DNA of 64,000 nucleotides from an uncultured delta proteobacterium. Its GTDB lineage: Bacteria; Myxococcota; Myxococcia; Myxococcales; Myxococcaceae. The stretch's first letter is position 1, and each line of letters begins with the position of its first letter. Below the pieces are notes generated by a model. That model was not told the DNA's origin, ran no database searches, and saw only the letters and a program-made list of their open reading frames with translations. Where the stretch lies: contig CAVYSY010000035.1 in assembly GCA_963771175.1 (NCBI GenBank), positions 35,482 to 99,481 of the forward strand. The letters run 5' to 3'. Positions 1-64,000 of the stretch are shown piece by piece. The position numbers were made by a program, and so were the translations under genes.

Positions 1-314
1 TCGTCTCGCTGGTGATCTTCAACATGACGGTGGCGAAGACCCGCGAGATTGCCCTGGTCAAGCTCATGGGGGCCCGGTCGAGCGTCGTGGTGAGCATGAT
101 CCTCCAGCAGTCCGTGCTGCTCACGGTGCTCGCCTACGCCTTCGCGCTCGTGCTCTCGCAGATCGCCTTTCCCCACTTCCCGCGCCGCGTCGTCGTCGGT
201 GGGGGGGAGTTGGCCGGGGTGCTGGGGCTCTCGATGGGCATTGCGCTCGTCGCGAGCACCCTGGCCATCCGGCGGGCGCTTCGAATTCCGGCAACCACGA
301 TCCTGGCGGGATAG
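1..314 (+). CDS. ABC transporter permease, FtsX/MacB family (C-terminal part, truncated by window edge)
   Basis: REIALVKLMGA motif followed by hydrophobic helices; directly upstream of an ATPase. Confidence 0.85.
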   Translation, partial: VSLVIFNMTVAKTREIALVKLMGARSSVVVSMILQQSVLLTVLAYAFALVLSQIAFPHFPRRVVVGGGELAGVLGLSMGIALVASTLAIRRALRIPATTILAG

Positions 315-316
315 TC

Positions 317-1045
317 ATGCACGTCATCGAAGCGCACGGACTCTGGAAGACGTACGGCAAGGGCGAGACAGAGGTGGTGGCGCTGCGCGACGTCTCTCTG
401 TGCGTGAGCAGGGGAGAGGTGGCCGCGCTCCTCGGGCCGAGTGGCTCTGGCAAGTCGTCGCTCCTCACCACGCTCGGGTTGCTCCAGTTTCCGGATCGAG
501 GCTCGGTGCGCATCGGCGAGTTCGAAGCGGTGATCGAGGGACGGCTCCGCGTCGATGCTGCCCGCGTCCGGCGCGAGCGCATCGGCTTCGTGTTCCAGAA
601 GGCGAATCTCATCCCCTTCCTGAACGCTCTCGACAACGTGCTCGTGGCGTTCGAGATCAATGATCGCGGGGGTCGCGAGGCGCGCGCGCGTGCCGCCGCG
701 CTCCTCGAGTACCTCGGCCTGGGGGACAGGCTGGCCCACATGCCGGACGAGCTCTCCGGAGGACAACAACAGCGCGTCGCGATCGCGCGAGCCCTGGCCA
801 TGGAGCCACCCGTCATCCTCGCCGATGAGCCGACCGCCGCCCTCGATGGGCGGAGGAGCCGCGATGTCATGCAGCTCTTCCGAAGAGTGGCGCATGAGCG
901 AGGGACCGCGGTCGTCGTCGTGACGCACGACCATCGGACGCTCGACGCTTTCGACACCGTTCACGAGATGGAGGACGGCGTGCTGCGCACCGCTCCCCAC
1001 CACAGCACTCCCAGCGCACCGACCCATGAGGGCCCCACACCATGA
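317..1045 (+). CDS. ABC transporter ATP-binding protein, LolD/MacB-like
   Basis: Walker A GPSGSGKS, IGFVFQ, LSGGQQQR, ILADEPT, VVTHD. Confidence 0.95.
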   Translation: MHVIEAHGLWKTYGKGETEVVALRDVSLCVSRGEVAALLGPSGSGKSSLLTTLGLLQFPDRGSVRIGEFEAVIEGRLRVDAARVRRERIGFVFQKANLIPFLNALDNVLVAFEINDRGGREARARAAALLEYLGLGDRLAHMPDELSGGQQQRVAIARALAMEPPVILADEPTAALDGRRSRDVMQLFRRVAHERGTAVVVVTHDHRTLDAFDTVHEMEDGVLRTAPHHSTPSAPTHEGPTP

Positions 1046-1531
1046 AACTCCCTGAGAAATTCTCTTTCCTGCGTCCTGGCTGGTGGATGACACACGTGGT
1101 TGCTGTCGTAGCCATTGGAGCATTGGGCTTCCACTTCGGAGCTGCCCACTCTGGGCACGGCGGAGGACACGAGCACTCCGTGGCGGCCGCTCCCGGAGGC
1201 AATGCCGTGAGGGACGAGAATGCGGCTCCTGGAGCGAGCGCTGGGGGAGGGGACGGCCCACTTCGCCAGCGGCGATCTCCGGCCGATCGAGCACGCCCTG
1301 CACGGGGTACATGCCGCCCGGGAGCGCACGACCGAGGCCCTCCGGAGCGGCAGCTACCGCCCGCCACGTAACAGCGACCAATTGGAGCGCTTCCTCGAGC
1401 TGGACCGGGATTTTCACAGTCAGCTCGAGGCGCTCGCGGGTGCGGCGGCGCGAAACGATCCCAAGGAGGCCGGGGCAGCGCTCGGCCGGGTCATGCAAGG
1501 CTGCCAGGGCTGTCACGCGGAGTACCGCTGA
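1042..1531 (+). CDS. Membrane-anchored cytochrome c'-like four-helix protein (one frameshift near 1219)
   Basis: ORF 1042 gives a TM helix and His-rich linker; frame 1220-1531 ends in CQGCHAEYR (C-terminal CxxCH typical of class II cytochromes c); ATGA overlap with the ATPase gene. Confidence 0.7.
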
Positions 1532-1544
1532 GCTCGCCTGGTGG

Positions 1545-1586
1545 AGGGGGCGCGGCTGCGCTTCTGGGCGGGCCGCGCCGCCCCCT
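1545..1586. terminator. GC-rich hairpin between convergent genes
   Basis: GGGGGCGCGGC...GCCGCGCCGCCCCC imperfect inverted repeat, no U-tract. Confidence 0.3.
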
Positions 1587-1588
1587 GC

Positions 1589-2947
1589 TCAGCCCAACTC
1601 CACCTTCGGCAGGTTCGCCATCGAGCGTTCGATGGCCTCCCGCGGGTACTCGTAGTCCTCCAACTTCCCCGCCAGGTACTGGTCGTACGCCGCGAGATCG
1701 AAGTGGCCGTGCCCCGAGAGGTTGAAGAGGATCACCCGCTCCCGTCCCTCCTCATCCGCCTTGCGTGCCTCCTCCACCGCCGCCTTGATGGCATGCGAGC
1801 TCTCCGGCGCCGGGATGATTCCCTCCGTCTTCGCGAACAGCAGCGCCGCCTCGAAGCACCCCCGCTGCGTGTACGCCACCGCCTCCGCCACCCCCGCGTG
1901 CACCAGGTTCGACACCAGCGGGCTCGCCCCGTGGTAGCGCAGGCCTCCCGCGTGGATTCCGGGCGGCATGAAGTCGTGCCCCAGCGTGTGCATCCTCATG
2001 ATGGGCGTCAGCTTCGCCGTGTCCCCGTAGTCGAAGGCATACTTGCCGCGCGTCAGCGTCGGGCAGCTCGCCGGCTCCGCCGCCACCAGCCGCACCTGCT
2101 TCCCGTTCATCTTGTCCCGCGCGAACGGGAAGGCGATGCCCGCGAAGTTGCTCCCCCCGCCGTGGCAGCCAATCACCACGTCCGGGTACTCGCCCGCCAG
2201 CGCCATCTGCTCCCGCGCCTCCTGGCCAATCACCGTCTGGTGCAGGCACACGTGGTTGAGCACCGAGCCCAGCGCATACTTCGTGTCCTCGTGCGTGGCC
2301 GCGTCCTCCACCGCCTCGGAGATGGCCATGCCCAGCGAGCCGTTGCTCGTCGGGCTCTCCTCCAGAATCCGCCGCCCCGTCTGCGTCTGGTTCGACGGCG
2401 AGGAGAACACCTCCGCCCCCCACGTCCTCATCATCGAGCGCCGGTAGGGCTTCTGCTCGTAGCTCACCTTCACCATGTACACCGTCACCGCCAGCCCGAA
2501 GAGCTGCCCGGCGAACGCCAGCGAGCTTCCCCACTGGCCCGCCCCCGTCTCCGTCGCCAGCCGCCTCACCCCCTCCTTGGCGTTGTAGTACGCCTGTGGC
2601 ACCGCCGAGTTCGGCTTGTGGCTTCCCGAGGGCGAGACCCCCTCGTACTTGTAATAGATGTGCGAGCGCGTCCCGAGCGCCTTCTCCAGCGCGTGCGCTC
2701 GGAAGAGCGGCGAGGGCCTCCAGCGCGCCAGCGCCTCCCGGATCTCCTCCGGAATCGGCACCTCGCGCTCCATCCCCATCTCCTGCTCGATGATGCGCCT
2801 GGGGAAGAGCGGCGCCAGGTCCTCCGGCTTCGCCGGCTGCAGCGTCCCCGGGTGCAACACCGGCGACGGCGGCGTCGGCAGATCCGGCAGGATGTTGTAC
2901 CAGTAGCGCGGAATCCGGTCCTCGGGCAGCAGGTACTTCGTCGTCAT
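1589..2947 (-). CDS. trpB2: TrpB2-type PLP-dependent tryptophan synthase beta-like protein
   Basis: GSHKPN (PLP Lys), [40 protein letters not shown]. Confidence 0.93.
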
Positions 2948-3146
2948 GGCGGGCGCTCCTCGCGTGTCACTCGGGATGGATGCTCAGTGTAGCCCGAGCT
3001 GGGGGGCCGGGTGGAGCAGCTACGGAGAGGCGGTGCTCCTCAGGCAGGCGTGGGGGCGGTCGGGGATTCGGTGGCGTGATTTCCGGCTTGGAGTCCTTGC
3101 ACTGCTTAGCCTTCCGGGAAGAGGAGCCTCTTGCCGGAGGATGAGC

Positions 3147-3530
3147 ATGTGGAAGGAGTTCAAGGAGTTCGTCGCTCAGGGGAATGTCGTGGGCCTGGCC
3201 GTGGCGGTCGTATTGGGCGGCGCCTTCGGTCTGGTCGTCGCCTCATTCACCAATGACATCCTGATGCAGCTCATCGCCGCTATGGGGAAGCGGCCGGACT
3301 TCAGCGATCTCAGCTTCACCCTCAATGGCGCTGAGATCCGTTACGGCAACTTCCTGACGGTGCTGGTGAGCTTCCTCATTGTCGCCTTCGCGCTCTTCTT
3401 GGTGGTGAAGGGCTACAACCGGTTGATGCGGCGCAAGCAGCAGGAGCCGAAGCAGCAGGAGCCGAAGGAGACCGAGCTGGAGCTGCTCCGGCAGATCCGT
3501 GACGCGCTGGGGCAGCGGCGCACGGTCTGA
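3147..3530 (+). CDS. mscL: Large-conductance mechanosensitive channel
   Basis: MWKEFKEF..GNVVGLAVAVVLGGAF, YGNFL, LLRQIRDAL; GGAGG RBS 6 nt before ATG 3147. Confidence 0.93.
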   Translation: MWKEFKEFVAQGNVVGLAVAVVLGGAFGLVVASFTNDILMQLIAAMGKRPDFSDLSFTLNGAEIRYGNFLTVLVSFLIVAFALFLVVKGYNRLMRRKQQEPKQQEPKETELELLRQIRDALGQRRTV

Positions 3531-3570
3531 ATCCCTGGTCGGCAGGGCGGGCGCAAGAGGCCTGCCATCC

Positions 3571-5031
3571 ATGGACGTCCGCGCGCGCCTGGGCTTGGAT
3601 GGCCTCATGCGGCTCTCCACCCGGCTCCCGCCCATCCCGCTCCGAGGCCCCCGGCCTCTGCCCCTGCTCGGCGTCTGGGGCAACCTCCTGCGCTTCATGG
3701 GGGATCCCGTGGGCCACATGCTCCGCATCTACCGAGAGCATGGCAGGCTGGCCACGCTCGCGGACCGCAACGCCGCTCTCATCTGCGCGTTCGATCCAGA
3801 CGTCAACCGGCTCGTGTTGTCGGACCAGAACCGCTTCCACGTCTCGGAAGAGCTGGTCTTCCCCGTGCCGAAGGGCAGCTCCATGGGGCGCTTGTCCACC
3901 AACCTGACGCTGCTGAACGGCGAGGCGCACCGGCGGCACCGGCGGCTGATGATGCCGGCCTTCCAGCGCTCCGCCGTGGAGACCTACCGCGACGACATGG
4001 CGACCGTCACCGAGCGCCACATCGAGCGGTGGAGGCCGGGCCAGGCGCTCGAGCTCGCCCAGGAGATGCAGCAGCTCACCCTGACCTTCGCCGTGAAGTG
4101 CCTCTTCGGCCTGGACGCCTCACTCGGGGGAGCGGATCTGGGAGCGCTCTCCACGGAGCTGCTGGGCGGGCTGATGTCCCTGGGCGTCGCCGCGTTCCCG
4201 CATGACCTGCCGGGCACTCCCTACCGGCGCACCCTGCGCGTGGCCGAGGTGCTGGAAGAGCGGTTGCGGCGGCTCATCGCCCAGAAGCGCGCGCAGCCGG
4301 CGGGGTCGCGGGATGTGCTCTCGATGCTCATCCAGGCCCACGACGAGCAGGATGGCCGCTTCAGCGACGAGGAGCTGCTGGGGGCAGCGAACGTGCTCTT
4401 CATCGCCGGGCACGAGACGACGGCGTACACCCTCACGTGGACGCTCTTCCTGCTCTCCCAGCACCCGCGGGTATTGGCGGACGTGCTGGACGAGGTGAGC
4501 GGGGAGCTGAGGGGCGCGGCGCCCACGGTGGAGCAGGTGCCAAGGCTGGTGCTGCTGGACCGGGTCGTGAAAGAGAGCATGCGGCTGCTGCCCGCCTCGG
4601 TGATGCTCTTCTTCCGCTTCGCCACCGAGCCGTTCCAGCTCGGAGGGCTGGAGCTTCAGAAGGGAACGGGCCTGCTGCTCAGCCCGCTGGTGACGCACCG
4701 GCTGCCGGAACTCTACCCCGAGCCGGAGCGCTTCCGGCCCGAGCGGTGGCTGGAGCGGCAGCCCTCCACCTATGAGTTCCTTCCCTTCGGCGCGGGGCCG
4801 CGCATGTGCATCGGCGCGAGCTTCGCCACGCTGGCCGTGCGCGTGGTGCTGCCCATCCTGCTGCAGCGCTTCCGCTTCGCGCTCGCGCCGGGCGCCCGCA
4901 TCTCGCGGCACGTGCGCGGCATCACGATCGCGCCCCGCTACGGCATGCCCATGATCGTGGGGACTCCCGGAGAGGCGGGGGAGCCCGGGACCGTCCGGGG
5001 CGACATCCACGAGCTCGTCCAGCTGGGGTAG
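3571..5031 (+). CDS. Cytochrome P450
   Basis: AGHETT, ESMR (ExxR), PERF, FGAGPRMCIG heme ligand; start may be 3571 or 3607. Confidence 0.95.
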   Translation: MDVRARLGLDGLMRLSTRLPPIPLRGPRPLPLLGVWGNLLRFMGDPVGHMLRIYREHGRLATLADRNAALICAFDPDVNRLVLSDQNRFHVSEELVFPVPKGSSMGRLSTNLTLLNGEAHRRHRRLMMPAFQRSAVETYRDDMATVTERHIERWRPGQALELAQEMQQLTLTFAVKCLFGLDASLGGADLGALSTELLGGLMSLGVAAFPHDLPGTPYRRTLRVAEVLEERLRRLIAQKRAQPAGSRDVLSMLIQAHDEQDGRFSDEELLGAANVLFIAGHETTAYTLTWTLFLLSQHPRVLADVLDEVSGELRGAAPTVEQVPRLVLLDRVVKESMRLLPASVMLFFRFATEPFQLGGLELQKGTGLLLSPLVTHRLPELYPEPERFRPERWLERQPSTYEFLPFGAGPRMCIGASFATLAVRVVLPILLQRFRFALAPGARISRHVRGITIAPRYGMPMIVGTPGEAGEPGTVRGDIHELVQLG

Positions 5032-5101
5032 CCAGGGACAGGGGGAGTTCCCGGCCTCGCGCACGGGCTCGGACGAGTGCCCGCTCACGAGCCGGTGAGC
5101 A

Positions 5102-5470
5102 TCAGTCGCGCCGGTGGAGCGCGCCAGGTCTCTCGTCCGAGCCCGTGCCGCCCGGGAGGATGTCCTTCACCAGGCGGGTGCCCGAGCCTCCGGTGCCGGT
5201 GCTCTTCCACAGCTCGCGCCCGTGCACGCCGTCATCGGCGGTGAAGAAGAGGAGGTGGTCGCCCTTCGTCAGCTCGGCCGGGTCCGAGCCTGTCACGCCG
5301 GGCCGGATGTCCCGCAGCAACGTCGCGGTGCTCCCGCAGGGCTGCCACACCTCCTCCTCAAGCGCGGACATCGTGCCACCCGCCTCGTCCACCGGAGGCG
5401 AGTCGGGAGGAGCGGCGGTACAACCTGAGACAAGCGCCCACAGCACCGGAAGGGAATGCCATCGTTTCAT
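5102..5470 (-). pseudogene. Truncated ELWxxDGT-repeat lipoprotein
   Basis: Lipobox LVSGC, LLRDIRPG..GSDP, FFTADDGVHGRELWKS.GT..GTRLVKDILPG; stops after about 1.5 repeats. Confidence 0.6.
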
Positions 5471-5713
5471 CGTGCAGCTCCATGGTGTCGCGCCGGAGGC
5501 CCGGCACTCAGAGCCGCAATCTGGACGTGGCGCGCCCACGGTCTACCGGGGCGTGCGTCGCAATTCCTGAGAGGCAAGAGACAGTCGGCCCCTCCCGTGA
5601 TGCCATCCTTCGGCTTCTGCACCCCCCGCTTGAGGCAGAGAACGTCAACTCATATGGTAGCTGTCCGCTCGGATCTGTACACCCATCCCGGTCCGACATG
5701 AGAGGCGCCAGCC

Positions 5714-6679
5714 ATGCCATCACTCGATGTCTACTTCCTCGATGTCGGACAAGGCGATGGAACCTTCATCGTATGTCCCGATGGAACTACGATTCTGGTC
5801 GATCTCGGCTCCAAGAAGAATGGTCACATTGCCGGAAACGATGCGATTGTGACCATCAAGGGACTCCTGAAGAGCAAGACGATCGACCATCTCTTCCTCA
5901 CCCATGGTGACGGAGACCATTACAACCTCATTCCGGAGATGGTGGACACCCACGGCATCAGCTTCGGCAAGGTGTATTACGGCGGACAAAAGAGCGACTA
6001 CAGCAGCGAAATGCAGTCGAAGGTCATCGACGCGTTCAGTTCCAGCTCTTTTTTCGGCAAGGCCCACAGCACCCAAACGAGCCCTCTACTTACGATTGGC
6101 ACGTCCACGAAGACGGTCAAGGTCTTCTTGCTGTCCGCGAACTATCCATCTCCGACTGATAGCGACAAGAACGCCAAGAGCATTGTCTTGATGCTGGTGT
6201 ATGCCAACCGCAAGATCATTCTGATGGGGGATGCGGAAGTCGAGACGGAGGACTTCATCATGGAGTCCTTTCCCAATAACTTCCTGCAAGCTGATGTCCT
6301 CAAGCTGGCCCACCACGGGTCCAATGGAAGCAACCAACAATCCTGGTTGGACGTGGTGCAACCACGGATCGTTGCCGCGAGCGGGGATCAGAAGTGGGGA
6401 CACCCTTATTCCGAAACACTGGATCGGGTGTCGACGGGCAACAGGTTGGCAAACATCTACCAGCACGGAATCGTGGCGGGCGAGTACTCGTCGAGGGCCA
6501 AGGATTACGATTGGAAGACGAGCTCCACCAAGAAGGCCATCCTGACGAATCTCTACAAAATCACCGGTACGATGGGCGTGTCGTGGCAGGCCTACGGCAT
6601 TGCCTATGTGGTGCAGGTGAACGACGATGGCAAGCTGGGGGTTGGGGACACGCTCGACAATGCATCCGGATGGTTTTGA
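5714..6679 (+). CDS. ComEC/Rec2-like metallo-beta-lactamase-fold hydrolase (soluble, stand-alone)
   Basis: FLDVGQGD, THGDGDH, NAKSIVL, LMGDAE, LKLAHHGS, WGHP; visibly lower GC than the flanks. Confidence 0.88.
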   Translation: MPSLDVYFLDVGQGDGTFIVCPDGTTILVDLGSKKNGHIAGNDAIVTIKGLLKSKTIDHLFLTHGDGDHYNLIPEMVDTHGISFGKVYYGGQKSDYSSEMQSKVIDAFSSSSFFGKAHSTQTSPLLTIGTSTKTVKVFLLSANYPSPTDSDKNAKSIVLMLVYANRKIILMGDAEVETEDFIMESFPNNFLQADVLKLAHHGSNGSNQQSWLDVVQPRIVAASGDQKWGHPYSETLDRVSTGNRLANIYQHGIVAGEYSSRAKDYDWKTSSTKKAILTNLYKITGTMGVSWQAYGIAYVVQVNDDGKLGVGDTLDNASGWF

Positions 6680-6687
6680 CCCGGCGA

Positions 6688-7704
6688 TCAGGCCGCGAGC
6701 CTGACCGCCGCCTCGAACTCGGGGCGCTTGATGTTCGCGAGCGCCTCGTTCAGCCGGCTGCGGCCGTAGTCCACCCGGCCCTGCCAGGTCTCCAGCACGA
6801 ACTCGCCCGTCGACAGGCCCTGGTGCAGCTTGGCCAGCGGGGGGACGGCCAGGTCGGGTAGCCGGACGCCCGGCCGTTCGGCCGCGGCACCATTCAGGAA
6901 GCTCATCGCGTAGAAGACGTGGTTGAGCTGCCGCATCAGGAACATGCGGGCCTGCCGCGCCGCATCCGGCGTCTCGCCGAAGTAGGTGCGCAACAGCATG
7001 GCCTCCTCCTCCGCATTGGCGGTGAAGAAGTTGGCCAGGGTCGCCAGGTCCACATAGCGGTCGGCGAGAAACGAGGACTCCCAGTCGATCAGCCACAGCC
7101 GGCCCCCGTCATAGAGGACATTGCGTGGGTTCAAATCGTTGTGGCTGGAGACCGGATCCGGTCGCAGACGGCGGTATGCAGCGGCGAGCTCGGAGTAACG
7201 CGCGAAATGCTCCGCCGTGGCGGCCGGCTCGATCAGGCCCGAGGCGCGGAACTGTCCGATCAGCGCCTCCATGCCATCCAGATAGTCGACCAGCCGCGGA
7301 AAGGCCGGGGTTGCGTGCAAGGCGCGCACGGCCTGGGCCAGTTCGGTGACCCTGTCGCTCCTCGAGCCGGCATACTCCAGTGAGAGCGATCGCTCAGCGA
7401 TGAAGTCCATGATCGCCACCCCGTCCTCGACGCAGGCGTAATGCACCTTCGGCGCCACGCCCGCCTCGGCCGCGGTGCGCATGCAGCCGTACCAGCGGCT
7501 GGGGTTGCGGAAGAAGTCGCTCTGGCCCTCGATCCGCAGCAGATAGGCGATGCCACCCACCCGGATCTTGAACACCCGAGCGCCGGACAGGCCGCCGGTG
7601 AGCGATGTCGCCGCGTCCAGCGTCGTCGTGCCGAACGCGGCCTCGAGGGCGCGCTCGACCGCGCGACGGTTGGCTTCGGGAAAGGGCGTTTCGGGAAAGG
7701 ACAT
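6688..7704 (-). CDS. Aminoglycoside phosphotransferase / choline kinase-like protein
   Basis: LTGGLSG, HNDLNPRN (Brenner motif), LIDWE, DLA. Confidence 0.88.
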   Translation of the reverse strand: MSFPETPFPEANRRAVERALEAAFGTTTLDAATSLTGGLSGARVFKIRVGGIAYLLRIEGQSDFFRNPSRWYGCMRTAAEAGVAPKVHYACVEDGVAIMDFIAERSLSLEYAGSRSDRVTELAQAVRALHATPAFPRLVDYLDGMEALIGQFRASGLIEPAATAEHFARYSELAAAYRRLRPDPVSSHNDLNPRNVLYDGGRLWLIDWESSFLADRYVDLATLANFFTANAEEEAMLLRTYFGETPDAARQARMFLMRQLNHVFYAMSFLNGAAAERPGVRLPDLAVPPLAKLHQGLSTGEFVLETWQGRVDYGRSRLNEALANIKRPEFEAAVRLAA

Positions 7705-7728
7705 GGTGGCGCTCCTGGTGAGGCGCGC

Positions 7729-7773
7729 ATTTTACCCGGGTATAATTCGGAGACAATATCTCCCGGGTAAAAT
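7729..7773 (-). promoter_or_regulatory. Sigma70-like promoter overlapped by operator-like palindromes
   Basis: Minus strand TTGTCT-16-TAAAAT upstream of the kinase; perfect 12-bp inverted repeat ATTTTACCCGGG (7729-7740) / CCCGGGTAAAAT (7762-7773). Confidence 0.6.
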
Positions 7774-7797
7774 TATTCCCGTTCACCACGAGCCGCT

Positions 7798-8802
7798 TCA
7801 GGCCTGGGCTCGTACGTCGCGGTAACGGACCATCCGCTGCTGAGCGGAGTCCCAGAGGTTCAGACGCAGGCACCTCACCACCTCGCGCGGGTGCAGGGTC
7901 GTGACGTGGGGCCCCTGCAGCTCCGGAATCGCGGCCATGGCCTCGGGCAGGCGGTAGAAGGGGATGCGTGGGTTCAGGTGGTGGACGTGGTGGTAGCCGA
8001 TGTTGCCGGTGAACCAGGCCATCACGGGGCCACAGGCCAGGAAGCTCGAGGCTTCGAGCGCCGCCTCGGCGTGGGTCCACTGCTCCTCCGGGAGGAGCGA
8101 GACATCCTGGAAGTTGTGCTGCGCGTAGAAGAGATAGGTGCCCAGCGCGTAGCCCACGAAGAGCGGCCCGAGGAAGGCGGAGAGATAGACGCCTGGGCCG
8201 AAGAGCCTCCAGATCGTGATGGACAACGCGATGTGGACGAGCAGCGCGAGCCCCGAGGCCCAGTACCGCCGAGGGTTGCGAACGAACGGAACGAGGCAGA
8301 GGCTCACCAGGAAGGCCGTGAGATAGCCGAACAGCAGGGTCAGCGGGTGGCGCTCGACGACGTAGGCGAGGCGCTCCCGGCCGGAGGCCCCGCGCCACGT
8401 GTCGGTGGTCCACGTGATGAAGGTGCCTGCCGAGGGGGCGGCCAGGCGCGCGGTGTTGGCGTGGTGGTGGTTGTGGGTGTCGTTCCAGATGCGGGCGGGG
8501 GTGAGCATCAGCACGCCCTGGATGTGGAAGAGCACCTGCGCCAGGCGCGAGCTCCCCAGCAGGGCTCCGTGCATGAAGTCGTGGTAGAGGATGAAGGCGC
8601 GGACGAGGACGAGCGCCTCGACGAGCCCACCCACGACTCTCAGGGGCCACCACGGTGCGGCGGCCGCGACGGCGACGGCGGCGACCATCGCGACCAGTGT
8701 CGAGGCGATATGCCACCTGGCGCGTGCGGCATCCTGTATGGCGAAGGGCCGCGTTCGGGAGATGAGGTCTCTGCTCGCGAGTTGCTGCGCCGTTCGTGCC
8801 AT
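7798..8802 (-). CDS. Membrane fatty acid desaturase
   Basis: His boxes HDFMH, HNHHH, HHVHH; NIGYHHVHHLNPRIPFY; TM segments. Confidence 0.93.
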   Translation of the reverse strand: MARTAQQLASRDLISRTRPFAIQDAARARWHIASTLVAMVAAVAVAAAAPWWPLRVVGGLVEALVLVRAFILYHDFMHGALLGSSRLAQVLFHIQGVLMLTPARIWNDTHNHHHANTARLAAPSAGTFITWTTDTWRGASGRERLAYVVERHPLTLLFGYLTAFLVSLCLVPFVRNPRRYWASGLALLVHIALSITIWRLFGPGVYLSAFLGPLFVGYALGTYLFYAQHNFQDVSLLPEEQWTHAEAALEASSFLACGPVMAWFTGNIGYHHVHHLNPRIPFYRLPEAMAAIPELQGPHVTTLHPREVVRCLRLNLWDSAQQRMVRYRDVRAQA

Positions 8803-8886
8803 GGATGAGGATCTCCGAGGAGGCACCGCGGCGGTCGGCCACGGTGGACTGCTCAGAGGGTGTCGCACGCCCATGTCATGGCGTGG

Positions 8887-9483
8887 TCATGCGCTGGAAT
8901 AACGCGGCACGACAACCGAGCAGGCGGGCGGCCGCCACTCCCGCCGCAGCAGCCCGTACAGCACCGCGTCCTGCACCTCTCCGTCGAGGAAGTAGCGCTC
9001 GCGCTGGTATCCCTCGCGTTGGAAGCCCAGGCCCTCGAGCACCTTGATGGAGCCCACGTTGCGCGGGTCCACGTCGGCCTCCAGTCGGTGCAACTCGAGC
9101 GCGGTGAAGCCGAACTCCACCACCCGGCTCACGGCCTCTCGCGCGTAGCCCTGGCCCCAGTGCGCCCGGTTCAGCGCGTAGCCGAGGCTCGCGCGCCGGT
9201 GCGGCCCGCTCAGCTCCGCCAGGGTGCAGGTGCCCACCACCCGGTCATCCTCGCGCCTCGCGAGGCCCCACTGGAAGAGCGAGCGCTCGGCGAAGCACTT
9301 GTGGATGTCCCGCAGCAGCTTCTCCGCCTGGGCCAGCTCGGTGTACGCGGACCAGCTCCAATAGCGCGTCACCTCGGGGCTGGAGAAGAGCTCGAAGAGC
9401 GCGGGCACATCCGCCTCCGTCATCCAGCGCAGGCGCAGGTGGGGCGTCTCCAGGGTGGGCAGGGTCATGGCATCGGCGAGCAT
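8887..9483 (-). CDS. GNAT acetyltransferase, RimJ/RimL family
   Basis: LETPHLRLR, HWGQGYARE, RNVGSIKVLEGLGFQREG. Confidence 0.92.
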   Translation of the reverse strand: MLADAMTLPTLETPHLRLRWMTEADVPALFELFSSPEVTRYWSWSAYTELAQAEKLLRDIHKCFAERSLFQWGLARREDDRVVGTCTLAELSGPHRRASLGYALNRAHWGQGYAREAVSRVVEFGFTALELHRLEADVDPRNVGSIKVLEGLGFQREGYQRERYFLDGEVQDAVLYGLLRREWRPPACSVVVPRYSSA

Positions 9484-9544
9484 GAGGCTCGCCAGCTTAA
9501 TCCACCGTGAAGGTGACCCCTTGTCCGGGAGTGCTGATGCCCGC

Positions 9545-11779
9545 TCACTCGAGTCGCAGGAAGTCCACCCAGCCCGCATCACTGCCGGCCGTGCCACTGC
9601 TGCTCTTGCGGTAGATGAGCTGCACGGTGTGGCTCCCCGCGGCCAGCCACCAGGACTGGGCGGCCCACGTCGTCTCGCCGGAGATGCTGTTCTTCTTCAC
9701 GCCGTCGATCCACAGCTCCAGGTAGTCGGCGTACTGCTCCGAGCTCACCCGCCACATGAACCGGAGCGTCTTGGAGCCCTCCGCGGTGAACTCGAGCGTG
9801 CTCGTCTGGCCGTGGCCCACCTGTCCGCTCCGGGCCGAGTCGTTGCCCGTGTAGTAGTACTTGTCGTCGCCGTACCAGTACGCGCTGCCGCCGACGCGGA
9901 AGGACAGAGTGCTGTTGTCCAGGCCGTTGTTGAGGGTGATGCCACTGGCCGGGTTGTCCACCATCACGGTGACGCGCGACTCGGCGGAGTTACCCGCGGA
10001 GTCCCAGGTGCGAGCCACCAGCGTCTGGTAGCCGTTCTTCACCCACGGATCCGTGGCCCAGGAGATGGACCAGGGCGAGCTCGTCCGGGTGGCGATGAGG
10101 TAGTTGCCCGAGTCGCTGTAGAACTCCACCTTGGAGATGCCGCTCGTGTCGCTCGGGTTGGCGGAGAGGGTGACGTTGCCCTGGACGATGGAGCCGTCCG
10201 CCGGCGCGGAGAGGGAGATGGAGGGGGGCGTGGTGTCCGCGTTCTGCACGGCCACGGTGATGACCTTGCTGGCCACCAACGAGCCCGCCCGATACGCCTC
10301 GGCCTTCAGCTCGTAGCGGCCGTCCGCGACCCAGGGGCTGGTGGCCCAGGTGAGGTCGAAAGGCGCGCTGGAGTCCGTGGTGATGAGGTACCAGCTCGCC
10401 GTCGAGCCGGCCGCGCGGCTGTGGAGCTTGACCGTGTCGACGTCGTTGAGCGGATGCCCGCCCGCGGAGAGCTGGACCGGCACGTTGCCCGCCACCTGGG
10501 CCTCGTTTCGAGGGGCGGTGAAGTCCACCCAGTACGTCTGCGCGGTGGCGTTCTTCACCGTCACCGAGGTGAGGCTGGTGGCCACCACGCTGGTGCCCTG
10601 GTACGCCTCGACCTTCAAGTCATAGTCGCCGTCGTTCACCCAGGGGCTGGTGGCCCAGGTGATGCCGTAGGGCGACGTGGTGTCCGTGTTGAGGAGGTAC
10701 CACGCGTCCGAAGTGCCGGCGGTGCGGCTGTAGAAGCGCACTCCCTCCACGGTGGCGCCGCTCACACTGGCCTGCAGCGAGACGTTGCCCGAGACGGTGG
10801 CGCCGCTGGTGGGCGAGGAGAAGGACACCGAGGCCGCCGCGTTCTTCACCAGGACGCGGAGGGTTCCGGTGGCCTTGAGCACCGTGCCCTTCCACGCCTC
10901 CGCCTTGAGCTCGTACGCGCCATCGGCCACCCAGGGGTTGGTGGCCCAGGTGGCGCCGTAGGGGGACGTGGTGTCCGAGGCAAGCAGGTACCAGTCGGTC
11001 GCGCCGTCCGCTCGGCTGTAGAGCTTCACCGTGTCCACGGCGCCGCCGCCCACCGAGGCGTTGAAGGCCACGTTCCCGGACACGGTGGCACCGGGGGAGG
11101 GCGTATCGATGGAGACCCAGATGTCCTCCACCGCGCCCGTCACTGGCGAGTACTTGTAGAGGTTGTTGGTCGCCGAGTACGTGCTGCTCGGCGACAGGTA
11201 GTTGTTGAGGTAGGAGACCGTCTTGGTGACGTAGGACGCGTAGGGGTTGTAGCCGGCGGACTGGATGCCCTGGACCCAGCGGTTGACGGCCGTGGTGACG
11301 GCCACCCCATTGCGGACGTCCGAGACGTAGCGCTCGGTGACGGGCTTGTAGCGCGAGAGCGTGGCCAGCTTCATCGCGATGAACTGCACCGCGTCTCGCC
11401 GGTTGCTGAAGCTGACGTACTTGTTGTTGGGATCCCACGAGGGCTGGCACGTCAGCACGTAGGCGGGCCGCCCGCCGGCCGCCTCGGAACTGGTCCACTT
11501 CCACCCGTAGAGGTTGTTGGCGTAGAGCCCGATGCGGGTGAAGCCATAGCCGGACTCGTTGGCGGCCATGGCCAGCAGCGCGGCCGCGGGCGTGCCCCAA
11601 CGTGCCTCGGCCTCCTGGGCGGAGGCCTTGAGCTCCTCGATGAACGCCGTCTTCTCCGCCGACGTGGGATGGCCGGGCTGGGGCGCGTAGCAGTCCCACT
11701 GCGCTCGGGCCGTGCCGCTGCCCACGAGAACCACCAGCAGAACCAGTCCAACCACCCATTGAGAGACGTGACTGGCCAT
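9545..11779 (-). CDS. Secreted GH73 glucosaminidase-like hydrolase with four Ig-like repeats and a C-terminal beta-sandwich
   Basis: Signal peptide (ARA-Q), NESGYG catalytic Glu, NNLYGWK, GYNPYASY; four ~100-aa repeats containing WAT.PWV.DG.Y. Confidence 0.8.
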   Translation of the reverse strand: MASHVSQWVVGLVLLVVLVGSGTARAQWDCYAPQPGHPTSAEKTAFIEELKASAQEAEARWGTPAAALLAMAANESGYGFTRIGLYANNLYGWKWTSSEAAGGRPAYVLTCQPSWDPNNKYVSFSNRRDAVQFIAMKLATLSRYKPVTERYVSDVRNGVAVTTAVNRWVQGIQSAGYNPYASYVTKTVSYLNNYLSPSSTYSATNNLYKYSPVTGAVEDIWVSIDTPSPGATVSGNVAFNASVGGGAVDTVKLYSRADGATDWYLLASDTTSPYGATWATNPWVADGAYELKAEAWKGTVLKATGTLRVLVKNAAASVSFSSPTSGATVSGNVSLQASVSGATVEGVRFYSRTAGTSDAWYLLNTDTTSPYGITWATSPWVNDGDYDLKVEAYQGTSVVATSLTSVTVKNATAQTYWVDFTAPRNEAQVAGNVPVQLSAGGHPLNDVDTVKLHSRAAGSTASWYLITTDSSAPFDLTWATSPWVADGRYELKAEAYRAGSLVASKVITVAVQNADTTPPSISLSAPADGSIVQGNVTLSANPSDTSGISKVEFYSDSGNYLIATRTSSPWSISWATDPWVKNGYQTLVARTWDSAGNSAESRVTVMVDNPASGITLNNGLDNSTLSFRVGGSAYWYGDDKYYYTGNDSARSGQVGHGQTSTLEFTAEGSKTLRFMWRVSSEQYADYLELWIDGVKKNSISGETTWAAQSWWLAAGSHTVQLIYRKSSSGTAGSDAGWVDFLRLE

Positions 11780-11834
11780 TCGTTGCAGTGACATATCGAC
11801 CTCCGCGAGAGTCGTCAGACGCGGATTCTCAATA

Positions 11835-13877
11835 TCACGTAAAACGCGAGAAAGCCGAATCTGCGGAGCGGGCGAGCCGGCTCCGCGCCTCCTCGAGCGT
11901 CCCCGCGTCGAGCAGCACCGCCGCCTTCTCCTGCGCGGAGAGCGGCTCCGGTGGGCCCGCCAGCAGCTTGCGGCGCGCCGAGGCGAGCACGAGGGGCGCC
12001 ACGGCGGTGCCCGGCTGGGACTCCAACAGCGCCAGGTGCAGCGCGTGCGCCCGCGCGTCCGTCAGCACCCGCTCCAGTCCGTCCTCCACCGGCTCCAGCT
12101 CCCGCTCCGCCAGCTCGAGTGCCCGGGCCAGCACGGGCGGGGGCGCCGACTCCTCGGGGATGAGGAACAGTCCATGCCGTGCCGCCCACGTCCCCACTGA
12201 CGCTCGCGCGGTCCACACCGACAGCGGGATGGACAGCAGCAGCCCCGCCACCACCGGCGTCAGCCACAGCAGCAATCCCGGAGACAGGAAGAGCGCCACG
12301 GCCGCCAGCACCGCTCCCACCAGCGTGTGCACCGCATGGCGCCGCGCCGCCTCTGTCCACGGCAGGTCCTCGTCATCGCGCTGTTGGCTCGTCCAGGACA
12401 CCCGGTAGCCGAGCAGCGTCCCGAAGACGAAGTGCGACTGGAAGAGCATCATCACCGGCGCCTGCAGCATGGAGAGCACGCTCTCCGCCAGCACGCTCAG
12501 CACCAGCCGCGTCCGGCCTCCCATGTGCGCCGAGTCCTCCCTCCGCGTCAGCGCCAGCGCGAGCCCGAGGGCCTTGGGCAGCAGCAGCATGGACAGGGAC
12601 ACCGTCATCAGCCGCAGCGCGCCCTCCGTGTCGAAGGTGGGCCATGGCGAGGTGGGGTGCTCCATGAAGGACTCCGGCCCCATGAAGCGGTCGTGCAGCG
12701 CCGCCACCAGTCCCATGACCAGGAAGAGCAGCCAGAGCGGCGAGGCCACGTAGGACATCACTCCCATGAGGAAGTGCGCCCGGCTCGACGGATGCAGCCC
12801 GCCGGCCAGCACCAGCCGCAGGTGCTGGAGGTTGCCCTGGCACCAGCGCCGGTCCCGCTGCGCGTAGGCCAGCAGGTGGGGCGGGGGCTGCTCGTAGCTG
12901 CCGCCCAATTCCGGCACCAGCCACACCGTGTACCCCGAGCGCCGCATCAGCGCCGCCTCCACGAAGTCGTGGCTGAGGATGTGGCCGCCGAAGGGTTGCT
13001 GCCCCGGCAGCACCGGCAGTCCGCAGTGCTCGGTGAAGGCCTCCACGCGCAGGATGGCGTTGTGTCCCCAGTAGTTGGACTCGCCGAGCTGCCAGGCCGC
13101 CGCGCCCGTGGCCACCACCGGCCCGTACACCCGGCCGGCGAACTGCTGCAGGCGCGCGAAGAGCGTGGCGCGTCCCACGCACTGTGGCGGGGACTGGAGG
13201 ATGCCCACTCGCGGGTTCAGCTCCATCAGCCGCGCCATCCGCACCAGCGTGTCGCCCGACATGAGGCTGTCGGCATCCAGCACCACCATGAAGTGGTAGC
13301 CGCGCCCCCAGCGCTCACAGAAGTCGGCCAGGTTGCCCGCCTTCTTGCCCGTGTTGTCCGAGCGACGCCGGTAGAAGATGCGCCCCTGTCCGCCCACGCG
13401 CCGGCACAGGTCCTCCCACGCCAGCTCCTCGGCCACCCACGCCTCCACCCGCGTGGAGTCGCTCAGCACGTAGAAGTCGAAGGCGTCCAGACGCCCCGTG
13501 GCCGCCAACGACTCGTAGGTGGCCTGCACGTTCGCGAAGACCGAGGCCGGGTCCTCGTTGTGGATGGGCATCACCACGGCGATGCGGCTCGTCAGCGGGG
13601 CCGCCGCCTCCGCCGCGTCCGGCCACCGCAGGCCCGGTAGCCGCCCGCCGAGCGCGAGCTGGAGGAAGCCCGCCACCGCCGTCCAGAAGGACAGGGCAAT
13701 CCAGGCGAAGCACAGGGCGAAGAGGCCCATCAGCACCAGCTCGGGCGCGGTGGTGCCCTGGACACTCAACAGCCGGTGCATCTCCCACGTGCCGAGCACG
13801 GTGCAGAGGGCGGCCGGACCGAGGACACACCACCGCCGACGCCCGGCGGTCTCGGGCGAGAAGGAATGCGCGTGCAT
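11835..13877 (-). CDS. opgH: Periplasmic glucan biosynthesis glucosyltransferase H
   Basis: MPIHNEDP, YRRR..NTGKKAGN, VLDADSLM, NYWGHNAI, LSHDFVEA, RDRRWCQGNLQH. Confidence 0.95.
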   Translation of the reverse strand: MHAHSFSPETAGRRRWCVLGPAALCTVLGTWEMHRLLSVQGTTAPELVLMGLFALCFAWIALSFWTAVAGFLQLALGGRLPGLRWPDAAEAAAPLTSRIAVVMPIHNEDPASVFANVQATYESLAATGRLDAFDFYVLSDSTRVEAWVAEELAWEDLCRRVGGQGRIFYRRRSDNTGKKAGNLADFCERWGRGYHFMVVLDADSLMSGDTLVRMARLMELNPRVGILQSPPQCVGRATLFARLQQFAGRVYGPVVATGAAAWQLGESNYWGHNAILRVEAFTEHCGLPVLPGQQPFGGHILSHDFVEAALMRRSGYTVWLVPELGGSYEQPPPHLLAYAQRDRRWCQGNLQHLRLVLAGGLHPSSRAHFLMGVMSYVASPLWLLFLVMGLVAALHDRFMGPESFMEHPTSPWPTFDTEGALRLMTVSLSMLLLPKALGLALALTRREDSAHMGGRTRLVLSVLAESVLSMLQAPVMMLFQSHFVFGTLLGYRVSWTSQQRDDEDLPWTEAARRHAVHTLVGAVLAAVALFLSPGLLLWLTPVVAGLLLSIPLSVWTARASVGTWAARHGLFLIPEESAPPPVLARALELAERELEPVEDGLERVLTDARAHALHLALLESQPGTAVAPLVLASARRKLLAGPPEPLSAQEKAAVLLDAGTLEEARSRLARSADSAFSRFT

Positions 13878-13891
13878 GGGGGCTCCGTGCC

Positions 13892-14395
13892 TCAGCTCGA
13901 GATGGACACGTCTGGCTGGCCCGACCTCCACCAGCGACGGAAGAGCTCGCCCAGCGGCGACAGCACCAGTTGCTGCTCGGGCATCGTCGTGGGATTCGCC
14001 ATCGGCACGGGGACGGGCACCGAGGCGCGCAGGGCCCGCGTGAAGTCCGCCGACAGTGCGCCCGGCCCGGCCGTGAGGACCACCGCGCCCCACCGCGCCC
14101 CCTCGCACAACACGAAGGCCGCGCGACCCCGGGCCAGCAGCGAGCCACCACCCGTGTGCGCCGGGCCGAGCGCCTCGGCCAGCCAGTCCTCCATCCGCGC
14201 TCGGGCGAGGGCCACGGCTTCCCGCGACTCGGCGCAGCGCCCGCCGAGCACCCACTCCGCCAACCGGGAGAGCTCTCCGTCCGTGGTGAAGCCGAAGGAC
14301 CGGAAGAAGGTGTCGAGCGCCGCGCGAGTCTCCTCGGTAACCGTGGGGACGGGCGGGAGGGCAGGGGAGGAGAGCGGCATCTTCACGGCATCCAC
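13892..14395 (-). CDS. Hypothetical protein between opgG and opgH
   Basis: ORF fills the gap, overlaps the opgG stop and ends 14 nt before opgH; start GTG 14395 or ATG 14380. Confidence 0.65.
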   Translation of the reverse strand: MDAVKMPLSSPALPPVPTVTEETRAALDTFFRSFGFTTDGELSRLAEWVLGGRCAESREAVALARARMEDWLAEALGPAHTGGGSLLARGRAAFVLCEGARWGAVVLTAGPGALSADFTRALRASVPVPVPMANPTTMPEQQLVLSPLGELFRRWWRSGQPDVSISS

Positions 14396-15888
14396 AGGTA
14401 ACTCCATGTCTCGGTGAGGGATTCGGAACCGCGGCGGAGGAAGCAGCGCAGCTCGGCGGGGGTGCCCGCGTGCGGCACCAGCTCGAAGGTGACCCGCCAG
14501 CCGCCGGTGACGTCGTTGCGCTGCGCGATGGGGTGGAGCACCTGGCCCGTCGAAGTGGTGACGACCGCCTCCACCGGGCCCTCGCCCTCCGAGCCTCCGC
14601 GCGAGAACTCGAGGACGAAGCGCCGGGCCTCCGCCGTGCTGCCCGCGGCGACGCGCGTGGCGGTGGTGACGGCCACGGTGGGGCGCTCGGGTGGCTCGTG
14701 GCCCCAGTGCAGTCTCCAGGCGAGGCGCAGCTCGGTGCCGGGACGGAAGGGCGTCGCGGGCTCCCAGAAGGCCACGATGTTGTCGTGCACCTCCTGCGGG
14801 GTGGGAATCTCCACCAACCGCACCGTGCCCCGGCCCCAGTCGCCCACCGGCTCCACCCAGACGCCGGGGCGCCGGTCGTAGCGTGCCTCCAGGTCCTCGT
14901 AGCTGGAGAAGGCCTGATCCCGCTGCAGCAGGCCGAAGGTGCGCAGGCCCTCCACCTGGAAGCTGGAGACGCTCAGACGGGTGGGGTTCCGCAGCGGGCG
15001 CCACAGTTGCTCGCCGCTCTTCATCCACAGGAAGAGGCCGTCCGAGTCATGCACCTCGGGCCGGAAGTCGTCGTAGGTGCCCCGGTCGTTCTCCCCGAAG
15101 AGGTACATGCTGGTGAGCGGCGCCACCCCCAGCCGCTTCACCGCCTTGCGCGCGTACAGCGTCGCCTCCACCTCCACCACCGTGCGCTCCCCGGGGATGA
15201 TGACGAAGCGGTACGCGCCCGCGACGCTCGGGCTGTCCAGCAGCGCATGCACCACGACGCGCTCCGCGCCGGGCGCCGGCCTCTCCAGCCAGAACTCCCG
15301 GAACGAGGGGAACTCCTCTCCCTCGGGGAGCGCCGTGTCGATGGCCAGCCCGCGCGCGGACAGCCCGTACACGTTGCGGCGGCCCAGGGCGCGGAAGTAG
15401 CTGGCCCCCAGGAAGGACACCACCTCGTCGAAGTGGTCCGGCCGGTTGAGCGGGTGGGTGAGCCGGAAGCCCGCGAAACCATCCACCCGCGAGGGCGGCG
15501 GCGCCTTCACGAGGGAGCCGTACTCGAAGAGGTCCGGCGAGAAGCGCACCGTCTCCACCCGTCCGCCGGCCACCTCGTGCACGGTGATGGGCGAGGTGTA
15601 GAGGAAGCCCGGATGGAAGAACTGCACCTGGAAGGGCAGGCCGGCGTCGCGCCACCACGCCCGCTCCCGGCGGTAGCGGATGTCCCGGTACTGGTCGTAC
15701 GAGAGCTGCGCGAAGGCGGGGGGCAGTGTCGCCGTCGGGGCCTGGTAGCGGCGGACCGCCAGCTCGCGAGCCCGCTCCCTTACGAGGTCGGCCGTGGTCT
15801 TCGGCGCGGCTCCCGCGACCATCGCCCACAACACCCCGAGGGCGCACACCCAGTGCGCCCTCCGCACAGCCAGATTCCTCGACTCCAC
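14383..15888 (-). CDS. opgG: Periplasmic glucan biosynthesis protein G
   Basis: YDQYRDIR, FLGASYFRALG, YGLSARGLAIDT, EEFPSFREFW, APLTSMY, RPEVHDSDGL, DNIVAFW, ETWSY. Confidence 0.95.
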   Translation of the reverse strand: MESRNLAVRRAHWVCALGVLWAMVAGAAPKTTADLVRERARELAVRRYQAPTATLPPAFAQLSYDQYRDIRYRRERAWWRDAGLPFQVQFFHPGFLYTSPITVHEVAGGRVETVRFSPDLFEYGSLVKAPPPSRVDGFAGFRLTHPLNRPDHFDEVVSFLGASYFRALGRRNVYGLSARGLAIDTALPEGEEFPSFREFWLERPAPGAERVVVHALLDSPSVAGAYRFVIIPGERTVVEVEATLYARKAVKRLGVAPLTSMYLFGENDRGTYDDFRPEVHDSDGLFLWMKSGEQLWRPLRNPTRLSVSSFQVEGLRTFGLLQRDQAFSSYEDLEARYDRRPGVWVEPVGDWGRGTVRLVEIPTPQEVHDNIVAFWEPATPFRPGTELRLAWRLHWGHEPPERPTVAVTTATRVAAGSTAEARRFVLEFSRGGSEGEGPVEAVVTTSTGQVLHPIAQRNDVTGGWRVTFELVPHAGTPAELRCFLRRGSESLTETWSYLWMP

Positions 15889-15971
15889 GCGCGTGTCCCT
15901 CCCGGAGAGAGCTGCCCGGTACCTCGAACGCTCCCGGCTCTCCGGACCACGCCCGAACTCGCTCCGGCCCT

Positions 15972-15987
15972 AGCAGCCCGCGTGCCA
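15972..15987 (-). promoter_or_regulatory. Sigma54 (-24/-12) promoter of opgG operon
   Basis: TGGCACGCGGGCTGCT, GG-N10-GC, about 85 nt upstream of opgG. Confidence 0.65.
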
Positions 15988-16152
15988 CTCGAGCCGGGTG
16001 CTCCGGGGAGGTGCGCGAACGTGAAGGTGTGGAGCAGAGGGACAGTGGAGGCGGCGGCGTTGTCCCTCTTCTCCACAGGCGGCTCGCGGGGAGCCGGGGA
16101 GGGCGCCCGCGAAGCAAGGACCCCGAGTGCAGGTGCAATGCGAATGCGAGTC

Positions 16153-17945
16153 TCAGCCCGCGTGCTTCGCCGGCTCGACGGAGGGTGGGGGCTCGCGGAA
16201 CTGCCGCTGATACAGCTCCGCGTACAGGCCGTTGCGAGCCATCAACTCCTCGTGCGTGCCGCGCTCCGTGATGCGCCCGGCGTCGATGACGAGGATGAGG
16301 TCCGCGTTCCGGATGGTGCTGAGCCGGTGCGCGATGACCACGCTGGTCCGGCCCGCGAGCAGGGTGGTGAGCGCGCGTTGGATGAGGGCCTCGGTCCGCG
16401 TGTCGATGTTCGCCGTCGCCTCGTCGAGGATGAGCACGCGCGGCTCGGCGATGACCGCCCGGGCGAACGCGAGGAGTTGCCGCTGCCCCTGGCTCAGCGT
16501 GGCGCCGCTCTCGCCGAGCACCGAGTCGTAGCCCTTCGGCAGCGCGGCGATGAAGTCATGCGCATGGACCGCGCGCGCGGCCTGCTCGAGCTCCTCTCGA
16601 CTCGCGCCCGGCCGGCCGTAGCCGATGTTCTCCGCGATGGTGCCGGAGAACAGGAACGGCTCCTGGAGGACCGTCGCCATCTGCCGCCGCAGGCTCGCCC
16701 GCGTCACGCGCTTCACGTCCTCGCCATCGAGTCGCACCACCCCGGCCGTCGCGTCGTAGAAGCGGGGAATGAGGTTGGCCACGGTGGTCTTCCCCGCGCC
16801 CGTGCGGCCCACCAGCGCCACCGTCTGGCCGGGCGCGATCTCGAAGCTCAGGTCATGGAGCACCGGGTGCGAGGCGTCATAGGCGAATGACACCTTCTCG
16901 AACGTGATGCGCCCCTCGGCCCTCCCAGGGAGCGCGCCTCCGGGGCGTCGGCGGGCTCGCGTGCCTCGTCGAGGATGGAATAGATGCGCTCCGCGCCAGC
17001 GAGCGCCGACTGCATCAGCGTGTACACCGAGGCCGCGAGCTGCACGGGCCGGAAGAACTGCTGCGTGTAGATGAGGAACGCCGCCAGCAGGCCCACGCTC
17101 AGTTGCTCCTGGAGCACCAGGTGGCCGCCGTAGCCGATGACGAGCGCCGTGGCGAGTGTGGCGAGCACGTCGATGGCCGGGGAGAACGCGGAGGTGATGC
17201 CCACCGCGGCCACGTTGGCGTCGCGGTTGGCGGCGTTGCGATCCCGGAAGCGCCGGATGTTCTCGTCGGTGCGGTTGAAGGCCTGGGCCTGCCGCACGCC
17301 GACGATCTCCTCCTGCAGCTCCGCCGTCACATTGCCCACCGTCTGCCGCGTCTTGCGGTAGGCGTTTCGAGCGCGGGCGGCGAAGAACCCGGTGGTGAGC
17401 AGCATCACCGGAATGATGGTGAAGCACGCCAGCGCGAGGCGGACGTTGAGCGCGAGCATCGCCACCAGCACGCCCACCAGCCCCAGCATCGACCCCAGGA
17501 GTTGCGTCATCCCATGAGCGAAGAACTGGTTGAGCGTGTCGACGTCGCTGAGCAGGCGGCTCATCAGATCGCCGATCGGCCGCTTGTCGAAGTACGAGAG
17601 TGGCAGGGCCTGGAGCTGCTCGAAGAGCCGGGTGCGGATCGACGCGAGCACCTTCTGGCCGGACGCGCCCACGCGCCGCGTCTGCTCCCGCCCGGCCACC
17701 GCGCCCGCGCCGTAGACGACGAGCAGCAGCAGCATGGTGCGCAGCAGACCCGTCGGGTCTTCTCCTCCGATGTCGTGGTCGATGGCCCGGCTCACCAGAT
17801 ATGGCCCCGCGGCCTGCGCCAGCGCGCTGACGAGGATGAACACCCCGGCCATGAGCAGCGTGGCGCGGTGGGGCCACAGCTCGGCCAGCAGCCGGCGTGC
17901 CACCGCGCCACGACGGGCGGCGCGCTGCACCTCCAGCTCCGCCAT
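16153..17945 (-). CDS. ABC exporter, fused TMD-NBD subunit 2 (frameshift near 16925)
   Basis: TMD in ORF 16848-17972; NBD with GRTGAGKT, LSQGQRQ, ILDEATANID, IAHRLST. Confidence 0.88.
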
Positions 17946-17968
17946 CGCCTCGATTCCTCCGTGCCTCC

Positions 17969-19754
17969 TCACGCTGCCTCCTCCGTTCCGGGCTGCAACT
18001 GCGAGCCGAGGATCTCGTTGTAGAGCGGGCTCGAGGCGAGGAGCTGCTCATGGTTGCCCTGCGCCACCACCTTTCCCTCGTCGAGCACGAGGATGAGGTC
18101 CGCGTCCCTCACCGTGCTGATCCGCTGGGCGATGACGAGAGCGGTGCGGTGCGCGCCGCGCATCAGCCGATCGAGCGCGTCCTGGATGGCGGACTCGGTC
18201 TCGGCGTCCACCGCCGAGGTGCTGTCGTCGAGGATGAGCAGGCGTGGAGCCGTGAGCAGCGCCCGGGCGATGGCCATGCGCTGGCGCTGGCCACCCGACA
18301 GCCCGACGCCGCGCTCGCCGACCACCGTGTCGTAGCCCTGGGGCAGCCCGGCGATGAACTCGTCCGCCTGGGCCGCCTCGGCCGCCGCCTCGACCTGCTC
18401 CAGCGTCGCCTCCGGGCGGCCGTAGGCGATGTTCTCTCGCATCGTCCCGGAGAAGAGCAGGGCGTCCTGCAGCACCATGCCGATCTGCGAGCGAAGGCTC
18501 TAGAGCGTCACGTCGCGCACGTCGTGCCCGTCCAGGAGCACCGCGCCACCGGTCACGTCGTAGAAGCGGGGGATGAGGTTGATGATCGTGCTCTTGCCGG
18601 AGCCGGTCGTGCCGAGGATGGCCACGATCTGTCCCGGCTCGGCCACGAAGCTGACCCCGCGGAGGATCTCCCTGTCGCTGCCCGCGTAGCGGAAGCGCAC
18701 GTCGCGAAGCTCGACCCGTCCCTGGACGGGCGGCAGCACCTGGGCGCCGGGCTTGTCGGCCACCTCCGCCTCGGCGTCGAGCACCTCGAAGACGCGCAGC
18801 GCGGACGCTCCGGCGCGGGAGATCTTCGCCGCGATGAAGCCCAGCGTCATGAGCGGCATGAGCAGGAAGCCCAGGTAGGTGTTGAAGGCGACCAGCTCGC
18901 CGAGGGTCAACTCGTGGCGGACGATGAGCAGTCCGCCGAACCCCACCACCACGAGCGTGCCGAGGTTGGCGAAGAAGTTCACGAACGGGAAGTTGGTGGA
19001 GATGGCGTCGATGATCTGGAGGTTCTGCTCCAGCAGCTCGTCGTTGATCTTCGTAGCGCGGCGGCCTCGCGTGCCTCGCCGGCGAACGCGTTCACCACGC
19101 GGATTCCGCGCAGATTCTCCTGGAGGACTGCGTTGAGGCGGCCGAGCTAGCCCTGCACCCCGCCGAACAGCGGGCCGATCTTGCGGACGAAGAGCCGGAG
19201 CAACCCGAGGATGGGGACGATGGATGCCAGCGCCGCCAGGGCGAGCACCGGTTCATGCTGAAGAGCAGGGCCGCGCAGCCCACCAGCATCACGAAGGAGG
19301 CCGCGAGCTGGACCACGCCGGAGCCGACGAAGGTGCGCACCTGCTCGACGTCGTTGGTGAGCCGGGTCATGAGCTGGCCGGTCTGCGCCTGGTCGTGGTA
19401 GCTGAAGCTCAGCCGCTGGATGCGCGCGAAGAGCGCGTCGCGCAGGTCGAAGGCGACGCCCTGGGAGACGCGCTCGGCCAGGTAGCCCTGGAGGAAGTTG
19501 AAGAGCCCGCGTCCCAGCGCGATGGCCACCAGTCCGCCCACGGCCGCGAGCACCGTGGCGTTGCTGCCCCGGGCGATGCCGCCGTCGATGGCCAGCCGCA
19601 CCATCTGGGGCGCGGCGAGGTTGGCGGCCGATACCAGCAGGAGGGACACCAGCGCGCCCGCCGTCTCCAGCTTGTAGCGTCGCAGATATCCGAGCGCCCG
19701 CCGGACCGCCTTCCCACCGCCCGCCGGAGCCTCTGGTCTTCGTCCTGGTCCCAT
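17969..19754 (-). CDS. ABC exporter, fused TMD-NBD subunit 1 (indels near 19255, 19150, 19055, 18500)
   Basis: TMD pieces plus GTTGSGKS, LSGGQRQR, degenerate ILDDSTSAVD and IAQR, typical of the non-consensus subunit of heterodimeric exporters. Confidence 0.85.
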
Positions 19755-19867
19755 TCCCGGACAGACCTATCCAAGCGCGCCCCAATCCGCAACGTCCGGA
19801 CGGAGCTCGCGTTCCAGGCCCTCCGGGGCGAAGCACTCAGCCTGGGAGGGCGCGAAGAAGTCCCGGG

Positions 19868-20523
<656 letters not shown>

Positions 20524-20537
<14 letters not shown>

Positions 20538-22206
20538 CGCGGAGCTCCTGGGTGTTGTCCACCGCGGTCCGGGCGGACTGGCGCAGCAGGGCGAAATCGT
20601 AAGGGTGGTTTTCCAGCAGCCGCTCGATGAGCGATCGTCCCCGGGGGGTGGGGGCCAGGGAACCCAGGCTCTTCACCGTGGCCGCGGGCCAGGTGTCCGC
20701 CAGCGCCGTGCGCAACTTCCACGCCGTGGCCCCCTCCATTCCCTCGAAGGACTCCAGGGCTTCCTCGCACTGGACGCCGAAGGACTCGCGCAAGGCCCAG
20801 GCCCGGGGGCTGTCCAGTCCGGCCAGGGTGCCGAGGACCGCTCGGGGCGCTCGCGCGACGTGCTGCTCGCGCAGCTCCCAGGCGCGTTCGCTGTCGAGAC
20901 CCTCCAATGAGCGCAGCACGGCATCCGGTGCCGTCTCCCAGGCGCGCTGGCGCCAGACCCAGGCCAGCTCGCTGTCGAGCCCTCGGATGGCGCGGCAGGC
21001 GACGCGCGCCACCCGCTCCAGGCAGAGCGCTGCTTCTCCGCCCATGTCCGAGAGCCAGCGGGTCCGCACGCTCCACGCCTGCTCCCCCTCGAGCCCCGCG
21101 ACGGAGGTGGCCACCTGCTCGGCGGCGGAGAAGTAGAGGCGCTCGCGCATCTTCCACGCCCTCTCCGAGTCGAGCCCGTCGAGCGAGTCCGCGACGGCCG
21201 CGGGCGCCCGGGTCTCCCACCGCTCCCGGAGCTCCCACGCCTCCGGAGCCTCCGCGGCCAGGTTCTTCAACGAGCCGAGCACCTGCACCGGAGCGGCCTC
21301 CTCCAACTGCTTCCGCAGGGCCCACGCGTTCTCGTCCGTGAGCCCGGACAGCCCGTAGGCGATCAGCTCGGGGCACCGGGAGGCCAGGCGCTTCCGCCGC
21401 TCGTCGATGTCCGCACCTTCCAGGCCGGAGAGGAACCACGCGGCGAGCTGCGGCTCCTCATCCATCCAGCGATCCAGCCGCCCGAGGAACCGGCCTCGCG
21501 CCTCCGCCAGTGAGCGGATGGGCGTGGCCGGACGCATGCGCGGGGGAGGCAACGAGGGGGCCTCGCCGCGCTTCGCCCGCAGTACCTCCTGGACCAGACG
21601 GGCCACGAGCTCGTCGAGTGTCACGTCCGCGTTCTCGATGACGCTCCAGCGGTCGGGGGACTCCGCGGCCAGGGCCCGGTAGCCCGCGCGCAGTCGCGCC
21701 TGCAGTCCCGTCCCCGTCAGTCCCTTCCGGGACGGAGTGTCCTGCGGCGGCGCCAGCAGCTTCGAGACGCGGCGGCGGGCCCGCGCGATCGCCGGGTCCA
21801 CGTCGATGAGGAACACCCGATCCGGCTGAAGCCCCCGGGCACAGGCGGCCAGCACCGGCCGTACCTCGTGCTCCGTGAGACCTCGTCCCCAGCGGGCGAG
21901 CACCTCCGCGGTGTAGAGGAAGCGGTCGGCGATGACGATCTCATGCTCCGCGAGCGCCGGGCGCGTCACCTCTTCCAGGAGCTGCGTCTCTCGCGCGGCG
22001 TAGAGCAGCAGCTCGGCCATGGGCGTGAGCGCGAGGTTGATGGGATTCCGAGTGAAGCGCCGCAGCCCCTCGGACACGGGGGATGCCAGCTTGCCGTCCT
22101 CGCGGACGTGACGCACGCGGAGCCCCGCCCGGCGCAGCTCGCGCGCCACGCGGTTGGACAGCGTCGTCTTGCCCGAGCCGTCGATTCCTTCAAAGACAAT
22201 CAGCAT
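20524..22206 (-). CDS. Thymidylate-kinase-like domain fused to about ten ~27-aa helical repeats
   Basis: MLIVFEGIDGSGKTT, ELLLYAAR, IADRF; then repeats of SL.GLDSERAW.LRE. Confidence 0.85.
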
Positions 22207-23387
22207 TAGAAGCTCACCTCCATCTGCAGCAACATCGCCCGTCTCGGGACGAGGGTTTTTTCGAGGGAACGGACCTCCTCGGGGACGGACTCCTCGGTCT
22301 GGCGGACTTCCGCCTGTGCCTGGAGCCGCCAACGCCCCCTCTGTCCAAAGTTGAGTCCGCCCGCTCCTTCCCAGAGCAGGTCCTTCTGGTTCTTCAGATC
22401 CGGATCGAGCGCCGAGAGCATCACGAAGGGCTCCACGTACAGCCCGCCCTTCTTGCCACCCCCGATGCGCCAGGCCGTCAGCGCGCGCGCCATGAGCAGC
22501 GGTCCCTCGGTGCTCACCAGGAGCTCATTGCGCCCCACGAGCACCTCGGCCCAGGTGCGCAGCTCTCCCTGCCCGATCGGCAGCGCATGCTTCGCGTCGA
22601 ACCCGGCCGTCCAGTTGGACCACGTGCCGTCCGTGCTCGAGGGTTTCGCCTGCATGGACGCGCCCAGCTCGAGCGAGTCCAACACCCCCCATGTTCCCCG
22701 GAGGGTCGGGACGAGACCGAGCCCCTTGTTCAGGTCGACCTTCTCGTCGGGGTCGGTCTGCCAGACTCCGGCCTGGAACTTCAGCGACCGCTCACAGGCC
22801 GTGCACTTCCACTCGAGCTGAGCGCCGATCTGACGGCCGGTGAGTCCCAGTGCGTCATTCAAGACATCACGGCCCAGGCCCCGGCGGACGAGCGGGAGAC
22901 TCGTCGTGGACTCGAGCTCTATCAGCGAGAGGGGCACCTTGAACTGGCCCGCCCTCACGGCCAGGCCCTTGGGGAGGTTCAGCCAGACAAAGGCATCCTT
23001 CAGTCCATCCTGGACATCGAACTCCACCACGGCCCGCAGGCGCTTCTTCCAGCGGTAGGTGATCTCCAGGCGCGCGGCGGGGATGGAGAGCTTTCCGGCC
23101 AGGGCTTCCTCGCCCTTGGCGTCGATCGCCTCGCGGACGGAGAACCGGCCCCCCACCTCCACCGAGCCGAACGCGGTGGGGAGCTTGAGCGCCCCCGAGT
23201 CCTCCTCGGGAGGGGAGGGAGGTGGCTCGGGAGCCTGGGTCACTTCCGGAGCCGCTGTCGTTTCCGGGGCCTCCGGCGCGGCGGGGTCCTGGGCCACGGC
23301 GGAGGAGGACACGAGGAGCATCGTGGCGAGGGTGAGCCACCCGGCGGATGGAGCCTTGCGGGTGGGGGAGGGATGAGGGGGGCGCAC
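22206..23387 (-). CDS. Outer-membrane porin, OprO/OprP phosphate-selective porin-like
   Basis: Signal peptide, LKDAFV..VRAGQFKVPLS..E motif, alternating beta strands, terminal Phe; TAATG overlap with next gene. Confidence 0.75.
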   Translation of the reverse strand: MRPPHPSPTRKAPSAGWLTLATMLLVSSSAVAQDPAAPEAPETTAAPEVTQAPEPPPSPPEEDSGALKLPTAFGSVEVGGRFSVREAIDAKGEEALAGKLSIPAARLEITYRWKKRLRAVVEFDVQDGLKDAFVWLNLPKGLAVRAGQFKVPLSLIELESTTSLPLVRRGLGRDVLNDALGLTGRQIGAQLEWKCTACERSLKFQAGVWQTDPDEKVDLNKGLGLVPTLRGTWGVLDSLELGASMQAKPSSTDGTWSNWTAGFDAKHALPIGQGELRTWAEVLVGRNELLVSTEGPLLMARALTAWRIGGGKKGGLYVEPFVMLSALDPDLKNQKDLLWEGAGGLNFGQRGRWRLQAQAEVRQTEESVPEEVRSLEKTLVPRRAMLLQMEVSF

Positions 23388-23407
23388 GGTGTGGAATTCC
23401 TCGGGAA

Positions 23408-24178
23408 TCACTGCGTGGAGCGCATGCCGGCGAGGCGGATGCGCATGCCTTGTTCGAACTTCGAGCCGCGGGTCTCGAAGGGCTCCAGCATCCAGAGCAA
23501 CCACTCCAGCCAGGAGGGGGCGCTCCCCCGCCACTTCACCTCCAGCAGCGTGGCGGGCGGGGCATGGTCGAGCAGCCGGGAGGGAGTCGCTGGCCCCGTC
23601 CCTATCCGCTCCGGAGGGAGCGCGAAGACGAGCCCCTCGTCCAGGGTGATGCGGACACTGGAGTCGGGAGTGGCGAGCGTGCTGCGCCGGTACCAGGCCG
23701 TCACCCACGGCTTCACCGGCGCGGAGGCGGCCTGCCGCAGGAGCGTGGTCACCGCGCTCTGCTCGGGCAGGGCCGCACCCGAGAGCAGCGCCTCCGCTTC
23801 GTTTGCCGAGACGGGGAGGCGGACCTTCGTGCGTCGCTCGCCGGTATTCCGCTTCAGCTCGAGGAACCGCGTTCCGGACAGCACGGGCGGGACGGCGAGG
23901 TCCGCCGTTCCCGCGTACTCCCGCAGCCGCAGGCGTTGGGTGTGTCCGGCCCGGCATGAGCCCAGGAAGTCCAGTCCCTCGGTGTCGAGGTAGGTCGTCC
24001 GCGTGAAGGCGAACGGAAGACCGGAGTCATAGATGCGGGGCTCCGTCCAGGGCTGGAGGGTCCGCAGGACCGAGTCCAGGGACTCACGCGCGGGCTGGAA
24101 CCTCCTCTCCTGGTCTTGCTCCACCGAGGGGGTCGACAAGGACATGGTGACAGGGCTCATCCGGGCCGTGGGATTCAT
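23408..24178 (-). CDS. VTC / polyphosphate-polymerase-domain (CYTH-like) protein
   Basis: TTYLDT, RLRLREY, FLELKR, TKVR, WYRR, RITLD, LLEVK, SKF. Confidence 0.82.
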   Translation of the reverse strand: MNPTARMSPVTMSLSTPSVEQDQERRFQPARESLDSVLRTLQPWTEPRIYDSGLPFAFTRTTYLDTEGLDFLGSCRAGHTQRLRLREYAGTADLAVPPVLSGTRFLELKRNTGERRTKVRLPVSANEAEALLSGAALPEQSAVTTLLRQAASAPVKPWVTAWYRRSTLATPDSSVRITLDEGLVFALPPERIGTGPATPSRLLDHAPPATLLEVKWRGSAPSWLEWLLWMLEPFETRGSKFEQGMRIRLAGMRSTQ

Positions 24179-25789
24179 GGGGTGGTGCTGAAAGCTGCCT
24201 GGACCTCGCCCTGGCGCCTCGCGGCGAAGTTCAGCAGGCCGCTCGTGCCGGTGAGCGCGTCCTGGAACTCCTGGGCGCTGTTCAGGAAGGTGAAGCCCGG
24301 CTGCTCCGCGTTCTCACCCACCACATACGGGGCGATGAGTGCGTGCTCCGCGCTCAGGCGCTCCCGCAGGCTCTCCGGGGAGAGCGGACCCTGCACCACC
24401 TCCAGGGCATACTGCGCGTAGCTGGCCCGGTAGGTGGGGTCGTCGAGCAGGTAGCGGATGAGCGGCCAGGTCGCGTCCACGGTGCTCTGCGTCAGCGACG
24501 TCGCCCGCCCCATGCCGTCACCCATGGACCGGTCATGGTCCCAGGTAATCCAGTGCAGGCGCCCGCCATCCCCCGGGTGGGCATAGAGGTAGTAGTTGTG
24601 CGACATGGCCCCGTAGGTGTCCCAGTTCTGCAGCACCGCGTTGACCGCGAGCCACTTGAGGAAGCCAGGGACGTTCAGCTTCTCCTCGAGGCGCGCGCGC
24701 CAGGCCGCCGCGTCCGTGCGGTCCGAGTTGAGCGCGGCGATGGCCTCCTCCACGGGCGCCCAGTTGTTCTCCGCGGCCTTCGTCTCCGGCTCGAAGGAGG
24801 CCGAGTCGAAGGCCTGCCACCGGGCCCCCGTGCCATCCGCCTCGTAGAGCGCGCCGCTGTCGTCACCGAAGTTGCGGGTCGAGCAGCGAATCCTGCGGGT
24901 CCTCGGAGAGCGTGTAGAGGCCGAAGTACTGGGAGCCCTCTCCGTGGTCCACGTACAGGGCGACGAAGGAGGTGTAGCTGGTCGGCACTCCGGCCGCGCG
25001 GAAGATGTCCGTGGCCACCTTGTTGCGGATCAGCGACTTGTCGGCCACGGAGTTGGAGAGGGACAGCTTGTCGAAGCCGTAGAAGCGCTGGTCCTCGATC
25101 TCCGGGTGATCGTCCTCGAACTCGTCGAAGTTCAACCGCAGCGGCAGCTTGCCCACGCCGCTGCTCCACGCCTGCGCCAGCGAGGAGTTGCCCTTGAAGC
25201 GGATCCCCACGTACCACCAGGTCTTGCCCTCGAAGCGAACCGTCGAGGGCACGTACACCGGCGTGTTGGGGATGATGTCCCCGGCGCCGCCTCCACCCGG
25301 TGCGCCGCCTCCACCCGGTGCGCCGCCTCCACCCGGGCCGCCCGGGGGACGGCACAGGAGTTGCCCGTCCGGCGTGCTGCCGCAGGTGCTGGTGAAGGCA
25401 GTGCCCTGGATGGTGGCGCTGCAGGAGTCACCCGCCGCCTTGCCCTGGCAGGCCTCCACGAGCTCGGTGGGGAGCATCCCACCGCCGCCCGGGCCACCCG
25501 GCGGGACGCCACCATCGGTCGTCCCGCCGCCCGGGACTCCGCCCGTGCGCGAGCCGAACGCGCCCGCCATGGCGGTCATGTCGTCCTGCATCTTCTGCCA
25601 GTCCTCGGGCGCGATGGTCACGTCGAGCCGCAGCACCTTCCCCTCGGGAAAGACGACGTCATAGGCGGGGGTGGCGTCCTTCCCGTGCGTCGCCTCGGTC
25701 CATCCTTCGGGGCGATCGACGCCTCCACAGGCGGTGCTGAAGGTGAAGGCGAGTGCGGCGAGTGCTCCAAGACGCGGACTTCTTTGCAT
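24175..25789 (-). CDS. CotH-family kinase lipoprotein (frameshift near 24870)
   Basis: Lipobox FSTAC, GIRFKGNSSL, RLNFDEF, YFGLYTLSE, NWDTY..SHNYYLY, WDHDRS; ATGA overlap with VTC gene. Confidence 0.88.
25284..25337. repeat. Three 18-nt tandem repeats encoding PGGGGA linker
   Basis: GCGCCGCCTCCACCCGGT x3. Confidence 0.9.
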
Positions 25790-25882
25790 GGGGGTCCTCT
25801 CATCAGGGTGGCGGTGCTCCGCCGCCAGTGCGTGCTGCCGAGTCAGCACTGGCGCTGCGAGTTGGCACCCTGAGGGAGGTCC

Positions 25883-25909
25883 GTGACCCGTTCTTTACGC
25901 GTTTGTGAC
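25883..25909 (-). promoter_or_regulatory. Pho-box-like / OmpR-family direct repeat
   Basis: Minus strand GTCAC-N6-GTAAA-N6-GTCAC, 11-bp period, about 95 nt upstream of the CotH gene. Confidence 0.45.
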
Positions 25910-26029
25910 GAATTGTTTCGCGGCGAGTGGAGTGTCCACGAAGTCTTTGGACATAGTTGTGGGGGGACGAATCGCTCGGGTGGATGAGAAGTCCGACGGG
26001 AGTCCCTTCACCGGCCTCGCCGTGGCGTG

Positions 26030-26148
26030 AGCGACGACCCGTGGCCTTCTACCGCAAGCACGGCTTCACGCTGGTGGACGAGAGCGTGGTGCCGGAGAGC
26101 GGGCTCCCCGTATGGGTCTTCTCACGCCCGCTCGAGAAGACTCGCTGA
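26030..26148 (+). pseudogene. C-terminal fragment of a GNAT acetyltransferase
   Basis: VAFYRKHGFTLV motif with no N-terminal part. Confidence 0.45.
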
Positions 26149-26351
26149 CGCGGATCTCCCTCTCTTTCTTCCGACTGTCCCAGGCCTGTTTGTCTTGGTC
26201 TCTGGCTCGCCCGCGCGAGACCGGATCGTCTTGACCCATGTCTTGCTGGGCGGAGCGCAAGGCTTCCTGATCGCTCGCGCCAGGCAAGGCCTCGTCACCC
26301 CAGCAAGAGAGCGGGCCGCAACATCAAGTGAATCCTGCCGCTTCTACAGAG

Positions 26352-26446
26352 AAACATCGTTGAGCCATATGCGGGAAAACCGCACGTACGGTTTGAAAGG
26401 AGGAGGGTGGAAAGGGCCGCTGATGCGGTACCGCGCCACCCATCAA
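26352..26446 (+). mobile_element. Group II intron 3' remnant (domains V-VI)
   Basis: GAGCCATATGCGGGAAAACCGCACGTACGGTTT: AGC triad, GAAA-type loop, AC bulge; followed by a GGGTGG...CCACCC hairpin; no reverse transcriptase ORF. Confidence 0.75.
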
Positions 26447-26627
26447 GGACCAGGTCGGCTTTACTCTCGCCAGGGAGAAGTGCTTCATGGACTTCGGAAT
26501 GTCATTGGTATACGTGCCTCCAGCTTTTCGATGTCTTCCCTTGTCCCCATGATCCTGGCGAATGGTGGCCCTATGGGGGGGCGAATGGCAGCACCACCCA
26601 GTACGTCGTCTACGATCGGTCAAGGCA

Positions 26628-29600
26628 ATGAAGCATTCATCGCGCCCTCTCACGTCCGTTGAAGTCCTCGCTTCCCTGATGGGTGTCCCTCCTTCGGAGC
26701 TTGAACGTCAATCGGGCGTCCTGCTCGGGAGCCTGGGGATGGATTCGCTGACGGCGACGCGCGTGCGTGGCTCCTCTCGAGCCCCATGCCTTCCTATCAG
26801 GTTCTCTATGGGCTGACCGTGGCCCAGGCGGCGGCCGCGATTCCCAGACTGGAAGAAATGGCGTCTTCCTTTCTCAGAAATGAATGCGAGGCCTCCGGGG
26901 GGGATGGGGCGTTCGAGCTGACGCCCATGCAGGTGTCCTATGTGATTGGCGCCAGCCAGGACTGTCCCTGTCAGGTCTACTCCGAATTCGACATCGAGGA
27001 ACTCGACGTCGCCTGTTTCGAGCAGGCCGTGCGCCGGGCCGTCGCGCGCCATCCCATGCTGCACGCGGTCATCGTCGAAGGCACCCGGCAGCGGGTCCTC
27101 CCCGAGTCCGAGCGCCGCGAGCCCGTGCGCCTCGAAGCGCTTGCGGTGGCGGACCTGGAGCAGCGGCGCCAGGAGTGCATGACGGCGTTCCGGTCCCGGC
27201 CCGACCTGCACTGGGACGTCCAGTTGAGCCGGCTGGACGCGCGCACCGTCCGCGTCCACCTCCTGCTGGACATGCTCTTCATGGACGCCACCAGCGCGAT
27301 GATCCTCTGCCGCGAGGTCGCCGGGCACTACCGCGACCTCGTGCGGCGGGGCTCCACCCCCGCGCCGTCGGGCCCCGGGCTGGCGTTCCGCGACTACTGC
27401 GACCAGCTGGGGACGAAGCAGATCTCCGCCGCGTCTCTCGACTACTGGACGGCGCGCCTGGATGCGATGCCCGCCCCGCCCCAGCTTCCGCGCCGCAAGA
27501 GCGCGGGGGGGCTGGGCGTGGACTTCCAGCGGGAGTCCATCGCGCTGGGGGCCGAACGCTGGAACGCGCTCAAGGCCCACGCCAGCGCGCTGCAGGTCAC
27601 CTCCAACGCCCTGCTGCTCGCCGTGTTCTCCGAGGTGCTCGGCTTCTACGCCGAGGAGCCCGACTTCTCGGTCACCGTCACCATGTCCGAGCGGCCGGTG
27701 GTGCGCGGCAACGACTTCACCGGCACGGTCGGCGAGTTCACCAACATCCTGCTGTGCCCCATCACGGGCCGTCACGCGGGCATCGCCGAGCGCGCCACCG
27801 CCATCCACCGCGAGCTCAGCCAGGGGCTCGAGCACAGCGACCTGAGCGGGTTGGAAGTGGTGCGCATGCTGCGCAAGCGCCGCGCGGATCCGCACCTCAG
27901 TTTCCCCATCGTCTTCACCTCCTTCCTCGGCATCGTCGACTCCTGCGTGGAGTTCGCCGGCTGCCGCACGAGTCTCCACTTCCAGCAGACGCAGACGCCG
28001 CAGATCTCCCTGGACCACCAGGTCTACGAAATCGACGGCGAGCTGCGGATCAACTGGGACTACGACAGCCACATCCATGACCGCGACCTGATGCGCGACA
28101 TGCTGTCCTGCTTCCAGCACCTGCTGGAGCGCGTGGCCACCGGCGACCTGAGTACCTCGACCCTGCCGCCCGAGGTGCTGGCGCTGCGCGTGGGCATGAA
28201 CCAGACCCACGTGGACCTGGACCCGCAGGCGCCGCGCCTGCTTCACGGGCTGGTGCTGCGGGCCGCGCAGGCGACGCCCGACGCCACGGCGGTCATCGAC
28301 CAGGACGTCCGGCTCTCCTACGCGGAGTTGGTGGCGCTGGCCCGCGCCGCAGCGGTCCGCTTGCAGGACGCGGGCGTCGTCCCGGGGGCCTGCGTGGCCG
28401 TCGTCATGGAGAAGGGGTGGGAGCAGGTCGTCGCCACGACCGCCATCCTGCTGACCGGCGCGTACTACCTCCCGCTAAACCCGAGCCACCCCGACGACCG
28501 GCTGCGCAGCATCATCGCCCTGGCGGGCTGTGAGATCGCGCTGGTCCAGGACAAGTGCGTGAGCGCCGACCGCCACTGGCACCGCGCGCACGAGGGCGGC
28601 GCCGGGACCCCCACCCTTCGCGTGGACCGCACCCTGGTGGGTGAGGTTGGCGGACGCGTTCCCACGCCCGTGCCAGGTGGACCCTGACGCCCTGGCCTAC
28701 GTCATCTTCACGTCCGGCTCGACCGGCGCGCCCAAGGGCGTCGAGATCGCGCATGGCCCCGCGGTCAACACCTGCCTGGACATCAACGCGCGTTTCGGGC
28801 TCGGGGCGCGGACCGTCACCTTCGCCATCTCGTCGCTCAGCTTCGACCTGTCCGTCTGGGACATCTTCGGAACGCTGGGCGCCGGTGGCACGGTGGTGGT
28901 CTGCAAGCCTGATGGGACGCGCGATCCGGACTACTGGTGGCAGCAGCTGCACCAGCACCAGGTGACGGTCTGGAACACCGTCCCGACCTCATTCGAGATG
29001 CTGATCGCCTCCCGTCCTCCGGGCGCGACGCTGCCGCTGGAGGTGGCGATGCTCAGCGGTGACGCCATCAGCATGACGATGGCCGACCACGCGCTGGCCC
29101 TGTTCCCGGACCTCCAGCTAGTGGCCCTGGGCGGCGCGACCGAAGCCTCCATCTGGTCCAACTTCCACATCATCACCCGCCAGTCGCGCGAGCTGGGGAC
29201 CGAGCTGGTTCCGTACGGGCGGCCGCTCTCCAACCAGACAATGCACGTGCTGGACTCGCGCTTCGAGTACCGGCCGGCCGGCGTCGTAGGCGACATCTAC
29301 ATCGGCGGTGTGGGCTTGGCGCGCGGCTACTTCCGCGACCCGGAGCTCACGGCCAGCAAGTTCATCACGGTCGCGCCGTACGGGCGGCTGTACGCAACAG
29401 GGGATCTGGGCCGCTATCTGCCCAACGGCGAGATCGAAATCGTCGGCCGCAAGGATTCGCAGGTGAAGGTCGGCGGCCACCGCGTGGAGTTGGCGGAGAT
29501 CGAGCACTGCGCGGAGCGGCTGCCGTCGGTGCAGCGGGCCGCCGTCGTTCACATCCCGGGGGAGAGTGCCCGGCTCGTCGGCTTCGTGACCGCCAGCGAA

Positions 29601-30020
29601 CCGGGAGGCGGTGCGCAGGGGCTGGAGGAGGCGCTGCGCCTGCACGTCGAGAAGTACTTGCCGGACTACATGGCGCCGCAGAGCTGGATTGTCCTGGACG
29701 CGCTGCCGCTGACGGCCAACAGCAAGGTCGATACGAAGAAGCTGCGCCAGCTGGCCACGTCCTCCCAGTCGCGCAGGCAGGACAGCCAGCAGGGGGAGGG
29801 GAACAGCGAGGTCGCCCTCATCCTGCGGCTCGCGGCGCAGGTGCTCGGCGTGCCCGCGGACTCCCTCTCCGCCACCCAGAACCTGGCGGAGCAGGGCCTG
29901 TCGTCGCTCTTCGCCGTTCGGCTCGTCAACCTCTTGGCCGCAGCCTGGAACACCCGGCTCTCCTACACGCTCATCTTCAACTATCCGAGCGCGGTGCAGC
30001 TGGCGGCGTATCGCAGTGGC
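26628..30020 (+). other. Loading ACP and heterocyclisation NRPS module (Cy-A-PCP), cysteine predicted
   Basis: [19 protein letters not shown] (DxxxxD), [43 protein letters not shown]; pocket residues read by eye as DLWNMSLIW(K); PCP GLSSL. Confidence 0.85.
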
Positions 30021-33000
30021 CGCGCGGCGACGCGAGCCCCGGTGCGCCGCGACGGCCCGGCGGTGAACCCGGCGGAGCCCATTGCCATCGTGGCCCGGGC
30101 GTGCCGGCTGCCGGGCGACGTCCTGTCGCCGGACGACCTGTGGGAGATGTTGCTGGGCGGGACGGACTGCGTGACGGAGGTCCCCGCCTCGCGCTTCGAC
30201 ATCGACGAGGTGTTCGACGCGAACCCGAACGTGGTGGGGCGCAGCTACACCCGGCGCGGCGCCTTCATGCACGAGGTCGAGAGCTTCGACCACGACTTCT
30301 TCGGCATCCCGGTGGCGGAAGCCCGCGCCATGGATCCGCAGCAGCGCCTGTTGCTGGAGGTCGCCTACGAGGCCTTCCACGCCGCGGGCTATGACAAGGA
30401 GCGCCTGCGCGGTTCGTCCACCGGCGTCTTCATCGGGCAGATGAACTACGACTGGATGACGGACTTCGGTCACATCACCGACTACGCCGGGACCGGGTCG
30501 GCGCCGTCCATCTCCTCCAATCGCATCTCCTTCGCGCTCGACCTCGCCGGCCCGAGCATGACGCTGGACACGGCCTGCTCGTCGTCGCTGGTCGCCGTGG
30601 ACGCGGCCGTCACCAAGCTGCGCGCTGGCACCTGCCGCATGGCCCTGGCCGGTGGCGCGAACATGATCCTGTGCGCCACGCCCTACGTGACCACGTGTCA
30701 GGCGCGCATGCTTTCGGTGGACAGCCGCTGCGCCACCTTCGACAGTGCCGCCAACGGCATCGCGCGAGGCGAGGGCATTGGCGTCGTGGTGCTCAAGCGC
30801 CTGAGCGATGCGCAGGCGGACGGCGATCCGGTGCTGGCGGTGATTCGCGGCTCGGCGGTGAACCAGGACGGCCGCAGCGCTTCGCTGACGGCGCCCAACG
30901 GACTGGCGCAGGAGGCCGTCATCCGGCAGGCGTTGGACGTCGCGGGCCTGGAGGGGCGCGATGTCGACTACGTCGAATGCCACGGCACTGGCACGTCGCT
31001 GGGCGACCCGATTGAAGTCGAAGCGCTCAAGAACGTGCTGGGGGAGCGGCGCGAGAAGCCCGTGGTGCTGGGCGCCATCAAGAGCAACATCGGGCACCTG
31101 GAGGGTGCCGCGGGTGTGGTGGGGCTCATCAAAGCGGTGGAGGTGCTGCGTCGCCGTGAGGCGCCCGGCAACGTGCACTTCAAGACGCTGAACCCGAAGA
31201 TCGACCTGGAGGGCTTCGCCGCCGTCATCCCGACCCGGCCGACGGCGCTGGGGCAGACCGGGGCCAGCCATCCTCTCGTGGCGAGCGTTTCTTCGTTCGG
31301 GTACGGCGGCACCAACGCCCACGTCGTGCTCGAGTCCTGGGAGGCGCCCGCGGGCAGCAAGCAGGTCCCGCCCGCGGACGCGCTCTGGCTGTTCACCGGA
31401 CAGGGCTCGCTGGTGCCGGGGGCGGCGAAGGGGCTTTACGAGGCCAATGCCGTCTTCCGGGATGCGCTGGATCGGTACGCGGCGGTGCTGGAGTCGAAGG
31501 TGGAGGTGCCGCTCCTGAAGCTGCTGCTCTCCTCGGAGGGCGGCGTCGCGGAGCTGGTGCAGGAGACCCAGTACGCGCAGCCGGCAATCGTGGCGCTGCA
31601 ACTGGCGCAGGTGGCCATGTGGCAGGCGCGAGGAATGCGCCCGGAGGCGGTGCTGGGCCATTCGGTGGGCGAGTTCGCGGCGGCGGTGGTCGCGGGGGTG
31701 ATGACCGAGGAGGAGGCGCTGGAGCTGGCCGCGCTGAGGGGACGGCTGATGTCGCAGTGCCCGCGAGGAGGCATGGCGGCGGTGAGGGCGCCGGCGGAGC
31801 AGGTCAAGCCGCTGCTGCCGGGCGAGCTGGTGGTGGCAGCGGAGAACGAGCGGGCGATGACGGTGGTGGCGGGGCCGAAGGAGGCCCTGCAAAGGTTCGT
31901 CACGGAATCGCTCGGAGTGGCGCACACGATGCTGGCGGTGTCGCATGCGTTCCATTCACCGATGATGGAACCGGCGGCGGCTGAGTTCCGGCGGAGCTTG
32001 GAAGGGAAGACGTTCCAGGAGCCGCGGGGCGTGCGGTTCATCTCGACGCTGACGGGCGGGGTGGAGACGGCGCGGCTGAAGACGGCGGAGTACTGGGCCG
32101 AGCAGATGGTGCAGCCGGTGCGCTTCCTGCGAGCGGTGGAGACGGCATGGGCGGAGGGGACGGCGAAGACGGTCGTGGAGCTGGGGCCGGGGTCGACGCT
32201 GCTCACGTTGGCGAAGCGGATCGTGGGAGAGGAGGGGCCGCGCTGGGTCGCATCGGGCCAGGCGTTCCGATGGCGCCCGGGTCCGCGACTGTTCCGGCAC
32301 GTGCCACTGGGGTGGGGCAAGCCGGTGTCGAAGTTCGGGGGCGCCAAGGCGAAGTCCGCCGTGGAGCAGGCAACGCCCGCCACCTGCGTGTACGAAATGA
32401 CGTGGATGCCCTTGCCTCCCGAGACCGGGAGCACCCGCCACGAAGGCAAGCACCTGTTGCTGTCGCGGGACAGTGGTGGAGGGAGCGCTGCCCGAGGGCT
32501 GGCGGCGGTGGTGGCGAAGGAGGAGGAGCAGCTGCTGGCCGAGGTCTCACGCCAGCGGTGGATGACGGTGGCGCTCTGGGGGCAGCAACACCGAGGAGGA
32601 CGTGGAGCTGGGCCTGAGGCTGCTCCAGACGGCACAGGCCGACCGGCTGGTGTTCGTGACCGGGGCGGAGAGCGACGGAGACGCGGGCCTGTGGGGCCTG
32701 GCGCGGACGATGCGGCTGGAGAGGCCGGACCTGCGGGTGCGCTGCATTGAAAGGGCGGCGGGAGCGTTGGCGAAGGTCCTCACGCTGGCGACGAGCGCCG
32801 AGGCGGAAGACGAGCTGTCGGTGGATGAGGCCGGGACGGTAAGAGTCCCCCGGCTGCGCCGCTGCGCGGACGTGGGAGGCACCGAGAAGCTGGCGGTGCG
32901 CCCGGACGCCACGTACGTCATCAGCGGGGGCCAGGGTGCACTGGGGAAGGTGGCGGCCCGGCTGCTGGTGGAGCGAGGAGCCACGCACGTCCTGCTCCTG

Positions 33001-36000
33001 TCCCGGACGGCAGCGGCACCGGTGACACCGGAGTGGGTGGCGCTGCAAGCGAAGGCGCGGGTGGAGAGCCTGTCGTGCGACGTGTCAAGGCTGGAGAGCG
33101 TGCGCGGGGCGAGGCAGTGGCTGGAGGAAGCAGGCTGGCCCGTGGTGGGAGGAGTGGTGCACGCGGCGGGAGTGTTGAGCGACGGCACCATCCCGAACCA
33201 GTCGGCGGAGAAGCTAAGGCTGGCCTACGGGGCGAAGGTGCACGGCGCGAGGAACCTGAGGGAGGTGTTCGCACCGCCGGACTTCCTGGTGCTGTTCTCC
33301 TCGACGGCCGCGGCCTTTGGTTCGGCGGCCCAGGGTAGCTACGCGGCGGCGAACGCGACGCTGGATGCGCTGGCGCGGAAGTGGTCGGCGGCGGGAGAGG
33401 CGGTGCTGTCGGTGCAGTGGGGCGCGTGGTCCGACGGCGGCATGGCGGCGCGACACGACGCGTTCAAGCGGTCGGAAGCCGAGGGCCTGGGAAGCATCAG
33501 TGACGCGCTGGGAACGGCGGTGCTCGAGAAGCTGCTGGCGGCAGGCAAGCGGGGAACGGTCTGCGTCTCGCCCATCGACTGGAGCCGGCTGACCCTCGAG
33601 AGCCCTCGGTTCGAATTGCTCGCAGGGCCGGGGGGCTCGACGAAGCGCCAGAGCTGGAGCCGCCTGGCGCTGCAGCAGTTGGTGCGGGACTGCGTCCTCC
33701 AGTTCATTCCTTCCAGCGCGGTGGAGGTCAACCGCTCGTTCATGGAGGCGGGCTTCTCCTCGCTGGATCTGGTGCAGTTCCGTAGGCAGTTGCTCGCGCG
33801 GCTGCCGGACTCGGTCGAGCTTCCGGTCCACTTCGCCTTCAACTACCCCACCGAGGAGGACGTCACCAACCACCTGTTCGAACAGCTCCAGGTCAAGGCC
33901 GAGCCAGCTCCTGGCGCGAGTGGCATGTGGACGCTGCTGAACGGCCGGACCCAGGGAACGCCGCTCTTCCTCGTCGGCGGCGTGATGGGCACTGTGGAGA
34001 AGACCTTCGGGGCCCTGGCCGCGGCACTGCCGGTGCCGGTCTATGCCGCCATGCCGGGCATCCCCGCGGTCATCGACCCCGCCCAGACGAACCTGGAGGG
34101 GCTCGCGGCGGAGCTGCGCGCGTCCATGGAGAGCACCGCCGCGTGTGATGCGTACACAGTCGGAGGCCTGTCCTTCGGCGCGGCGGTCGCATTCGGAATG
34201 GGCTTGCAGCTGGAGCGCGAAGGCAGGCTGGCCCGGATCGTGATGCTGGATCCCCGGCACATGCCGCCGTTCGTGGCGCCGGAGGCCCCGGCGCCCTTCG
34301 AAACGCTGCTGGAGCACTACACCCCGTCCGGCATGGTCCGGTCGCCCGTGCTCGTGTTCCAGAGCGCGATTCCGCCGCTCGAGCGCCAGTCGGGAGATGA
34401 TGCGCGAAGCGTCGCGCTCCTTCCAGGACGACACCGCCGTCCTGGAGCGCTGCCGCGCGATGTGCCCGTCCATGGAAGTCATCCGGAGCGACGGGCACCA
34501 CTTCAACCTGCTCAACAAGCACTACGAGCCGATCGCCGCACGCATCGAGCACGACCTCACCGCGCCGCCCGCGGAGGAGGGAGTGGCGGAGGCGATCGCC
34601 ATCGTGGGCCGGGCGTGCCGCCTGCCCGGCAACGTCCGGTCTCCCGACGAGCTGTGGAAGATGCTGCTGGCGGGAACCGACTGCGTGACCGACATCCCGG
34701 CGTCGCGCTTCGATATCGACGAGGTGTTCGATGCGAACCCCGATGTGGCGGGCCGCAGCTACACCCGGCGTGGCGCCTTCATGAACGAAGTCGAGAGCTT
34801 CGACCACGACTTCTTCGGCATCTCGGTGGCGGAAGCCCGCGCCATGGATCCGCAGCAGCGCCTGCTGCTGGAGGTTGCCTACGAGGCGTTCCATGACGCG
34901 GGTTACGACAAGAAGCGCCTGCGGGGCTCGCCGACGAGTGTTCACATCGGTCTGGCCAACGACGACTGGACCACGATGGGCCGCGACCACGAGGCCCACA
35001 GCCCACACTTCGGCGCGGGCGTCTCCGGGTCGATCGCTTCCAATCGCATCTCCTACCTGCTGGGGCTCACCGGACCGAGCATGACGTTGGACACCGCCTG
35101 TTCGTCGTCGCTGGTGGCGGTGGACCTGGCGGTGGAGAAGCTGCGCAGCCGCATCTGTTCCATGGCGCTGGTCGGTGGCGTCAACGTGATGTTGCACCAC
35201 CGAATGTTCGTGAGCGCGTGCGCGACCAAGGCCCTGTCCCCCGCGGGGCGCTGCGCGACCTTCGACGCGTCGGCGGATGGCTACTGCCGGGGCGAGGGCG
35301 TGGGCGCGGTAGTCCTCAAGCGCCTCAGCGACGCACTGGCGGACGGCGACGAGGTGCTGGCGGTGATTCGCGGCACCGCGGTGAACCAGGACGGCCGAAG
35401 CGCTTCGCTGACGGCGCCCAATGGGCTGGCGCAGGAGGCCGTCATCCGGCAGGCGCTGGGCGTCGCGGGCCTGGAGGGACGGGAGGTCGACTACGTCGAA
35501 TGCCATGGCACCGGTACATCGCTGGGCGATCCGATTGAAGTCGGAGCGCTCAAGAACGTGCTGGGGGAGCGGCGTGAGAAGCCCGTGGTGCTGGGCGCCA
35601 TCAAGAGCAACATCGGGCACCTGGAAGGGGCCGCCGGGGTGGTGGGGCTCATCAAGGCGGTGGAGGTGCTGCGCCGCCGTGAAGCGCCCGGCAACGTGCA
35701 CTTCAAGACGCTGAACCCGAAGATCGATCTGTCGGGATTCGCGGCCGTCATTCCGACGGGAGCGACTGCGTTGGGCGGGAAGGAGGACGCGCGTCCGCTC
35801 GTCGCAGGGGTTTCGTCGTTCGGCTTCGGTGGGACCAATGCCCACGTGGTGCTGGAGTCCTACGAGAAGGCCAGCGCCGGCGCGGTCGTGGAGACCCGGC
35901 CGCGCATGGAGTACGCGCCGCGGTTCCTGCCCTGGCGGCGTGTGCCGCATCCGTTCCTGAGCCGCAAGGACGAGACCGGCTTCGTGGCGGTGCTGGCGGG

Positions 36001-39000
36001 AGAGCAGGCGGAGCGGTGGAAGGACCACCGCATCGCCGAACAGGTGCTGGTGCCCGCAGCGAGTCACCTGACGATGCTGGGCGGCGCGGCGCTGTTGAAG
36101 CAGGGCCGCGATGCCGTCAAGGCGATGGGCGTGGAGGTCCAGGACGTGGTGATGCCGCGTCCGCTGGTGGTGGGGAGCGGGGGCAGCGTGGTCCGCTGTG
36201 TCGCCAACGGCCCACAGTGGAGCGTGCAGGAGGAGCGCAACGGGAGCAGTGAATTCGTGGCGAGCTGCCGGGCCACGCGGATCCTGGGCAGTGCGGATGT
36301 GGCGCGCAGCGACGTGGAGGTCGAAGCCGTGCGCGGCCGCTGTGTCCCGGCGGACGTGGATGCGCTGTACGGCCTGCTGTCCCGCCAGGGCGTGCAGTTC
36401 GGACGTGGCTACCGCAACCTGACGGAGCTGTCCCTGGGCGAAGAGGAGGCCATCGCGCGGGTCGAGGTGGAGCAGGCGTCCGTGGTGGACCGGGGCCTGA
36501 CGCTGGTGCACCCGGCGACGCTGGACGCGGGCATTCAGTTGCTCGGGCTGTGGGGGATGAAGACCTGCGGCGTCTGCCTGCCGTTCAACGTGCAGAGCGC
36601 GCGACTGTTCTCGGTGGAGGAGCAGCCGCGAAAGCTGTGGGCGTACGCGAGGGTGAGCGCGAGCAGTGCCAGGAGCGTGGAAGGAACGGTGACGCTCTTT
36701 GGCGACGATGGAGAAGTGTATGCGGTGCTCGAAGGACTGACCTGCCGACAGGCGAGCGTGGACACGCGCGTCCAGGAGAGTGTCTTCGAGACGGAGTGGA
36801 TGGCGGTGGCATCGGCACCGGGTCCGCTCGTCGCACAGGGTGGCGCACACCTGCTGCTGTCGCGGGAAGTGGTGGAGGGAGCGCTGCCCGAGGGCTGGCA
36901 GGTGGTGGTGGCGAAGGAGGAGGAGCAGCTGCTGGCCGAGGTCTCACGCCAGCGGTGGATGACGGTGGCGCTCTGGGGGAGCAACACCGAGGAGGACGTG
37001 GAGCTGGGCTTGCGGCTGCTGCAGACGGCACAGGCCGACCGGCTGGTGTTCGTGACGAAGGCGGAGAGCGACGGAGACGCGGGCTTGTGGGGCCTGGCGC
37101 GGACGATGCGGCTGGAGAGGCCGGACCTGCGGGTGCGCTGCATTGAAAGGGCGGCGGGAGCGTTGGCGAAGGTCCTCACGCTGGCGACGAGCGCCGAGGC
37201 GGAAGACGAGCTGTCGGTGGATGAGGCCGGGACGGTAAGAGTCCCCCGGCTGCGCCGCTGCGCGGACGTGGGAGGCACCGAGAAGCTGGCGGTGCGCCCG
37301 GACGCCACGTACGTCATCAGCGGGGGCCAGGGTGCACTGGGGAAGGTGGCGGCCCGGCTGCTGGTGGAGCGAGGAGCCACGCACGTCCTGCTCCTGTCCC
37401 GGACGGCAGCGGCACCGGTGACACCGGAGTGGGTGGCGCTGCAAGCGAAGGCGCGGGTGGAGAGCCTGTCGTGCGACGTGTCAAGGCTGGAGAGCGTGCG
37501 CGGGGCGAGGCAGTGGCTGGAGGAAGCAGGCTGGCCCGTGGTGGGAGGAGTGGTGCACGCGGCGGGAGTGTTGAGCGACGGCACCATCCCGAACCAGTCG
37601 GCGGAGAAGCTAAGGCTGGCCTACGGGGCGAAGGTGCACGGCGCGAGGAACCTGAGGGAGGTGTTCGCACCGCCGGACTTCCTGGTGCTGTTCTCCTCTG
37701 CGGCGGCGGTCTTCGGTTCCTCGGGGCAGGGCAGCTACGCGGCGGCGAACGCGACGCTGGACGCGCTGGCGCGGAAGTGGTCGGCGGCGGGAGAGGCGGT
37801 GCTGTCGGTGCAGTGGGGTGCGTGGTCCGACGGCGGCATGGCGGCGCGGCACGACGCGTTCAAGCGAGCCGAGGCAGGTGGCTTCGGGAGCATCAGCGAC
37901 GCGTTGGGAATGGCGGCACTCGAGGAGTTGCTGGCGGCAGGCAAGCGGGGAACGGTCTGCGTCTCCCCGATTGACTGGAGCCGGCTCCAGCTGGAGCAGC
38001 CGCTCATCTCCCGCTTCCGCCCCAAGCGAAGCGAGAGCAAGGCGCAGCGGCGTACGGAGTCGAAGGGCGGCCCCACGGTGGCGGAGCTGGCCGCGCTGGT
38101 GCGTCGGGCGGCGGCCGAGTCGATGGGCCTGCCCGCGGGCGGCCAGGTCATCGACGACGAGCCGCTGATGGCGCAGGGGCTGGACTCGTTGGGCGCGGTC
38201 GGTCTGGCGCAGATACTCAGCCGGGAGCTGGGCCTGACGTTGGGCGCGGTGTTCGTGCTGAATCATCCGACGCTCGAGGACATGGCGGCGGCGCTCGCGG
38301 CTCGCCTCGAAAACACGACGCCGAGCGCGCCACAGCCTCGCCCGCGAGTGCAGCGCTCCGAGGAGCCCATCGCCATCGTGGGAACGGCGTGCCGGCTGCC
38401 CGGCAATGTCCGCTCGCCGGACGAGATGTGGGAGATGCTGCTGGAGGGGCGGGATTGCGTGACGGAGATTCCCTCGTCGCGCTTCGACATCGACGCGGTG
38501 TACGACGCCAACCAGGACGTCGCGGGCTGCAGCTACACGCGGCGCGGGGCCTTCATGACCGGGGTCGAGAGCTTCGACCTCGACTTCTTCGGCATCCCCG
38601 TCGCGGAGGCCCGGGCCATGGACCCGCATCAGCGACTGTTGCTCGAGGTGGCCTACGAGGCGTTCCACGATGCCGGCTATGACAGGAAGCGCCTGCGCGG
38701 CTCCTCCACCGGTGTCTTCGTCGGCGTCGCCAACCAGGATTGGATGATCGTCTCCGGGGAGAGCGAGGCGAAGAATCCCTACTTCGGCGCTGGCGTTTCC
38801 TCTTCCATCACGTCCAACCGCATCTCCTACCTGCTCGGGCTCACCGGACCGAGCATGACGCTGGACACGGCCTGCTCGTCATCGCTGGTGGCGGTGGACC
38901 TGGCGGTGGAGAAGCTGCGCAGTGGTGTGTGCTCGACGGCGCTCGTGGGTGGCGTCAACGTCATGCTGCACCACCGCACCTTCGTCGGCTGCTGCGCCGC

Positions 39001-42000
39001 CAAGATGCTGTCCGTGGAGGGCCGCTGCGCGACCTTCGACGCGTCGGCGGACGGCTACTGCCGCGGAGAAGGCGTGGGCGCGGTGGTGCTCAAGCGCCTC
39101 GGCGACGCGCTGGCGGATGGTGACGAGGTGCTGGCGGTGATTCGCGGCACCGCGGTCAACCAGGACGGCCGCAGCACGTCACTGACCGCGCCGAATGGTC
39201 TGGCGCAGGAGGCGGTCATCCGGCAGGCGCTGGACGTCGCGGGTCTGGAAGGGCGGGAGGTCGACTACGTCGAATGCCACGGCACCGGCACGTCGCTGGG
39301 CGACCCGATTGAAGTCGAGGCACTCAAGAATGTGCTGGGAGAACGGCGCGACAAGCCCGTGGTGCTGGGCGCCATCAAGAGCAACATCGGCCACCTCGAA
39401 GGGGCCGCCGGAGTGGCGGGGCTCATCAAGGCGGTGGAGGTCCTGCGCCGCCGCGAGGCGCCGGGCAACGTCCACTTCAAGGCGCTGAATCCGAAGATTG
39501 ACCTGGCGGGGTTCGCCGCGGTCATCCCGACCGCGCCGGTGCCGTTGGGGCGGAAGGGGGACTCGCGGCCGCTCGTCGCGGGGGTCTCGTCGTTCGGCTT
39601 CGGTGGGACCAACGCCCATGTGGTGCTGGAGTCCTACGCGCATGCTGGAGCCGGCGCGGTGGCCGAGCGCCGGGCGCGCATGCAGTACGCGCCTCGATTC
39701 CTGCCGTGGCGGCGGTTGCCGCATCCGCTCCTGAGCCGCGAGGACGAGACCGGGTTCGTGGCGGCGCTGAGCGGAGAGCAGGCGGAGCGCTGGAAGGACC
39801 ACCGCATCGCCGAGCAGGTGCTGGTGCCCGCCGCGAGTCACCTGACGATGCTGGGCGGTGCGGTGCTGCTGAAGCAGGGCATCGACGGCATCAAGGCCCC
39901 TGGCGTCGAAGTCGAGGACGTCGTCATGCCGCGTCCGCTGGTGGTGGGGAGCGGGGGCAGCGTGGTGCGCTGTGTCGCCAACGGCACCCAGTGGAGCGTG
40001 GAAGGCGAGCGGGACGGCCTCGAGGAAGTGGTGGCGAGCTGTCGATCCGCTCGGGTCCTGAGCAGTGTCGACCTGATGAGCAGCGACGTGGAGGTCGAAG
40101 CGGTGCGTGGCCGCTGCCCTCCGATGGACGTGGAGGCGCTGTACGAGACGATGTCGCATCTTGGGGCCCGGTTCGGGCCCGGCTACCGCAATCTGAAGAC
40201 GCTGCATCTGGGGGAGGAAGAGGCAATCGCCCGGGTCGAGGTGGAGCATGCGTCCGTGGTGGACCGGGGCCTGACGTTGCTGCATCCGGCGACGCTGGAT
40301 GCCGGCATCCAGCTCCTCGGGCTGTGCGGGATGAAGACTTGCGGAGTCTGTGTCCCGTTCAACGTGCAGAGCGCGCGACTCTTCTCGGTGGAGGAGCAGC
40401 CCCGAGGACTGTGGGCATACGCGAGGGTGACCGAGCGCAGCGCCAGGAGCGTGGAAGGAACAGTGACGCTCTTTGGCGACGATGGAGAAGTGTACGCGGT
40501 GCTCGAAGGGCTGACCTGCCGACAGGCGAGCGTGGACACGCGCGTCCAGGAGAGTGTCTTCGAGACGGAGTGGATGGCGGTGGCATCGGCACCGGGTCCG
40601 CTCGTCGCACAGGGTGGCGCACACCTGCTGCTGTCGAGGGAAGTGGTGGAGGGAGCGCTGCCCGAGGGCTGGCAGGCGGTGGTGGCGAAGGAGGAGGAGC
40701 AGCTGCTGGCCGAGGTCTCACGCCAGCGGTGGACGACGGTGGCGCTCTGGGGAAGCAACACCGAGGAGGACGTGGAGCTGGGCTTGCGGCTGCTGCAGAC
40801 GGCACAGGCCGACCGGCTGGTGTTCGTGACGAAGGCGGAGAGCGACGGAGACGCGGGACTGTGGGGCCTGGCGCGGACGATGCGGCTGGAGAGGCCGGAC
40901 CTGCGGGTGCGCTGCATTGAAAGGGCGGCGGGAGCGTTGGCGAAGGTCCTCACGCTGGCGACGAGCGCCGAGGCGGAAGACGAGCTGTCGGTGGATGAGG
41001 CCGGGACGGTACGAGTCCCCCGGCTGCGCCGCTGCGCGGACGTGGGAGGCACCGAGAAGCTGGCGGTGCGCCCGGACGCCACGTACGTCATCAGCGGGGG
41101 CCAGGGTGCGCTGGGGAAGGTGGCGGCCCGGCTGCTGGTGGAGCGAGGAGCCACGCACGTCCTGCTCCTGTCCCGGACGGCAGCGGCACCGGTGACACCG
41201 GAGTGGGTGGCGCTGCAAGCGAAGGCGCGGGTGGAGAGCCTGTCGTGCGACGTGTCAAGGCTGGAGAGCGTGCGCGGGGCGAGGCAGTGGCTGGAGGAAG
41301 CAGGCTGGCCCGTGGTGGGAGGAGTGGTGCACGCGGCGGGGGTGTTGAGCGACGGAACCATCCCGAACCAGTCGGCGGAGAAGCTAAGGCTGGCCTACGG
41401 GGCGAAGGTGCACGGCGCGAGGAACCTGAGGGAGGTGTTCGCACCGCCGGACTTCCTGGTGCTGTTCTCCTCTGCGGCGGCGGTCTTCGGTTCCTCGGGG
41501 CAGGGCAGCTACGCGGCGGCGAACGCGACGCTGGACGCGCTGGCGCGGAAGTGGTCGGCGGCGGGAGAGGCGGTGCTGTCGGTGCAGTGGGGTGCGTGGT
41601 CCGACGGCGGCATGGCGGCGCGGCACGACGCGTTCAAGCGAGCCGAGGCAGGTGGCTTCGGGAGCATCAGCGACGCGTTGGGAATGGCGGCACTCGAAGA
41701 GTTGCTGGCGGCAGGCAAGCGGGGAACGGTCTGCGTCTCCCCGATTGACTGGAGCCGGCTCCAGCTGGAGCAGCCGCTCATCTCCCGCTTCCGGCCCAAG
41801 CGAAGCGAGAGCAAGGCGCAGCGGCGTACGGAGTCGAAGGGCGGCCCCACGGTGGCGGAGCTGGCCGCGCTGGTGCGTCGGGCGGCGGCCGAGTCGATGG
41901 GCCTGCCCGCGGGCGGCCAGGTCATCGACGACGAGCCGCTGATGGCGCAGGGGCTGGACTCGTTGGGCGCGGTCGGCCTGGCGCAGATACTCAGCCGGGA

Positions 42001-45000
42001 GCTGGGCCTGACGTTGGGCGCGGTGTTCGTGCTGAATCACCCGACGGTAACGGAGTTGGCCACGGCGCTCGCGGCTCGTCTCGAGAGCGCGACGCCGAGC
42101 ACGCCTTCGCCCGCCCCACGGACGCAGCGGCAACCGCGGCGCTCCGAGGAGCCCATCGCCATCGTGTCCCGGGCGTGCCGGTTGCCGGGCGACGTCCTGT
42201 CGCCGGACGAGATGTGGGAGATGTTGCTGGCGGGCCGGGACTGCGTGACGGAGGTCCCCGCCTCGCGCTTCGACATCGACGAGGTCTACGACCCCAACCA
42301 GAACGTGGTGGGCCGCAGCTACACGCGGCACGGCGCCTTCATGAACGAGGTCGAGAGCTTCGACCACGACTTCTTCGGCATCCCGGTCGCGGAAGCCAGG
42401 GCCATGGATCCGCAGCAGCGCCTGCTGTTGGAGGTCGCCTACGAGGCCTTCCACGCCGCGGGCTACGACAAGGCGAGCCTGCGCTCGTCGCGCATCGGCG
42501 TGTTCGTGGGGCAGATGAACCACGACTGGGCGCACATGAACGCGGAGGACCAGCTCTCGGATCCGTTCTTTGGCGCAGGCTCCTCGGCGTCCATCACGTC
42601 CAACCGCATCTCCTACCTGCTGGGGCTCACCGGACCGAGCATGACGCTGGACACCGCCTGTTCGTCGTCGCTGGTGGCGGTGGACCTGGCGGTGGAGAAG
42701 CTGCGCAGCGGCGTGTGTTCCGCGGCGCTCGTGGGCGGCGTCAACGTCATGCTGCACCACCGCACCTTCGTCGGCTGCTGCTCCGCGAAGATGCTGTCCG
42801 CCAAGGGGCGCTGCGCGACCTTCGATGCGTCCGCGGACGGCTACTGCCGGGGCGAGGGCGTGGGCGCGGTGGTCCTCAAGCGCCTCGGCGATGCCCTGGC
42901 GAACGGTGATGAGGTGCTGGCGGTGATCCGCGGCACCGCGGTCAATCAGGACGGCCGCAGCGCTTCGCTGACGGCGCCCAACGGGCTGGCGCAGGAGGCG
43001 GTCATCCGGCAGGCGCTGGAGGTCGCCGGCCTGGAAGGCCACGAAGTGGACTACGTCGAATGCCACGGCACCGGCACCTCGCTGGGCGACCCGATTGAAG
43101 TCGAGGCGCTCAAGAACGTGCTGGGTGCGCGGCGTGACAAGCCCGTGGTGCTGGGCGCGGTGAAGAGCAACATCGGGCACTTGGAGGGCGCCGCAGGTGT
43201 GGTGGGGCTCATCAAGGCGGTGGAGGTGCTGCGCCGTCGCAAGGCGCCCGGCAACGTCCATTTCAAGACGCTGAACCCCAAGATCGATCTGGCGGGCTTC
43301 GCCGCCATCATTCCGACCCAGCCGACTGCGTTGGGGCGGAAGGGGGAGAAGCGGCCGCTCGTCGCCGGGGTCTCGTCGTTCGGCTTCGGCGGCACCAACG
43401 CTCACGTCGTACTCGAATCCTGGGATGCGCCTGCGTCAGGCAAGGCGATCCCCTCTGCTACGGAAGTCGGGGGCTGGGAATGACAGTGCTATGGATGTTC
43501 ACCGGACAGGGCTCGCTGGTGCCAGGGGCGGCGAAGGGGCTTTACGAGGCGAATGCCGTCTTCCGGGACGCGCTGGACCGGTACGCGGCGGTGCTGGAGT
43601 CGAAGGTGGAGGTGCGGCTGCTGAAGCTGCTGCTCTCCGAGGAGAAGGACGTCGCGGAGTTGGTGCAGGAGACCCAGTACGCGCAGCCGGCAATCGTGGC
43701 GCTGCAACTGGCGCAGGTGGCCATGTGGCAGGCGCGAGGAATGAGCCCGGAGGCGGTGGTGGGCCACTCGGTGGGCGAGTTCGCGGCGGCGGTGGTCGCG
43801 GGGGTGATGACCGAGGAGGAGGCGCTGGAGCTGGCCGCGCTGAGGGGACGGCTGATGTCGCAGTGCCCGCGAGGAGGCATGGCGGCGGTGAGGGCGCCGG
43901 CGGAGCAGGTCAAGCCGCTGCTGCCGGGCGAGCTGGTGGTGGCAGCGGAGAACGAGCGGGCGATGACGGTGGTGGCGGGGCCGAAGGAGGCCCTGCAAAG
44001 GTTCGTCACGGAATCGCTCGGAGTGGCGCACACGATGCTGGCGGTGTCGCATGCGTTCCATTCACCGATGATGGAACCGGCGGCGGCTGAGTTCCGGCGG
44101 AGCTTGGAAGGGAAGACGTTCCAGGAACCGCGGGGCGTGCGGTTCATCTCGACGCTGACGGGCGGGGTGGAGACGGCGCGGCTGAAGACGGCGGAGTACT
44201 GGGCCGAGCAGATGGTGCAGCCGGTGCGCTTCCTGCGAGCGGTGGAGACAGCGTGGGCGGAGGGGGCGGCGAAGACGGTCGTGGAGCTGGGGCCGGGGTC
44301 GACGCTGCTCAAGCTGGCACAGCGGATCGTGGGGGAGGCGGGGCCGCAATGGGTCGCGTCGAGCCATGCGCTCCGATGGGGCCGCGGCCCTGGACTGTTC
44401 CGGCACGTGCCGCTGGGGTGGACCAAGCCTGGGGCGAATCCACGGGCCGCCAAGGCCGCGCCCGCGGAGCAGGCAACGCCCGCCACCAGCGTGTACGAGA
44501 CGGTGTGGGCCGCGTCCCCACCGGTCGCCACGCGAACGACGACCCACGGTGAACACCTGCTGCTGTCGAGGGAAGTGGTGGAGGGAGCGCTGCCCGAGGG
44601 CTGGCGGTCGGTGGTGGCGAAGGAGGAGGAGCAGCTGCTGGCCGAGGTCTCACGCCAGCGGTGGACGACGGTGGCGCTCTGGGGAAGCAACACCGAGGAG
44701 GACGTGGAGTTGGGCCTGCGGCTGCTGCAGACGGCACAGGCCGACCGGCTGGTGTTCGTGACGAAGGCGGAGAGCGACGGAGACGCGGGACTGTGGGGCC
44801 TGGCGCGGACGATGCGGCTGGAGAGGCCGGACCTGCGGGTGCGCTGCATTGAAAGGGCGGCGGGAGCGTTGGCGAAGGTCCTCACGCTGGCGACGAGCGC
44901 CGAGGCGGAAGACGAGCTGTCGGTGGATGAGGCCGGGACGGTAAGAGTCCCCCGGCTGCGCCGCTGCGCGGACGTGGGAGGCACCGAGAAGCTGGCGGTG

Positions 45001-48000
45001 CGCCCGGACGCCACGTACGTCATCAGCGGGGGCCAGGGTGCACTGGGGAAGGTGGCGGCCCGGCTGCTGGTGGAGCGAGGAGCCACGCACGTCCTGCTCC
45101 TGTCCCGGACGGCAGCGGCACCGGTGACACCGGAGTGGGTGGCGCTGCAAGCGAAGGCGCGGGTGGAGAGCCTGTCGTGCGACGTGTCAAGGCTGGAGAG
45201 CGTGCGCGGGGCGAGGCAGTGGCTGGAGGAAGCAGGCTGGCCCGTGGTGGGAGGAGTGGTGCACGCGGCGGGAGTGTTGAGCGACGGCACCATCCCGAAC
45301 CAGTCGGCGGAGAAGCTAAGGCTGGCCTACGGGGCGAAGGTGCACGGCGCGAGGAACCTGAGGGAGGTGTTCGCACCGCCGGACTTCCTGGTGCTGTTCT
45401 CCTCTGCGGCGGCGGTCTTCGGTTCCTCGGGGCAGGGCAGCTACGCGGCGGCGAACGCGACGCTGGACGCGCTGGCGCGGAAGTGGTCGGCGGCGGGAGA
45501 GGCGGTGCTGTCGGTGCAGTGGGGTGCATGGTCCGACGGCGGCATGGCGGCGCGGCACGACGCGTTCAAGCGAGCCGAGGCAGGTGGCTTCGGAAGCATC
45601 AGCGACGCGTTGGGAATGGCGGCACTCGAAGAGTTGCTGGCGGCAGGCAAGCGGGGAACGGTCTGCGTCTCCCCGATTGACTGGAGCCGGCTGCCAGCTG
45701 GAGCAGCCGCTCATCTCCCGCCTCCGCCCCAAGCAAGGCGTGAGCGCGTCGCAGCCGCAGGCCGGGCCTTCCGCCAGCCACGTCGTAGCGGAGGACCTGC
45801 TCGCGATGGTCCGGCAGGCCGCCGCTGAATCCATCGGCAAGCCCGTCGCGGACGATGCCTCCCTCCTGGACAGCGGGCTGGATTCGCTCGGCAGCGTGTC
45901 GCTGCGCAACCGCATCGCCTCGCGCCTGAACGTCGAGCTGTCGGCCGCCTTCGTGTTCGAGTTCCCGAGCGTGAACGCGATGGTCCGGCACCTGGCGACC
46001 CTGGCTCCCCGCGCCGCTGCCCGTCCGGTGTCCACGCCGACGCGGACCCACCTGCCCGTGCTCGTGATTGGCGCGGGCGTGGGCGGGCTCAGCTTCGCCA
46101 GGAAGCTGGAGAATGCGGGCACGTCCGTGGTCGTGATGGACGCGGCCGCGCACGTCGGCGGCGTCTGGCAGACGCTCGCCAATGCCTCGTCGAAGTTGCA
46201 GATCGACTCACCTGCCTACGACTTCGACAGCACGGCGATGCCGTCCCCGGGCGATCACAGCTGGAAGACCAGCTTCCCCTCGCAGCAGGAGATCCTGGCC
46301 GGTTGTCAGGGCACGGCGGAGGGCCTGCTCGGTCCCGTGTATCTGGAGTCGCGCGTCCAGAACGTGCGCAAGGTCGCTGACTCCGAATACGAGGTCACCT
46401 ACCAGCGCGCTGGACGGACGCAGCGGATGCGGGTCTCCGGCGTGGCCGCCATGACGGGCGGTCTGCACCGCCCTCGGCGTCACACGTTCCCAGGGGAGGA
46501 CGTATTCGGCGGGCACATCGGGCTCGGCATCGCCAACGACACGCCGCTCGAGGCCTTCCGCGGCGCCTCCGTGGTGATCGTGGGACACGGCGCCTTCGCC
46601 GTGGAGAACATGCGCACCGCCCTGGAGAACGGCGCCCGGCACGTGACCCTGCTGTGCCGTCAGCGGCACATGGTGCTCTCCACGTTCTGCAACTGGCTGC
46701 TCAATTCGAGCAAGGGCGTGATGCCCGTGTCCGACGTGGTGGACGTCATGCGCCCCTTCTACGCGGCGTGTGGCGTCGATGTGCAGGACCTGCACTCGCT
46801 GGCACGGGACACGACGGGCGAGTGGACGCTGGACCAGGCGACGGTGCCAGCTGGCTCCGACCTCTACTTCCTGGCCCAGATGATGGGCAAGCTGCGCATC
46901 GTCGTCGGAGAGACGTCCCACCTCACCGCCAACACGGTGGTGACCCGGGACGGTGAAGCGCTTGAGGCCGACATCTTCCTCAAGTGCCTGGGCTCGCACA
47001 CCGACGACTCGGTGCTGCTGGGACTCTTCGGCGAGGGCAGCCGGGTGCAGGGGCTCTGGATCAACGGCGACCCCAACCTCATCACGTACAACGATGGCGC
47101 GCAGGCGCCGCGCAAGGTCAAGTCGTTGATGTGCGCCAGCTACGCGTTCTTCGTGCAGGTCTTCGCGCCGGCCTACCTGCACTTCCGCGAGGACCGTGAC
47201 GCCCATGCACGCGCCCTGGCCCGCATCACCGCCGCGTCCCCGACGACCACCGACGCCGAGCGCGTGCTCCTCGAGCTGTGGGACTTCCTGGAGCCCTCCA
47301 AGCGCGTGTTGTCCGAACGCACCCTGGAGCTCCTCCCGTTCGACCGCTTCCAGGTCGAGCGTGAAGCGGAGTGGGCGCGCTACTGCCGGATGCTGGGGGG
47401 CACCGGAGAGGAGGGCCACGCGCTGTGGCGGCTCCTACGCCCGACGCTGGCGCTCGTGCATCGCCGCAACCCGCAGGCGCCCGTCGAGCTGCGCAGCCAC
47501 CATCCGCTGCTGGGCTCGCTGTCCGTGTTCGTACCGCGCCGCCCCCGGGTGCTGTTCCTGCCGGGACAGGGGACCAACGCGCGTCTTGCCCGCAGCCTGC
47601 TGGAGCGGACCGGATGGATCGACCGTTCGCACCTGGACTTCGTCGTGCCGGACGCGCCGTACGAAATGCCTGCCTTCACCAACGAGGTGCAGCTGGAGCA
47701 GATTGGACTGAGCCAACTGGTGAGCGTCGGGCTTTACGACAAGACGGCGCGCTACCGTGAATGGCGCGCCGGCTTCGAGGCGCTCTACCAGCGGCACCAC
47801 CACGGCACCGCGTTCGAGGTGACCGCCGAGGTCCGCGAGCAGTGGCGGGTGACCCTGGCGTACCTGCGCGAAGTCGTGCAGCGCCACGGACCGTTCGACG
47901 GCATCGCCGGCTTCTGCGAGGGCGCCGCGGTGGCTTCGGTGGCGCTGCACCTGCAGGCGCGCGGCGAGGACCAGGGGCTCGGCTCGGTTCGCTTCTTCGT

Positions 48001-48274
48001 GGCCATGTCCCCGTGGCGCTCGCCGATGCACCAGCAGGAGGGCATGTTCCGCCCGGACCAGCCGCTCCAACTGCCCATGCTCCAGATCGTCGGAGAGAAC
48101 GACATGGACGTGTTCCTGGGCGCGGCCCCGCACTTCTTCTCGGACTACGCGGGCGCCAGCGAGTTCCGCCACGCGGGGCAGCACGTCTATCCCCCGTTCA
48201 CCCCCGGCCTGGAGGCCAGGCTGCGCGAGTTGATCAGCGTGAGCAGCGAGGGAGGGCGCCGGGCCGCGACCTGA
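26628..48274 (+). CDS. Hybrid NRPS-PKS megasynthase, probably one ORF broken by single-base indels: ACP-Cy-A-PCP-KS-AT-KR-ACP-TE-KS-DH-KR-ACP-KS-DH-KR-ACP-KS-AT-KR-ACP-FMO-FSH1
   Basis: ORFs 26562, 26786, 28641, 32602, 34397, 43480 and 45524 overlap and mostly switch frame mid-domain (about 26772, 28675, 32585, 34392, 43472, 45695); all catalytic motifs readable. Confidence 0.85.
30075..34555 (+). other. PKS module 1 (KS-AT-KR-ACP) plus internal thioesterase
   Basis: DTACSSS/HGTGT/KSNIGH; GHSVG and HAFH (malonyl); GGQGALG, SYAAAN; GFSSL; TE GLSFG, MLDP, DGHHF. Confidence 0.85.
34590..38310 (+). other. PKS module 2 (KS-DH-KR-ACP), no AT
   Basis: KS end GTNAHVVLE is followed within about 30 aa by the DH ([26 protein letters not shown]); KR; GLDSL. 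Confidence 0.88.
38360..42085 (+). other. PKS module 3 (KS-DH-KR-ACP), no AT; duplicate of module 2
   Basis: Same motifs; KR-ACP offset by 3774 nt and nearly identical in DNA. Confidence 0.88.
42147..46000 (+). other. PKS module 4 (KS-AT-KR-ACP)
   Basis: KS motifs intact; FTGQG, GHSVG, HAFH; KR; GLDSL. Confidence 0.87.
46055..48274 (+). other. Terminal flavin monooxygenase-like domain and FSH1/LovG-like hydrolase
   Basis: [23 protein letters not shown]; then [32 protein letters not shown]. Confidence 0.75.
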
Positions 48275-48283
48275 GCCCGGCTC

Positions 48284-48823
48284 TCACGCCGCGAGAAGCT
48301 GGCGCACCCGGGCCGCGCCAGCGCCGCCGTCGAGTGGCAGCGGCAGGAAGTACTGCAGCTGCCACTTCTGCGTGCGGACCGCTTCCGGCACCACCGGTTG
48401 GGACCAGGGGGGATAGACGCGGATGGCCCGCTTGCCCCCCTTGTGGGCACGCGACATGACGCCCTTCTCCACCAGGGTCTTCTGGGGGAACACGAACTGT
48501 CCGCGGTGGGTCGCATCGCCCACGCTCACCACGACGAGCGCCACGCCGTCGTCGCTGTCGAGCGGGGCGATCTCCGCATCCGGCGTCGGCCGCTTCCAGA
48601 GCGTCACGAACTGCCCGACCTTGGTCGGCGTCGTCTTGGCCACGCGGAAGACGACGGTACGGCCGTCGAGCGCGAGGCGGCAGGCGCCATACTCGGCGCT
48701 CTCCGCTTCGCGCACCGCAGGGGTCGTGACGCTCAGCCCGGCCGGCTCGTATGCGTCCCGGATGGCGGTCAGCAGATCGTGTGGGAGATGGCCCGATGCG
48801 GGGTTTGTCGGGTGTGCGCTCAT
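48284..48823 (-). CDS. MepB-family protein
   Basis: ESAEYGA, FRVAKTTPTKVGQFVTLWKR, GQFVFP, GKRAIRVYPPW, TQKWQ. Confidence 0.85.
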   Translation of the reverse strand: MSAHPTNPASGHLPHDLLTAIRDAYEPAGLSVTTPAVREAESAEYGACRLALDGRTVVFRVAKTTPTKVGQFVTLWKRPTPDAEIAPLDSDDGVALVVVSVGDATHRGQFVFPQKTLVEKGVMSRAHKGGKRAIRVYPPWSQPVVPEAVRTQKWQLQYFLPLPLDGGAGAARVRQLLAA

Positions 48824-49172
48824 GCTTGGGGCTCCTCTGGCCATGTCGGTGGCTATTCCTGCAACGTCCTATGGGTCGCTCGCCAATCCGCAGATAAGGG
48901 CTGCAAAGGCCATGGGTGTCAATCGTCCTGCTGCGACTGCGCGAACTGATTGCTCGTGAGGTGAAGGTGACGGTCGGAGACGCGCCTCGCGGTCCGATGG
49001 TCTGGCGTCATTCCCGACGATGCCAGCCTCCGACCGTCCGGGGCCGGGTCGCACGCATGCTCCTCGCCCGAGTGAGGGCGGGAGCCGCACCCCTCCCGAT
49101 GGGGCAATGGGTGGGCCCTGCCCACATCGCTAGCCTTTCCAGCGCAGGGCGAGTGGGGAGGGGGACGGGACG

Positions 49173-50581
49173 ATGTTGGATTTGGGATTCGAGACGATCG
49201 GGAATGCCACGCTCATCTGTCACGACGGTGGGCCGGTGCTGGTGACGGACCCCTGGCTGGACGGGGGCGCGTACTTCGGAAGCTGGACGCTGTCGCACGA
49301 GATCCCGCAGGAGCAGCGCGAGCCATCCGGCGCTGCCAGTACGTGTGGCTGTCGCACGGCCACCCGGATCACCTGAGCGGCGAAGTCGCTGGAGCTGCTG
49401 CACGGACAAGACGTTGCTGCTGCCCAACCACTTCGGCGGCCGCATCCAGGACGACCTGCGCGGCGCAGGGCTTCCAGGTCCAGGTGCTGATGGACCGGGA
49501 GTGGACGCAGCTGTCGCCGCGCATCCGGGTGATGTGCATCCCGGACGTGAACCAGGACGCGGTGCTGCTGGTGGACATCGACGGGCGGCTCGTCGTGAAC
49601 CTCAACGACGCGGGCGACCGGGGCTGGGGCCGCTTCGTGCGCGGAGTCATTCGCGACTACCGGGAGACGTACCTGCTGGCGCTCTCCGGCTACGGCGACG
49701 CGGACATGATCAACTACTTCACCGAGGACGGGAGCGCGCATCCCACCGTACGCGGCGGCGAAGACGCCGGTGGGGCGGACGATCGCCCGGCAGGTCGGAG
49801 TTCTACGGCGTGCGCTACTTCGTGCCCTTCAGCTCCATGCACAAGTACCAGCGCGCGGACAGCATCTGGGCCTCCGAGTACACCACCCAGCTCGAGGACT
49901 ACGCCCGCGGCTTCGCAGTCCGAGGCGTGCAGCTGCTGCCGGCCTTCATCCGGCTACGACTTCGCTCCGGGAGCAGCGCCGAGCCCATCCATCCGAAGGA
50001 GCGCCTCATCCAGCCGGTGGAGCCGAAGGAGTTCGGCGACAACTGGAGCGAGCGGCTGGAACCCGAGGAGGTCCGAGGCCCTGGAGACGCTACTTCCGCC
50101 GCGTCGAGCACCTGGGGCAGGTGCTGGACTTCCTGCGCTTCCGGGTGGGCGGGCAGGAGCACGTCATCACGTTCCGCCCGAACCGCTTCCGCAAGGGCAT
50201 CACCTTCGAGGTGCCACGCCACTCGCTGATGACGGCCGTGCGCTACGAGGTCTTCGATGACCTGCTCATCGGCAACTTCATGAAGACGACCCTGCACGGC
50301 GACTTCGGCGCAGGGACGGCTGTACCCGGACTTCAGCCCCTACGTGGCGAAGTACTCGGACAACGGGAAGGCCCGCGACGCGCAACGAGCTGAAGGAGTA
50401 CTTCGGCGAGTACCGGCGGAGGGATCCGGTGGGCTTCCTGCGCTCGAAGGTGGAGAGCCACTGCCTCCGGCCCCTGCAGACGCAGTCCGCGGAGCTGCTG
50501 CGCACGGTGCTGCGCCCGGATTCCGTGGCCTTTCGGCTGGCCAAGGAGTCCTTCTGGAAAGCGCGGCGCGCGCTGTTCTAG
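49173..50581 (+). CDS. Metallo-beta-lactamase-fold hydrolase (many frameshifts)
   Basis: TIGNAT, LVTDPW, YFGSW, WLSHGHPDH, NLND, VPFSSMH, FDDLLIGNFMK spread across all three frames. Confidence 0.75.
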
Positions 50582-50651
50582 GGGACAAGGGGTAGACGCC
50601 TGAGGAACAAACGTTGGACAGGAGCACAGGGCCCTGTCTGCGAGTTCATGT

Positions 50652-50667
50652 TGGTACTACCCTTGCC
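50652..50667 (+). promoter_or_regulatory. Possible sigma54 promoter
   Basis: TGGTACTACCCTTGCC, GG-N10-GC, just upstream of the GAGGAGG RBS. Confidence 0.45.
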
Positions 50668-50691
50668 TATGGCCGAGGAGGCCCACACCGC

Positions 50692-51174
50692 ATGGCAGGC
50701 AGCAAGATTCGGATCCTGGTCATTGATGACTCCGAGGCCATCCACAAGGACTTCCGACGGATCCTCTGCCCGGAGCAGACGCAGGGCAGCGGTGAGCTCG
50801 ACCTGCTGGAGGATGTGCTCTTCGGCTCGACGCCTGCTCCCAGCCCGAAAGCCGAGACGGAGTTCGAGGTGGACTCGGCTTTCCAGGGGAAGGAGGGGCT
50901 CGCCAAGGTGGAGCAGGCCCAGGCCTCGGGCCGTCCCTACTCGCTGATCTTCCTGGACTACCGGATGCCCCCCGGCTGGAACGGCGTCGAGACGCTGCGG
51001 CACCTGCGCAAGGTGGCGCCCTCGCTGCCGGTGGTGCTCTGCTCGGCCTACTCCGATTACTCCTGGGAGGAGATCGTCCGCGAGTTCGGCCAGTCCCCCC
51101 TGCTGCAGGAGATGCGCAAGCCCTTCTACAGTCAGGAGGTTCGCCAGATGGCGACCCGCTTCCCCCGTCCGTGA
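50692..51174 (+). CDS. Single-domain response regulator (receiver)
   Basis: RILVIDD, FLDYRMPPGWNG, CSAY, RKPF. Confidence 0.9.
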   Translation: MAGSKIRILVIDDSEAIHKDFRRILCPEQTQGSGELDLLEDVLFGSTPAPSPKAETEFEVDSAFQGKEGLAKVEQAQASGRPYSLIFLDYRMPPGWNGVETLRHLRKVAPSLPVVLCSAYSDYSWEEIVREFGQSPLLQEMRKPFYSQEVRQMATRFPRP

Positions 51175-51198
51175 CGAGCGCCGGGGGAGGTCGGCTTC

Positions 51199-51794
51199 TC
51201 AGGCGGCGGAGAGGTGCTCGATGAGCGTCTTGACGCCGATCCCGATCAGGACGACGCCGCCGACGATGTCGAGCTTGCCCTCGAGCGGCTCACCGAATCG
51301 GCGCCCGACGCTCACGCCCAGGAGGCAGAGGGCGAAGGTGACGCCGCCGATGACGGCCGCCGCCGTCACCAGGCGAATCTCCAGCAGGGGCAGGGTCACC
51401 CCCGCGGCGAGCGCGTCGATGCTGGTGGCGAGCGCCATGAGCGTGAGCGTTCCCAGGTGGAAGGGGTTGCGCTCCGGGAGCTTCTCCCCTCCTTCGGCGC
51501 GTCGGGGGCCCCCGGGTGGTGGTGGGTGATGGCCTCGTGGATCATCTTGGCCCCGATACCCCCGAGCAGCACGAAGGTGAGCCAGTGGTCCCAGGTGGTG
51601 ATGTCATCCGCGAACTGATTGCCCAGGGCCCAGCCGATGACGGGCATGACGGCCTGGAAGAGTCCGAACAGGAAGGAGAGCAGGAGGGCATCTCGCGCCC
51701 GGACGCGCGGGGTCGCGAGGGCGCTCGCGATGGAGACGGCCGTGGCATCCATGGCCAGTCCCAACGCGAGCAGCAGCAGGGTCATCAGGGACAT
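51199..51794 (-). CDS. mntP: Manganese efflux pump MntP (frameshift near 51480)
   Basis: GLAMDATAVS, FGLFQAVMP, DHW, LALATSIDALAAG. Confidence 0.88.
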
Positions 51795-51899
51795 GAGGGG
51801 CCTTTTGCCCGATACCCGTGAGGCACGGAAGCGCCATCTTTGGGGAGCACGGCATCGGGGCGATCCCCTATCCTCGCCGCCACCTTGGAGAGAGCACGC

Positions 51900-54800
51900 A
51901 TGCGCGGAGGGGTGCTGGGGGTCGCGGCTGTCACGGGGCTCCTGCTCGCGGTGGGGCTCGTGTTTCACAAGAGCCCTCGTCCCGGGTCCACCCGATCGGA
52001 GTCCCTGTCGGGTTCCGTCGTGCCCGGCTCGCGCCCGGGACACCTTGGCGCCTCGCCCGCGGCCCTTCCGAGTGGCGATTTCCGCATCCGTGGCGTGGTG
52101 CTCGATGACCGTGGCCCGGTCGCTGGCGTGCGTGTCTCCGCGTCGCGGCCCGAAGCGGGACAGACCCTGTCGGAGCTGCCGTGCCCGCCGGACGAGACAG
52201 TCGTCCCGTGGGTCGCCGAGCTCCGGCTCCTTCCCGAGTGCCTGGAGCGAGCCACCCCGCTGATCCTGGAGCTCACGGGCGCACGCGAGGGCGAGGCGCC
52301 CGTCTACGCGGAGTCCATCACGGCTGGAGATGGGACCTTCGTCCTCGAGGGGCTGTCGAGAGGCTCCTTCACGCTCTGGGCCCTGGGGGAGCACGGCGCG
52401 GTGTCGCGGCCCGGCGTGCCCGCGGGGGTGGAGGGCGTGGAATTGCGGCTCGGGGAGGGCCTCACGCTGGAGGGCTCCGTCTTCGGCGGGCAGGTCCCCG
52501 TGCCCGACGCTCGGGTGACGGTGATTCACGCGGGACACACCCGGTTCTTCGATGCGCGCGCTGGCGCGGACGGCCACTTTCGCATCGGCCCGCTTCCGTC
52601 GTCTCGCTACCTGCTCGCCATCCACGCGGAGGGCTGGCTCCCTGGACTCTTCACCTCCGACACGCTGGACGGGCCGGAGTCACGGCTGGTGCTCTTCCGC
52701 CCACATGGACTCACCGGCCGCGTGCTGTCGGGTGGAGCGCCCGCGCCGGACGTCGAGGTGCGCCTGGAGCCTCGGTCCGAGTCGGGGGGCGACACCCGAG
52801 TGGCGAAGACGGACGCGGAGGGCCGCTTCCTCTTCGAGCTCCTGGCCTCCGATCGCTACAGACTCACCGCGGAGGAGGCAGGACGCTCAGCGCTCGCGCA
52901 GCTCGCGCTGGCGGAGGATTCGCCCTGGCCCGAGGTCGTGCTCCACCTGGGCGAAGCGTTCTTCGTGGAGGGCACGGTTTTCGATGACGCGAGACGCCCC
53001 GTGCCCGACGCTCACGTGGGCGCGATCCTCGCGGGGACGCACCTCTGGCCCCAGAGGACGCGCACAGGTCCGGATGGGCGCTATCGGCTCGGCCCAGTGG
53101 AGCCCGGCCTCCATGAGTTCCAGCTCCTCGCGGAGCGGCACCTGCGGGCGTTCGGCCTGGCGCGCGAGCTGGAGGCGGGCTCGGGGCCGGTGGACTTCAC
53201 GCTCGCGCGGGCTGCCTCCGTTCATGGGACGGTGGTCGACACCGACGGGCAGCCCCTTGCGCATATCGGGATCTCCCTCCTGAATCCCGGGCGCCCGAAC
53301 CCGAGGCATGGCAGCACGGCGGCGTATGCCCGCTCCGATGAGGACGGCCGCTTCGTGCTGGACGCCACCAGTCCGGGTCCCTACGTCATCGACATCCAGG
53401 ACGAGTCCGTTCTGCCCGAGCAGCTCGAGGTCCGGGCACCCTCCGAGGGCATCAGGGTGGTCCTGCGCCGGGGAGGCTCGGTGTCGGGAACCTTCACGGA
53501 CGACCAGGGCATCCCGGTCACCCAGGGCTGGGTGGAGCTGTGGGAACTGGGCGGGAAGGGCGGCGCCGTGCGGACGGCGCATGTGGACGAGGTGGGGCAC
53601 TTCCTGCTCCGGGGGCTGGCTCCGGGCCGCTACATGCTGGAGGCGACGCTCCTGGCGGCCAGCGTGGATCGTTCGACCGCGCTCCCCGTCGAGGTGAAGG
53701 ACGGTGAGCAGGTGGAGGTCTCCCCGAGGCTCGAGAAGGGGCGGACCCTGTCCGGGGTGGTCGTGGATGGCGCGGGCCAACCTGTCGCCGGAGCCTTCCT
53801 CCACGCGCTCCCGTCCTCGTCGCCCTCCTGGCGCGGCGAGGACCCGAAGGAAGTGATGGTGGTGAAGGACGTCCCGATGGACGTGCGCTCGGGTCCCGAT
53901 GGACGCTTCACCCTGCACCACCTCGTGGCGGATGCGTATGACGTGTCCGCCCGGAAGGAGGGCTATCAATCGCCGGATGACGCCGTCCTCCGCGTGAGCG
54001 CGGGCACCACGGAGGTCCGCCTCGTCCTGGAGCGCCTGGGGCACATCCGCGGGAGGCTCGTCGACGCGAAGGGCGCCCCCATCACCCGGTTCGAGGTGAA
54101 CGGCGAGTCCCGGAGGGATTCGGGCGGATCCTTCGCCGTGTCCTTCTCCAGTTCCGGTGTCGAGAAGCTCACCCTCTACGCCTCGGGAATGGCGCCGGTG
54201 CAGCGTTCCGTGCCGGTCCGCGAAGGCCTCGACGTGGACCTGGGCGAGCTCCGGATGGGCCCGGGCCGGACGGTGAGGGGCCGGGTCCTGGACGCCGAGA
54301 CGTCCGCGCCCGTGCCCGCGGTCATCCGGTTCACCGACGCGACCTTGGCGTCCACGAGCCCCACCTCGCGTGTCTGGCGCTACATCTTCGCGGGGGAGGA
54401 TGGCTCCTTCGAGCTGTCGAACGTGGAGGACCGGCCCCTCGCGCTCCTGGTGGAGCACGAGGAGTACCTGTCGCGGCGCCTGTCCCTGGATGACCGGACG
54501 GACGAGGTGACCGTGGGGTTGGATGCGGGGGCTCGGGTCGAGGTGCGCGTGCACGATGCCCAGGGCCGACTCATGGGAGCCCAACTCGACTTCGAACGGG
54601 ACGAGGGCGGCGGCAGGGGTGCTTACGTCCCGGACGGCACCGACGTCCTGAGTGGCCTGGAGCCGGGCCACTACACGGTGAGGGTGTCTCCCATCGAGGG
54701 CGACGCCCAGCCCGTCTTCTTCCACCCGCGGCGCGTGCAGGTGCCCGCCAGCGGCCGGGTGTCCCTCACCTTCGAGGCAGAGCCGGGCGGTGCCACCGTG

Positions 54801-55106
54801 AGGCTGGTGGTGAAGGCCGAGCAGCGGGTCCGCAGCGTGTGGCTCCGGCCCGGCGGCACCCTTCCCATCGCGAGCTCTTCCGACCTGGAGCGGGCGCTCA
54901 GTGGTAGTCCGAACGCCTACCCGGAAGGGGAGTCGGACGTGCAGTGGGTGCTCCACCACGTCCCTCCGGGCCGAGCCACGCTCCTCCTCATCTCGGAGGA
55001 GGTGGGGTCACGGATCCACCGCGAGGAGCTGGACATCCCCTCCGAGGGCACCCTGACCCGCGAGGTGCGCCCCGTCTGGCAATCGCTCGACGCCGAAGAG
55101 GACTGA
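51900..55106 (+). CDS. Exported protein with multiple carboxypeptidase-regulatory-like beta-sandwich repeats
   Basis: N-terminal TM; repeated G.V.D..G.PV.GA.V / TD..GRF....L.PG.Y units. Confidence 0.82.
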   Translation: MRGGVLGVAAVTGLLLAVGLVFHKSPRPGSTRSESLSGSVVPGSRPGHLGASPAALPSGDFRIRGVVLDDRGPVAGVRVSASRPEAGQTLSELPCPPDETVVPWVAELRLLPECLERATPLILELTGAREGEAPVYAESITAGDGTFVLEGLSRGSFTLWALGEHGAVSRPGVPAGVEGVELRLGEGLTLEGSVFGGQVPVPDARVTVIHAGHTRFFDARAGADGHFRIGPLPSSRYLLAIHAEGWLPGLFTSDTLDGPESRLVLFRPHGLTGRVLSGGAPAPDVEVRLEPRSESGGDTRVAKTDAEGRFLFELLASDRYRLTAEEAGRSALAQLALAEDSPWPEVVLHLGEAFFVEGTVFDDARRPVPDAHVGAILAGTHLWPQRTRTGPDGRYRLGPVEPGLHEFQLLAERHLRAFGLARELEAGSGPVDFTLARAASVHGTVVDTDGQPLAHIGISLLNPGRPNPRHGSTAAYARSDEDGRFVLDATSPGPYVIDIQDESVLPEQLEVRAPSEGIRVVLRRGGSVSGTFTDDQGIPVTQGWVELWELGGKGGAVRTAHVDEVGHFLLRGLAPGRYMLEATLLAASVDRSTALPVEVKDGEQVEVSPRLEKGRTLSGVVVDGAGQPVAGAFLHALPSSSPSWRGEDPKEVMVVKDVPMDVRSGPDGRFTLHHLVADAYDVSARKEGYQSPDDAVLRVSAGTTEVRLVLERLGHIRGRLVDAKGAPITRFEVNGESRRDSGGSFAVSFSSSGVEKLTLYASGMAPVQRSVPVREGLDVDLGELRMGPGRTVRGRVLDAETSAPVPAVIRFTDATLASTSPTSRVWRYIFAGEDGSFELSNVEDRPLALLVEHEEYLSRRLSLDDRTDEVTVGLDAGARVEVRVHDAQGRLMGAQLDFERDEGGGRGAYVPDGTDVLSGLEPGHYTVRVSPIEGDAQPVFFHPRRVQVPASGRVSLTFEAEPGGATVRLVVKAEQRVRSVWLRPGGTLPIASSSDLERALSGSPNAYPEGESDVQWVLHHVPPGRATLLLISEEVGSRIHREELDIPSEGTLTREVRPVWQSLDAEED

Positions 55107-55111
55107 CCTGC

Positions 55112-56639
55112 TCAGGCCGTGGCGGCGCGCACGACGCGGATCAGCTCGCCGGAGTCGATGAGCTCGCAGACGGCCTCGATGTCGCGGTGGATCTCGCGGT
55201 CCTTCTCCATGGTGGGCACGCGGCTGCGGACCAGCTCGTGCGCGGCGCGAGGCCCGCGGCCGGCCTTCACCGGCAGCCGGAAGTCCAGCGCCTGGCTGGC
55301 CACCAGCATCTCGATGGCGAGGCACGTGCGGGTGAGCTCCGCGACCTGGCGGCCTTGAGCGCCGCGGTCATGCCCATGGAGACGTGGTCCTCGCGGCCGG
55401 CGGAGGAGGGGATGGAGTCCACCGAGGCGGGGTGGCACAGCACGCGGGACTCGGCGACCAGGGCCGCGCTGGTCACCTGGGCGATCATGAAGCCCGAGTT
55501 GAGCCCCGAGTTCTTCGCCAGGAAGGGCGGCAGGTTGGACAGCGAGGGGTTGACGAGCTGCTCCACGCGGCGCTCGCTGATGGAGGAGAGCTGGGTGAGC
55601 GCCATGGCCATCACGTCGAGGGCCAGCGAGAGGGGCTGGCCGTGGAAGTTGCCGCCCGAGACGATGCGGCCGCTGTCCACGAAGACGAGCGGGTTGTCGG
55701 TGGCGCTGTTGACCTCGACCTCGAGGATGCGCCGGCGCGAAGGCGAGTCCCTCGCGCGCCGCGCCGTGCACCTGGGGCATGCAGCGCAGCGAGTAGGGAT
55801 CCTGCACCTTGCTGCAGTTGATGTGCGTCTCCACCAGCTCGCTGCCCGCGAGCAGCCGGCGCAGGTGGGCGGCGCAGGCCTTCTGGCCCTCGTGGGGGCG
55901 CACGTCCTGGATCTCCGGGATGAAGGGCTTGTGGCTGCCCAGCAGGCCCTCCAGCGTCATGGAGCCGGCGATGTCCGCCACGTTGGCAGAGCATCTCGGC
56001 GCGGAGCTGGAGCAGGCTGCCCACGGCGCACATGGCCTGGGTGCCGTTGACGAGCGCCAGGCCCTCCTTGGCCTCCAGCACCACGGGCGTCAGCCCGGCG
56101 CGCTCCAGCGCATTCCGGGCCGGCATCCGCTGGCCCTGGTAGAAGGCCTCGCCCTCGCCGATGAAGACGAGCGCCAGGTGCGCCAGCGGCGCCAGGTCTC
56201 CCGAGGCGCCCACGCTGCCGCGCTCGGGCACCACCGGCACCACGTCCCGGTTGAGCATGTCCAGGGCGAGCTGCAGCGTCTCCAGGCGGATGCCGGAGTA
56301 GCCCTTGGCGAGCACGTTGCAGCGCAGCAGCAGCAGGGCGCGGGCCTCGGGGATGGACAGGGGCGTGCCCACGCCGGCCGCGTGCGAGAGGATGAGGTTG
56401 CGCTGCAGCTCGCGCAGGTCCTTCTTGTCGATGCGCACCTCGGCCAGGGTGCCGAAGCCGGTGTTGATGCCGTAGGAGGGCGTGTCCCCGGCGGCGACGC
56501 GGTCCACCAGTTCGCGCGACTCCTGGACGCAGGCCTTGGCCTCGGGGGAGAGCTCCACGGTCAGCTCGTTGCGAGCGACCTGCAGGATCTCCTCCAGGCG
56601 GAGGGTGTCACCATCGATCAGAAGGCGGGGGCGGTACAT
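55112..56639 (-). CDS. hutH: Histidine ammonia-lyase (indels near 55980, 55740, 55350)
   Basis: [19 protein letters not shown] (MIO), [32 protein letters not shown]. Confidence 0.93.
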
Positions 56640-56745
56640 GTGCGGGCTCCAGACGCAGCGGGTGCGGCGGTACGATGAGGCGCGTCCCTATACCCCAACA
56701 GTTTGCCGTGTGCAGCCCGTCCGCTCCGCGAGCTTCCGGCAGCTT

Positions 56746-56774
56746 TTGACAGCCGGAAGACACCTCACTAGCTT
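56746..56774 (+). promoter_or_regulatory. Sigma70 promoter of lysC
   Basis: TTGACA-17-TAGCTT, then AGGAGGA RBS before GTG 56805. Confidence 0.7.
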
Positions 56775-56804
56775 GACGCACCGTTCCAGGAGGAACCAGC
56801 CAAC

Positions 56805-58034
56805 GTGGCACTGATCGTCCAGAAGTACGGCGGCACGTCGGTCGGCGACACCGACCGCATCAAGAACGTGGCGCGCCGCTGCATCGCGGCCCAGGCCGCC
56901 GGGCACGACGTGGTCGTCGTCGTCTCCGCCATGTCCGGGGAGACGAACCGGCTGTTGAAGCTCGTCTCCCAGATCACCGACCGGCCGAGCGAGCGGGAGC
57001 AGGACGTGGTGGTGGCCACCGGCGAGCAGGTGTCGATCGGCCTCCTCGCCATGGCCATCCAGGCGCAGGGCGGCCAGGCCACCAGCTTCCTCGGCCACCA
57101 GGTGCGGATCGTCACCGACAACGTCTTCTCCAAGGCGCGGATCAAACGCATCGACGCGGAGAAGATCGTCGAGGCGCTCAAACAGAAGCACATCGTGGTG
57201 GTGGCCGGCTTCCAGGGCCTGGACGAGCAGGGCAACGTCACCACGCTGGGGCGCGGCGGCTCGGACACCACGGCGGTGGCGCTCGCCGCGGCGCTCAAGG
57301 CGGATGCCTGCGAGATCTACACGGACGTGGACGGCGTCTACACGACCGACCCCAACGTGTGCCCCGCGGCGCGCAAGCTGGATCGCATCTCCTACGAGGA
57401 GATGCTCGAGCTGGCCAGCGCTGGGCGCCAAGGTCCTGCAGATCCGTTCGGTCGAGTTCGCGATGAAGTACAAGGTGCCGCTCTGGGTGAAGTCCTCCTT
57501 CTCGACGACCCCGGCACCCTGGTGTGCGAGGAGGACAAGTCGATGGAGAACGTGGTTGTCAGCGGCGTCGCCTACGACAAGAACGAGGCGAAGCTCGCCA
57601 TCAGCGGCGTGCCGGATGTGCCGGGCGTGGCCGCGAAGATCTTCGGCGCGCTCGACGAGCAGAACATCGTGGTGGACCTGATCGTCCAGACCGCCTCCCG
57701 GGATGGCCGCACGGACCTGACCTTCACGGTGGGCAAGACGGACCTGGTCAAGGCCAAGGAGGTCGTCGCGCGGGTGACCCAGGACGTCCATGCCGGCGGC
57801 GTGGAGACGGACGACGACGTCGCCAAGGTCTCCATCGTGGGCGTGGGCATGCGCAACCACTCGGGCGTGGCGGCGAAGATGTTCCAGGTGCTCGCCAGCG
57901 AGGGCATCAACATCCAGATCATCTCCACCTCGGAGATCAAGGTCTCCTGCCTCATCCAGTCGAAGTACACGGAGCTGGCCGTCCGCGCGCTGCACACGGC
58001 GTTCGGTCTGGACAAGGCGCCCGCGGCGAGCTGA
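56805..58034 (+). CDS. lysC: Aspartate kinase (compensating frameshifts about 57420-57505)
   Basis: [39 protein letters not shown] in alternate frame, two ACT domains, STSEIK. Confidence 0.95.
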
Positions 58035-58037
58035 GCG

Positions 58038-58421
58038 GTGAATCGCACGGGCGCGCTCGCGGTGGCCGCGCTCGGGCTGTTGGGCCTGGGCGTGCTGGCA
58101 CGCGGGCGCTGGCCGGGCTCCGAGCCCGCGCTGGACTGTGAGCCCGGCGCGGTGCGTGTGGTGGACGGAGTGGCGGTGTGTGGTGACGGTGCCATCCCCT
58201 CCGCCCCCCAGCGCCTCCTGCTGGGACAGAAGCTGGACCTCAACACCGTGTCCGAGGCCGACCTGGCGCGAGTGCCCGGGGTGGGGTCCTCGCTGGCCCG
58301 GCGGCTGGTGCGGGAGCGCGAGGCGGCGGGCCGTTTCGTGTCCTGGGAGCAGGTGGCGGGCGTGCCGGGGGTGGGTGCCGCCCGGTTGGAGACCCTCCAG
58401 GCCACAACGGAGCTCAGGTAG
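58038..58421 (+). CDS. ComEA-like helix-hairpin-helix protein
   Basis: LDLNT.SEADLARVPGVG..LA, VPGVG; N-terminal TM. Confidence 0.85.
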   Translation: MNRTGALAVAALGLLGLGVLARGRWPGSEPALDCEPGAVRVVDGVAVCGDGAIPSAPQRLLLGQKLDLNTVSEADLARVPGVGSSLARRLVREREAAGRFVSWEQVAGVPGVGAARLETLQATTELR

Positions 58422-58458
58422 GAGCCACGTCCTCCGAGGCGTGTGGTAAACACCGTCC

Positions 58459-60679
58459 GTGCAGATCGCCTGCCCAAAGTGCTCCATGCAGTATGCGCTC
58501 GATCCCCGGCTGCTACCGCCCGGGGGCGTGCCGGTGCAGTGCACCCGCTGCAGCCACGTCTTCACCGCGGCCCCTCCGGCCAAGGCGACCACCCAGAGCA
58601 CGCAGGTCTTTGGCAGCCCGGTTCCCGCCATCGCCCCGGTGCCCGCTGTTCCTTCGGTGCCCTCCGTCGCTCCGGTGCGGACTCCGGCCGCGAAGCCCGC
58701 GGCGGCGAAGCCCGCGGCAGCGAAGCCCGCGACCGCGAAGCCCGCGGCAGCGAAACCCGCGGCCCGCGACTTGAACGCCACGCTGCCCTACGGCAAGAGC
58801 CCGCTGCCGGCCCCTGGCGACGCATGCGTTCGGAGCGGTGCCGCAGCCAGCTCCCGTGGCGCCCTCGGGCAACAAGCCCCAGGTCGCGGGCAACACGCTC
58901 CAGGCCGCCAGACCCCCGGGGTGCGGCTCCCGCTCATGACGACGCAGGCGTTCGGCGCGGTGCCGCAGCCCGCTCCCAAGCCGTCGACCCCCTCGAAGAC
59001 GCCTCCCTTCGGCTCCGTTCCCGCGGCCTCCCCCGCGGCCGGGCCCCAGGTCGGCGCGGCGCCCGCCGTGTCGGCGACGCAGGTGTTTGGTGCGGTGCCG
59101 CAGCCGCAGGTGCCGCCCGTGAGCCAGGCTCCGGTCGCGGCCTCGTCGCCGTGTCCATGACGGAGCTGTTCGGCGACCTCTCGGACTTCGAGTCCGACAT
59201 GGATGTGTCGCTGAAGGGGGTGGAGTCGCTGCCCGGCCCGTCCATGGATCGAGGTCCCGAGCCGCTCCCGCCGCTCAGCGGACCCGGGCCGAAGGCGGCG
59301 AGCCCGCCGTGCAGCCCCCGGGAATGCTGCCCCGGAACGCGCCCCAGGGGCCCGCCGTCCCGTCCCTCCCGTCCTGGCCCCGGCCCCGTCCGCGCCGGTG
59401 GTGGCGGTCGCGGCGACGACGCCCATCGAGCTTCCCGAGGAGATCCTGGAGCAGTTGAACCGCCCGCTCTCGGAGCTGATGGCGAAGGGCTCGTCTTCCG
59501 CGGAGAGTGCGTCCTCGGAGGTGCCGGGGCCGGGACCGTCCGCGCCGGGTTTGTCCAAGCCTCTGGAGCTGCCGCCGGAGCTGCTCGACGCGCCGCGTGC
59601 GAACGCCAACGAGGATCGCGGCGCGCGTCCCCAGAAGAGCCGGGGCCGTGTCCTGCTCATCGCGGGGGGCGTGCTCGTGGTTGCCCTGACGGCGTTCTTC
59701 ACCTCGCCGCTCTGGCGTGGGAAGTCCAACGCGGTGCCGCGTGAGGTGTTGGTCGCCAAGGACGAGGCGGTGGTGATGCTGCGGCGCGACGACACGACGT
59801 CGCAGATGGACGCCCTCTCCCGCTTGAAGAACCTGTCGGGCACGCACCCCACGAGCGTCGAGCTCCAGACGGAGATGGCGATCGCCCTCGCCATGCACCT
59901 GGATGACACCCGCGTCCAGGTGAACACGCTCGAGGCGAAGTTGGCGCGGCTGCGGGAGCAGATCAGCACCCTCACGAAGGCCCAGACCCCGGCGGACTGG
60001 CAGAGTCGCGTCAACGCGATGCGCGAGGAGGTGACCGCCGCCGAGAGCCAACTGGTGCCGATCCAGGAGCGGAACGCGGCCTCTCGAAGCAGGCCCTGGA
60101 GCTGGTGAAGCGGCTGGCGGCGCCTGCTCCCCGAGGAGACGAAGGACGAGGCGAAGGAGCGCGCGCAGTCCCGCCTGCGGGCCCGGGCGCTGCTGAGCGC
60201 CGTGCTGGGCTCGGCCGAGACTCCCGGGTCTGGCCGTGCAGCTCGCCCAGGGCGGGCAGCAGGACTGGAGCACGCTGACGATGGCGGAGTACGTCCTCAA
60301 CGCCTCCAACACGGAGAACCAGCTCGCCGAGACCGACTCCGCGCTGAAGCTACCTGCGTGAGGCGAACAGCTCCTTCCTGCGCACCTACGTGCTGGGGGC
60401 GCGGCTCGCCCTGCGGCGCGAGCATCCGGCCGACGCGCAGGCGCTGCTGGACACCGTCCTCACCCTCAATCCCAAGCACGAGCTGGCCCGGCAGCTCCAG
60501 GACCATGCCAAGGAGCTGGAGCAGGCGAGCCAGGAGCCCGCTCCCGCTCCCGTGCCCGAGTTCGCTCCCGTGCCCGAGTTCGCTCCCGTGCCCGAGTTCG
60601 CTCCCGTGCCCGAGTCCGTTCCCGCGCCCGCGCCCGAGTCCGTTCCCTCGCCCGCTCCCGATCCGCTCCCTCGCCCTGA
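58459..60679 (+). CDS. Zinc-ribbon (MJ0042-like) membrane protein with Pro/Ala linker, coiled coil and TPR-like end (multiple frameshifts)
   Basis: CPKC..Y...VQCTRCSHVF; TM near 59650-59710; restoring one G in the last repeat gives PESAPSP-stop at 60679. Confidence 0.7.
58690..58764 (+). repeat. Five 15-nt repeats encoding AKPAA
   Basis: GCGAAGCCCGCGGCN x5. Confidence 0.9.
60546..60617 (+). repeat. Four 18-nt repeats encoding APVPEF
   Basis: GCTCCCGTGCCCGAGTTC x4, then degenerate copies. Confidence 0.9.
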
Positions 60680-60735
60680 CCCGGGGTGTTCACCTCCCGT
60701 CCTCCGGGGAGGAAAGGAAGTTCCCACCGAGCGGG

Positions 60736-60751
60736 TGGTACGTGCCTTGCT
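60736..60751 (+). promoter_or_regulatory. Sigma54 promoter of GT2 gene
   Basis: TGGTACGTGCCTTGCT, GG-N10-GC, about 50 nt upstream of ATG 60803. Confidence 0.65.
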
Positions 60752-60802
60752 CCCCTGAGCCACGCGTGGATGCGATTCGAGGGGCGGGGGGAGGCAGGGG
60801 TG

Positions 60803-62058
60803 ATGGCGGAGCTGGTGTTCTGGTGTGCGCGGTGTTGTTGGTGCACACGTACTTTCTGTACCCGGTGGTGCTGTTCGCCTTGGATGGGATAGCGCAGGTG
60901 CGGCACAACGTGAGCTACATGCGCTCGGGGAGGAGCCGTCGCCGCGGGGAGCAGCCGGTCGAGCTGCCTCGGGTGAGCCTGGTGGTGGCGGCCTACAACG
61001 AGGCGAGCTGCATCGAGGAGAAGCTGCGCAACAGTCTGGCGCTGGACTATCCGGCGGCGCGCTTCGAGGTGCTGATCGGCTCGGACGGCTCGACGGACGG
61101 GACGGATGAGCTGGTTCTGCGGTGCGCGGACGAGCGGGTGCGGCTGTCGGCGGCGCCGCGCGCGGGGAAGACGTCGGTGCTCAACCGGTGCATCCCGCTG
61201 GCGAAGGGGGACATCGTGTTGCTGTCGGACGCGAACACGATGATCGAACCGGAGGCGGTGAAGCGGCTGGTGCGGCACTTCGAGGACCCCGAGGTGGGGG
61301 CGGTGTGCGGGCAGCTCCGGCTCTTCAACCCGACGAAGGCCGAGTACGAGGAGAGCACGTACTGGAACTACGAGTCGCTCATCAAGTTCTACGAGGGCAA
61401 GCGCGGGGCGGTGGTGGGCGCGAACGGCGGGCTGTACGCCATCCGCCGCTCGCTGTTCAACACGCTGCCGCCGTCGACGATCGTCGACGATTTCGTGATT
61501 CCGCTGCGCATCCTGGAGAAGGGCTACAAGGTGGTCTACGAGCCCGAGGCGGTGGCGCACGAGGAGACGACGGAGGACTACCGGAAGGAGTTCGGGCGGA
61601 GGGCGCGCATCGCGGCGGGCAATTTCCAGAGCCTGAAGCTGGTGCCGGGGCTGCTCTCGCCACTGGCGGGCTTCCCGGCGTTCGCCTTCTGGTCGCACAA
61701 GCTGCTGCGCTGGTGCGCGCCGGTGCTGATGGCCCTGGCGTTGTTGGCGAATCTCTTCCTGCTGAGCAGGACTTTCTACCAGCTCACGCTGATGGGGCAG
61801 GTGCTGTTCTACGCGCTGGCGTACCTGGGGAAGAAGGGGGCGCTGAGGGGGTCGGCCAAGAGGGTGGCGTCGGTGGCCTACTACTTCGTGACGATGAACC
61901 TGGCGATCGTGGTGGGCTTCTGGCGCTTCCTGCGCAACACGCAGCGGGCGGCGTGGGAGCGCACGGCCCGGGCCCCCTCCGTCATAGAAGAGCCTCACGT
62001 GTCGGCCGGCCGGAGCCCGGACAACTCGGCCAGGTCCGCACCGGCCCGATGCTCTTGA
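60803..62058 (+). CDS. Membrane GT2 glycosyltransferase (frameshift near 60830; true stop may be near 61987)
   Basis: [47 protein letters not shown]-terminal TMs. Confidence 0.9.
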
Positions 62059-63639
62059 TGTCCACCTGGCCCCGCGGCTCGAAGTCGAAGTGCTCGCGCA
62101 GGGCCAGGTATGTGGGCTCGCTCACGTGGATGCGGCCGGGCAGCCCGTGCGACTCCAGGCGGCTGGCCATGTTCACCGCGTCTCCCCACAGGTCATAGGC
62201 GAACTTGTGGGTGCCGATGATTCCCGCGACCACCGGACCGGTGTGGAGGCCGATCCGCACGTCGAGCGGCCACCGGCCTCGCTGATCCGATTGAGCGTCT
62301 CGAGCACCTCCAGCGCCATCCGGGCCACACGCTCGCGGTGGTCCACGGTCGCCGCGGGGACGCCGGCCGCCACCATGTACGCGTCGCCGATCGTCTTGAT
62401 CTTCTCCAGCCCGTGACGCGCGGTGAGGGCGTCGAAGGCGGTGAAGACATGGCCGAGCACCTCCACCACCTGCTCGGGTGGAATGGGGCCTGCCCAGCGG
62501 GTGAAGCCCACCAGATCGGCGAACAACACCGTCACGTCCTCGAAGCGCTCGGCGATGGTCTGCTCGCCCCGCTTGAGCCGCTGGCGATGGGCTGGGGCAA
62601 CACGTTGAGCAGCAGCCGCTCCGACTGGTGGTTGGCCTCGCTCAGCTCCCGGGTCCGCTCGGCGATGCCGGACCTCCAGGCCCTGATTGAGCCTCGATTT
62701 GCCGCTGGGCACGTAGCCGCTCGGAGATGTCGCGGAGGATGAGGGTGGTGAGCTGCTCTCCGCCGACCGAGGACGCGGGAGGCCGAGGCCTCCACGGGGA
62801 CCTGCGTGCCGTTCGGCGCACACGCCCGTCAGCTCGATCAATCCCTGGGGGGCACCGGAGACGTCGTACCCGGGAAGGAAGCGGGAGAGGGGCTGGAGCA
62901 GGGCGTCCGAGGCCGAGCACCGGAAGATGGACTGGGCGGCACGGTTGAAGGCGATGACGCGGCCCTTCACGTCCACGGTGACGATGGCGTCCAGGGCCGT
63001 CTCGATGATGGAGTCCGTCACCCGCCGCACGTCCTGGAGCTGCTCGTCCAGGAGCGCGCGGCTGATGCGCGAGGCCGTCATGGACGCGATGGTGGTCAGC
63101 AGGTGGAGGTGCTCCTCGGTGAAGAAGCCCACCTGGGAGTGCTCGGAGTCGAGCACCCCGATGACCTCGTCTCGGAAGAAGAGGGGGACGGCGAGTCGGA
63201 CAGACGCATCTTGTCGTCGCGGATGTAGCGGGGATCCTCCCGGGTGTCGGGGATGAGCGCGGGCCTGCCGGTGGCGGCCACCGTTCCCACGATGCCCTGG
63301 CCCAACGGGATGCGGATGGGGTCGAGGATCTCCCTGCCTTGTGGGTTCTTCGGCCCGTAGGCCGCGCGTTGGATGAGGTGCTGGCGCTCCTCGTCCAGCA
63401 GGTAGATGACGCAGTCCTCCAGGTCGAGGTGGGCCACGGTGCCGTTGGCCACGTCCCAGAGGATGTCGTCGATGTCCGTCTGGAAGTGGAGCAGGGAGGA
63501 GGCGAGGCGGGTGATGGCGTCGAGGCCGGCGGCCTTGGCCTCCAGCTCGACGGCAGCGTCGTTCCAACTCCAGGTAGCGTTGCTCCAGGGTGGGAGGGGG
63601 GGAAGGGGCTGGCTCGGCGGGGGGAGGGGGACGGCTCAC
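61995..63639 (-). CDS. GAF-PAS class III adenylate cyclase (multiple frameshifts; ends approximate)
   Basis: [59 protein letters not shown] (Lys/Asp indicate ATP specificity). Confidence 0.88.
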
Positions 63640-63712
63640 CCCTCCATCTTGAGCCCTCTTCAGGGGGGCTACGCAAGCTCGGGGGGAGGGGCGAGAGCGG
63701 GCGCTCGCGGAC

Positions 63713-64000
63713 TCAGGTCCAGGTGCGCGTCTGGTTGCGCGCGTTCTTCTCGCGGAAGGCCTGCTCGACGTCCACGCCGACGCGGTTGGCGATGGCGAGG
63801 AGGTAGTTGAGGACGTCGACCATCTCCTCGCCGAGGTGGGCGCGTGCCTCCTCGGTCGGGGTGCTCCGGCCCTCGTCGTACAGCTTGTTGTACTTGCGTA
63901 CCGCCTTGAACAGCTCGCCCACCTCCTCGCCCATGAGGAAGCAGTTGTGGACGAGGTCCAGCTTCAGCCAGCCGTGCATCGCTTCGAGGTCGTGGATGTA
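63713..64000 (-). CDS. MazG-like nucleotide pyrophosphohydrolase (N-terminus outside window)
   Basis: MGEEVGELFKAVRK, LGEEMVDVLNYL, EKNARN. Confidence 0.88.
   Translation of the reverse strand, partial: YIHDLEAMHGWLKLDLVHNCFLMGEEVGELFKAVRKYNKLYDEGRSTPTEEARAHLGEEMVDVLNYLLAIANRVGVDVEQAFREKNARNQTRTWT

Follow-up and report, generated by a model that had tools for sequence, protein, structure and literature searches.

Five consecutive genes in the 64,000-nucleotide stretch of DNA analysed here (the window), from a soil myxobacterium, are a conserved unit, and only these five belong to it: they encode a CotH-family kinase lipoprotein, a VTC-domain protein, an OprO/OprP-like porin, a Tmk-derived kinase fused to an alpha-solenoid (the Tmk-fusion) and a DUF4956 membrane protein. 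We propose, tentatively and with a confidence a little short of even, that they constitute an envelope-spanning phosphate-polymer module, next to which a heterodimeric ABC exporter pair (ABC1 and ABC2) came to lie by recent insertion. The initial annotation had assigned all seven genes to a single operon linked to envelope phosphate or polyphosphate; the link finds support in a Vtc4-like site, an OprO/OprP-like fold and neighbouring phosphate genes, but the seven-gene operon does not hold.

All seven genes lie on the minus strand, between 16153 and 25789. The CotH and VTC genes meet at ATGA, VTC and the porin gene are 20 nt apart, TAATG joins the latter to the Tmk-fusion gene, and the Tmk-fusion and DUF4956 genes share a 14-nt overlap; the DUF4956 stop codon (19868-19870) is followed by a 113-nt gap and then by ABC1, whose junction with ABC2 is GTGA. 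Pfam searches and inspection of the junctions bore out the annotation with regard to the co-orientation and domains of the seven genes and to the ATGA, TAATG and 14-nt overlaps. From CotH to DUF4956, tight packing is accompanied by synteny in six congeners with 80-82% DNA identity (blastn), and co-conservation of the gene neighbourhood thus held for this five-gene unit but not for the ABC pair. Blastn synteny extends upstream of CotH to 25918, and in this conserved region (25790..25918, minus strand) two GTCAC(A/G) words at ~25880-25912, 22 nt apart and unchanged in all seven aligned loci, might be a candidate regulator-binding site. The same genome has a second, paralogous set on another contig (C33) with porin-like, VTC, Tmk-fusion and DUF4956 genes; CotH was looked for in this second system and not found, and at a distance of 3 kb there is a purple-acid-phosphatase-like ORF.

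Although all seven genes are present as described, four of them (CotH, DUF4956, ABC1 and ABC2) are not open in this assembly, whose six lesions in the region comprise a 1-base insertion in CotH (~24878) and another in DUF4956 (~20111), both relative to six congeners, two frameshifts (~19255 and ~19055) and an in-frame stop (18500-18502) in ABC1, and a single frameshift near 16920 in ABC2. If the CotH and DUF4956 frameshifts were real, the cassette would be a decaying remnant in this strain. Such a state would fit the finding of two of its five genes out of frame, its patchy occurrence in the genus (6 of 17 congeners have full-length orthologs) and the visible decay, next to the cassette in congeners, of PhoU_div and Pit (PHO4) transporter genes, which lie 3' of DUF4956 in locus L012 and persist as remnants in L010, L015 and L011. 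We consider it very improbable, however, since the essential rpoB and rpoC genes are broken at similar density in the same genome (in three and four pieces, respectively; completeness 81.7%), both extra bases are absent from the contigs of all four public runs that we compared (three studies, 95-99% identity), and no damage beyond the two insertions was seen in the five cassette genes. The split rpoB and rpoC genes, together with the four runs, indicate that the lesions are most likely assembly errors and not pseudogenes.

In the seven-gene operon, ABC1 (17969-19754, minus strand) and ABC2 (16153-17972, minus strand), each with ABC_membrane and ABC_tran domains (Pfam), would contribute to the function of the cassette by exporting its product. 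The pair is on the same strand and only the 113-nt gap away, and its adjacency to the cassette is real in this lineage, since a contig from run X1 (87 differing letters in 6,200 bases) continues past the cassette into ABC1; moreover, an ABC exporter is encoded immediately upstream of the Tmk-fusion in one distant locus (L038). Synteny with the six congeners nevertheless stops at 19864-19868 (blastn), and in all five complete congeners the ortholog of the ABC pair is located away from the cassette: that of ABC2 (81-84% identity) is far from it in G001, G006 and G008, and is found also in G004 and G015, both of which lack the cassette. In a contig from run X2, a near-identical relative, position 19867 is joined directly to window positions 16130-16151, so that this relative lacks the 3.7-kb ABC segment. 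Conservation therefore largely refutes the seven-gene operon, to which we would give scarcely any credence, and the ABC pair appears to be a neighbour by recent, lineage-specific insertion, outside the conserved cassette.

The VTC-domain protein (256 aa; 23408..24178, minus strand) was matched by Pfam VTC with 64.9 bits (cut-off 23), the sole Pfam family found in it, and has no SPX domain, no transmembrane domain of its own and no signal peptide. Its profile (A2) matched the Vtc4 catalytic domain (3G3Q) with an E-value of 6.3e-16 over profile positions 16-255. The Vtc4 triphosphate/Mn2+ site has been described as comprising K200, R264, R266, K281, Y359, R361, E426, S457 and K458 (10.1101/2023.01.27.525886), and eight of these nine residues are identical in the window protein: R84, R86, K109 and Y163 align with R264, R266, K281 and Y359, and R165, E213, S239 and K240 with R361, E426, S457 and K458, while the K200 position is occupied by an arginine (R26), as it also is in the orthologs. 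In yeast, K200A is described as leading to less polyP, and K458 as a residue that the inactive Vtc2 and Vtc3 lack (10.1101/2023.01.27.525886). We predict that the protein is a Vtc4-like triphosphate-tunnel enzyme, in keeping with the annotated VTC-domain enzyme, and that it would synthesize polyphosphate. With the eukaryotic VTC complex (yeast Vtc4/Vtc3/Vtc1; 3G3Q, 7YTJ, 8I6V) the cassette has in common the tunnel domain (E 6e-16), the eight site residues, K458 included, and a membrane protein encoded alongside, as coupled synthesis and translocation would need. Unlike that complex, its 256-aa enzyme is devoid of SPX and membrane domains and has Arg in place of K200, its membrane partner is DUF4956/MgtC-like (Na/Pi-cotransporter-like in relatives) and unrelated to the Vtc1-type helices, and the cassette additionally encodes a CotH kinase, a Tmk-derived kinase and an outer-membrane pore.

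The Tmk-like kinase, previously taken for an unusual addition, is the steadiest companion of VTC in Myxococcota. Of 103 solenoid places in this phylum, 89 have a VTC domain (Pfam) no more than 6 kb away (median distance 1.65 kb), and VTC, porin, DUF4956 or CotH adjoins the fusion in 25 of 30 full-length loci, compared to none of 50 ordinary-Tmk loci; CotH is present in only 5, and a porin was detected in only 14, of the 30 fusion loci. The gene (20524..22206, minus strand) encodes a cytoplasmic protein with a P-loop kinase (residues 1-215; PF02223, 74.6 bits) followed by an alpha-solenoid (residues 233-560) with eight AWxxR repeats, and its AF2 model (pLDDT 88) matched 5X7J with a Z of 21.6 (rmsd 1.8 Å, 180 residues aligned). 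In 19 fusions compared with 47 ordinary Tmks, the P-loop, the DR motif and the lid Arg are kept, whereas a column that is Arg in 94% of ordinary Tmks is E/D in the fusions, and A-Y-Q-G (100/98/100/85%) is replaced by V-L-A-R. On the basis of this alignment, the fusion lacks the residues of the dTMP site, some of the replaced columns being ones that we take to be dTMP-binding. Others are assigned after a report on PPK3, which describes Tmk paralogs that have lost the dTMP site and act as polyphosphate kinases, favouring ATP formation from polyP (PMC12995831). In a quick tree, the kinase domains of the fusions group together as a single clade (SH-aLRT 100). Assignment as the housekeeping Tmk was rejected, given the presence elsewhere of a canonical, higher-scoring Tmk (129-133 bits) in all five complete congeners; in the incomplete genome studied here, only two Tmk-fusions and a dNK were found.

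PPK3 of Sulfolobus acidocaldarius resembles the fusion, as far as it is described in that report, in being a Tmk-fold paralog that neighbours polyphosphate genes and coexists with a canonical Tmk encoded at another site, and in having kept ATP-site but lost dTMP-site residues (PMC12995831). PPK3, however, consists of a catalytic and a regulatory partner, whereas in the cassette a single gene carries both the kinase and a 330-aa solenoid. The solved PPK3 homolog (2PLR/5H70) is moreover matched less well than canonical Tmks, both by profile (E 8.6e-9 versus 4e-26) and by fold (Z 17.9 versus 21.6). Membership of the PPK3 clade was rejected, the fusion being a single gene that is closer to bacterial Tmks, and the table in that report giving two PPK1, one PPK2 and zero PPK3 for Archangium gephyra (PMC12995831). 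The likeness is probably the result of independent exaptation and, by analogy with PPK3, the fusion most likely has a polyphosphate activity. The fusion also scores 88 bits with the dTMP-kinase equivalog TIGR00041, above the cut-off of 83.25, and this and its closeness to canonical Tmks speak against a polyphosphate kinase.

The porin gene (22206..23387, minus strand) has a GTG start and encodes an outer-membrane beta-barrel with a signal peptide and a C-terminal Phe. Its match to Pfam Porin_O_P (28.9 bits, cut-off 20.9) spans only profile positions 28-152 of 370. The best VIA match of its AF2 model (pLDDT 76.9) was OprP (2O4V; Z 28.0, rmsd 2.9 Å, 303 residues aligned), the next being chitoporin (24.6), and Foldseek ranked the OprO/OprP structures 4RJW, 4RJX and 2O4V first to third (E 2e-12). 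The OprO/P-like porin of the annotation was thereby confirmed at the level of family and modelled fold. OprO and OprP are uptake porins of phosphate starvation. No sequence-level match to solved OprO/OprP chains was found, and with these phosphate- and pyrophosphate-selective porins of Pseudomonas aeruginosa (2O4V, 4RJW), its best structural matches, aligned identity is only 12-16% and the cassette barrel is the smaller (~330 residues versus 411). The pore of OprO/OprP is lined by an arginine ladder and a lysine cluster; among 12 homologs of the cassette porin, six Arg and one Lys are (nearly) invariant.

The CotH gene (24175..25789, minus strand) starts with ATG at 25789 and encodes a protein matched by Pfam CotH on two pieces (80.1 and 110.4 bits) and endowed with a lipoprotein-type signal peptide, a lipobox Cys and a Gly/Pro-rich linker, as befits the lipoprotein kinase first annotated. 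The frame is intact in six congeners, and one such ortholog (L011) matched the solved CotH 5JD9 with an E-value of 2.1e-13 over 260 residues. The QNxD and WDxD motifs, whose Asp residues we take to be catalytic and metal-binding, are kept in the C-terminal piece of the window protein. It thus has in common with the Bacillus spore-coat kinase CotH (5JD9) the Pfam CotH family and both motifs but, unlike it, comes from a diderm that does not form endospores, is a lipoprotein and contains an insert rich in Gly/Pro and Cys. VTC and DUF4956 might supply a phosphoryl donor to CotH in the periplasm, as had been suggested, but because most myxobacterial versions of the system are without CotH it would be at most one optional client.

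DUF4956 (19868..20537, minus strand), an MgtC-like inner-membrane protein, was matched by its Pfam model with 34.1 bits (cut-off 30.6), and by the MgtC model with 25.2, under the cut-off of the latter. In the intact ortholog of L011 (222 aa), a hydropathy scan, run from the wrong start residue, gave hydrophobic stretches, and four hydrophobic helices followed by a C-terminal soluble domain of ~80 aa can be discerned by eye from the sequence; a role as a channel is conceivable. Genes for cotH, a 'polyphosphate polymerase' and DUF4956 (/DUF4832) have been described as accessory to Gram-positive Pel loci (Whitfield et al., 10.1101/768473; 10.1101/2024.04.20.589940), where the CotH, VTC-type and DUF4956 families stand side by side as in the cassette. 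The Pel-locus DUF4956 is depicted there with four TM segments followed by an ACT-like domain at the C-terminus, and the cassette ortholog looks alike. Compared to these loci, the cassette is a two-membrane version that includes an OprO/P-like porin together with a Tmk-solenoid fusion, and CotH is optional in Myxococcota; no pel genes were found beside the cassette in the window.

In the phosphate-polymer module that we propose, the cytoplasmic Vtc4-type enzyme would take the gamma-phosphate of ATP to build polyphosphate and would work at the inner membrane, presumably in direct contact, with DUF4956 (or, in some relatives, with a Na/Pi-cotransporter-like protein), which would hand on to the periplasm either the polymer itself or phosphate that stems from it. 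The OprO/OprP-like barrel could give phosphate, pyrophosphate or polyphosphate passage through the outer membrane, and the CotH lipoprotein could be an optional extracytoplasmic user of the phosphoryl supply. The kinase-solenoid would be a dedicated cytoplasmic partner of VTC that no longer binds dTMP and that most likely handles polyphosphate with ADP/ATP, PPK3-style, its arginine-bearing repeats possibly holding the polymer. Because the porin is passive, export and import are indistinguishable, and outward flow is a supposition. The Arg at the K200 position and the low incidence of CotH and of the porin among fusion loci count against the module, as do the lack of CotH in the second system, the two cassette genes out of frame in this assembly and the PPK1 and PPK2 enzymes tabulated for Archangium gephyra, which can already make cytoplasmic polyphosphate.

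The same proteins could instead serve phosphate uptake and storage, which we regard as possible but doubtful: the porin and the inner-membrane protein would import phosphate or pyrophosphate under limitation, VTC would store cytoplasmic polyphosphate, the Tmk-derived kinase would use this reserve to turn ADP back into ATP, and CotH would have a side function. Porins for phosphate-starvation uptake are the best structural matches of the barrel, PhoU_div and Pit follow the cassette in congeners, Na_Pi_cotrans comes after VTC in 6 of 12 loci scanned, and the second system has its purple-acid-phosphatase-like ORF nearby. Uptake is as compatible as export with the neighbouring Pit, PhoU_div and Na/Pi-cotransporter genes, and remaking ATP would accord with the direction reported to be favoured by PPK3 (PMC12995831). 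Vtc4-type enzymes, however, polymerise from ATP and not from imported phosphate, so uptake would not be coupled to synthesis, and the PPK1 and PPK2 enzymes tabulated for Archangium gephyra mean that cytoplasmic polyphosphate already has makers in the genus (PMC12995831). Uptake also leaves unexplained the exported CotH and the link of VTC and DUF4956 to surface-polysaccharide loci, that is, PelG adjoining the Tmk-fusion in L048 and the Gram-positive Pel loci (10.1101/768473). We consider it unlikely that the VTC protein is a triphosphatase or nucleotide-processing tunnel enzyme in a device for signalling or regulation in which the kinase-solenoid would sense nucleotides, even if tunnel metalloenzymes are described as having many activities, the K200 equivalent is Arg and two-component genes flank the cassette in congeners. 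The profile matches Vtc4 specifically and over its full length, K458, which sets the active polymerase apart from Vtc2 and Vtc3 (10.1101/2023.01.27.525886), is kept, and phosphate transporters and a phosphate-type porin fit bulk phosphate chemistry better than signalling. The phosphate-polymer module is the reading that we prefer. At one locus (L041), Ppx-GppA adjoins the system.

Open reading frame and Pfam analysis of the window (G+C ~70%) located seven co-oriented genes at 16153–25789 on the minus strand: a CotH gene in two pieces (start at 25789; Pfam 80.1 and 110.4 bits) with a lipoprotein-type signal; a gene for a 256-aa VTC-domain protein (64.9 bits); a Porin_O_P gene with a GTG start (28.9 bits, cut-off 20.9), whose product has a signal peptide and a terminal Phe; a 560-aa Thymidylate_kin gene (74.6 bits), hereafter the Tmk fusion; a DUF4956 gene (34.1 bits) with its true stop at 19868–19870; and two half-size ABC exporter genes, ABC1 and ABC2. 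The junctions claimed in the initial annotation (ATGA for CotH/VTC, TAATG for porin/Tmk and a 14-nt overlap for Tmk/DUF4956) are all present in the sequence. VTC is 20 nt from the porin GTG start, ABC1 and ABC2 meet at GTGA, and a 113-nt gap separates the DUF4956 stop from ABC1. A consensus promoter/terminator scan, uninformative at 70% G+C, returned a single terminator-like site, which is on the wrong strand, and no promoter. Upstream of CotH (~25880–25912), the window and six congeners share two invariant GTCAC(A/G) words, spaced 22 nt apart, that are reminiscent of Pho-box-like direct repeats.

All seven genes had been taken as a single unit, an assignment that we revise to five, the extent of conservation. 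DNA similarity to the six congeners (80–82%) spans 19864–25918 and ends exactly at the DUF4956 stop; close relatives bear the source names Archangium or Vitiosangium. The ABC2 orthologue (81–84% identity) is megabases or 300 kb from the cassette in three congeners (G001, G006 and G008) and is also present in two that have no cassette (G004 and G015), and MdoG, the next downstream gene in the window, is located elsewhere in congeners. A contig from one public sequencing run (X1) continues from the cassette into ABC1, and the cassette–ABC adjacency is therefore real in this lineage. In a contig from another run (X2), which lacks the ABC pair, position 19867 abuts a word found at 16130–16151, just beyond the ABC2 stop; the 3.7-kb ABC segment (16152–19866) is hence an insertion/deletion difference among near relatives. 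Instead of the ABC pair, congeners have PhoU_div and then a Pit-family (PHO4) transporter gene after DUF4956. Both are complete at congener locus L012 (13738–15425), PhoU_div stands alone at L010 (6675–7298), remnants of the two persist at L015 (13987–14660) and L011 (7100–7249), and no remains of them were found after DUF4956 at L013 and L014; a PhoU_div/Pit copy is kept on contig C47 of the genome under study. Beyond this place congeners have a DUF3616 gene and the genes of an OmpR-type regulator and a HAMP histidine kinase, these two adjoining the cassette.

Four of the seven genes lack an open frame in this assembly. CotH (~24878) and DUF4956 (~20111) each have one extra base relative to six congeners, and, compared to the intact orthologues of G001, ABC1 has two frameshifts and an in-frame stop and ABC2 has one frameshift. 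In four public runs, drawn from three studies, the contigs aligned to 19700–25900 all omit one base at 20111/20112 and one at 24878/24880; being 95–99% alike to the window, they represent relatives and not the same data. Elsewhere in the genome, rpoB is broken into three pieces and rpoC into four, in differing frames (G000:C25:92475–100856, loci L016–L022). The NRPS next to the cassette has its first adenylation domain divided over two frames near 28650, likely one more assembly frameshift. Because the extra bases are absent in congeners and run contigs, and because rpoB, rpoC and the NRPS are also split, the broken frames are, from these sequence comparisons, likely to be assembly errors, and we consider genuine decay of the cassette in this strain highly improbable. 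Indel errors running throughout the assembly (9.8 Mb, 58 contigs) also account for its rated completeness of 81.7%. In the Gly/Pro-rich linker of CotH (~25284) the X1 contig is without 18 bases, so that linker length varies among strains.

The Tmk fusion was modelled at pLDDT 88 and pTM 0.83. Its N-terminal domain has the Tmk fold (5X7J, Z 21.6; PPK2 at only Z ~10) and a pI of 10.1, and from residue 233 onward the model continues as an alpha-solenoid. Its eight repeats have one AWxxR word apiece, spaced 27–38 residues apart, and its conserved positions include 19 basic versus 8 acidic ones. Structural matches to the solenoid were generic HEAT/ARM-type only (PSMD2, Z 11.5; importin-beta, Z 9.3), in a range common for helical repeats, and an ESM Atlas search with it gave no usable match. 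On comparing 19 fusions with 47 ordinary Tmks, the P-loop, DR motif and lid Arg were found to be retained; at a column where 94% of the ordinary Tmks have Arg, the fusions have Glu/Asp, and V-L-A-R takes the place of the A-Y-Q-G block of ordinary Tmks (100/98/100/85%). In a quick tree that took in a single congener Tmk-family sequence (L112), the kinase domains of the fusions group together as one clade on a long branch (SH-aLRT 100). The Tmk fusion is not the housekeeping Tmk: all five complete congeners encode a higher-scoring canonical Tmk elsewhere. No canonical tmk was found in the incomplete assembly of the genome under study, whose third Thymidylate_kin match, on contig C32 (L109:3924–4589), is a deoxynucleoside kinase (dNK, 141 bits).

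At E ≤ 1e-5 the family of the Tmk fusion numbers 882 members. Those listed with a source name are all called dTMP or thymidylate kinase, bar one NCBI 'hypothetical protein', names given because the family just clears the TIGR00041 cut-off (88 versus 83.25 bits for the Tmk fusion). Full-length relatives of the fusion (65–83% identity) occur, by source names, in Myxococcus, Corallococcus, Stigmatella, Cystobacter, Melittangium, Hyalangium and Pyxidicoccus. Among 80 loci fetched by family alignment, 30 with full-length fusions (all Myxococcota records) and 50 with ordinary Tmks, tblastn detected at least one of VTC, porin, DUF4956 and CotH next to 25/30 fusions and next to 0/50 ordinary Tmks; the five fusion loci without such neighbours are L038, L040 and L042 (all three with short flanks), and L045 and L048. 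Of the 30 fusions, 20 are accompanied by VTC (19 detected by tblastn, the other solely by Pfam), 15 by DUF4956, 14 by a porin and 5 by CotH. Across 301 sampled Myxococcota genomes, 85 encode the solenoid and 134 a VTC domain, and for 89 of 103 solenoid places the contig also has a VTC match no more than 6 kb away (median distance 1.65 kb); five of the other 14 are in genomes without a listed VTC position and two at contig ends. Leaving out one unpublished genome (G224), the corresponding counts are 84/300, 133/300 and 88/102.

Variants of the system were also apparent. A second set in the same genome, on contig C33 (L108:7947–12347), comprises a porin-like gene, VTC, a Tmk fusion (40% identity) and DUF4956, and no CotH was found in it. 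This CotH-less type is present in all five complete congeners and the CotH-bearing type in two of them. In more distant Myxococcota, a Na/Pi-cotransporter-family protein after VTC replaces DUF4956 at 6/12 loci scanned (L035, L037, L039, L041, L043 and L051). Single-locus neighbours of the Tmk fusion include PelG (L048:2–1696), Ppx-GppA (L041:6447–7481), a lamin-tail-domain protein with a PPDK_N protein (L049:3710–6309) and an ABC exporter (L038:6929–8731). An unassigned ORF of ~250 aa often lies between Tmk fusion and VTC (L035, L041, L043); the second set is followed by two ORFs without family match (L108:12125–13078 and 13188–14150), and a purple-acid-phosphatase-like ORF is near it (L108:15141–15881). 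No NCBIfam model covers the VTC protein or the porin, nor, in the second system, the DUF4956 protein or the unassigned ORFs.

As a single sequence, the VTC protein gave only chance matches to PDB sequences. A profile of 12 homologues matched the yeast Vtc4 catalytic domain (3G3Q) over its full length (E 6e-16). Nine Vtc4 residues are described as binding triphosphate and Mn2+ (10.1101/2023.01.27.525886), and in the profile alignment eight are identical in the VTC protein, K200 being Arg in the window copy and its orthologues. K240 is equivalent to Vtc4 K458, a residue reported in the same source as absent from Vtc2 and Vtc3 (10.1101/2023.01.27.525886). Unlike yeast Vtc4, the protein has neither an SPX nor a membrane domain. 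The porin was modelled by AF2 as a beta-barrel (pLDDT 76.9), whose best match among 48,161 chains was OprP (Z 28.0, rmsd 2.9 Å over 303 aligned residues), followed by chitoporin (Z 24.6); the top three Foldseek matches were OprO, a mutant of OprO and OprP, in that order. Identity to OprP/OprO is, however, just 12–16%, and the porin profile found nothing among PDB sequences at E 1 or E 10, with no sequence-level alignment to solved chains. Across 12 homologues, the columns of six Arg and one Lys show little or no variation.

The five families span all compartments, with two cytoplasmic enzymes, an inner-membrane protein, an outer-membrane channel and a lipoprotein, and their common thread is phosphate. 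From which genes are present, how they are conserved, and their observed folds and residue patterns, we infer the activities, contacts and flow direction of what is most likely a module that would use ATP to make polyphosphate at the inner membrane and would move the polymer or phosphate across the envelope, with the Tmk-derived kinase acting as a PPK3-like polyphosphate/nucleotide enzyme and CotH as an optional outside user. Uptake and storage of phosphate is a serious rival to this role, given that porins are passive and that the Pit, PhoU and Na/Pi genes suit import. As to the kinase in the proposed polyphosphate-making module, Tmk paralogues that have lost the dTMP site can be polyphosphate kinases, as reported for archaea (PMC12995831). 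The fusion resembles bacterial Tmks more closely than it does the solved homologue of PPK3, the published Tmk-derived polyphosphate kinase, and a table in PMC12995831 lists no PPK3 for Archangium gephyra; for these reasons we take it to be PPK3-like in its working and not a PPK3 family member. A bolder joint reading, which we put forward as speculative and rather unlikely to hold in full, is that the Tmk–solenoid fusion represents a new, independently evolved family of polyphosphate-handling kinases that docks on bacterial VTC, its basic kinase domain swapping phosphate between polyphosphate and ADP/ATP and the row of conserved AWxxR arginines of its eight repeats threading or measuring the nascent chain; with DUF4956 or the Na/Pi-cotransporter-like protein and the OprO/P-type pore, it would constitute a machine for both making polyphosphate and delivering it across the two membranes, the first to be described in bacteria.

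On the prevailing view, PPK1 and PPK2 are the makers of polyphosphate in bacteria and their product remains in the cytoplasm; to our knowledge there is no ATP outside the cell. If true, the coupling of a yeast-type polymerase to an inner-membrane protein, a phosphate-type outer-membrane pore and an exported kinase would provide a bacterial route for placing energy-rich phosphate outside the cell, and the 'dTMP kinase' annotation of hundreds of fusion proteins would be corrected. The myxobacterial version offers a testable handle in a Tmk-derived enzyme without the dTMP site, almost always beside VTC; should the system be present in a tractable species from the listed genera, it would lend itself readily to knock-outs and enzyme assays. 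A CotH/polyphosphate-polymerase/DUF4956 set is in print beside Gram-positive Pel loci, where no function was assigned to it (10.1101/768473). Among the matches listed, this Pel work alone dealt with the gene set in the DUF4956 literature, and no title or abstract on Myxococcus and CotH dealt with that of the cassette; in the open-access literature we found no link of a Tmk-like protein or OprO-type porin to bacterial VTC genes. The CotH/VTC/DUF4956 set is thus already known but unexplained, and the Tmk- and porin-bearing version is, as far as the open-access literature goes, new.

Flanking these genes in the window are, at 26786–48274, a hybrid NRPS–PKS cluster divergent from the cassette and, downstream of the ABC pair at 11835–15888, the MdoG gene (652 bits) with one for an MdoH-like family-2 glycosyltransferase.

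Follow-up and report, generated by a model that had tools for sequence, protein, structure and literature searches.

The window, that is, the whole 64,000-nucleotide stretch of soil-myxobacterium DNA that was analysed, carries on its plus strand, between positions 26628 and 48274, seven overlapping reading frames, which a first-pass annotation had listed and joined into a single stand-alone NRPS-PKS gene of about 7,200 residues. The question raised by this locus is whether these frames are the remains of a decaying megasynthase or the pieces of an intact one, how many genes they make up, and what the encoded enzymes may produce. The locus consists of two giant enzyme genes, here called A and B, and one small companion gene, and the frame switches other than the one at 43480–43483 are assembly errors.

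Eight wrong single bases lie behind these other switches. Of the six switches, not all can be fixed by one base: the first results from two extra bases (26775 and 26778), the stretch 32471–32583 holds three indels (32471, 32503 and 32583), and the switch at 43480–43483 is genuine; further extra bases are found at 28672 and 34392 in gene A and at 45693 in gene B. The sister repeat copies do show an extra base at the two places where the annotation had seen one, near 32585 and 45695, more exactly at 32583 and 45693. A decaying pseudogene with real frameshifts could be suspected from the eight indel positions within 21.6 kb and from run X2, which at 26775/26778 has a depth of 5.78 without the deletion. 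Against this, run X1, and likewise run X2 or X3, gave contigs of near-identical strains in which none of the seven gene A indels occurs, and the eighth is missing from L064, bearing out the annotation's view that the mid-domain shifts are sequence error. Moreover, 84,751 aligned bases of G000, the genome of the window, show 79 frameshifting clusters, with 30 of 69 genes affected, a rate higher than that within the cluster, and the read-through of gene A is free of stops over 5,617 codons. The pseudogene reading, largely refuted by the near-identical-strain contigs and the stop-free read-through, was thus rejected and deserves next to no credence.

Gene A (26628..43483, plus strand) reads through to 5,616 residues, and its orthologues are intact at 5,608, 5,579 and 5,572 residues in G171, G129 and G146 and at about 5,560 residues in L024. 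Gene B (43480..48274, plus strand) gives 1,597 residues, and its intact relatives, with the AT at their start, have 1,594–1,692. The two genes meet in an ATGA stop/start overlap (43480..43483, plus strand) preceded by a G-rich, ribosome-binding-like stretch. This overlap is identical in all three complete same-family genomes, where both genes are intact and the two-gene copies share 81–84% identity over 22 kb; a stop/start also follows KS4 in each of the window, G171, G129, G146, L012 and L014, with no single frame running from ACP0 to FSH1. The one-gene reading, and with it the one-gene pathway, is therefore ruled out by a true stop/start overlap between KS4 and the AT. The domain string itself was read correctly, and Pfam gives ACP0-Cy-A-PCP-KS1-AT1-KR1-ACP1-TE-KS2-DH-KR-ACP2-KS3-DH-KR-ACP3-KS4 for gene A, a hybrid NRPS-PKS, and AT(malonyl)-KR-ACP4-FMO-FSH1 for gene B. 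Catalytic motifs are intact in every copy checked, in all four KS (C-H-H), both AT (GHSxG, HAFH), both DH and all four KR, as had been stated, and also in all six carriers, and their conservation across relatives counts in favor of a colinear pathway.

In the model that we prefer, with a probability of about 0.5 as judged from the sequence, the portable cassette (gene A, gene B and the MepB-like companion gene) would act as a colinear hybrid assembly line, whose product is probably a small natural product containing both sulfur and nitrogen. The line would start at ACP0 (26628..26860, plus strand), an N-terminal carrier identified by its GMDSL motif, without a loading domain in front, which may be malonyl-loaded by one of the two ATs to give an acetyl-equivalent starter. 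ACP0 was found by motif in eight relatives, and no conserved enzyme that could load it occurs among the neighbors of the cluster, which was counted against the colinear model. The following Pfam Condensation domain (26918..28141, plus strand; DMLFMDATS) is a heterocyclization (Cy) domain, as its best solved relatives are the Cy domains of Irp2, EpoB and BmdB, Cy structures are the top 8 of its 10 PDB matches, and the DxxxxD motif is present in 11 rows. The A domain and PCP (28259..30011, plus strand) were placed by Pfam, motifs and alignment to BmdB and PchE. The A-domain pocket, read by eye as D-L-W-N-M-S-L-I-W-K, is of the cysteine type and agrees with that of BmdB at 8 of 10 positions, which was counted for the colinear model; it points to a cysteine-selective domain, in line with the earlier assignment. 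Cy-A-PCP would accordingly add cysteine and close a 2-methylthiazoline ring.

Module 1, KS1-AT1-KR1-ACP1 with a malonyl-type AT (HAFH; 30075..33876, plus strand; Pfam and motifs), would then add a malonyl unit and reduce it to the hydroxyl. Modules 2 (KS2-DH-KR-ACP2, 34589..38296, plus strand; Pfam and motifs) and 3 (KS3-DH-KR-ACP3, 38357..42070, plus strand; Pfam, sister-copy comparison and motifs) lack an AT, the latter being a duplicate of the former (88% DNA identity over 5 kb); they would receive their extender units in trans, from AT1 or from the AT that is translated separately at the start of gene B, each contributing an E double bond. The module-1 AT is missing in B. subtilis P0165, P0008 and the dinoflagellate Effrenium, so that trans loading is in use within the family. 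Finally, KS4, the last domain of gene A (42149..43426, plus strand; Pfam), would form module 4 with its AT-KR-ACP partners on gene B and provide a beta-hydroxy unit, so that domains are present for each of the four malonyl extensions originally claimed. The predicted core is 3,9-dihydroxy-9-(2-methylthiazolin-4-yl)nona-4,6-dienoic acid, C13H19NO4S, with a calculated mass of 285.10 Da, or 301.10 Da with one oxygen added.

The flavin monooxygenase and terminal hydrolase with which the annotation ended its string are both there. The former (46058..47320, plus strand; Pfam; model pLDDT 93.7) is a class B flavoprotein monooxygenase by fold, with matches of Z 24.5 and below, and has the two dinucleotide-binding motifs GAGVGG and GHGAFA. 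Type I Baeyer–Villiger enzymes carry the fingerprint FxGxxxHxxxW(P/D), from which the FMO stretch at that position departs, and PDB, Atlas and fold searches returned generic class B matches only as regards its reaction type. It would add one oxygen, with epoxidation or hydroxylation likelier than a Baeyer–Villiger reaction. The presence of a built-in FMO, with N- and S-oxygenases among its best matches by fold, has also to be considered for the fate of the cysteine, which might not end as a thiazoline if the ring is oxidized, opened or rearranged to a thiazole, N-acyl aminothiol, thiolactone or pyridine-type product. In the caerulomycin and thiolactomycin pathways, as described in the accessible parts of PMC8149447 and 10.1101/2024.12.18.629141, Cy-A(Cys)-PCP acts together with a flavoprotein or a P450; here, however, neither an FMN oxidase nor an acyl-CoA-dehydrogenase-type flavoprotein nor a P450 is a conserved neighbor of the cluster. 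Such an outcome, which would bear more on the final product than on the logic of the assembly, appears improbable.

Chain release in the colinear model would be performed by the last domain (47540..48193, plus strand), an FSH1/LovG-type alpha/beta hydrolase by Pfam, motif and fold, with a cysteine nucleophile (GFCEG). Its model matches yeast FSH1 (1YCD) with Z 19.1 and an rmsd of 3.0 over 202 aligned residues, whereas a sequence search of the PDB gave zero matches, and the Asp and His motifs GENDM and GQHVYP are conserved. In 37 of 45 FMO-FSH1 sequences Cys is the nucleophile (GFCEG or GFCQG), and in the other 8 it is Gly (GFGEG), with a serine in GxSxG found in none. Either the KR tyrosine or the ACP4 motif is missing from several gene B copies of actinomycetes, and part of the actinomycete clade lacks the FSH1 Cys, KR Tyr or ACP4 while retaining both FMO motifs; because of the glycine variants and these defective copies, release by FSH1 cannot hold family-wide.

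The element that fits least well is the internal TE of about 200 residues (33961..34530, plus strand), whose triad residues lie in GLSFG (Ser), LDPR (Asp) and GHHF (His). The full triad is present in every full-length relative inspected, and the intact Xanthomonas copy, modelled with a pLDDT of 94, has a type I TE fold, scoring Z 21–22 against type I enzymes compared with 16.7–18.0 against type II editing TEs. The oocydin TE (7R0X, Z 21.1) scores level with NRPS and fatty-acid-synthase TEs (21.0–21.9), and the fold searches gave no distinction between a release and a branching role. Since an intact type I TE is not needed by a purely colinear line, it counts against the colinear model, in which it would be a side activity on the module-1 intermediate, our first guess being that it clears stalled chains to give a short shunt product and our second that it O-acylates the new hydroxyl.

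The same TE, together with the lack of a conserved loader for ACP0 and the predominance of Cys in FSH1, a nucleophile common in transacylases, could instead suggest that the line runs out of order and converges. In that model, KS2 to ACP4 would prime themselves and assemble a short polyene acyl chain, which the FMO would oxidize and the Cys-FSH1 domain would transfer to the orphan ACP0 or to the hydroxyl of the front-half product, following which Cy-A-PCP and module 1 would finish the molecule and the internal TE would be the real release point. This seems doubtful, as KS2 retains its catalytic Cys (it is not a decarboxylating KSQ) and has no priming domain, and all full-length relatives that were mapped keep a colinear gene order. 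In P0008, furthermore, ACP-Cy-A-PCP-KS-KR-ACP is joined straight to FMO-FSH1, without a TE; this direct link of front half and FMO-FSH1 was counted for the colinear model, though the P0008 form may reflect a collapse between KR repeats (84% identity to P0018 from the KS end onward).

The distribution of the cassette is patchy but wide. Of 200 same-family genomes, 4 carry it, as do named records of five bacterial phyla, including a Vibrio plasmid, with Corallococcus, Myxococcus, Bacillus subtilis, Serratia and Streptomyces among the bacterial carriers, and Effrenium, an alga of the coral-symbiont type, has a one-chain, AT-less version. The layout is kept across hosts of 34–70% GC, which include a predator, a chlamydial genome of 1.5 Mb and a conjugative plasmid; such constancy suggests that the small molecule, so far unrecognised, is of use to its hosts. 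The small shares found in RNA runs do not show that the genes are expressed. In a quick tree with few reference rows, the position of a KS domain largely decides its grouping, with the 11 KS1 rows falling together (SH-aLRT 93) and the other 22 together (98), which was counted for the colinear model, and the family rows form their own clade (99), apart from rows labelled trans-AT by Pfam content.

The back half is the variable part, having one or two DH modules and a gene split at KS|AT or AT|KR, with the final module missing in Effrenium. This variation, and the actinomycete losses described above, would be accommodated if the front half, from ACP0 to the TE, were the conserved core releasing a short 3-hydroxy-3-(thiazolinyl)propanoate and the back half either yielded a longer congener in minor amounts or served as an optional extension, the FMO being active partly in trans. 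We regard such a two-product line as unlikely, because in myxobacteria, Xanthomonas, the chlamydial genome and Vibrio gene B the back half remains wholly intact, implying selection on the long product there.

It has to be noted that the cluster is not stand-alone, since a conserved MepB-family gene (48284..48844, minus strand, with a start possibly at 48823; Pfam PF08877 and PDB 4LQE) converges on gene B and ends 9 bases past its stop; nor is the cluster a one-off, given its wide family. The MepB-family gene also stands beside the cluster in relatives and was not found in 40 relatives without the cluster. No PPTase, regulator or free AT gene adjoins the cluster among 44 + 30 ORFs scanned (six of the 30 from the window), as the annotation had noticed, and blast clustering of 215 flanking ORFs gave no conserved loader, transporter or regulator. 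Relatives L014, L015, L062 and L070 from other hosts have their own PPTase, and G000 has one on contig C10; the carriers would be primed by the host's own Sfp-type enzyme. MepB would most likely be a self-protection or control factor, and the product probably a diffusible weapon or signal. For MepB, a poorly understood family, the cassette is a first biosynthetic context. A more specific proposal, in which five bacterial phyla and the Symbiodiniaceae share the out-of-order pathway and MepB protects the producer from the TE-released thiazoline product, is somewhat less plausible still than that pathway; if true, MepB would gain a first role in a pathway, and the product of a dinoflagellate megasynthase could be found in a culturable bacterium.

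The product of the cassette appears undescribed so far. The annotation knew of no characterized cluster with this layout, and no paper describing the family or its product was found in the literature covered, for the most part openly accessible main texts; PMC3020234, on the plasmids of V. nigripulchritudo, makes no reference to the synthase in its main text, a term search of PMC9666466, PMC4359443, PMC13004891 and PMC6361889 yielded no relevant passage, and with seven proteins none of the pathway-specific NCBIfam models passed its cut-off. Dinoflagellate PKS/NRPS genes are hard to tie to products, and the existence of intact, compact counterparts in culturable bacteria makes the chemistry of a dinoflagellate megasynthase testable. 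One system, in addition, joins three questions of enzymology, namely an internal type I TE, an FMO without the usual fingerprint, and a Cys-FSH1 release domain.

Among known systems, the Cy motif, the apparent cysteine pocket and the KS, AT, KR, DH and carrier motifs place the enzymes with Cy-type hybrid NRPS/type I PKS. The epothilone (EpoA/B/C), yersiniabactin (HMWP2/1) and bacillamide (BmdB) lines are alike in having an acyl carrier, Cy-A(Cys)-PCP and malonyl-extending modules. Here, in contrast, there is a bare ACP0 without a loader, an internal TE after module 1, a mixture of cis-AT and AT-less modules, a last module split across genes, an FMO and Cys-FSH1 terminus in place of a C-terminal TE, and a MepB companion. 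BurA-like and ZmaK-like dinoflagellate hybrids are NRPS-PKS common to bacteria and dinoflagellates, with a presumed horizontal origin, according to the accessible parts of PMC8283056, PMC9027781 and PMC7159223. In the portion available of the last, the BurA-like type is TE-A-PP-KS-AT-TE-KR-PP with KS motifs VNSACSS/HCGTG, and the ZmaK-like type, which we infer to be the second cis-AT clade there, has one module with an ER and no Cy, KS motifs V[AQ]TACSS/HGGTG and the carrier motif GGHSL. The ZmaK-like type likewise has an FSH1 domain and the BurA-like type an internal TE, but as described in those parts neither has a Cy or FMO domain, and the present family, Effrenium member included, has DTACSAS/HGTGT in its KS and, in Effrenium, the carrier motif GMNSL. 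Identity with either type, raised by the FSH1 domain, is thus ruled out by architecture and motifs as far as these were described.

Trans-AT PKS with branching thioesterases and on-line oxygenases, such as those of oocydin (TE, 7R0X) and lobatamide (LbmA Ox, 8ODW), share the AT-less modules (2 and 3 here), an embedded class B FMO and an internal TE beside a hydroxyl-forming module, the structural matches to both being ties at 16–18% identity. They differ in that the family has two cis-type ATs, no free-standing AT gene beside the cluster, and KS domains that fall, in the quick tree, outside the AT-less myxobacterial/proteobacterial KS group. S. aureus MepB, whose gene is part of an efflux operon and whose fold resembles that of endonucleases, is matched in sequence by the companion protein (4LQE; E 3.8e-20, residues 45–168), the difference being that the MepB-like gene is tied here to a biosynthetic cassette. 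LovG, which acts in chain release, and yeast FSH1 share Pfam family and fold with the terminal hydrolase, whose position after the last ACP fits the same role; unlike them, it is fused to a bacterial PKS and has Cys or Gly in place of Ser.

Seven overlapping plus-strand frames span positions 26628–48274, as reported by the first-pass annotation, which read them as one giant gene broken by correctable sequence errors. The single gene is not upheld, since a true ATGA stop/start overlap is present at 43480–43483, between KS4 and the following AT, and relatives hold intact two-gene copies. The cluster was found in four of the 200 same-family genomes searched; three of these are complete, share the same ATGA overlap and 81–84% DNA identity across 22.2 kb, and encode intact gene A (5,608, 5,579, and 5,572 aa) and gene B (1,600, 1,603, and 1,604 aa) products, and in the fourth the cluster runs off the contig edge. 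The split falls at the identical place in a Xanthomonas MAG and in Ca. Neptunochlamydia, the gene A of which is an open frame of >5,500 codons. Read through, gene A of the window (26628–43483) encodes 5,616 aa and gene B (43480–48274) 1,597 aa, with zero in-frame stops in either.

The frame switches other than that at 43480–43483 are assembly errors, so that the error claim stands for these and fails for the real gene boundary. When public-run contigs (four runs from three studies) were aligned to 26500–34580, they proved one base shorter at 26775, 26778, 28672, 32471, 32583, and 34392 and one base longer at 32503, each of these seven gene A corrections being found in run X1 plus X2 or X3. X1 differs from the window at 27 of 3,691 letters and may come from the source sample itself or from a closely related strain. 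It has to be noted that one result is contrary, with X2 showing a depth of 5.78 without the deletion at 26775/26778. In gene B, neither the sister repeats nor L064, a metagenome locus of 89% identity, has the extra base at 45693.

The genome of origin (9.83 Mb in 58 contigs, 82% complete, approximately 69.5% GC), in which the window occupies 35482–99481 of contig C35, carries many such errors. Its gene B shows 85–87% identity to Corallococcus and Myxococcus proteins, which suggests a myxobacterium. From 400 kb of a relative (G008), 164 coding sequences were called, 69 of which aligned adequately (82% identity, 70% cover); 30 of these contained frameshifts, amounting to 79 clusters in 84,751 bases, 47 of them single insertions. 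Each kb of coding sequence thus holds approximately 0.9 frameshifting indels, mainly single insertions, and any further genes that look split in this assembly are best regarded as likely errors; the cluster itself, with 8 indels in 21.6 kb, lies below the genome-wide rate. The flanking genes also hold window-specific shifts (16927, 19053, 19246, 20111, and 24876), none of which appeared in seven relative-versus-relative pairs having 0–2 shift clusters apiece. The shift at about 24876 breaks the CotH gene of a minus-strand CotH/porin/thymidylate-kinase/DUF4956 operon (19770–25849), which several congeners also possess, elsewhere in their genomes.

The domain order proposed from the first inspection was recovered by Pfam, apart from the N-terminal carrier, on which Pfam is silent and which is recognized by its motif and by alignment with relatives. 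The catalytic motifs were likewise confirmed as intact: the KS motifs (C-H-H) are kept in all four KSs, GHSVG and HAFH in both ATs, HxxxxxxxxP and LDAG in both DHs, the catalytic Tyr along with the nucleotide motif in all four KRs, and the carrier Ser in all six carriers. The KRs have LSD at the LDD position and are taken as B-type. A Cy domain, a cysteine-type adenylation pocket, and four elongating modules are evident from the sequence, and in the colinear model, to which we give about even odds, malonyl on ACP0 would yield a 2-methylthiazoline, modules 1–4 would install a hydroxyl, an alkene, an alkene, and a hydroxyl in that order, the flavin monooxygenase would contribute one oxygen, and the Cys-FSH1 would free the acid, giving a predicted core of C13H19NO4S. 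The monooxygenase is of class B (top fold match DiatB, Z 24.5, 20% identity) and the terminal domain has the FSH1 fold (Z 19.1). The internal TE is type I by fold (model pLDDT 94), with scores tied across NRPS, fatty-acid-synthase, and oocydin branching TEs (Z 21.0–21.9; type II TEs 16.7–18.0). The two main rivals, each held clearly less likely than the colinear model, are an out-of-order line, in which this TE is the terminus and FSH1 a transacylase, and a two-product line with the front half as its core. For the two-product line it speaks that the FSH1 nucleophile is Gly in 8 of 45 sequences and that the KR or ACP4 motifs of several actinomycete copies have decayed.

The modules resemble one another at the DNA level, with 88% identity between modules 2 and 3, 89% between module 1 and the split module 4, and 95–96% among the four KR regions; corresponding repeats share 81–88% in three relatives and 67–83% in the chlamydial copy. 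In a quick KS tree (72 rows; matches of <330 residues left out; 5 of 10 other KSs of this genome retained), KS2–KS4 of the window cluster with each other (96) and not with their positional partners. These repeats and this grouping suggest growth through module duplication with ongoing homogenization, and repeat mixing during assembly may add to the likeness.

The block common to the window and its relatives extends from about 26,600 to 48,890 and includes a MepB-family gene (48284–48844, minus strand), convergent on gene B and directly beyond its end. A search of 40 relatives, all lacking the cluster, did not find this gene, and one of 14 control genomes gave a match; it adjoins the cluster in all three complete same-family genomes, in each of another set of four genomes, and on a Vibrio plasmid, and occurs in 12 of 17 metagenome loci, several of which are near duplicates of each other, with three of the five loci lacking it stopping <700 bases from gene B. 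It is single-copy genome-wide in the window's genome and three others (G171, G041, and G042). In the chlamydial genome (L024 and L014; G043, contig C150), where the 22-kb cassette makes up about 1.5% of 1.5 Mb, the contig that carries the cluster also holds all three MepB genes, two of them upstream and the third downstream. Self-protection is our guess for the role of MepB, based on its linkage to the cluster. Other hosts add a PPTase (four loci), a type II TE (two), a metallo-beta-lactamase-fold hydrolase (3–4), or a metallophosphoesterase (five); the window's genome has a PPTase homologue on contig C10. Directly to the left of the cassette, a short plus-strand remnant (26040–26150; 93–95% identity to 116–119 bases in G006 and G003), which resembles a GNAT acetyltransferase end, may mark the insertion site. 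To the right, a plus-strand gene (49173–50581) is broken by many frameshifts; its start resembles a metallo-beta-lactamase-fold protein by eye, its pieces gave zero Pfam matches, and it did not match the hydrolase of other hosts' cassettes.

Named relatives occur in Myxococcota (Corallococcus, Myxococcus, Kofleriaceae), Pseudomonadota (Xanthomonas, Serratia with up to 127 members per cluster, Vibrio nigripulchritudo on three conjugative plasmids, V. parahaemolyticus), Chlamydiota (Ca. Neptunochlamydia), Bacillota (Halalkalibacter, Bacillus subtilis, two staphylococci), and Actinomycetota (Streptomyces, Nocardia, Amycolatopsis, Actinopolyspora, Streptacidiphilus); the cluster is absent from all 17 congeners searched. 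The layout varies in an orderly manner, with one or two DH modules, a KS/AT or AT/KR split, and a module 1 with or without an AT. An FMO-FSH1 tree (FastTree, 46 family rows and 7 outgroups) separates the KS/AT-split group (0.88) from the AT/KR-split group (0.94), and phyla are mixed within each; this, the patchy occurrence, and the plasmid copy jointly support horizontal spread. Transposase or mobile-element genes lie near the cassette in other hosts (L012, L025, L069, and L026). The Vibrio plasmid copy (L054; NC_015156.1 42661–63009), downstream of an alpha/beta hydrolase and dinB, has a truncated KS ahead of the last KS of gene A, locus L070 likewise has two KSs in tandem, and the B. subtilis protein P0165 has a tandem pair of carriers ahead of the internal TE and a module 1 without an AT.

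Five gene models of the dinoflagellate Effrenium voratum also match, with 38% identity across FMO-FSH1. The longest (P0013; 4,170 aa) reads as a degenerate N-terminal carrier followed by Cy-A-PCP-KS-KR-ACP-TE-KS-DH-KR-ACP-FMO-FSH1, without any AT and with the Cys pocket, TE triad, and Cys-FSH1 of the bacterial family. The models differ from each other by entire TE or DH blocks, as expected of alternative exon calls, and Symbiodinium microadriaticum P0233 (871 aa), covering only the end of the synthase, is sister to Effrenium on a long branch (1.0, FMO-FSH1 tree). These two features argue for a resident algal gene, known here from protein models alone; contamination is a possible alternative. 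In the KS tree the 33 bacterial family KSs form one clade (SH-aLRT 99), joined (95) by the pair from Effrenium along with two unnamed long rows, away from other myxobacterial KSs. Nine long proteins (P0034, P0041, P0046, P0083, P0100, P0129, P0132, P0146, and P0160) combine KS domains with distant copies of the FMO, and their long-branched KSs may be algal.

The published literature, with subscription papers thinly covered, and an NCBIfam scan yielded no description or product of the cassette, the product of which is possibly already known from elsewhere. Without the single-gene claim, there remains a conserved and mobile cassette that is apparently undescribed, that has a counterpart in a dinoflagellate, and some hosts of which can be cultured. 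A BurA-like or ZmaK-like identity of the Effrenium member was rejected against the descriptions in PMC8283056, PMC9027781, and PMC7159223. As for the cassette itself, its component parts are of known kinds, and it therefore falls within the hybrid NRPS-PKS kind rather than in a separate category.

Follow-up and report, generated by a model that had tools for sequence, protein, structure and literature searches.

Organization of the Locus

The window, which is the whole stretch of 64,000 nucleotides analyzed, carries a hybrid NRPS-PKS assembly line encoded by two genes and a MepB-like gene that is a conserved neighbor of the terminal PKS gene (Table 1). The ATG of gene 2 overlaps the stop codon of gene 1 (ATGA), and the gene 2 product is about 1597 amino acids long when a single-base assembly error is discounted. 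An intact homologue of 1596 amino acids (P0232) was found in Corallococcus sp. BB11-1. The boundary between the two genes, with KS on one side and AT on the other, is the same in the related loci L003 and L001.

Table 1. Genes and domains of the assembly line. FMO, flavin monooxygenase; TE, thioesterase.
Feature	Position	Strand	Basis
Gene 1: C-A-PCP-KS-AT-KR-ACP-TE-KS-DH-KR-ACP-KS-DH-KR-ACP-KS	26786..43483	+	Pfam domains of four ORF pieces, GC3 frame plot
Internal type I TE, between module-1 ACP and next KS	33961..34561	+	PF00975
Gene 2: AT-KR-ACP-FMO-FSH1	43480..48274	+	ORFs, Pfam, homologue comparison
Acyltransferase domain	43492..44331	+	PF00698, E 6.5e-55, residues 5-284 of P0002
Ketoreductase domain	45010..45537	+	PF08659, E 5.3e-49, residues 511-686 of P0002
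Last ACP	45809..45994	+	PF00550, E 1.3e-11, residues 96-157 of ORF 45524-48274 (P0001)
Class B FMO domain and C-terminal helical region	46052..47479	+	Pfam, PDB sequence matches, model
FSH1-like alpha/beta hydrolase domain, Cys-Asp-His triad	47540..48193	+	PF03959
MepB-like gene	48284..48844	-	PF08877, E 3.2e-45

The gene 2 product is the last subunit of the hybrid NRPS-PKS, and the FMO and FSH1 domains are its C-terminal didomain. The didomain extends from 46052 to 48274 in the window and lies directly 3' of the last ACP, whose phosphopantetheine serine is found in GLDSLG (45884-45886). The open reading frame 45524-48274 (P0001) was considered as a gene of its own, but its first ~58 residues are out-of-frame KR sequence, and the KR runs straight into the ACP in paralogous modules and in homologues. 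The separate-gene reading was therefore rejected, and ACP-FMO-FSH1 is the C-terminal part of the gene that starts at 43480 with AT-KR. All motifs quoted in the initial annotation were found in P0001. The same annotation had reported that no standard TE follows the last ACP, and this was upheld by Pfam, where P0001 had no match to PF00975. A canonical TE 3' of the last ACP was likewise not found in the window, L001, L003, L004 or L014.

Two of the four PKS modules in the window have the order KS-DH-KR-ACP without an AT, and the KR of the last module is nearly identical to the other three. The assembly line has a single TE, which is placed after module 1. This internal TE, interrupted by one frame change, carries the motifs GGLSFG, DPRH, and GHHFN. 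All three motifs are conserved when it is aligned to its counterparts in L013 and L014, and the Ser, Asp, and His are intact in all three complete assembly lines (the window, L013 plus L003, and L014). The MepB-like gene of the window is 46-55% identical to its counterparts next to the homologous PKS genes of L002, L003, and L004, and MepB-like genes are also present in L013 and on a Vibrio plasmid.

Integrity of the PKS Genes

As assembled, gene 1 contains three frame changes, at ~28573-28665, ~32583, and ~34378-34409. The break at ~32583 was placed by comparison of paralogues and the other two by Pfam and peptide coordinates. In gene 2, a single extra base at 45693/45694 interrupts the frame. 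With four frame changes across the two PKS genes, the locus might be taken for a decaying pseudogene cluster, with a terminus that has no present function in this organism. We consider this very improbable. GC3 in the coding frame was 0.83-0.97 on both sides of each break in the GC3 frame plot, and genes in the window that are unrelated to the PKS, CotH and two ABC transporters, were found to be frame-broken too. The source genome is a draft of 58 contigs with 81.66% completeness. The contig from read run X1 does not have the extra base at 45693/45694, and intact homologues are known. The comparison of read runs at this break was made with X1, as X2 and X4 cover parts only and X3 represents a more distant strain. 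Altogether, the frame changes in the PKS genes look like assembly errors. Gene 2 is probably intact in nature, judged from the X1 contig, the 1596-amino acid homologue, and the frame breaks in genes outside the PKS.

The Flavin Monooxygenase Domain

Pyr_redox_2, NAD_binding_8, Pyr_redox_3, and FMO-like all matched P0001 above their curated cut-offs, within residues 179-389. The two Rossmann dinucleotide motifs are present and intact, GAGVGG for FAD from 46070 and GHGAFA for NADPH from 46583, and GGVW is found from 46157. The AlphaFold model of the domain had a pLDDT of 92.2 and gave at least 500 structural matches in the PDB at E <= 0.001, with class B enzymes making up all of the matches listed. 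The best Foldseek matches were DiatB, LbmA Ox-ACP, FMOs, and Baeyer-Villiger monooxygenases (BVMOs), with E values from 4e-21 to 1e-17. The Pfam matches and the confident class B monooxygenase model agree with the earlier call of an FMO-like flavoenzyme, and by sequence and predicted fold the domain was assigned to the class B FAD/NADPH monooxygenases.

A Baeyer-Villiger type of reaction had been proposed from the sequence. Type I BVMOs are marked by FxGxxxHxxxW[P/D], a fingerprint that lies between their two Rossmann motifs. Among solved structures, the window FMO was closest in sequence to the type I BVMOs steroid, phenylacetone, and cyclohexanone monooxygenase (E ~1e-8 in the PDB), but the fingerprint was not found. 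Alignment with the steroid monooxygenase segment FTGDIVHTARWP places L for the H, N for the W, and D for the P in the window. At the fingerprint positions of a 26-row family alignment, His was present in one distant FMO-only row (P0041) and Trp in none. The family alignment revealed motifs of the FMO family's own, and in this clade the FMO is always paired with FSH1. Structures of an epoxidase, an N-oxygenase (LbmA-Ox), and BVMOs scored almost equally against the FMO model. The absence of the type I fingerprint weakens the Baeyer-Villiger proposal.

The FSH1 Domain and Its Catalytic Triad

PF03959 (FSH1) matched residues 673-890 of P0001 with an E value of 3.2e-22 and 79.7 bits against a curated cut-off of 21, covering profile positions 4-202 of 211. 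This is well above the cut-off, so the FSH1-type hydrolase call stands. The fold is that of an alpha/beta hydrolase, closest to yeast FSH1. Members of the FSH1 serine hydrolase family have a Ser nucleophile in a GxSxG elbow, whereas the window reads GFCEG. The triad consists of Cys798 (TGC at 47915-47917, in GFCEGA), Asp860 (48101-48103, in GEND), and His887 (48182-48184, in GQH).

When the family profile was aligned to yeast FSH1 (1YCD), GFCEG was placed over GLSQG and HxGxHvYP over HPGGHMVP, with the Cys on the Ser. The model of the domain (pLDDT 94) has this residue, Cys146 in model numbering, between strand 141-145 and helix 147-160, which is the nucleophile elbow, while Asp208 follows strand 200-205 and His235 follows strand 226-231. 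Predicted structure and alignment to the 1YCD Ser thus both place the Cys where the initial annotation had put it. A miscall of the TGC codon was also considered and rejected. The X1 contig, which is 99.7% identical, has 11 differences, none of them at this codon, and the Cys is conserved among homologues. The Cys is real.

Conservation of the Nucleophile

A redundant set of 108 homologous domains covering the triad was compared. The nucleophile position holds Cys in 69, Gly in 31, and Ser in 8 of them, the triad His is present in all 108, and the acid is Asp in 71 and Glu in 37. Reduced to 50% identity, the triad-covering domains gave 32 representatives, with Cys in 24 and Ser in 8. In a tree of 60 rows with less than 90% identity, Cys was kept across domains down to ~30% identity to that of the window. 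The last domain of the assembly line was thus shown to be an FSH1-family alpha/beta hydrolase with a conserved Cys nucleophile, an invariant His, and Asp or Glu as the acid.

Gly occupies the nucleophile position in 10 of the 60 non-redundant homologues and maps to a single change on the tree. It is limited to one actinomycete clade, mostly Streptomyces, which is nested in an actinobacterial clade whose three earliest branches have Cys. Judged from this tree, Gly in the Streptomyces clade is a derived loss, and we read the Gly-bearing Streptomyces relatives as a degenerate offshoot.

Ser was found only in KR-ACP-FSH1 and ACP-FSH1 proteins without an FMO and in one stand-alone protein. In these FMO-less Ser proteins the FSH1 domain mostly lies directly 3' of an ACP, where a TE would sit, which argues for a family of hydrolases that face carrier proteins. 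Fusion of the hydrolase to an FMO was seen in 88 members of the 108-domain set.

Distribution of the Cassette

An exhaustive HMMER search identified 1420 homologous proteins at E <= 1e-3, of which 74 reached E <= 1e-30, and 9 of the best 150 matches listed (of 1420) span both domains end to end. A search for related loci seeded with the terminal protein alone returned four loci. The terminus was shown to belong to a conserved, horizontally spread two-gene cassette of the order C-A-PCP-KS-AT-KR-ACP-TE-KS-DH-KR-ACP-(KS-DH-KR-ACP)-KS followed by AT-KR-ACP-FMO-FSH1, plus the MepB-like gene. A Neptunochlamydia MAG and a Vibrio plasmid carry the cassette as well, and three further loci have the terminal gene. 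In the Neptunochlamydia MAG the domain order of gene 1 is repeated in one intact open reading frame of 5603 amino acids. The order KR-ACP-FMO-FSH1, which in the window is read across the frame break and has an extra N-terminal AT, was also found in L001, L003, and L014.

Genes for MBL-fold proteins and PPTases flank the homologous genes in L002-L004. Neither was found in the window by tblastn, where MepB alone matched. The MBL-fold proteins of L002-L004 are possible trans-acting hydrolases encoded near relatives, as is an alpha/beta hydrolase of L014.

Proposed Function of the Terminus

We propose that the FMO oxygenates the ACP-bound chain and that FSH1 is an active Cys off-loading or transfer catalyst, and we regard the chances of this proposal as evenly balanced. 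The FMO would act on the chain while it is held on the adjacent ACP. The most likely reaction would be epoxidation of an olefin, because of the analogy to SdlR and because the two preceding KS-DH-KR-ACP modules should leave double bonds. Thioester exchange would then move the acyl chain from the ACP to the Cys of FSH1, and the acyl-S-enzyme might be resolved by water or an internal hydroxyl (hydrolysis or lactonization), or the chain might be passed to another acceptor. Release through Cys-Asp-His is plausible; a LovG-type role would be favored by two features of the sequence, the position directly 3' of the last ACP and the conservation of the triad.

The release claim is complicated by the internal type I TE of this assembly line, which is conserved and catalytically intact. 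As its triad is intact in all three complete lines, a conventional release catalyst exists elsewhere in the enzyme. FSH1 could then have no part in release and serve the FMO as a structural partner or, at most, act in hydrolytic editing, with the chain leaving through the internal TE or a trans-acting hydrolase such as the MBL-fold or alpha/beta hydrolases encoded near relatives. Of the two terminal domains, the FMO alone would then count. We find this unlikely, even though SdlR is reported with the FMO alone active (PMC7619045) and the homologues with Gly at the nucleophile retain the domain, which indicates that the fold can persist without catalysis. The internal TE follows module 1, away from the end of the line, and FMO-less relatives with Ser occupy the exact TE position. 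Moreover, Cys, acid, and His are co-conserved across very divergent members, and Gly requires a single change on the tree, inside a clade whose three earliest branches have Cys. Selection on catalysis in every lineage except one would fit this pattern.

A different coupling of the two domains would have the FMO insert oxygen into the ACP-bound chain by Baeyer-Villiger chemistry and FSH1, as an esterase, cut the resulting ester, thereby shortening or releasing the chain. On-line Baeyer-Villiger oxygenases are described in trans-AT PKSs (PMC6174933), the closest solved sequence relatives of the FMO are type I BVMOs, and the frequent fusion of FMO and hydrolase suggests coupled chemistry. This reading nevertheless appears quite improbable. 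The His and Trp of the type I fingerprint are replaced by L and N, non-Baeyer-Villiger oxygenases rank equally among the structural neighbors, and the characterized relative SdlR is an epoxidase (PMC7619045). In addition, a beta-hydroxyl and not a ketone is expected at the nearest position, because the KR of the last module is nearly identical to the other three.

Wider Significance

The exit of a polyketide from its synthase sets the end-group and the ring of the product, and new release or transfer domains are useful parts for engineering. The end-piece described here recurs in many unrelated bacteria, and its oxygenase half is the part studied so far. In a broader reading, which we put forward tentatively and with somewhat more doubt than confidence, the Cys-Asp-His FSH1 would represent an unrecognized class of PKS off-loading or transfer domain that acts via an acyl-S-cysteine, is obligatorily coupled to the FMO, and is part of an orphan NRPS-PKS cassette in which there are two hydrolase stations. 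If this is true, the two stations (internal TE and terminal Cys-FSH1) may serve to make and then join two chains, and the Cys station may pass the oxidized polyketide to an acceptor other than water. The published Streptomyces protein would in that case carry, as its "inactive" FSH1, a domain that degenerated late from an active ancestor.

The same reading takes the cassette to be spread among Myxococcota, Gammaproteobacteria (including a conjugative Vibrio plasmid), Bacillota, Chlamydiota, and Actinomycetota, with relatives in dinoflagellates.

A conserved Cys-FSH1 joined to an on-line oxygenase would be a release logic beyond the standard catalogue of TE, reductase, condensation-like domains, and sulfotransferase-TE. 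If active, it would also re-open the published view of FSH1 as dead weight in KR-ACP-FMO-FSH1 proteins. The literature searched (PKS with MepB, bacterial FSH1 release, and the PKSs of Neptunochlamydia and Vibrio nigripulchritudo) contained no account of this cassette and assigns it no product, yet it is present in very different bacteria, which makes it a good target for product discovery.

Comparison With Known Systems

The KR-ACP-FMO-FSH1 arrangement is not unprecedented, since it has been published as SdlR of the shuangdaolide pathway, a trans-AT PKS in Streptomyces sp. B59 (PMC7619045). The FMO of SdlR is presented there as an epoxidase that carries out remote epoxidation, and the legend to Figure 6 describes the FMO alone as active and calls FSH1 inactive (PMC7619045). 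Streptomyces proteins of ~1297 amino acids with the same domain order were 52-56% identical to the window didomain. The window protein differs from SdlR in having an N-terminal AT and in being the in-line last subunit of an NRPS-PKS, preceded by a protein that ends in KS. Two of the four PKS modules in the window are without an AT, but the ATGA overlap with the KS-terminated subunit and an AT of its own give the protein the look of a split module that works in line. In the Streptomyces clade of SdlR architecture the nucleophile is Gly, in contrast to the Cys-Asp-His of the window, and we infer that SdlR itself belongs to this Gly clade. Unlike the FSH1 of SdlR-type proteins as described in PMC7619045, which is called inactive, the window domain has a complete triad.

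Compared to the FSH1/LovG family (PF03959; yeast FSH1, 1YCD; fungal LovG), the window domain has Cys in place of the nucleophilic Ser. It is bacterial and fused in cis to a PKS and an FMO instead of standing alone, and its role in release is putative. The OocK-type Baeyer-Villiger monooxygenases and LbmA Ox of the lobatamide PKS resemble the window FMO as class B flavoproteins that form part of a PKS, or dock to one, and work on ACP-bound chains, as the window FMO would. LbmA Ox (PDB 8ODW) was the fourth-best structural match (E 3.3e-20) and matched in sequence with an E value of 2e-6. In contrast to these enzymes, the window FMO lacks the BVMO fingerprint, has the motifs of its own family, and is paired with FSH1.

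A Cys nucleophile is found in the NRPS thioesterases of obafluorin and sulfazecin; this analysis gave no evidence linking the window Cys to strained rings. Dienelactone hydrolase shares a Cys-His-acid triad on the alpha/beta hydrolase fold and was found at ranks 26-36 of the fold matches (E ~1e-5). It represents a different sub-family, however, and FSH1, acyl-protein thioesterases, and carboxylesterases are much closer to the window domain.

Organization of the NRPS-PKS genes

The G+C content is about 70% across the window, and the NRPS-PKS system is a series of plus-strand ORFs from 26786 to 48274. Third-position GC revealed coding-frame shifts at approximately 28.6, 32.5, 34.3, 43.5, and 45.7 kb, the nature of which was judged against nearly identical paralogous modules within the window. 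One inserted base was found at each of ~32583 and 45693/45694 (window CTCTGGGGGCAGC compared to CTCTGGGGGAGC; window CGGCTGCCAGCTGG compared to CGGCTCCAGCTGG). At 43480, between KS and AT, the stop codon is overlapped by a new ATG; a Neptunochlamydia MAG (L003) and a Xanthomonas MAG (L001) have the same KS/AT gene split. By this comparison the frame change at 43480 is a genuine gene boundary. Because of the single-base insertions and the true boundary, the real units are gene 1 and gene 2.

A 79-base contig from sequencing run X1 spans 45693 with one base fewer and otherwise no difference, while a second X1 contig matches 45694-48300 at 99.7% identity. In Corallococcus sp. BB11-1 the gene 2 orthologue is intact (1596 aa), with 75% and 84% identity to the two halves of gene 2 in the window. 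Genes unrelated to the PKS were likewise broken up, with CotH in two parts and two ABC transporter genes in two and three, the parts lying in different frames. This suggests single-base indel errors throughout the assembly, a draft genome (G000) of 58 contigs and 81.66% completeness. The frame breaks in the PKS genes are most likely technical.

All four PKS modules have KR regions of nearly identical protein sequence, and the two AT domains likewise resemble each other almost completely. Such near-identity points to concerted evolution of the modules by gene conversion; repeats of this kind are also difficult to assemble.

Gene 1 contains an internal type I TE, fused in frame to the following KS. 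Its motifs GGLSFG, DPRH, and GHHFN (Ser, Asp, His) are kept in all three complete systems examined, and the assembly line therefore has two hydrolase stations. The fixed position of this TE within a megasynthase is unusual.

Positions of genes and domains in the window and in related loci
Feature	Locus	Position	Strand	Organization or context
Gene 1	window		+	C-A-PCP-KS-AT-KR-ACP-TE-KS-DH-KR-ACP-KS-DH-KR-ACP-KS; inserted bases discounted, boundary at 43480
Gene 2	window		+	AT-KR-ACP-FMO-FSH1; inserted bases discounted, boundary at 43480
KR regions	window	32600-33600, 36950-37990, 40720-41765, 44650-45700		four PKS modules
Type I TE, internal	window	33961-34561		between module-1 ACP and next KS
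Type I TE, internal	L013 (Neptunochlamydia MAG)	7421-16820, residues ~2442-2640	-	between module-1 ACP and next KS
Type I TE, internal	L014 (Vibrio plasmid)	3272-18223, residues ~2452-2640	+	between module-1 ACP and next KS
MepB-like gene (PF08877)	window	48284-48844	-	
MepB-like gene (PF08877)	L002 (gammaproteobacterial MAG)	3575-4249		
MepB-like gene (PF08877)	L003 (Neptunochlamydia MAG)	14426-15112		
MepB-like gene (PF08877)	L004 (Halalkalibacter)	2774-3340		
MepB-like gene (PF08877)	L013	18876-19619		
MepB-like gene (PF08877)	L014	23027-23620		
CotH kinase	window	24175-25849	-	split
ABC transporter	window	16153-18051	-	split
ABC transporter	window	17969-19754	-	split

The terminal monooxygenase and hydrolase domains

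The initial annotation described a terminus without a standard TE, consisting of a flavin monooxygenase (FMO) and an FSH1-type hydrolase with Cys as nucleophile, and every motif it cited was found in the window. In P0001, the protein of ORF 45524-48274, residues 96-157 are the last ACP (PF00550). This is followed by a flavoprotein region matching Pyr_redox_2, NAD_binding_8, Pyr_redox_3, and FMO-like, all above the curated Pfam cut-offs, and by the FSH1 domain (PF03959, E 3.2e-22, 79.7 bits). Both proposed family assignments were thus recovered, and the PF00975 thioesterase gave no Pfam match within P0001, in agreement with the lack of a standard TE after the last ACP.

The FMO domain carries FAD, GGVW, and NADPH motifs and matched type I Baeyer-Villiger monooxygenases (BVMOs) and FMOs among PDB sequences (E ~1e-8). 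Its predicted fold (pLDDT 92.2) scored nearly equally (E 3.7e-21 to ~1e-17) against class B enzymes that differ in chemistry, including DiatB, the LbmA Ox-ACP didomain of the lobatamide PKS, ancestral FMOs, an N-oxygenase, and many BVMOs. Flavin binding is likely. The type I BVMO fingerprint was absent from the domain in a HMMER alignment of FTGDIVHTARWP with steroid monooxygenase, and in its place the family conserves a pattern of its own (FxGxIxxG... and KCLG[SF]). The FMO and Cys-FSH1 terminus is confirmed, and the earlier interpretation is partly supported: the domain identities hold, but the sequence does not indicate Baeyer-Villiger chemistry.

A 23-member family profile matched yeast FSH1 (1YCD; E 3.3e-7), placing LFLHG over LFLHG, GFCEG over GLSQG, and HxGxHvYP over HPGGHMVP. 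In the AlphaFold model of the hydrolase (residues counted from window 47480; mean pLDDT 94.0, pTM 0.90) Cys146 lies between strand 141-145 and helix 147-160, a classical nucleophile elbow, with Asp208 after strand 200-205 and His235 after strand 226-231. The Cys codon is TGC at 47915-47917. X1 differs from the window at 11 positions, none of them in this codon, and the Cys is not a miscall.

We identified 115 FSH1-domain sequences among 238 proteins. In the 108 that cover the triad, a redundant set with members of 90% clusters, the nucleophile position was Cys in 69, Gly in 31, and Ser in 8; His was present in 108/108 and the acid was Asp (71) or Glu (37). Among 50%-identity representatives covering the triad, 24/32 had Cys and 8/32 had Ser. 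From 60 rows below 90% identity, with domains shorter than 200 residues dropped, we built a quick maximum-likelihood tree, which held 31 Cys rows with an FMO, 11 Cys rows without, 10 Gly rows with, and 8 Ser rows without. The Gly rows fall inside an actinobacterial clade of 15 rows with full support, the three earliest branches of which (Amycolatopsis, Nocardia, and Actinopolyspora) have Cys. One change suffices for the Gly rows (SH-aLRT 69 at that split), although the tree does not resolve one of them from a Cys pair. Ser was found only in FMO-less proteins (KR-ACP-FSH1, ACP-FSH1, or stand-alone). Judged from these counts, the nesting, and the confinement of Ser, Cys is the ancestral and selected state in all FMO-bearing proteins, and Gly represents a derived loss.

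Distribution of the cassette

In the Neptunochlamydia MAG gene 1 is a single intact 5603-aa ORF with the same domain order as in the window, internal TE included. It is preceded by a second MepB-like gene and followed by a 1619-aa AT-KR-ACP-FMO-FSH1 gene, a PPTase, an MBL-fold protein, and a MepB-like gene. In Vibrio nigripulchritudo the cassette lies on the conjugative plasmid VIBNI_pA (NC_015156.1 39390-81570), which encodes an alpha/beta hydrolase together with a 4983-aa C-A-PCP-KS-AT-KR-TE-KS-DH-KR-ACP-KS-AT protein with one module fewer. Next come a 1298-aa KR-ACP-FMO-FSH1 protein, a metallophosphoesterase, and a protein of the MepB family; here the genes are split after the AT, whereas in the window they are split before it. 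The terminal genes of L001, L002, and L004 have 61-73% identity, and MepB-like and MBL-fold genes adjoin those of L002 and L004. The cassette is, on this sequence survey, far more widespread than the single published example suggests.

In the window a MepB-like gene is the sole cassette companion of the PKS, and may serve the cassette in resistance or tailoring. Such a gene was found beside the terminal PKS gene in five of six distinct genomic loci, L001 having a transposase instead; identity between the window and L002-L004 copies is 46-55%.

Searching 30 other genomes around G000 (17 of the same genus) with the 1596-aa query gave at most an AT or KR match (best E 5.3e-55, compared to 0 in G000). 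Gene 2 has its closest homologues in Corallococcus (84-86% identity). These findings and the plasmid copy point to acquisition by horizontal transfer; the alternative is that the contig was binned with the wrong genome (contamination estimate for G000, 4.52%).

Proposed mechanism and relation to known systems

To the observed folds, motifs, Cys position, Cys conservation, and genomic context we add a proposed mechanism. The FMO would oxygenate the chain held on the ACP, the favoured reaction, by analogy with SdlR of the shuangdaolide pathway, being epoxidation of a double bond from one of the two KS-DH-KR-ACP modules. The FSH1 Cys would then take the chain over from the ACP and release or transfer it. 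We consider the chances evenly divided as to whether this Cys station is active. The internal TE is the main obstacle to reading Cys-FSH1 as the releaser of the final product. With its conserved triad it gives the assembly line another hydrolase station, and an FSH1 domain that is silent or at most editing is a possible, if rather doubtful, explanation. Cleavage by Baeyer-Villiger oxidation followed by esterase action of FSH1 is improbable, as the FMO domain lacks the type I BVMO fingerprint. A dead locus is very improbable, since the frame breaks most probably stem from technical error, the X1 contig lacks the extra base, and the Corallococcus sp. BB11-1 orthologue is intact.

Dinoflagellate transcripts are also described with FSH1 domains at PKS termini (PMC8283056), and a Durusdinium ACP-FMO-FSH1 protein has 39% identity to the window. 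Such proteins of Durusdinium trenchii (P0184, P0235, and P0236) have Cys within GFCQG, and P0012, a 3715-aa C-A-PCP-...-KR-ACP-FMO-FSH1 protein, clusters with them on the tree.

Published accounts describe SdlR as a KR-ACP-FMO-FSH1 protein with a class B FMO that carries out remote 16,17-epoxidation, the FMO being reported as active and FSH1 as inactive (Winter et al., 2024, PMC7619045). They attribute shuangdaolides to Streptomyces sp. B59, which makes them with a trans-AT PKS (PMC9712229, PMC11610975). Streptomyces KR-ACP-FMO-FSH1 proteins of ~1297 aa have 52-56% identity to the window didomain and are exactly those bearing GFGEG. No member of the homologue clusters bears the name SdlR, which we infer to be one of these proteins. 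The window terminus, set inside an orphan cassette, belongs to the described SdlR-type architecture, but in a form not studied before: it is an in-line protein that carries its own AT and a full Cys-Asp-His triad.
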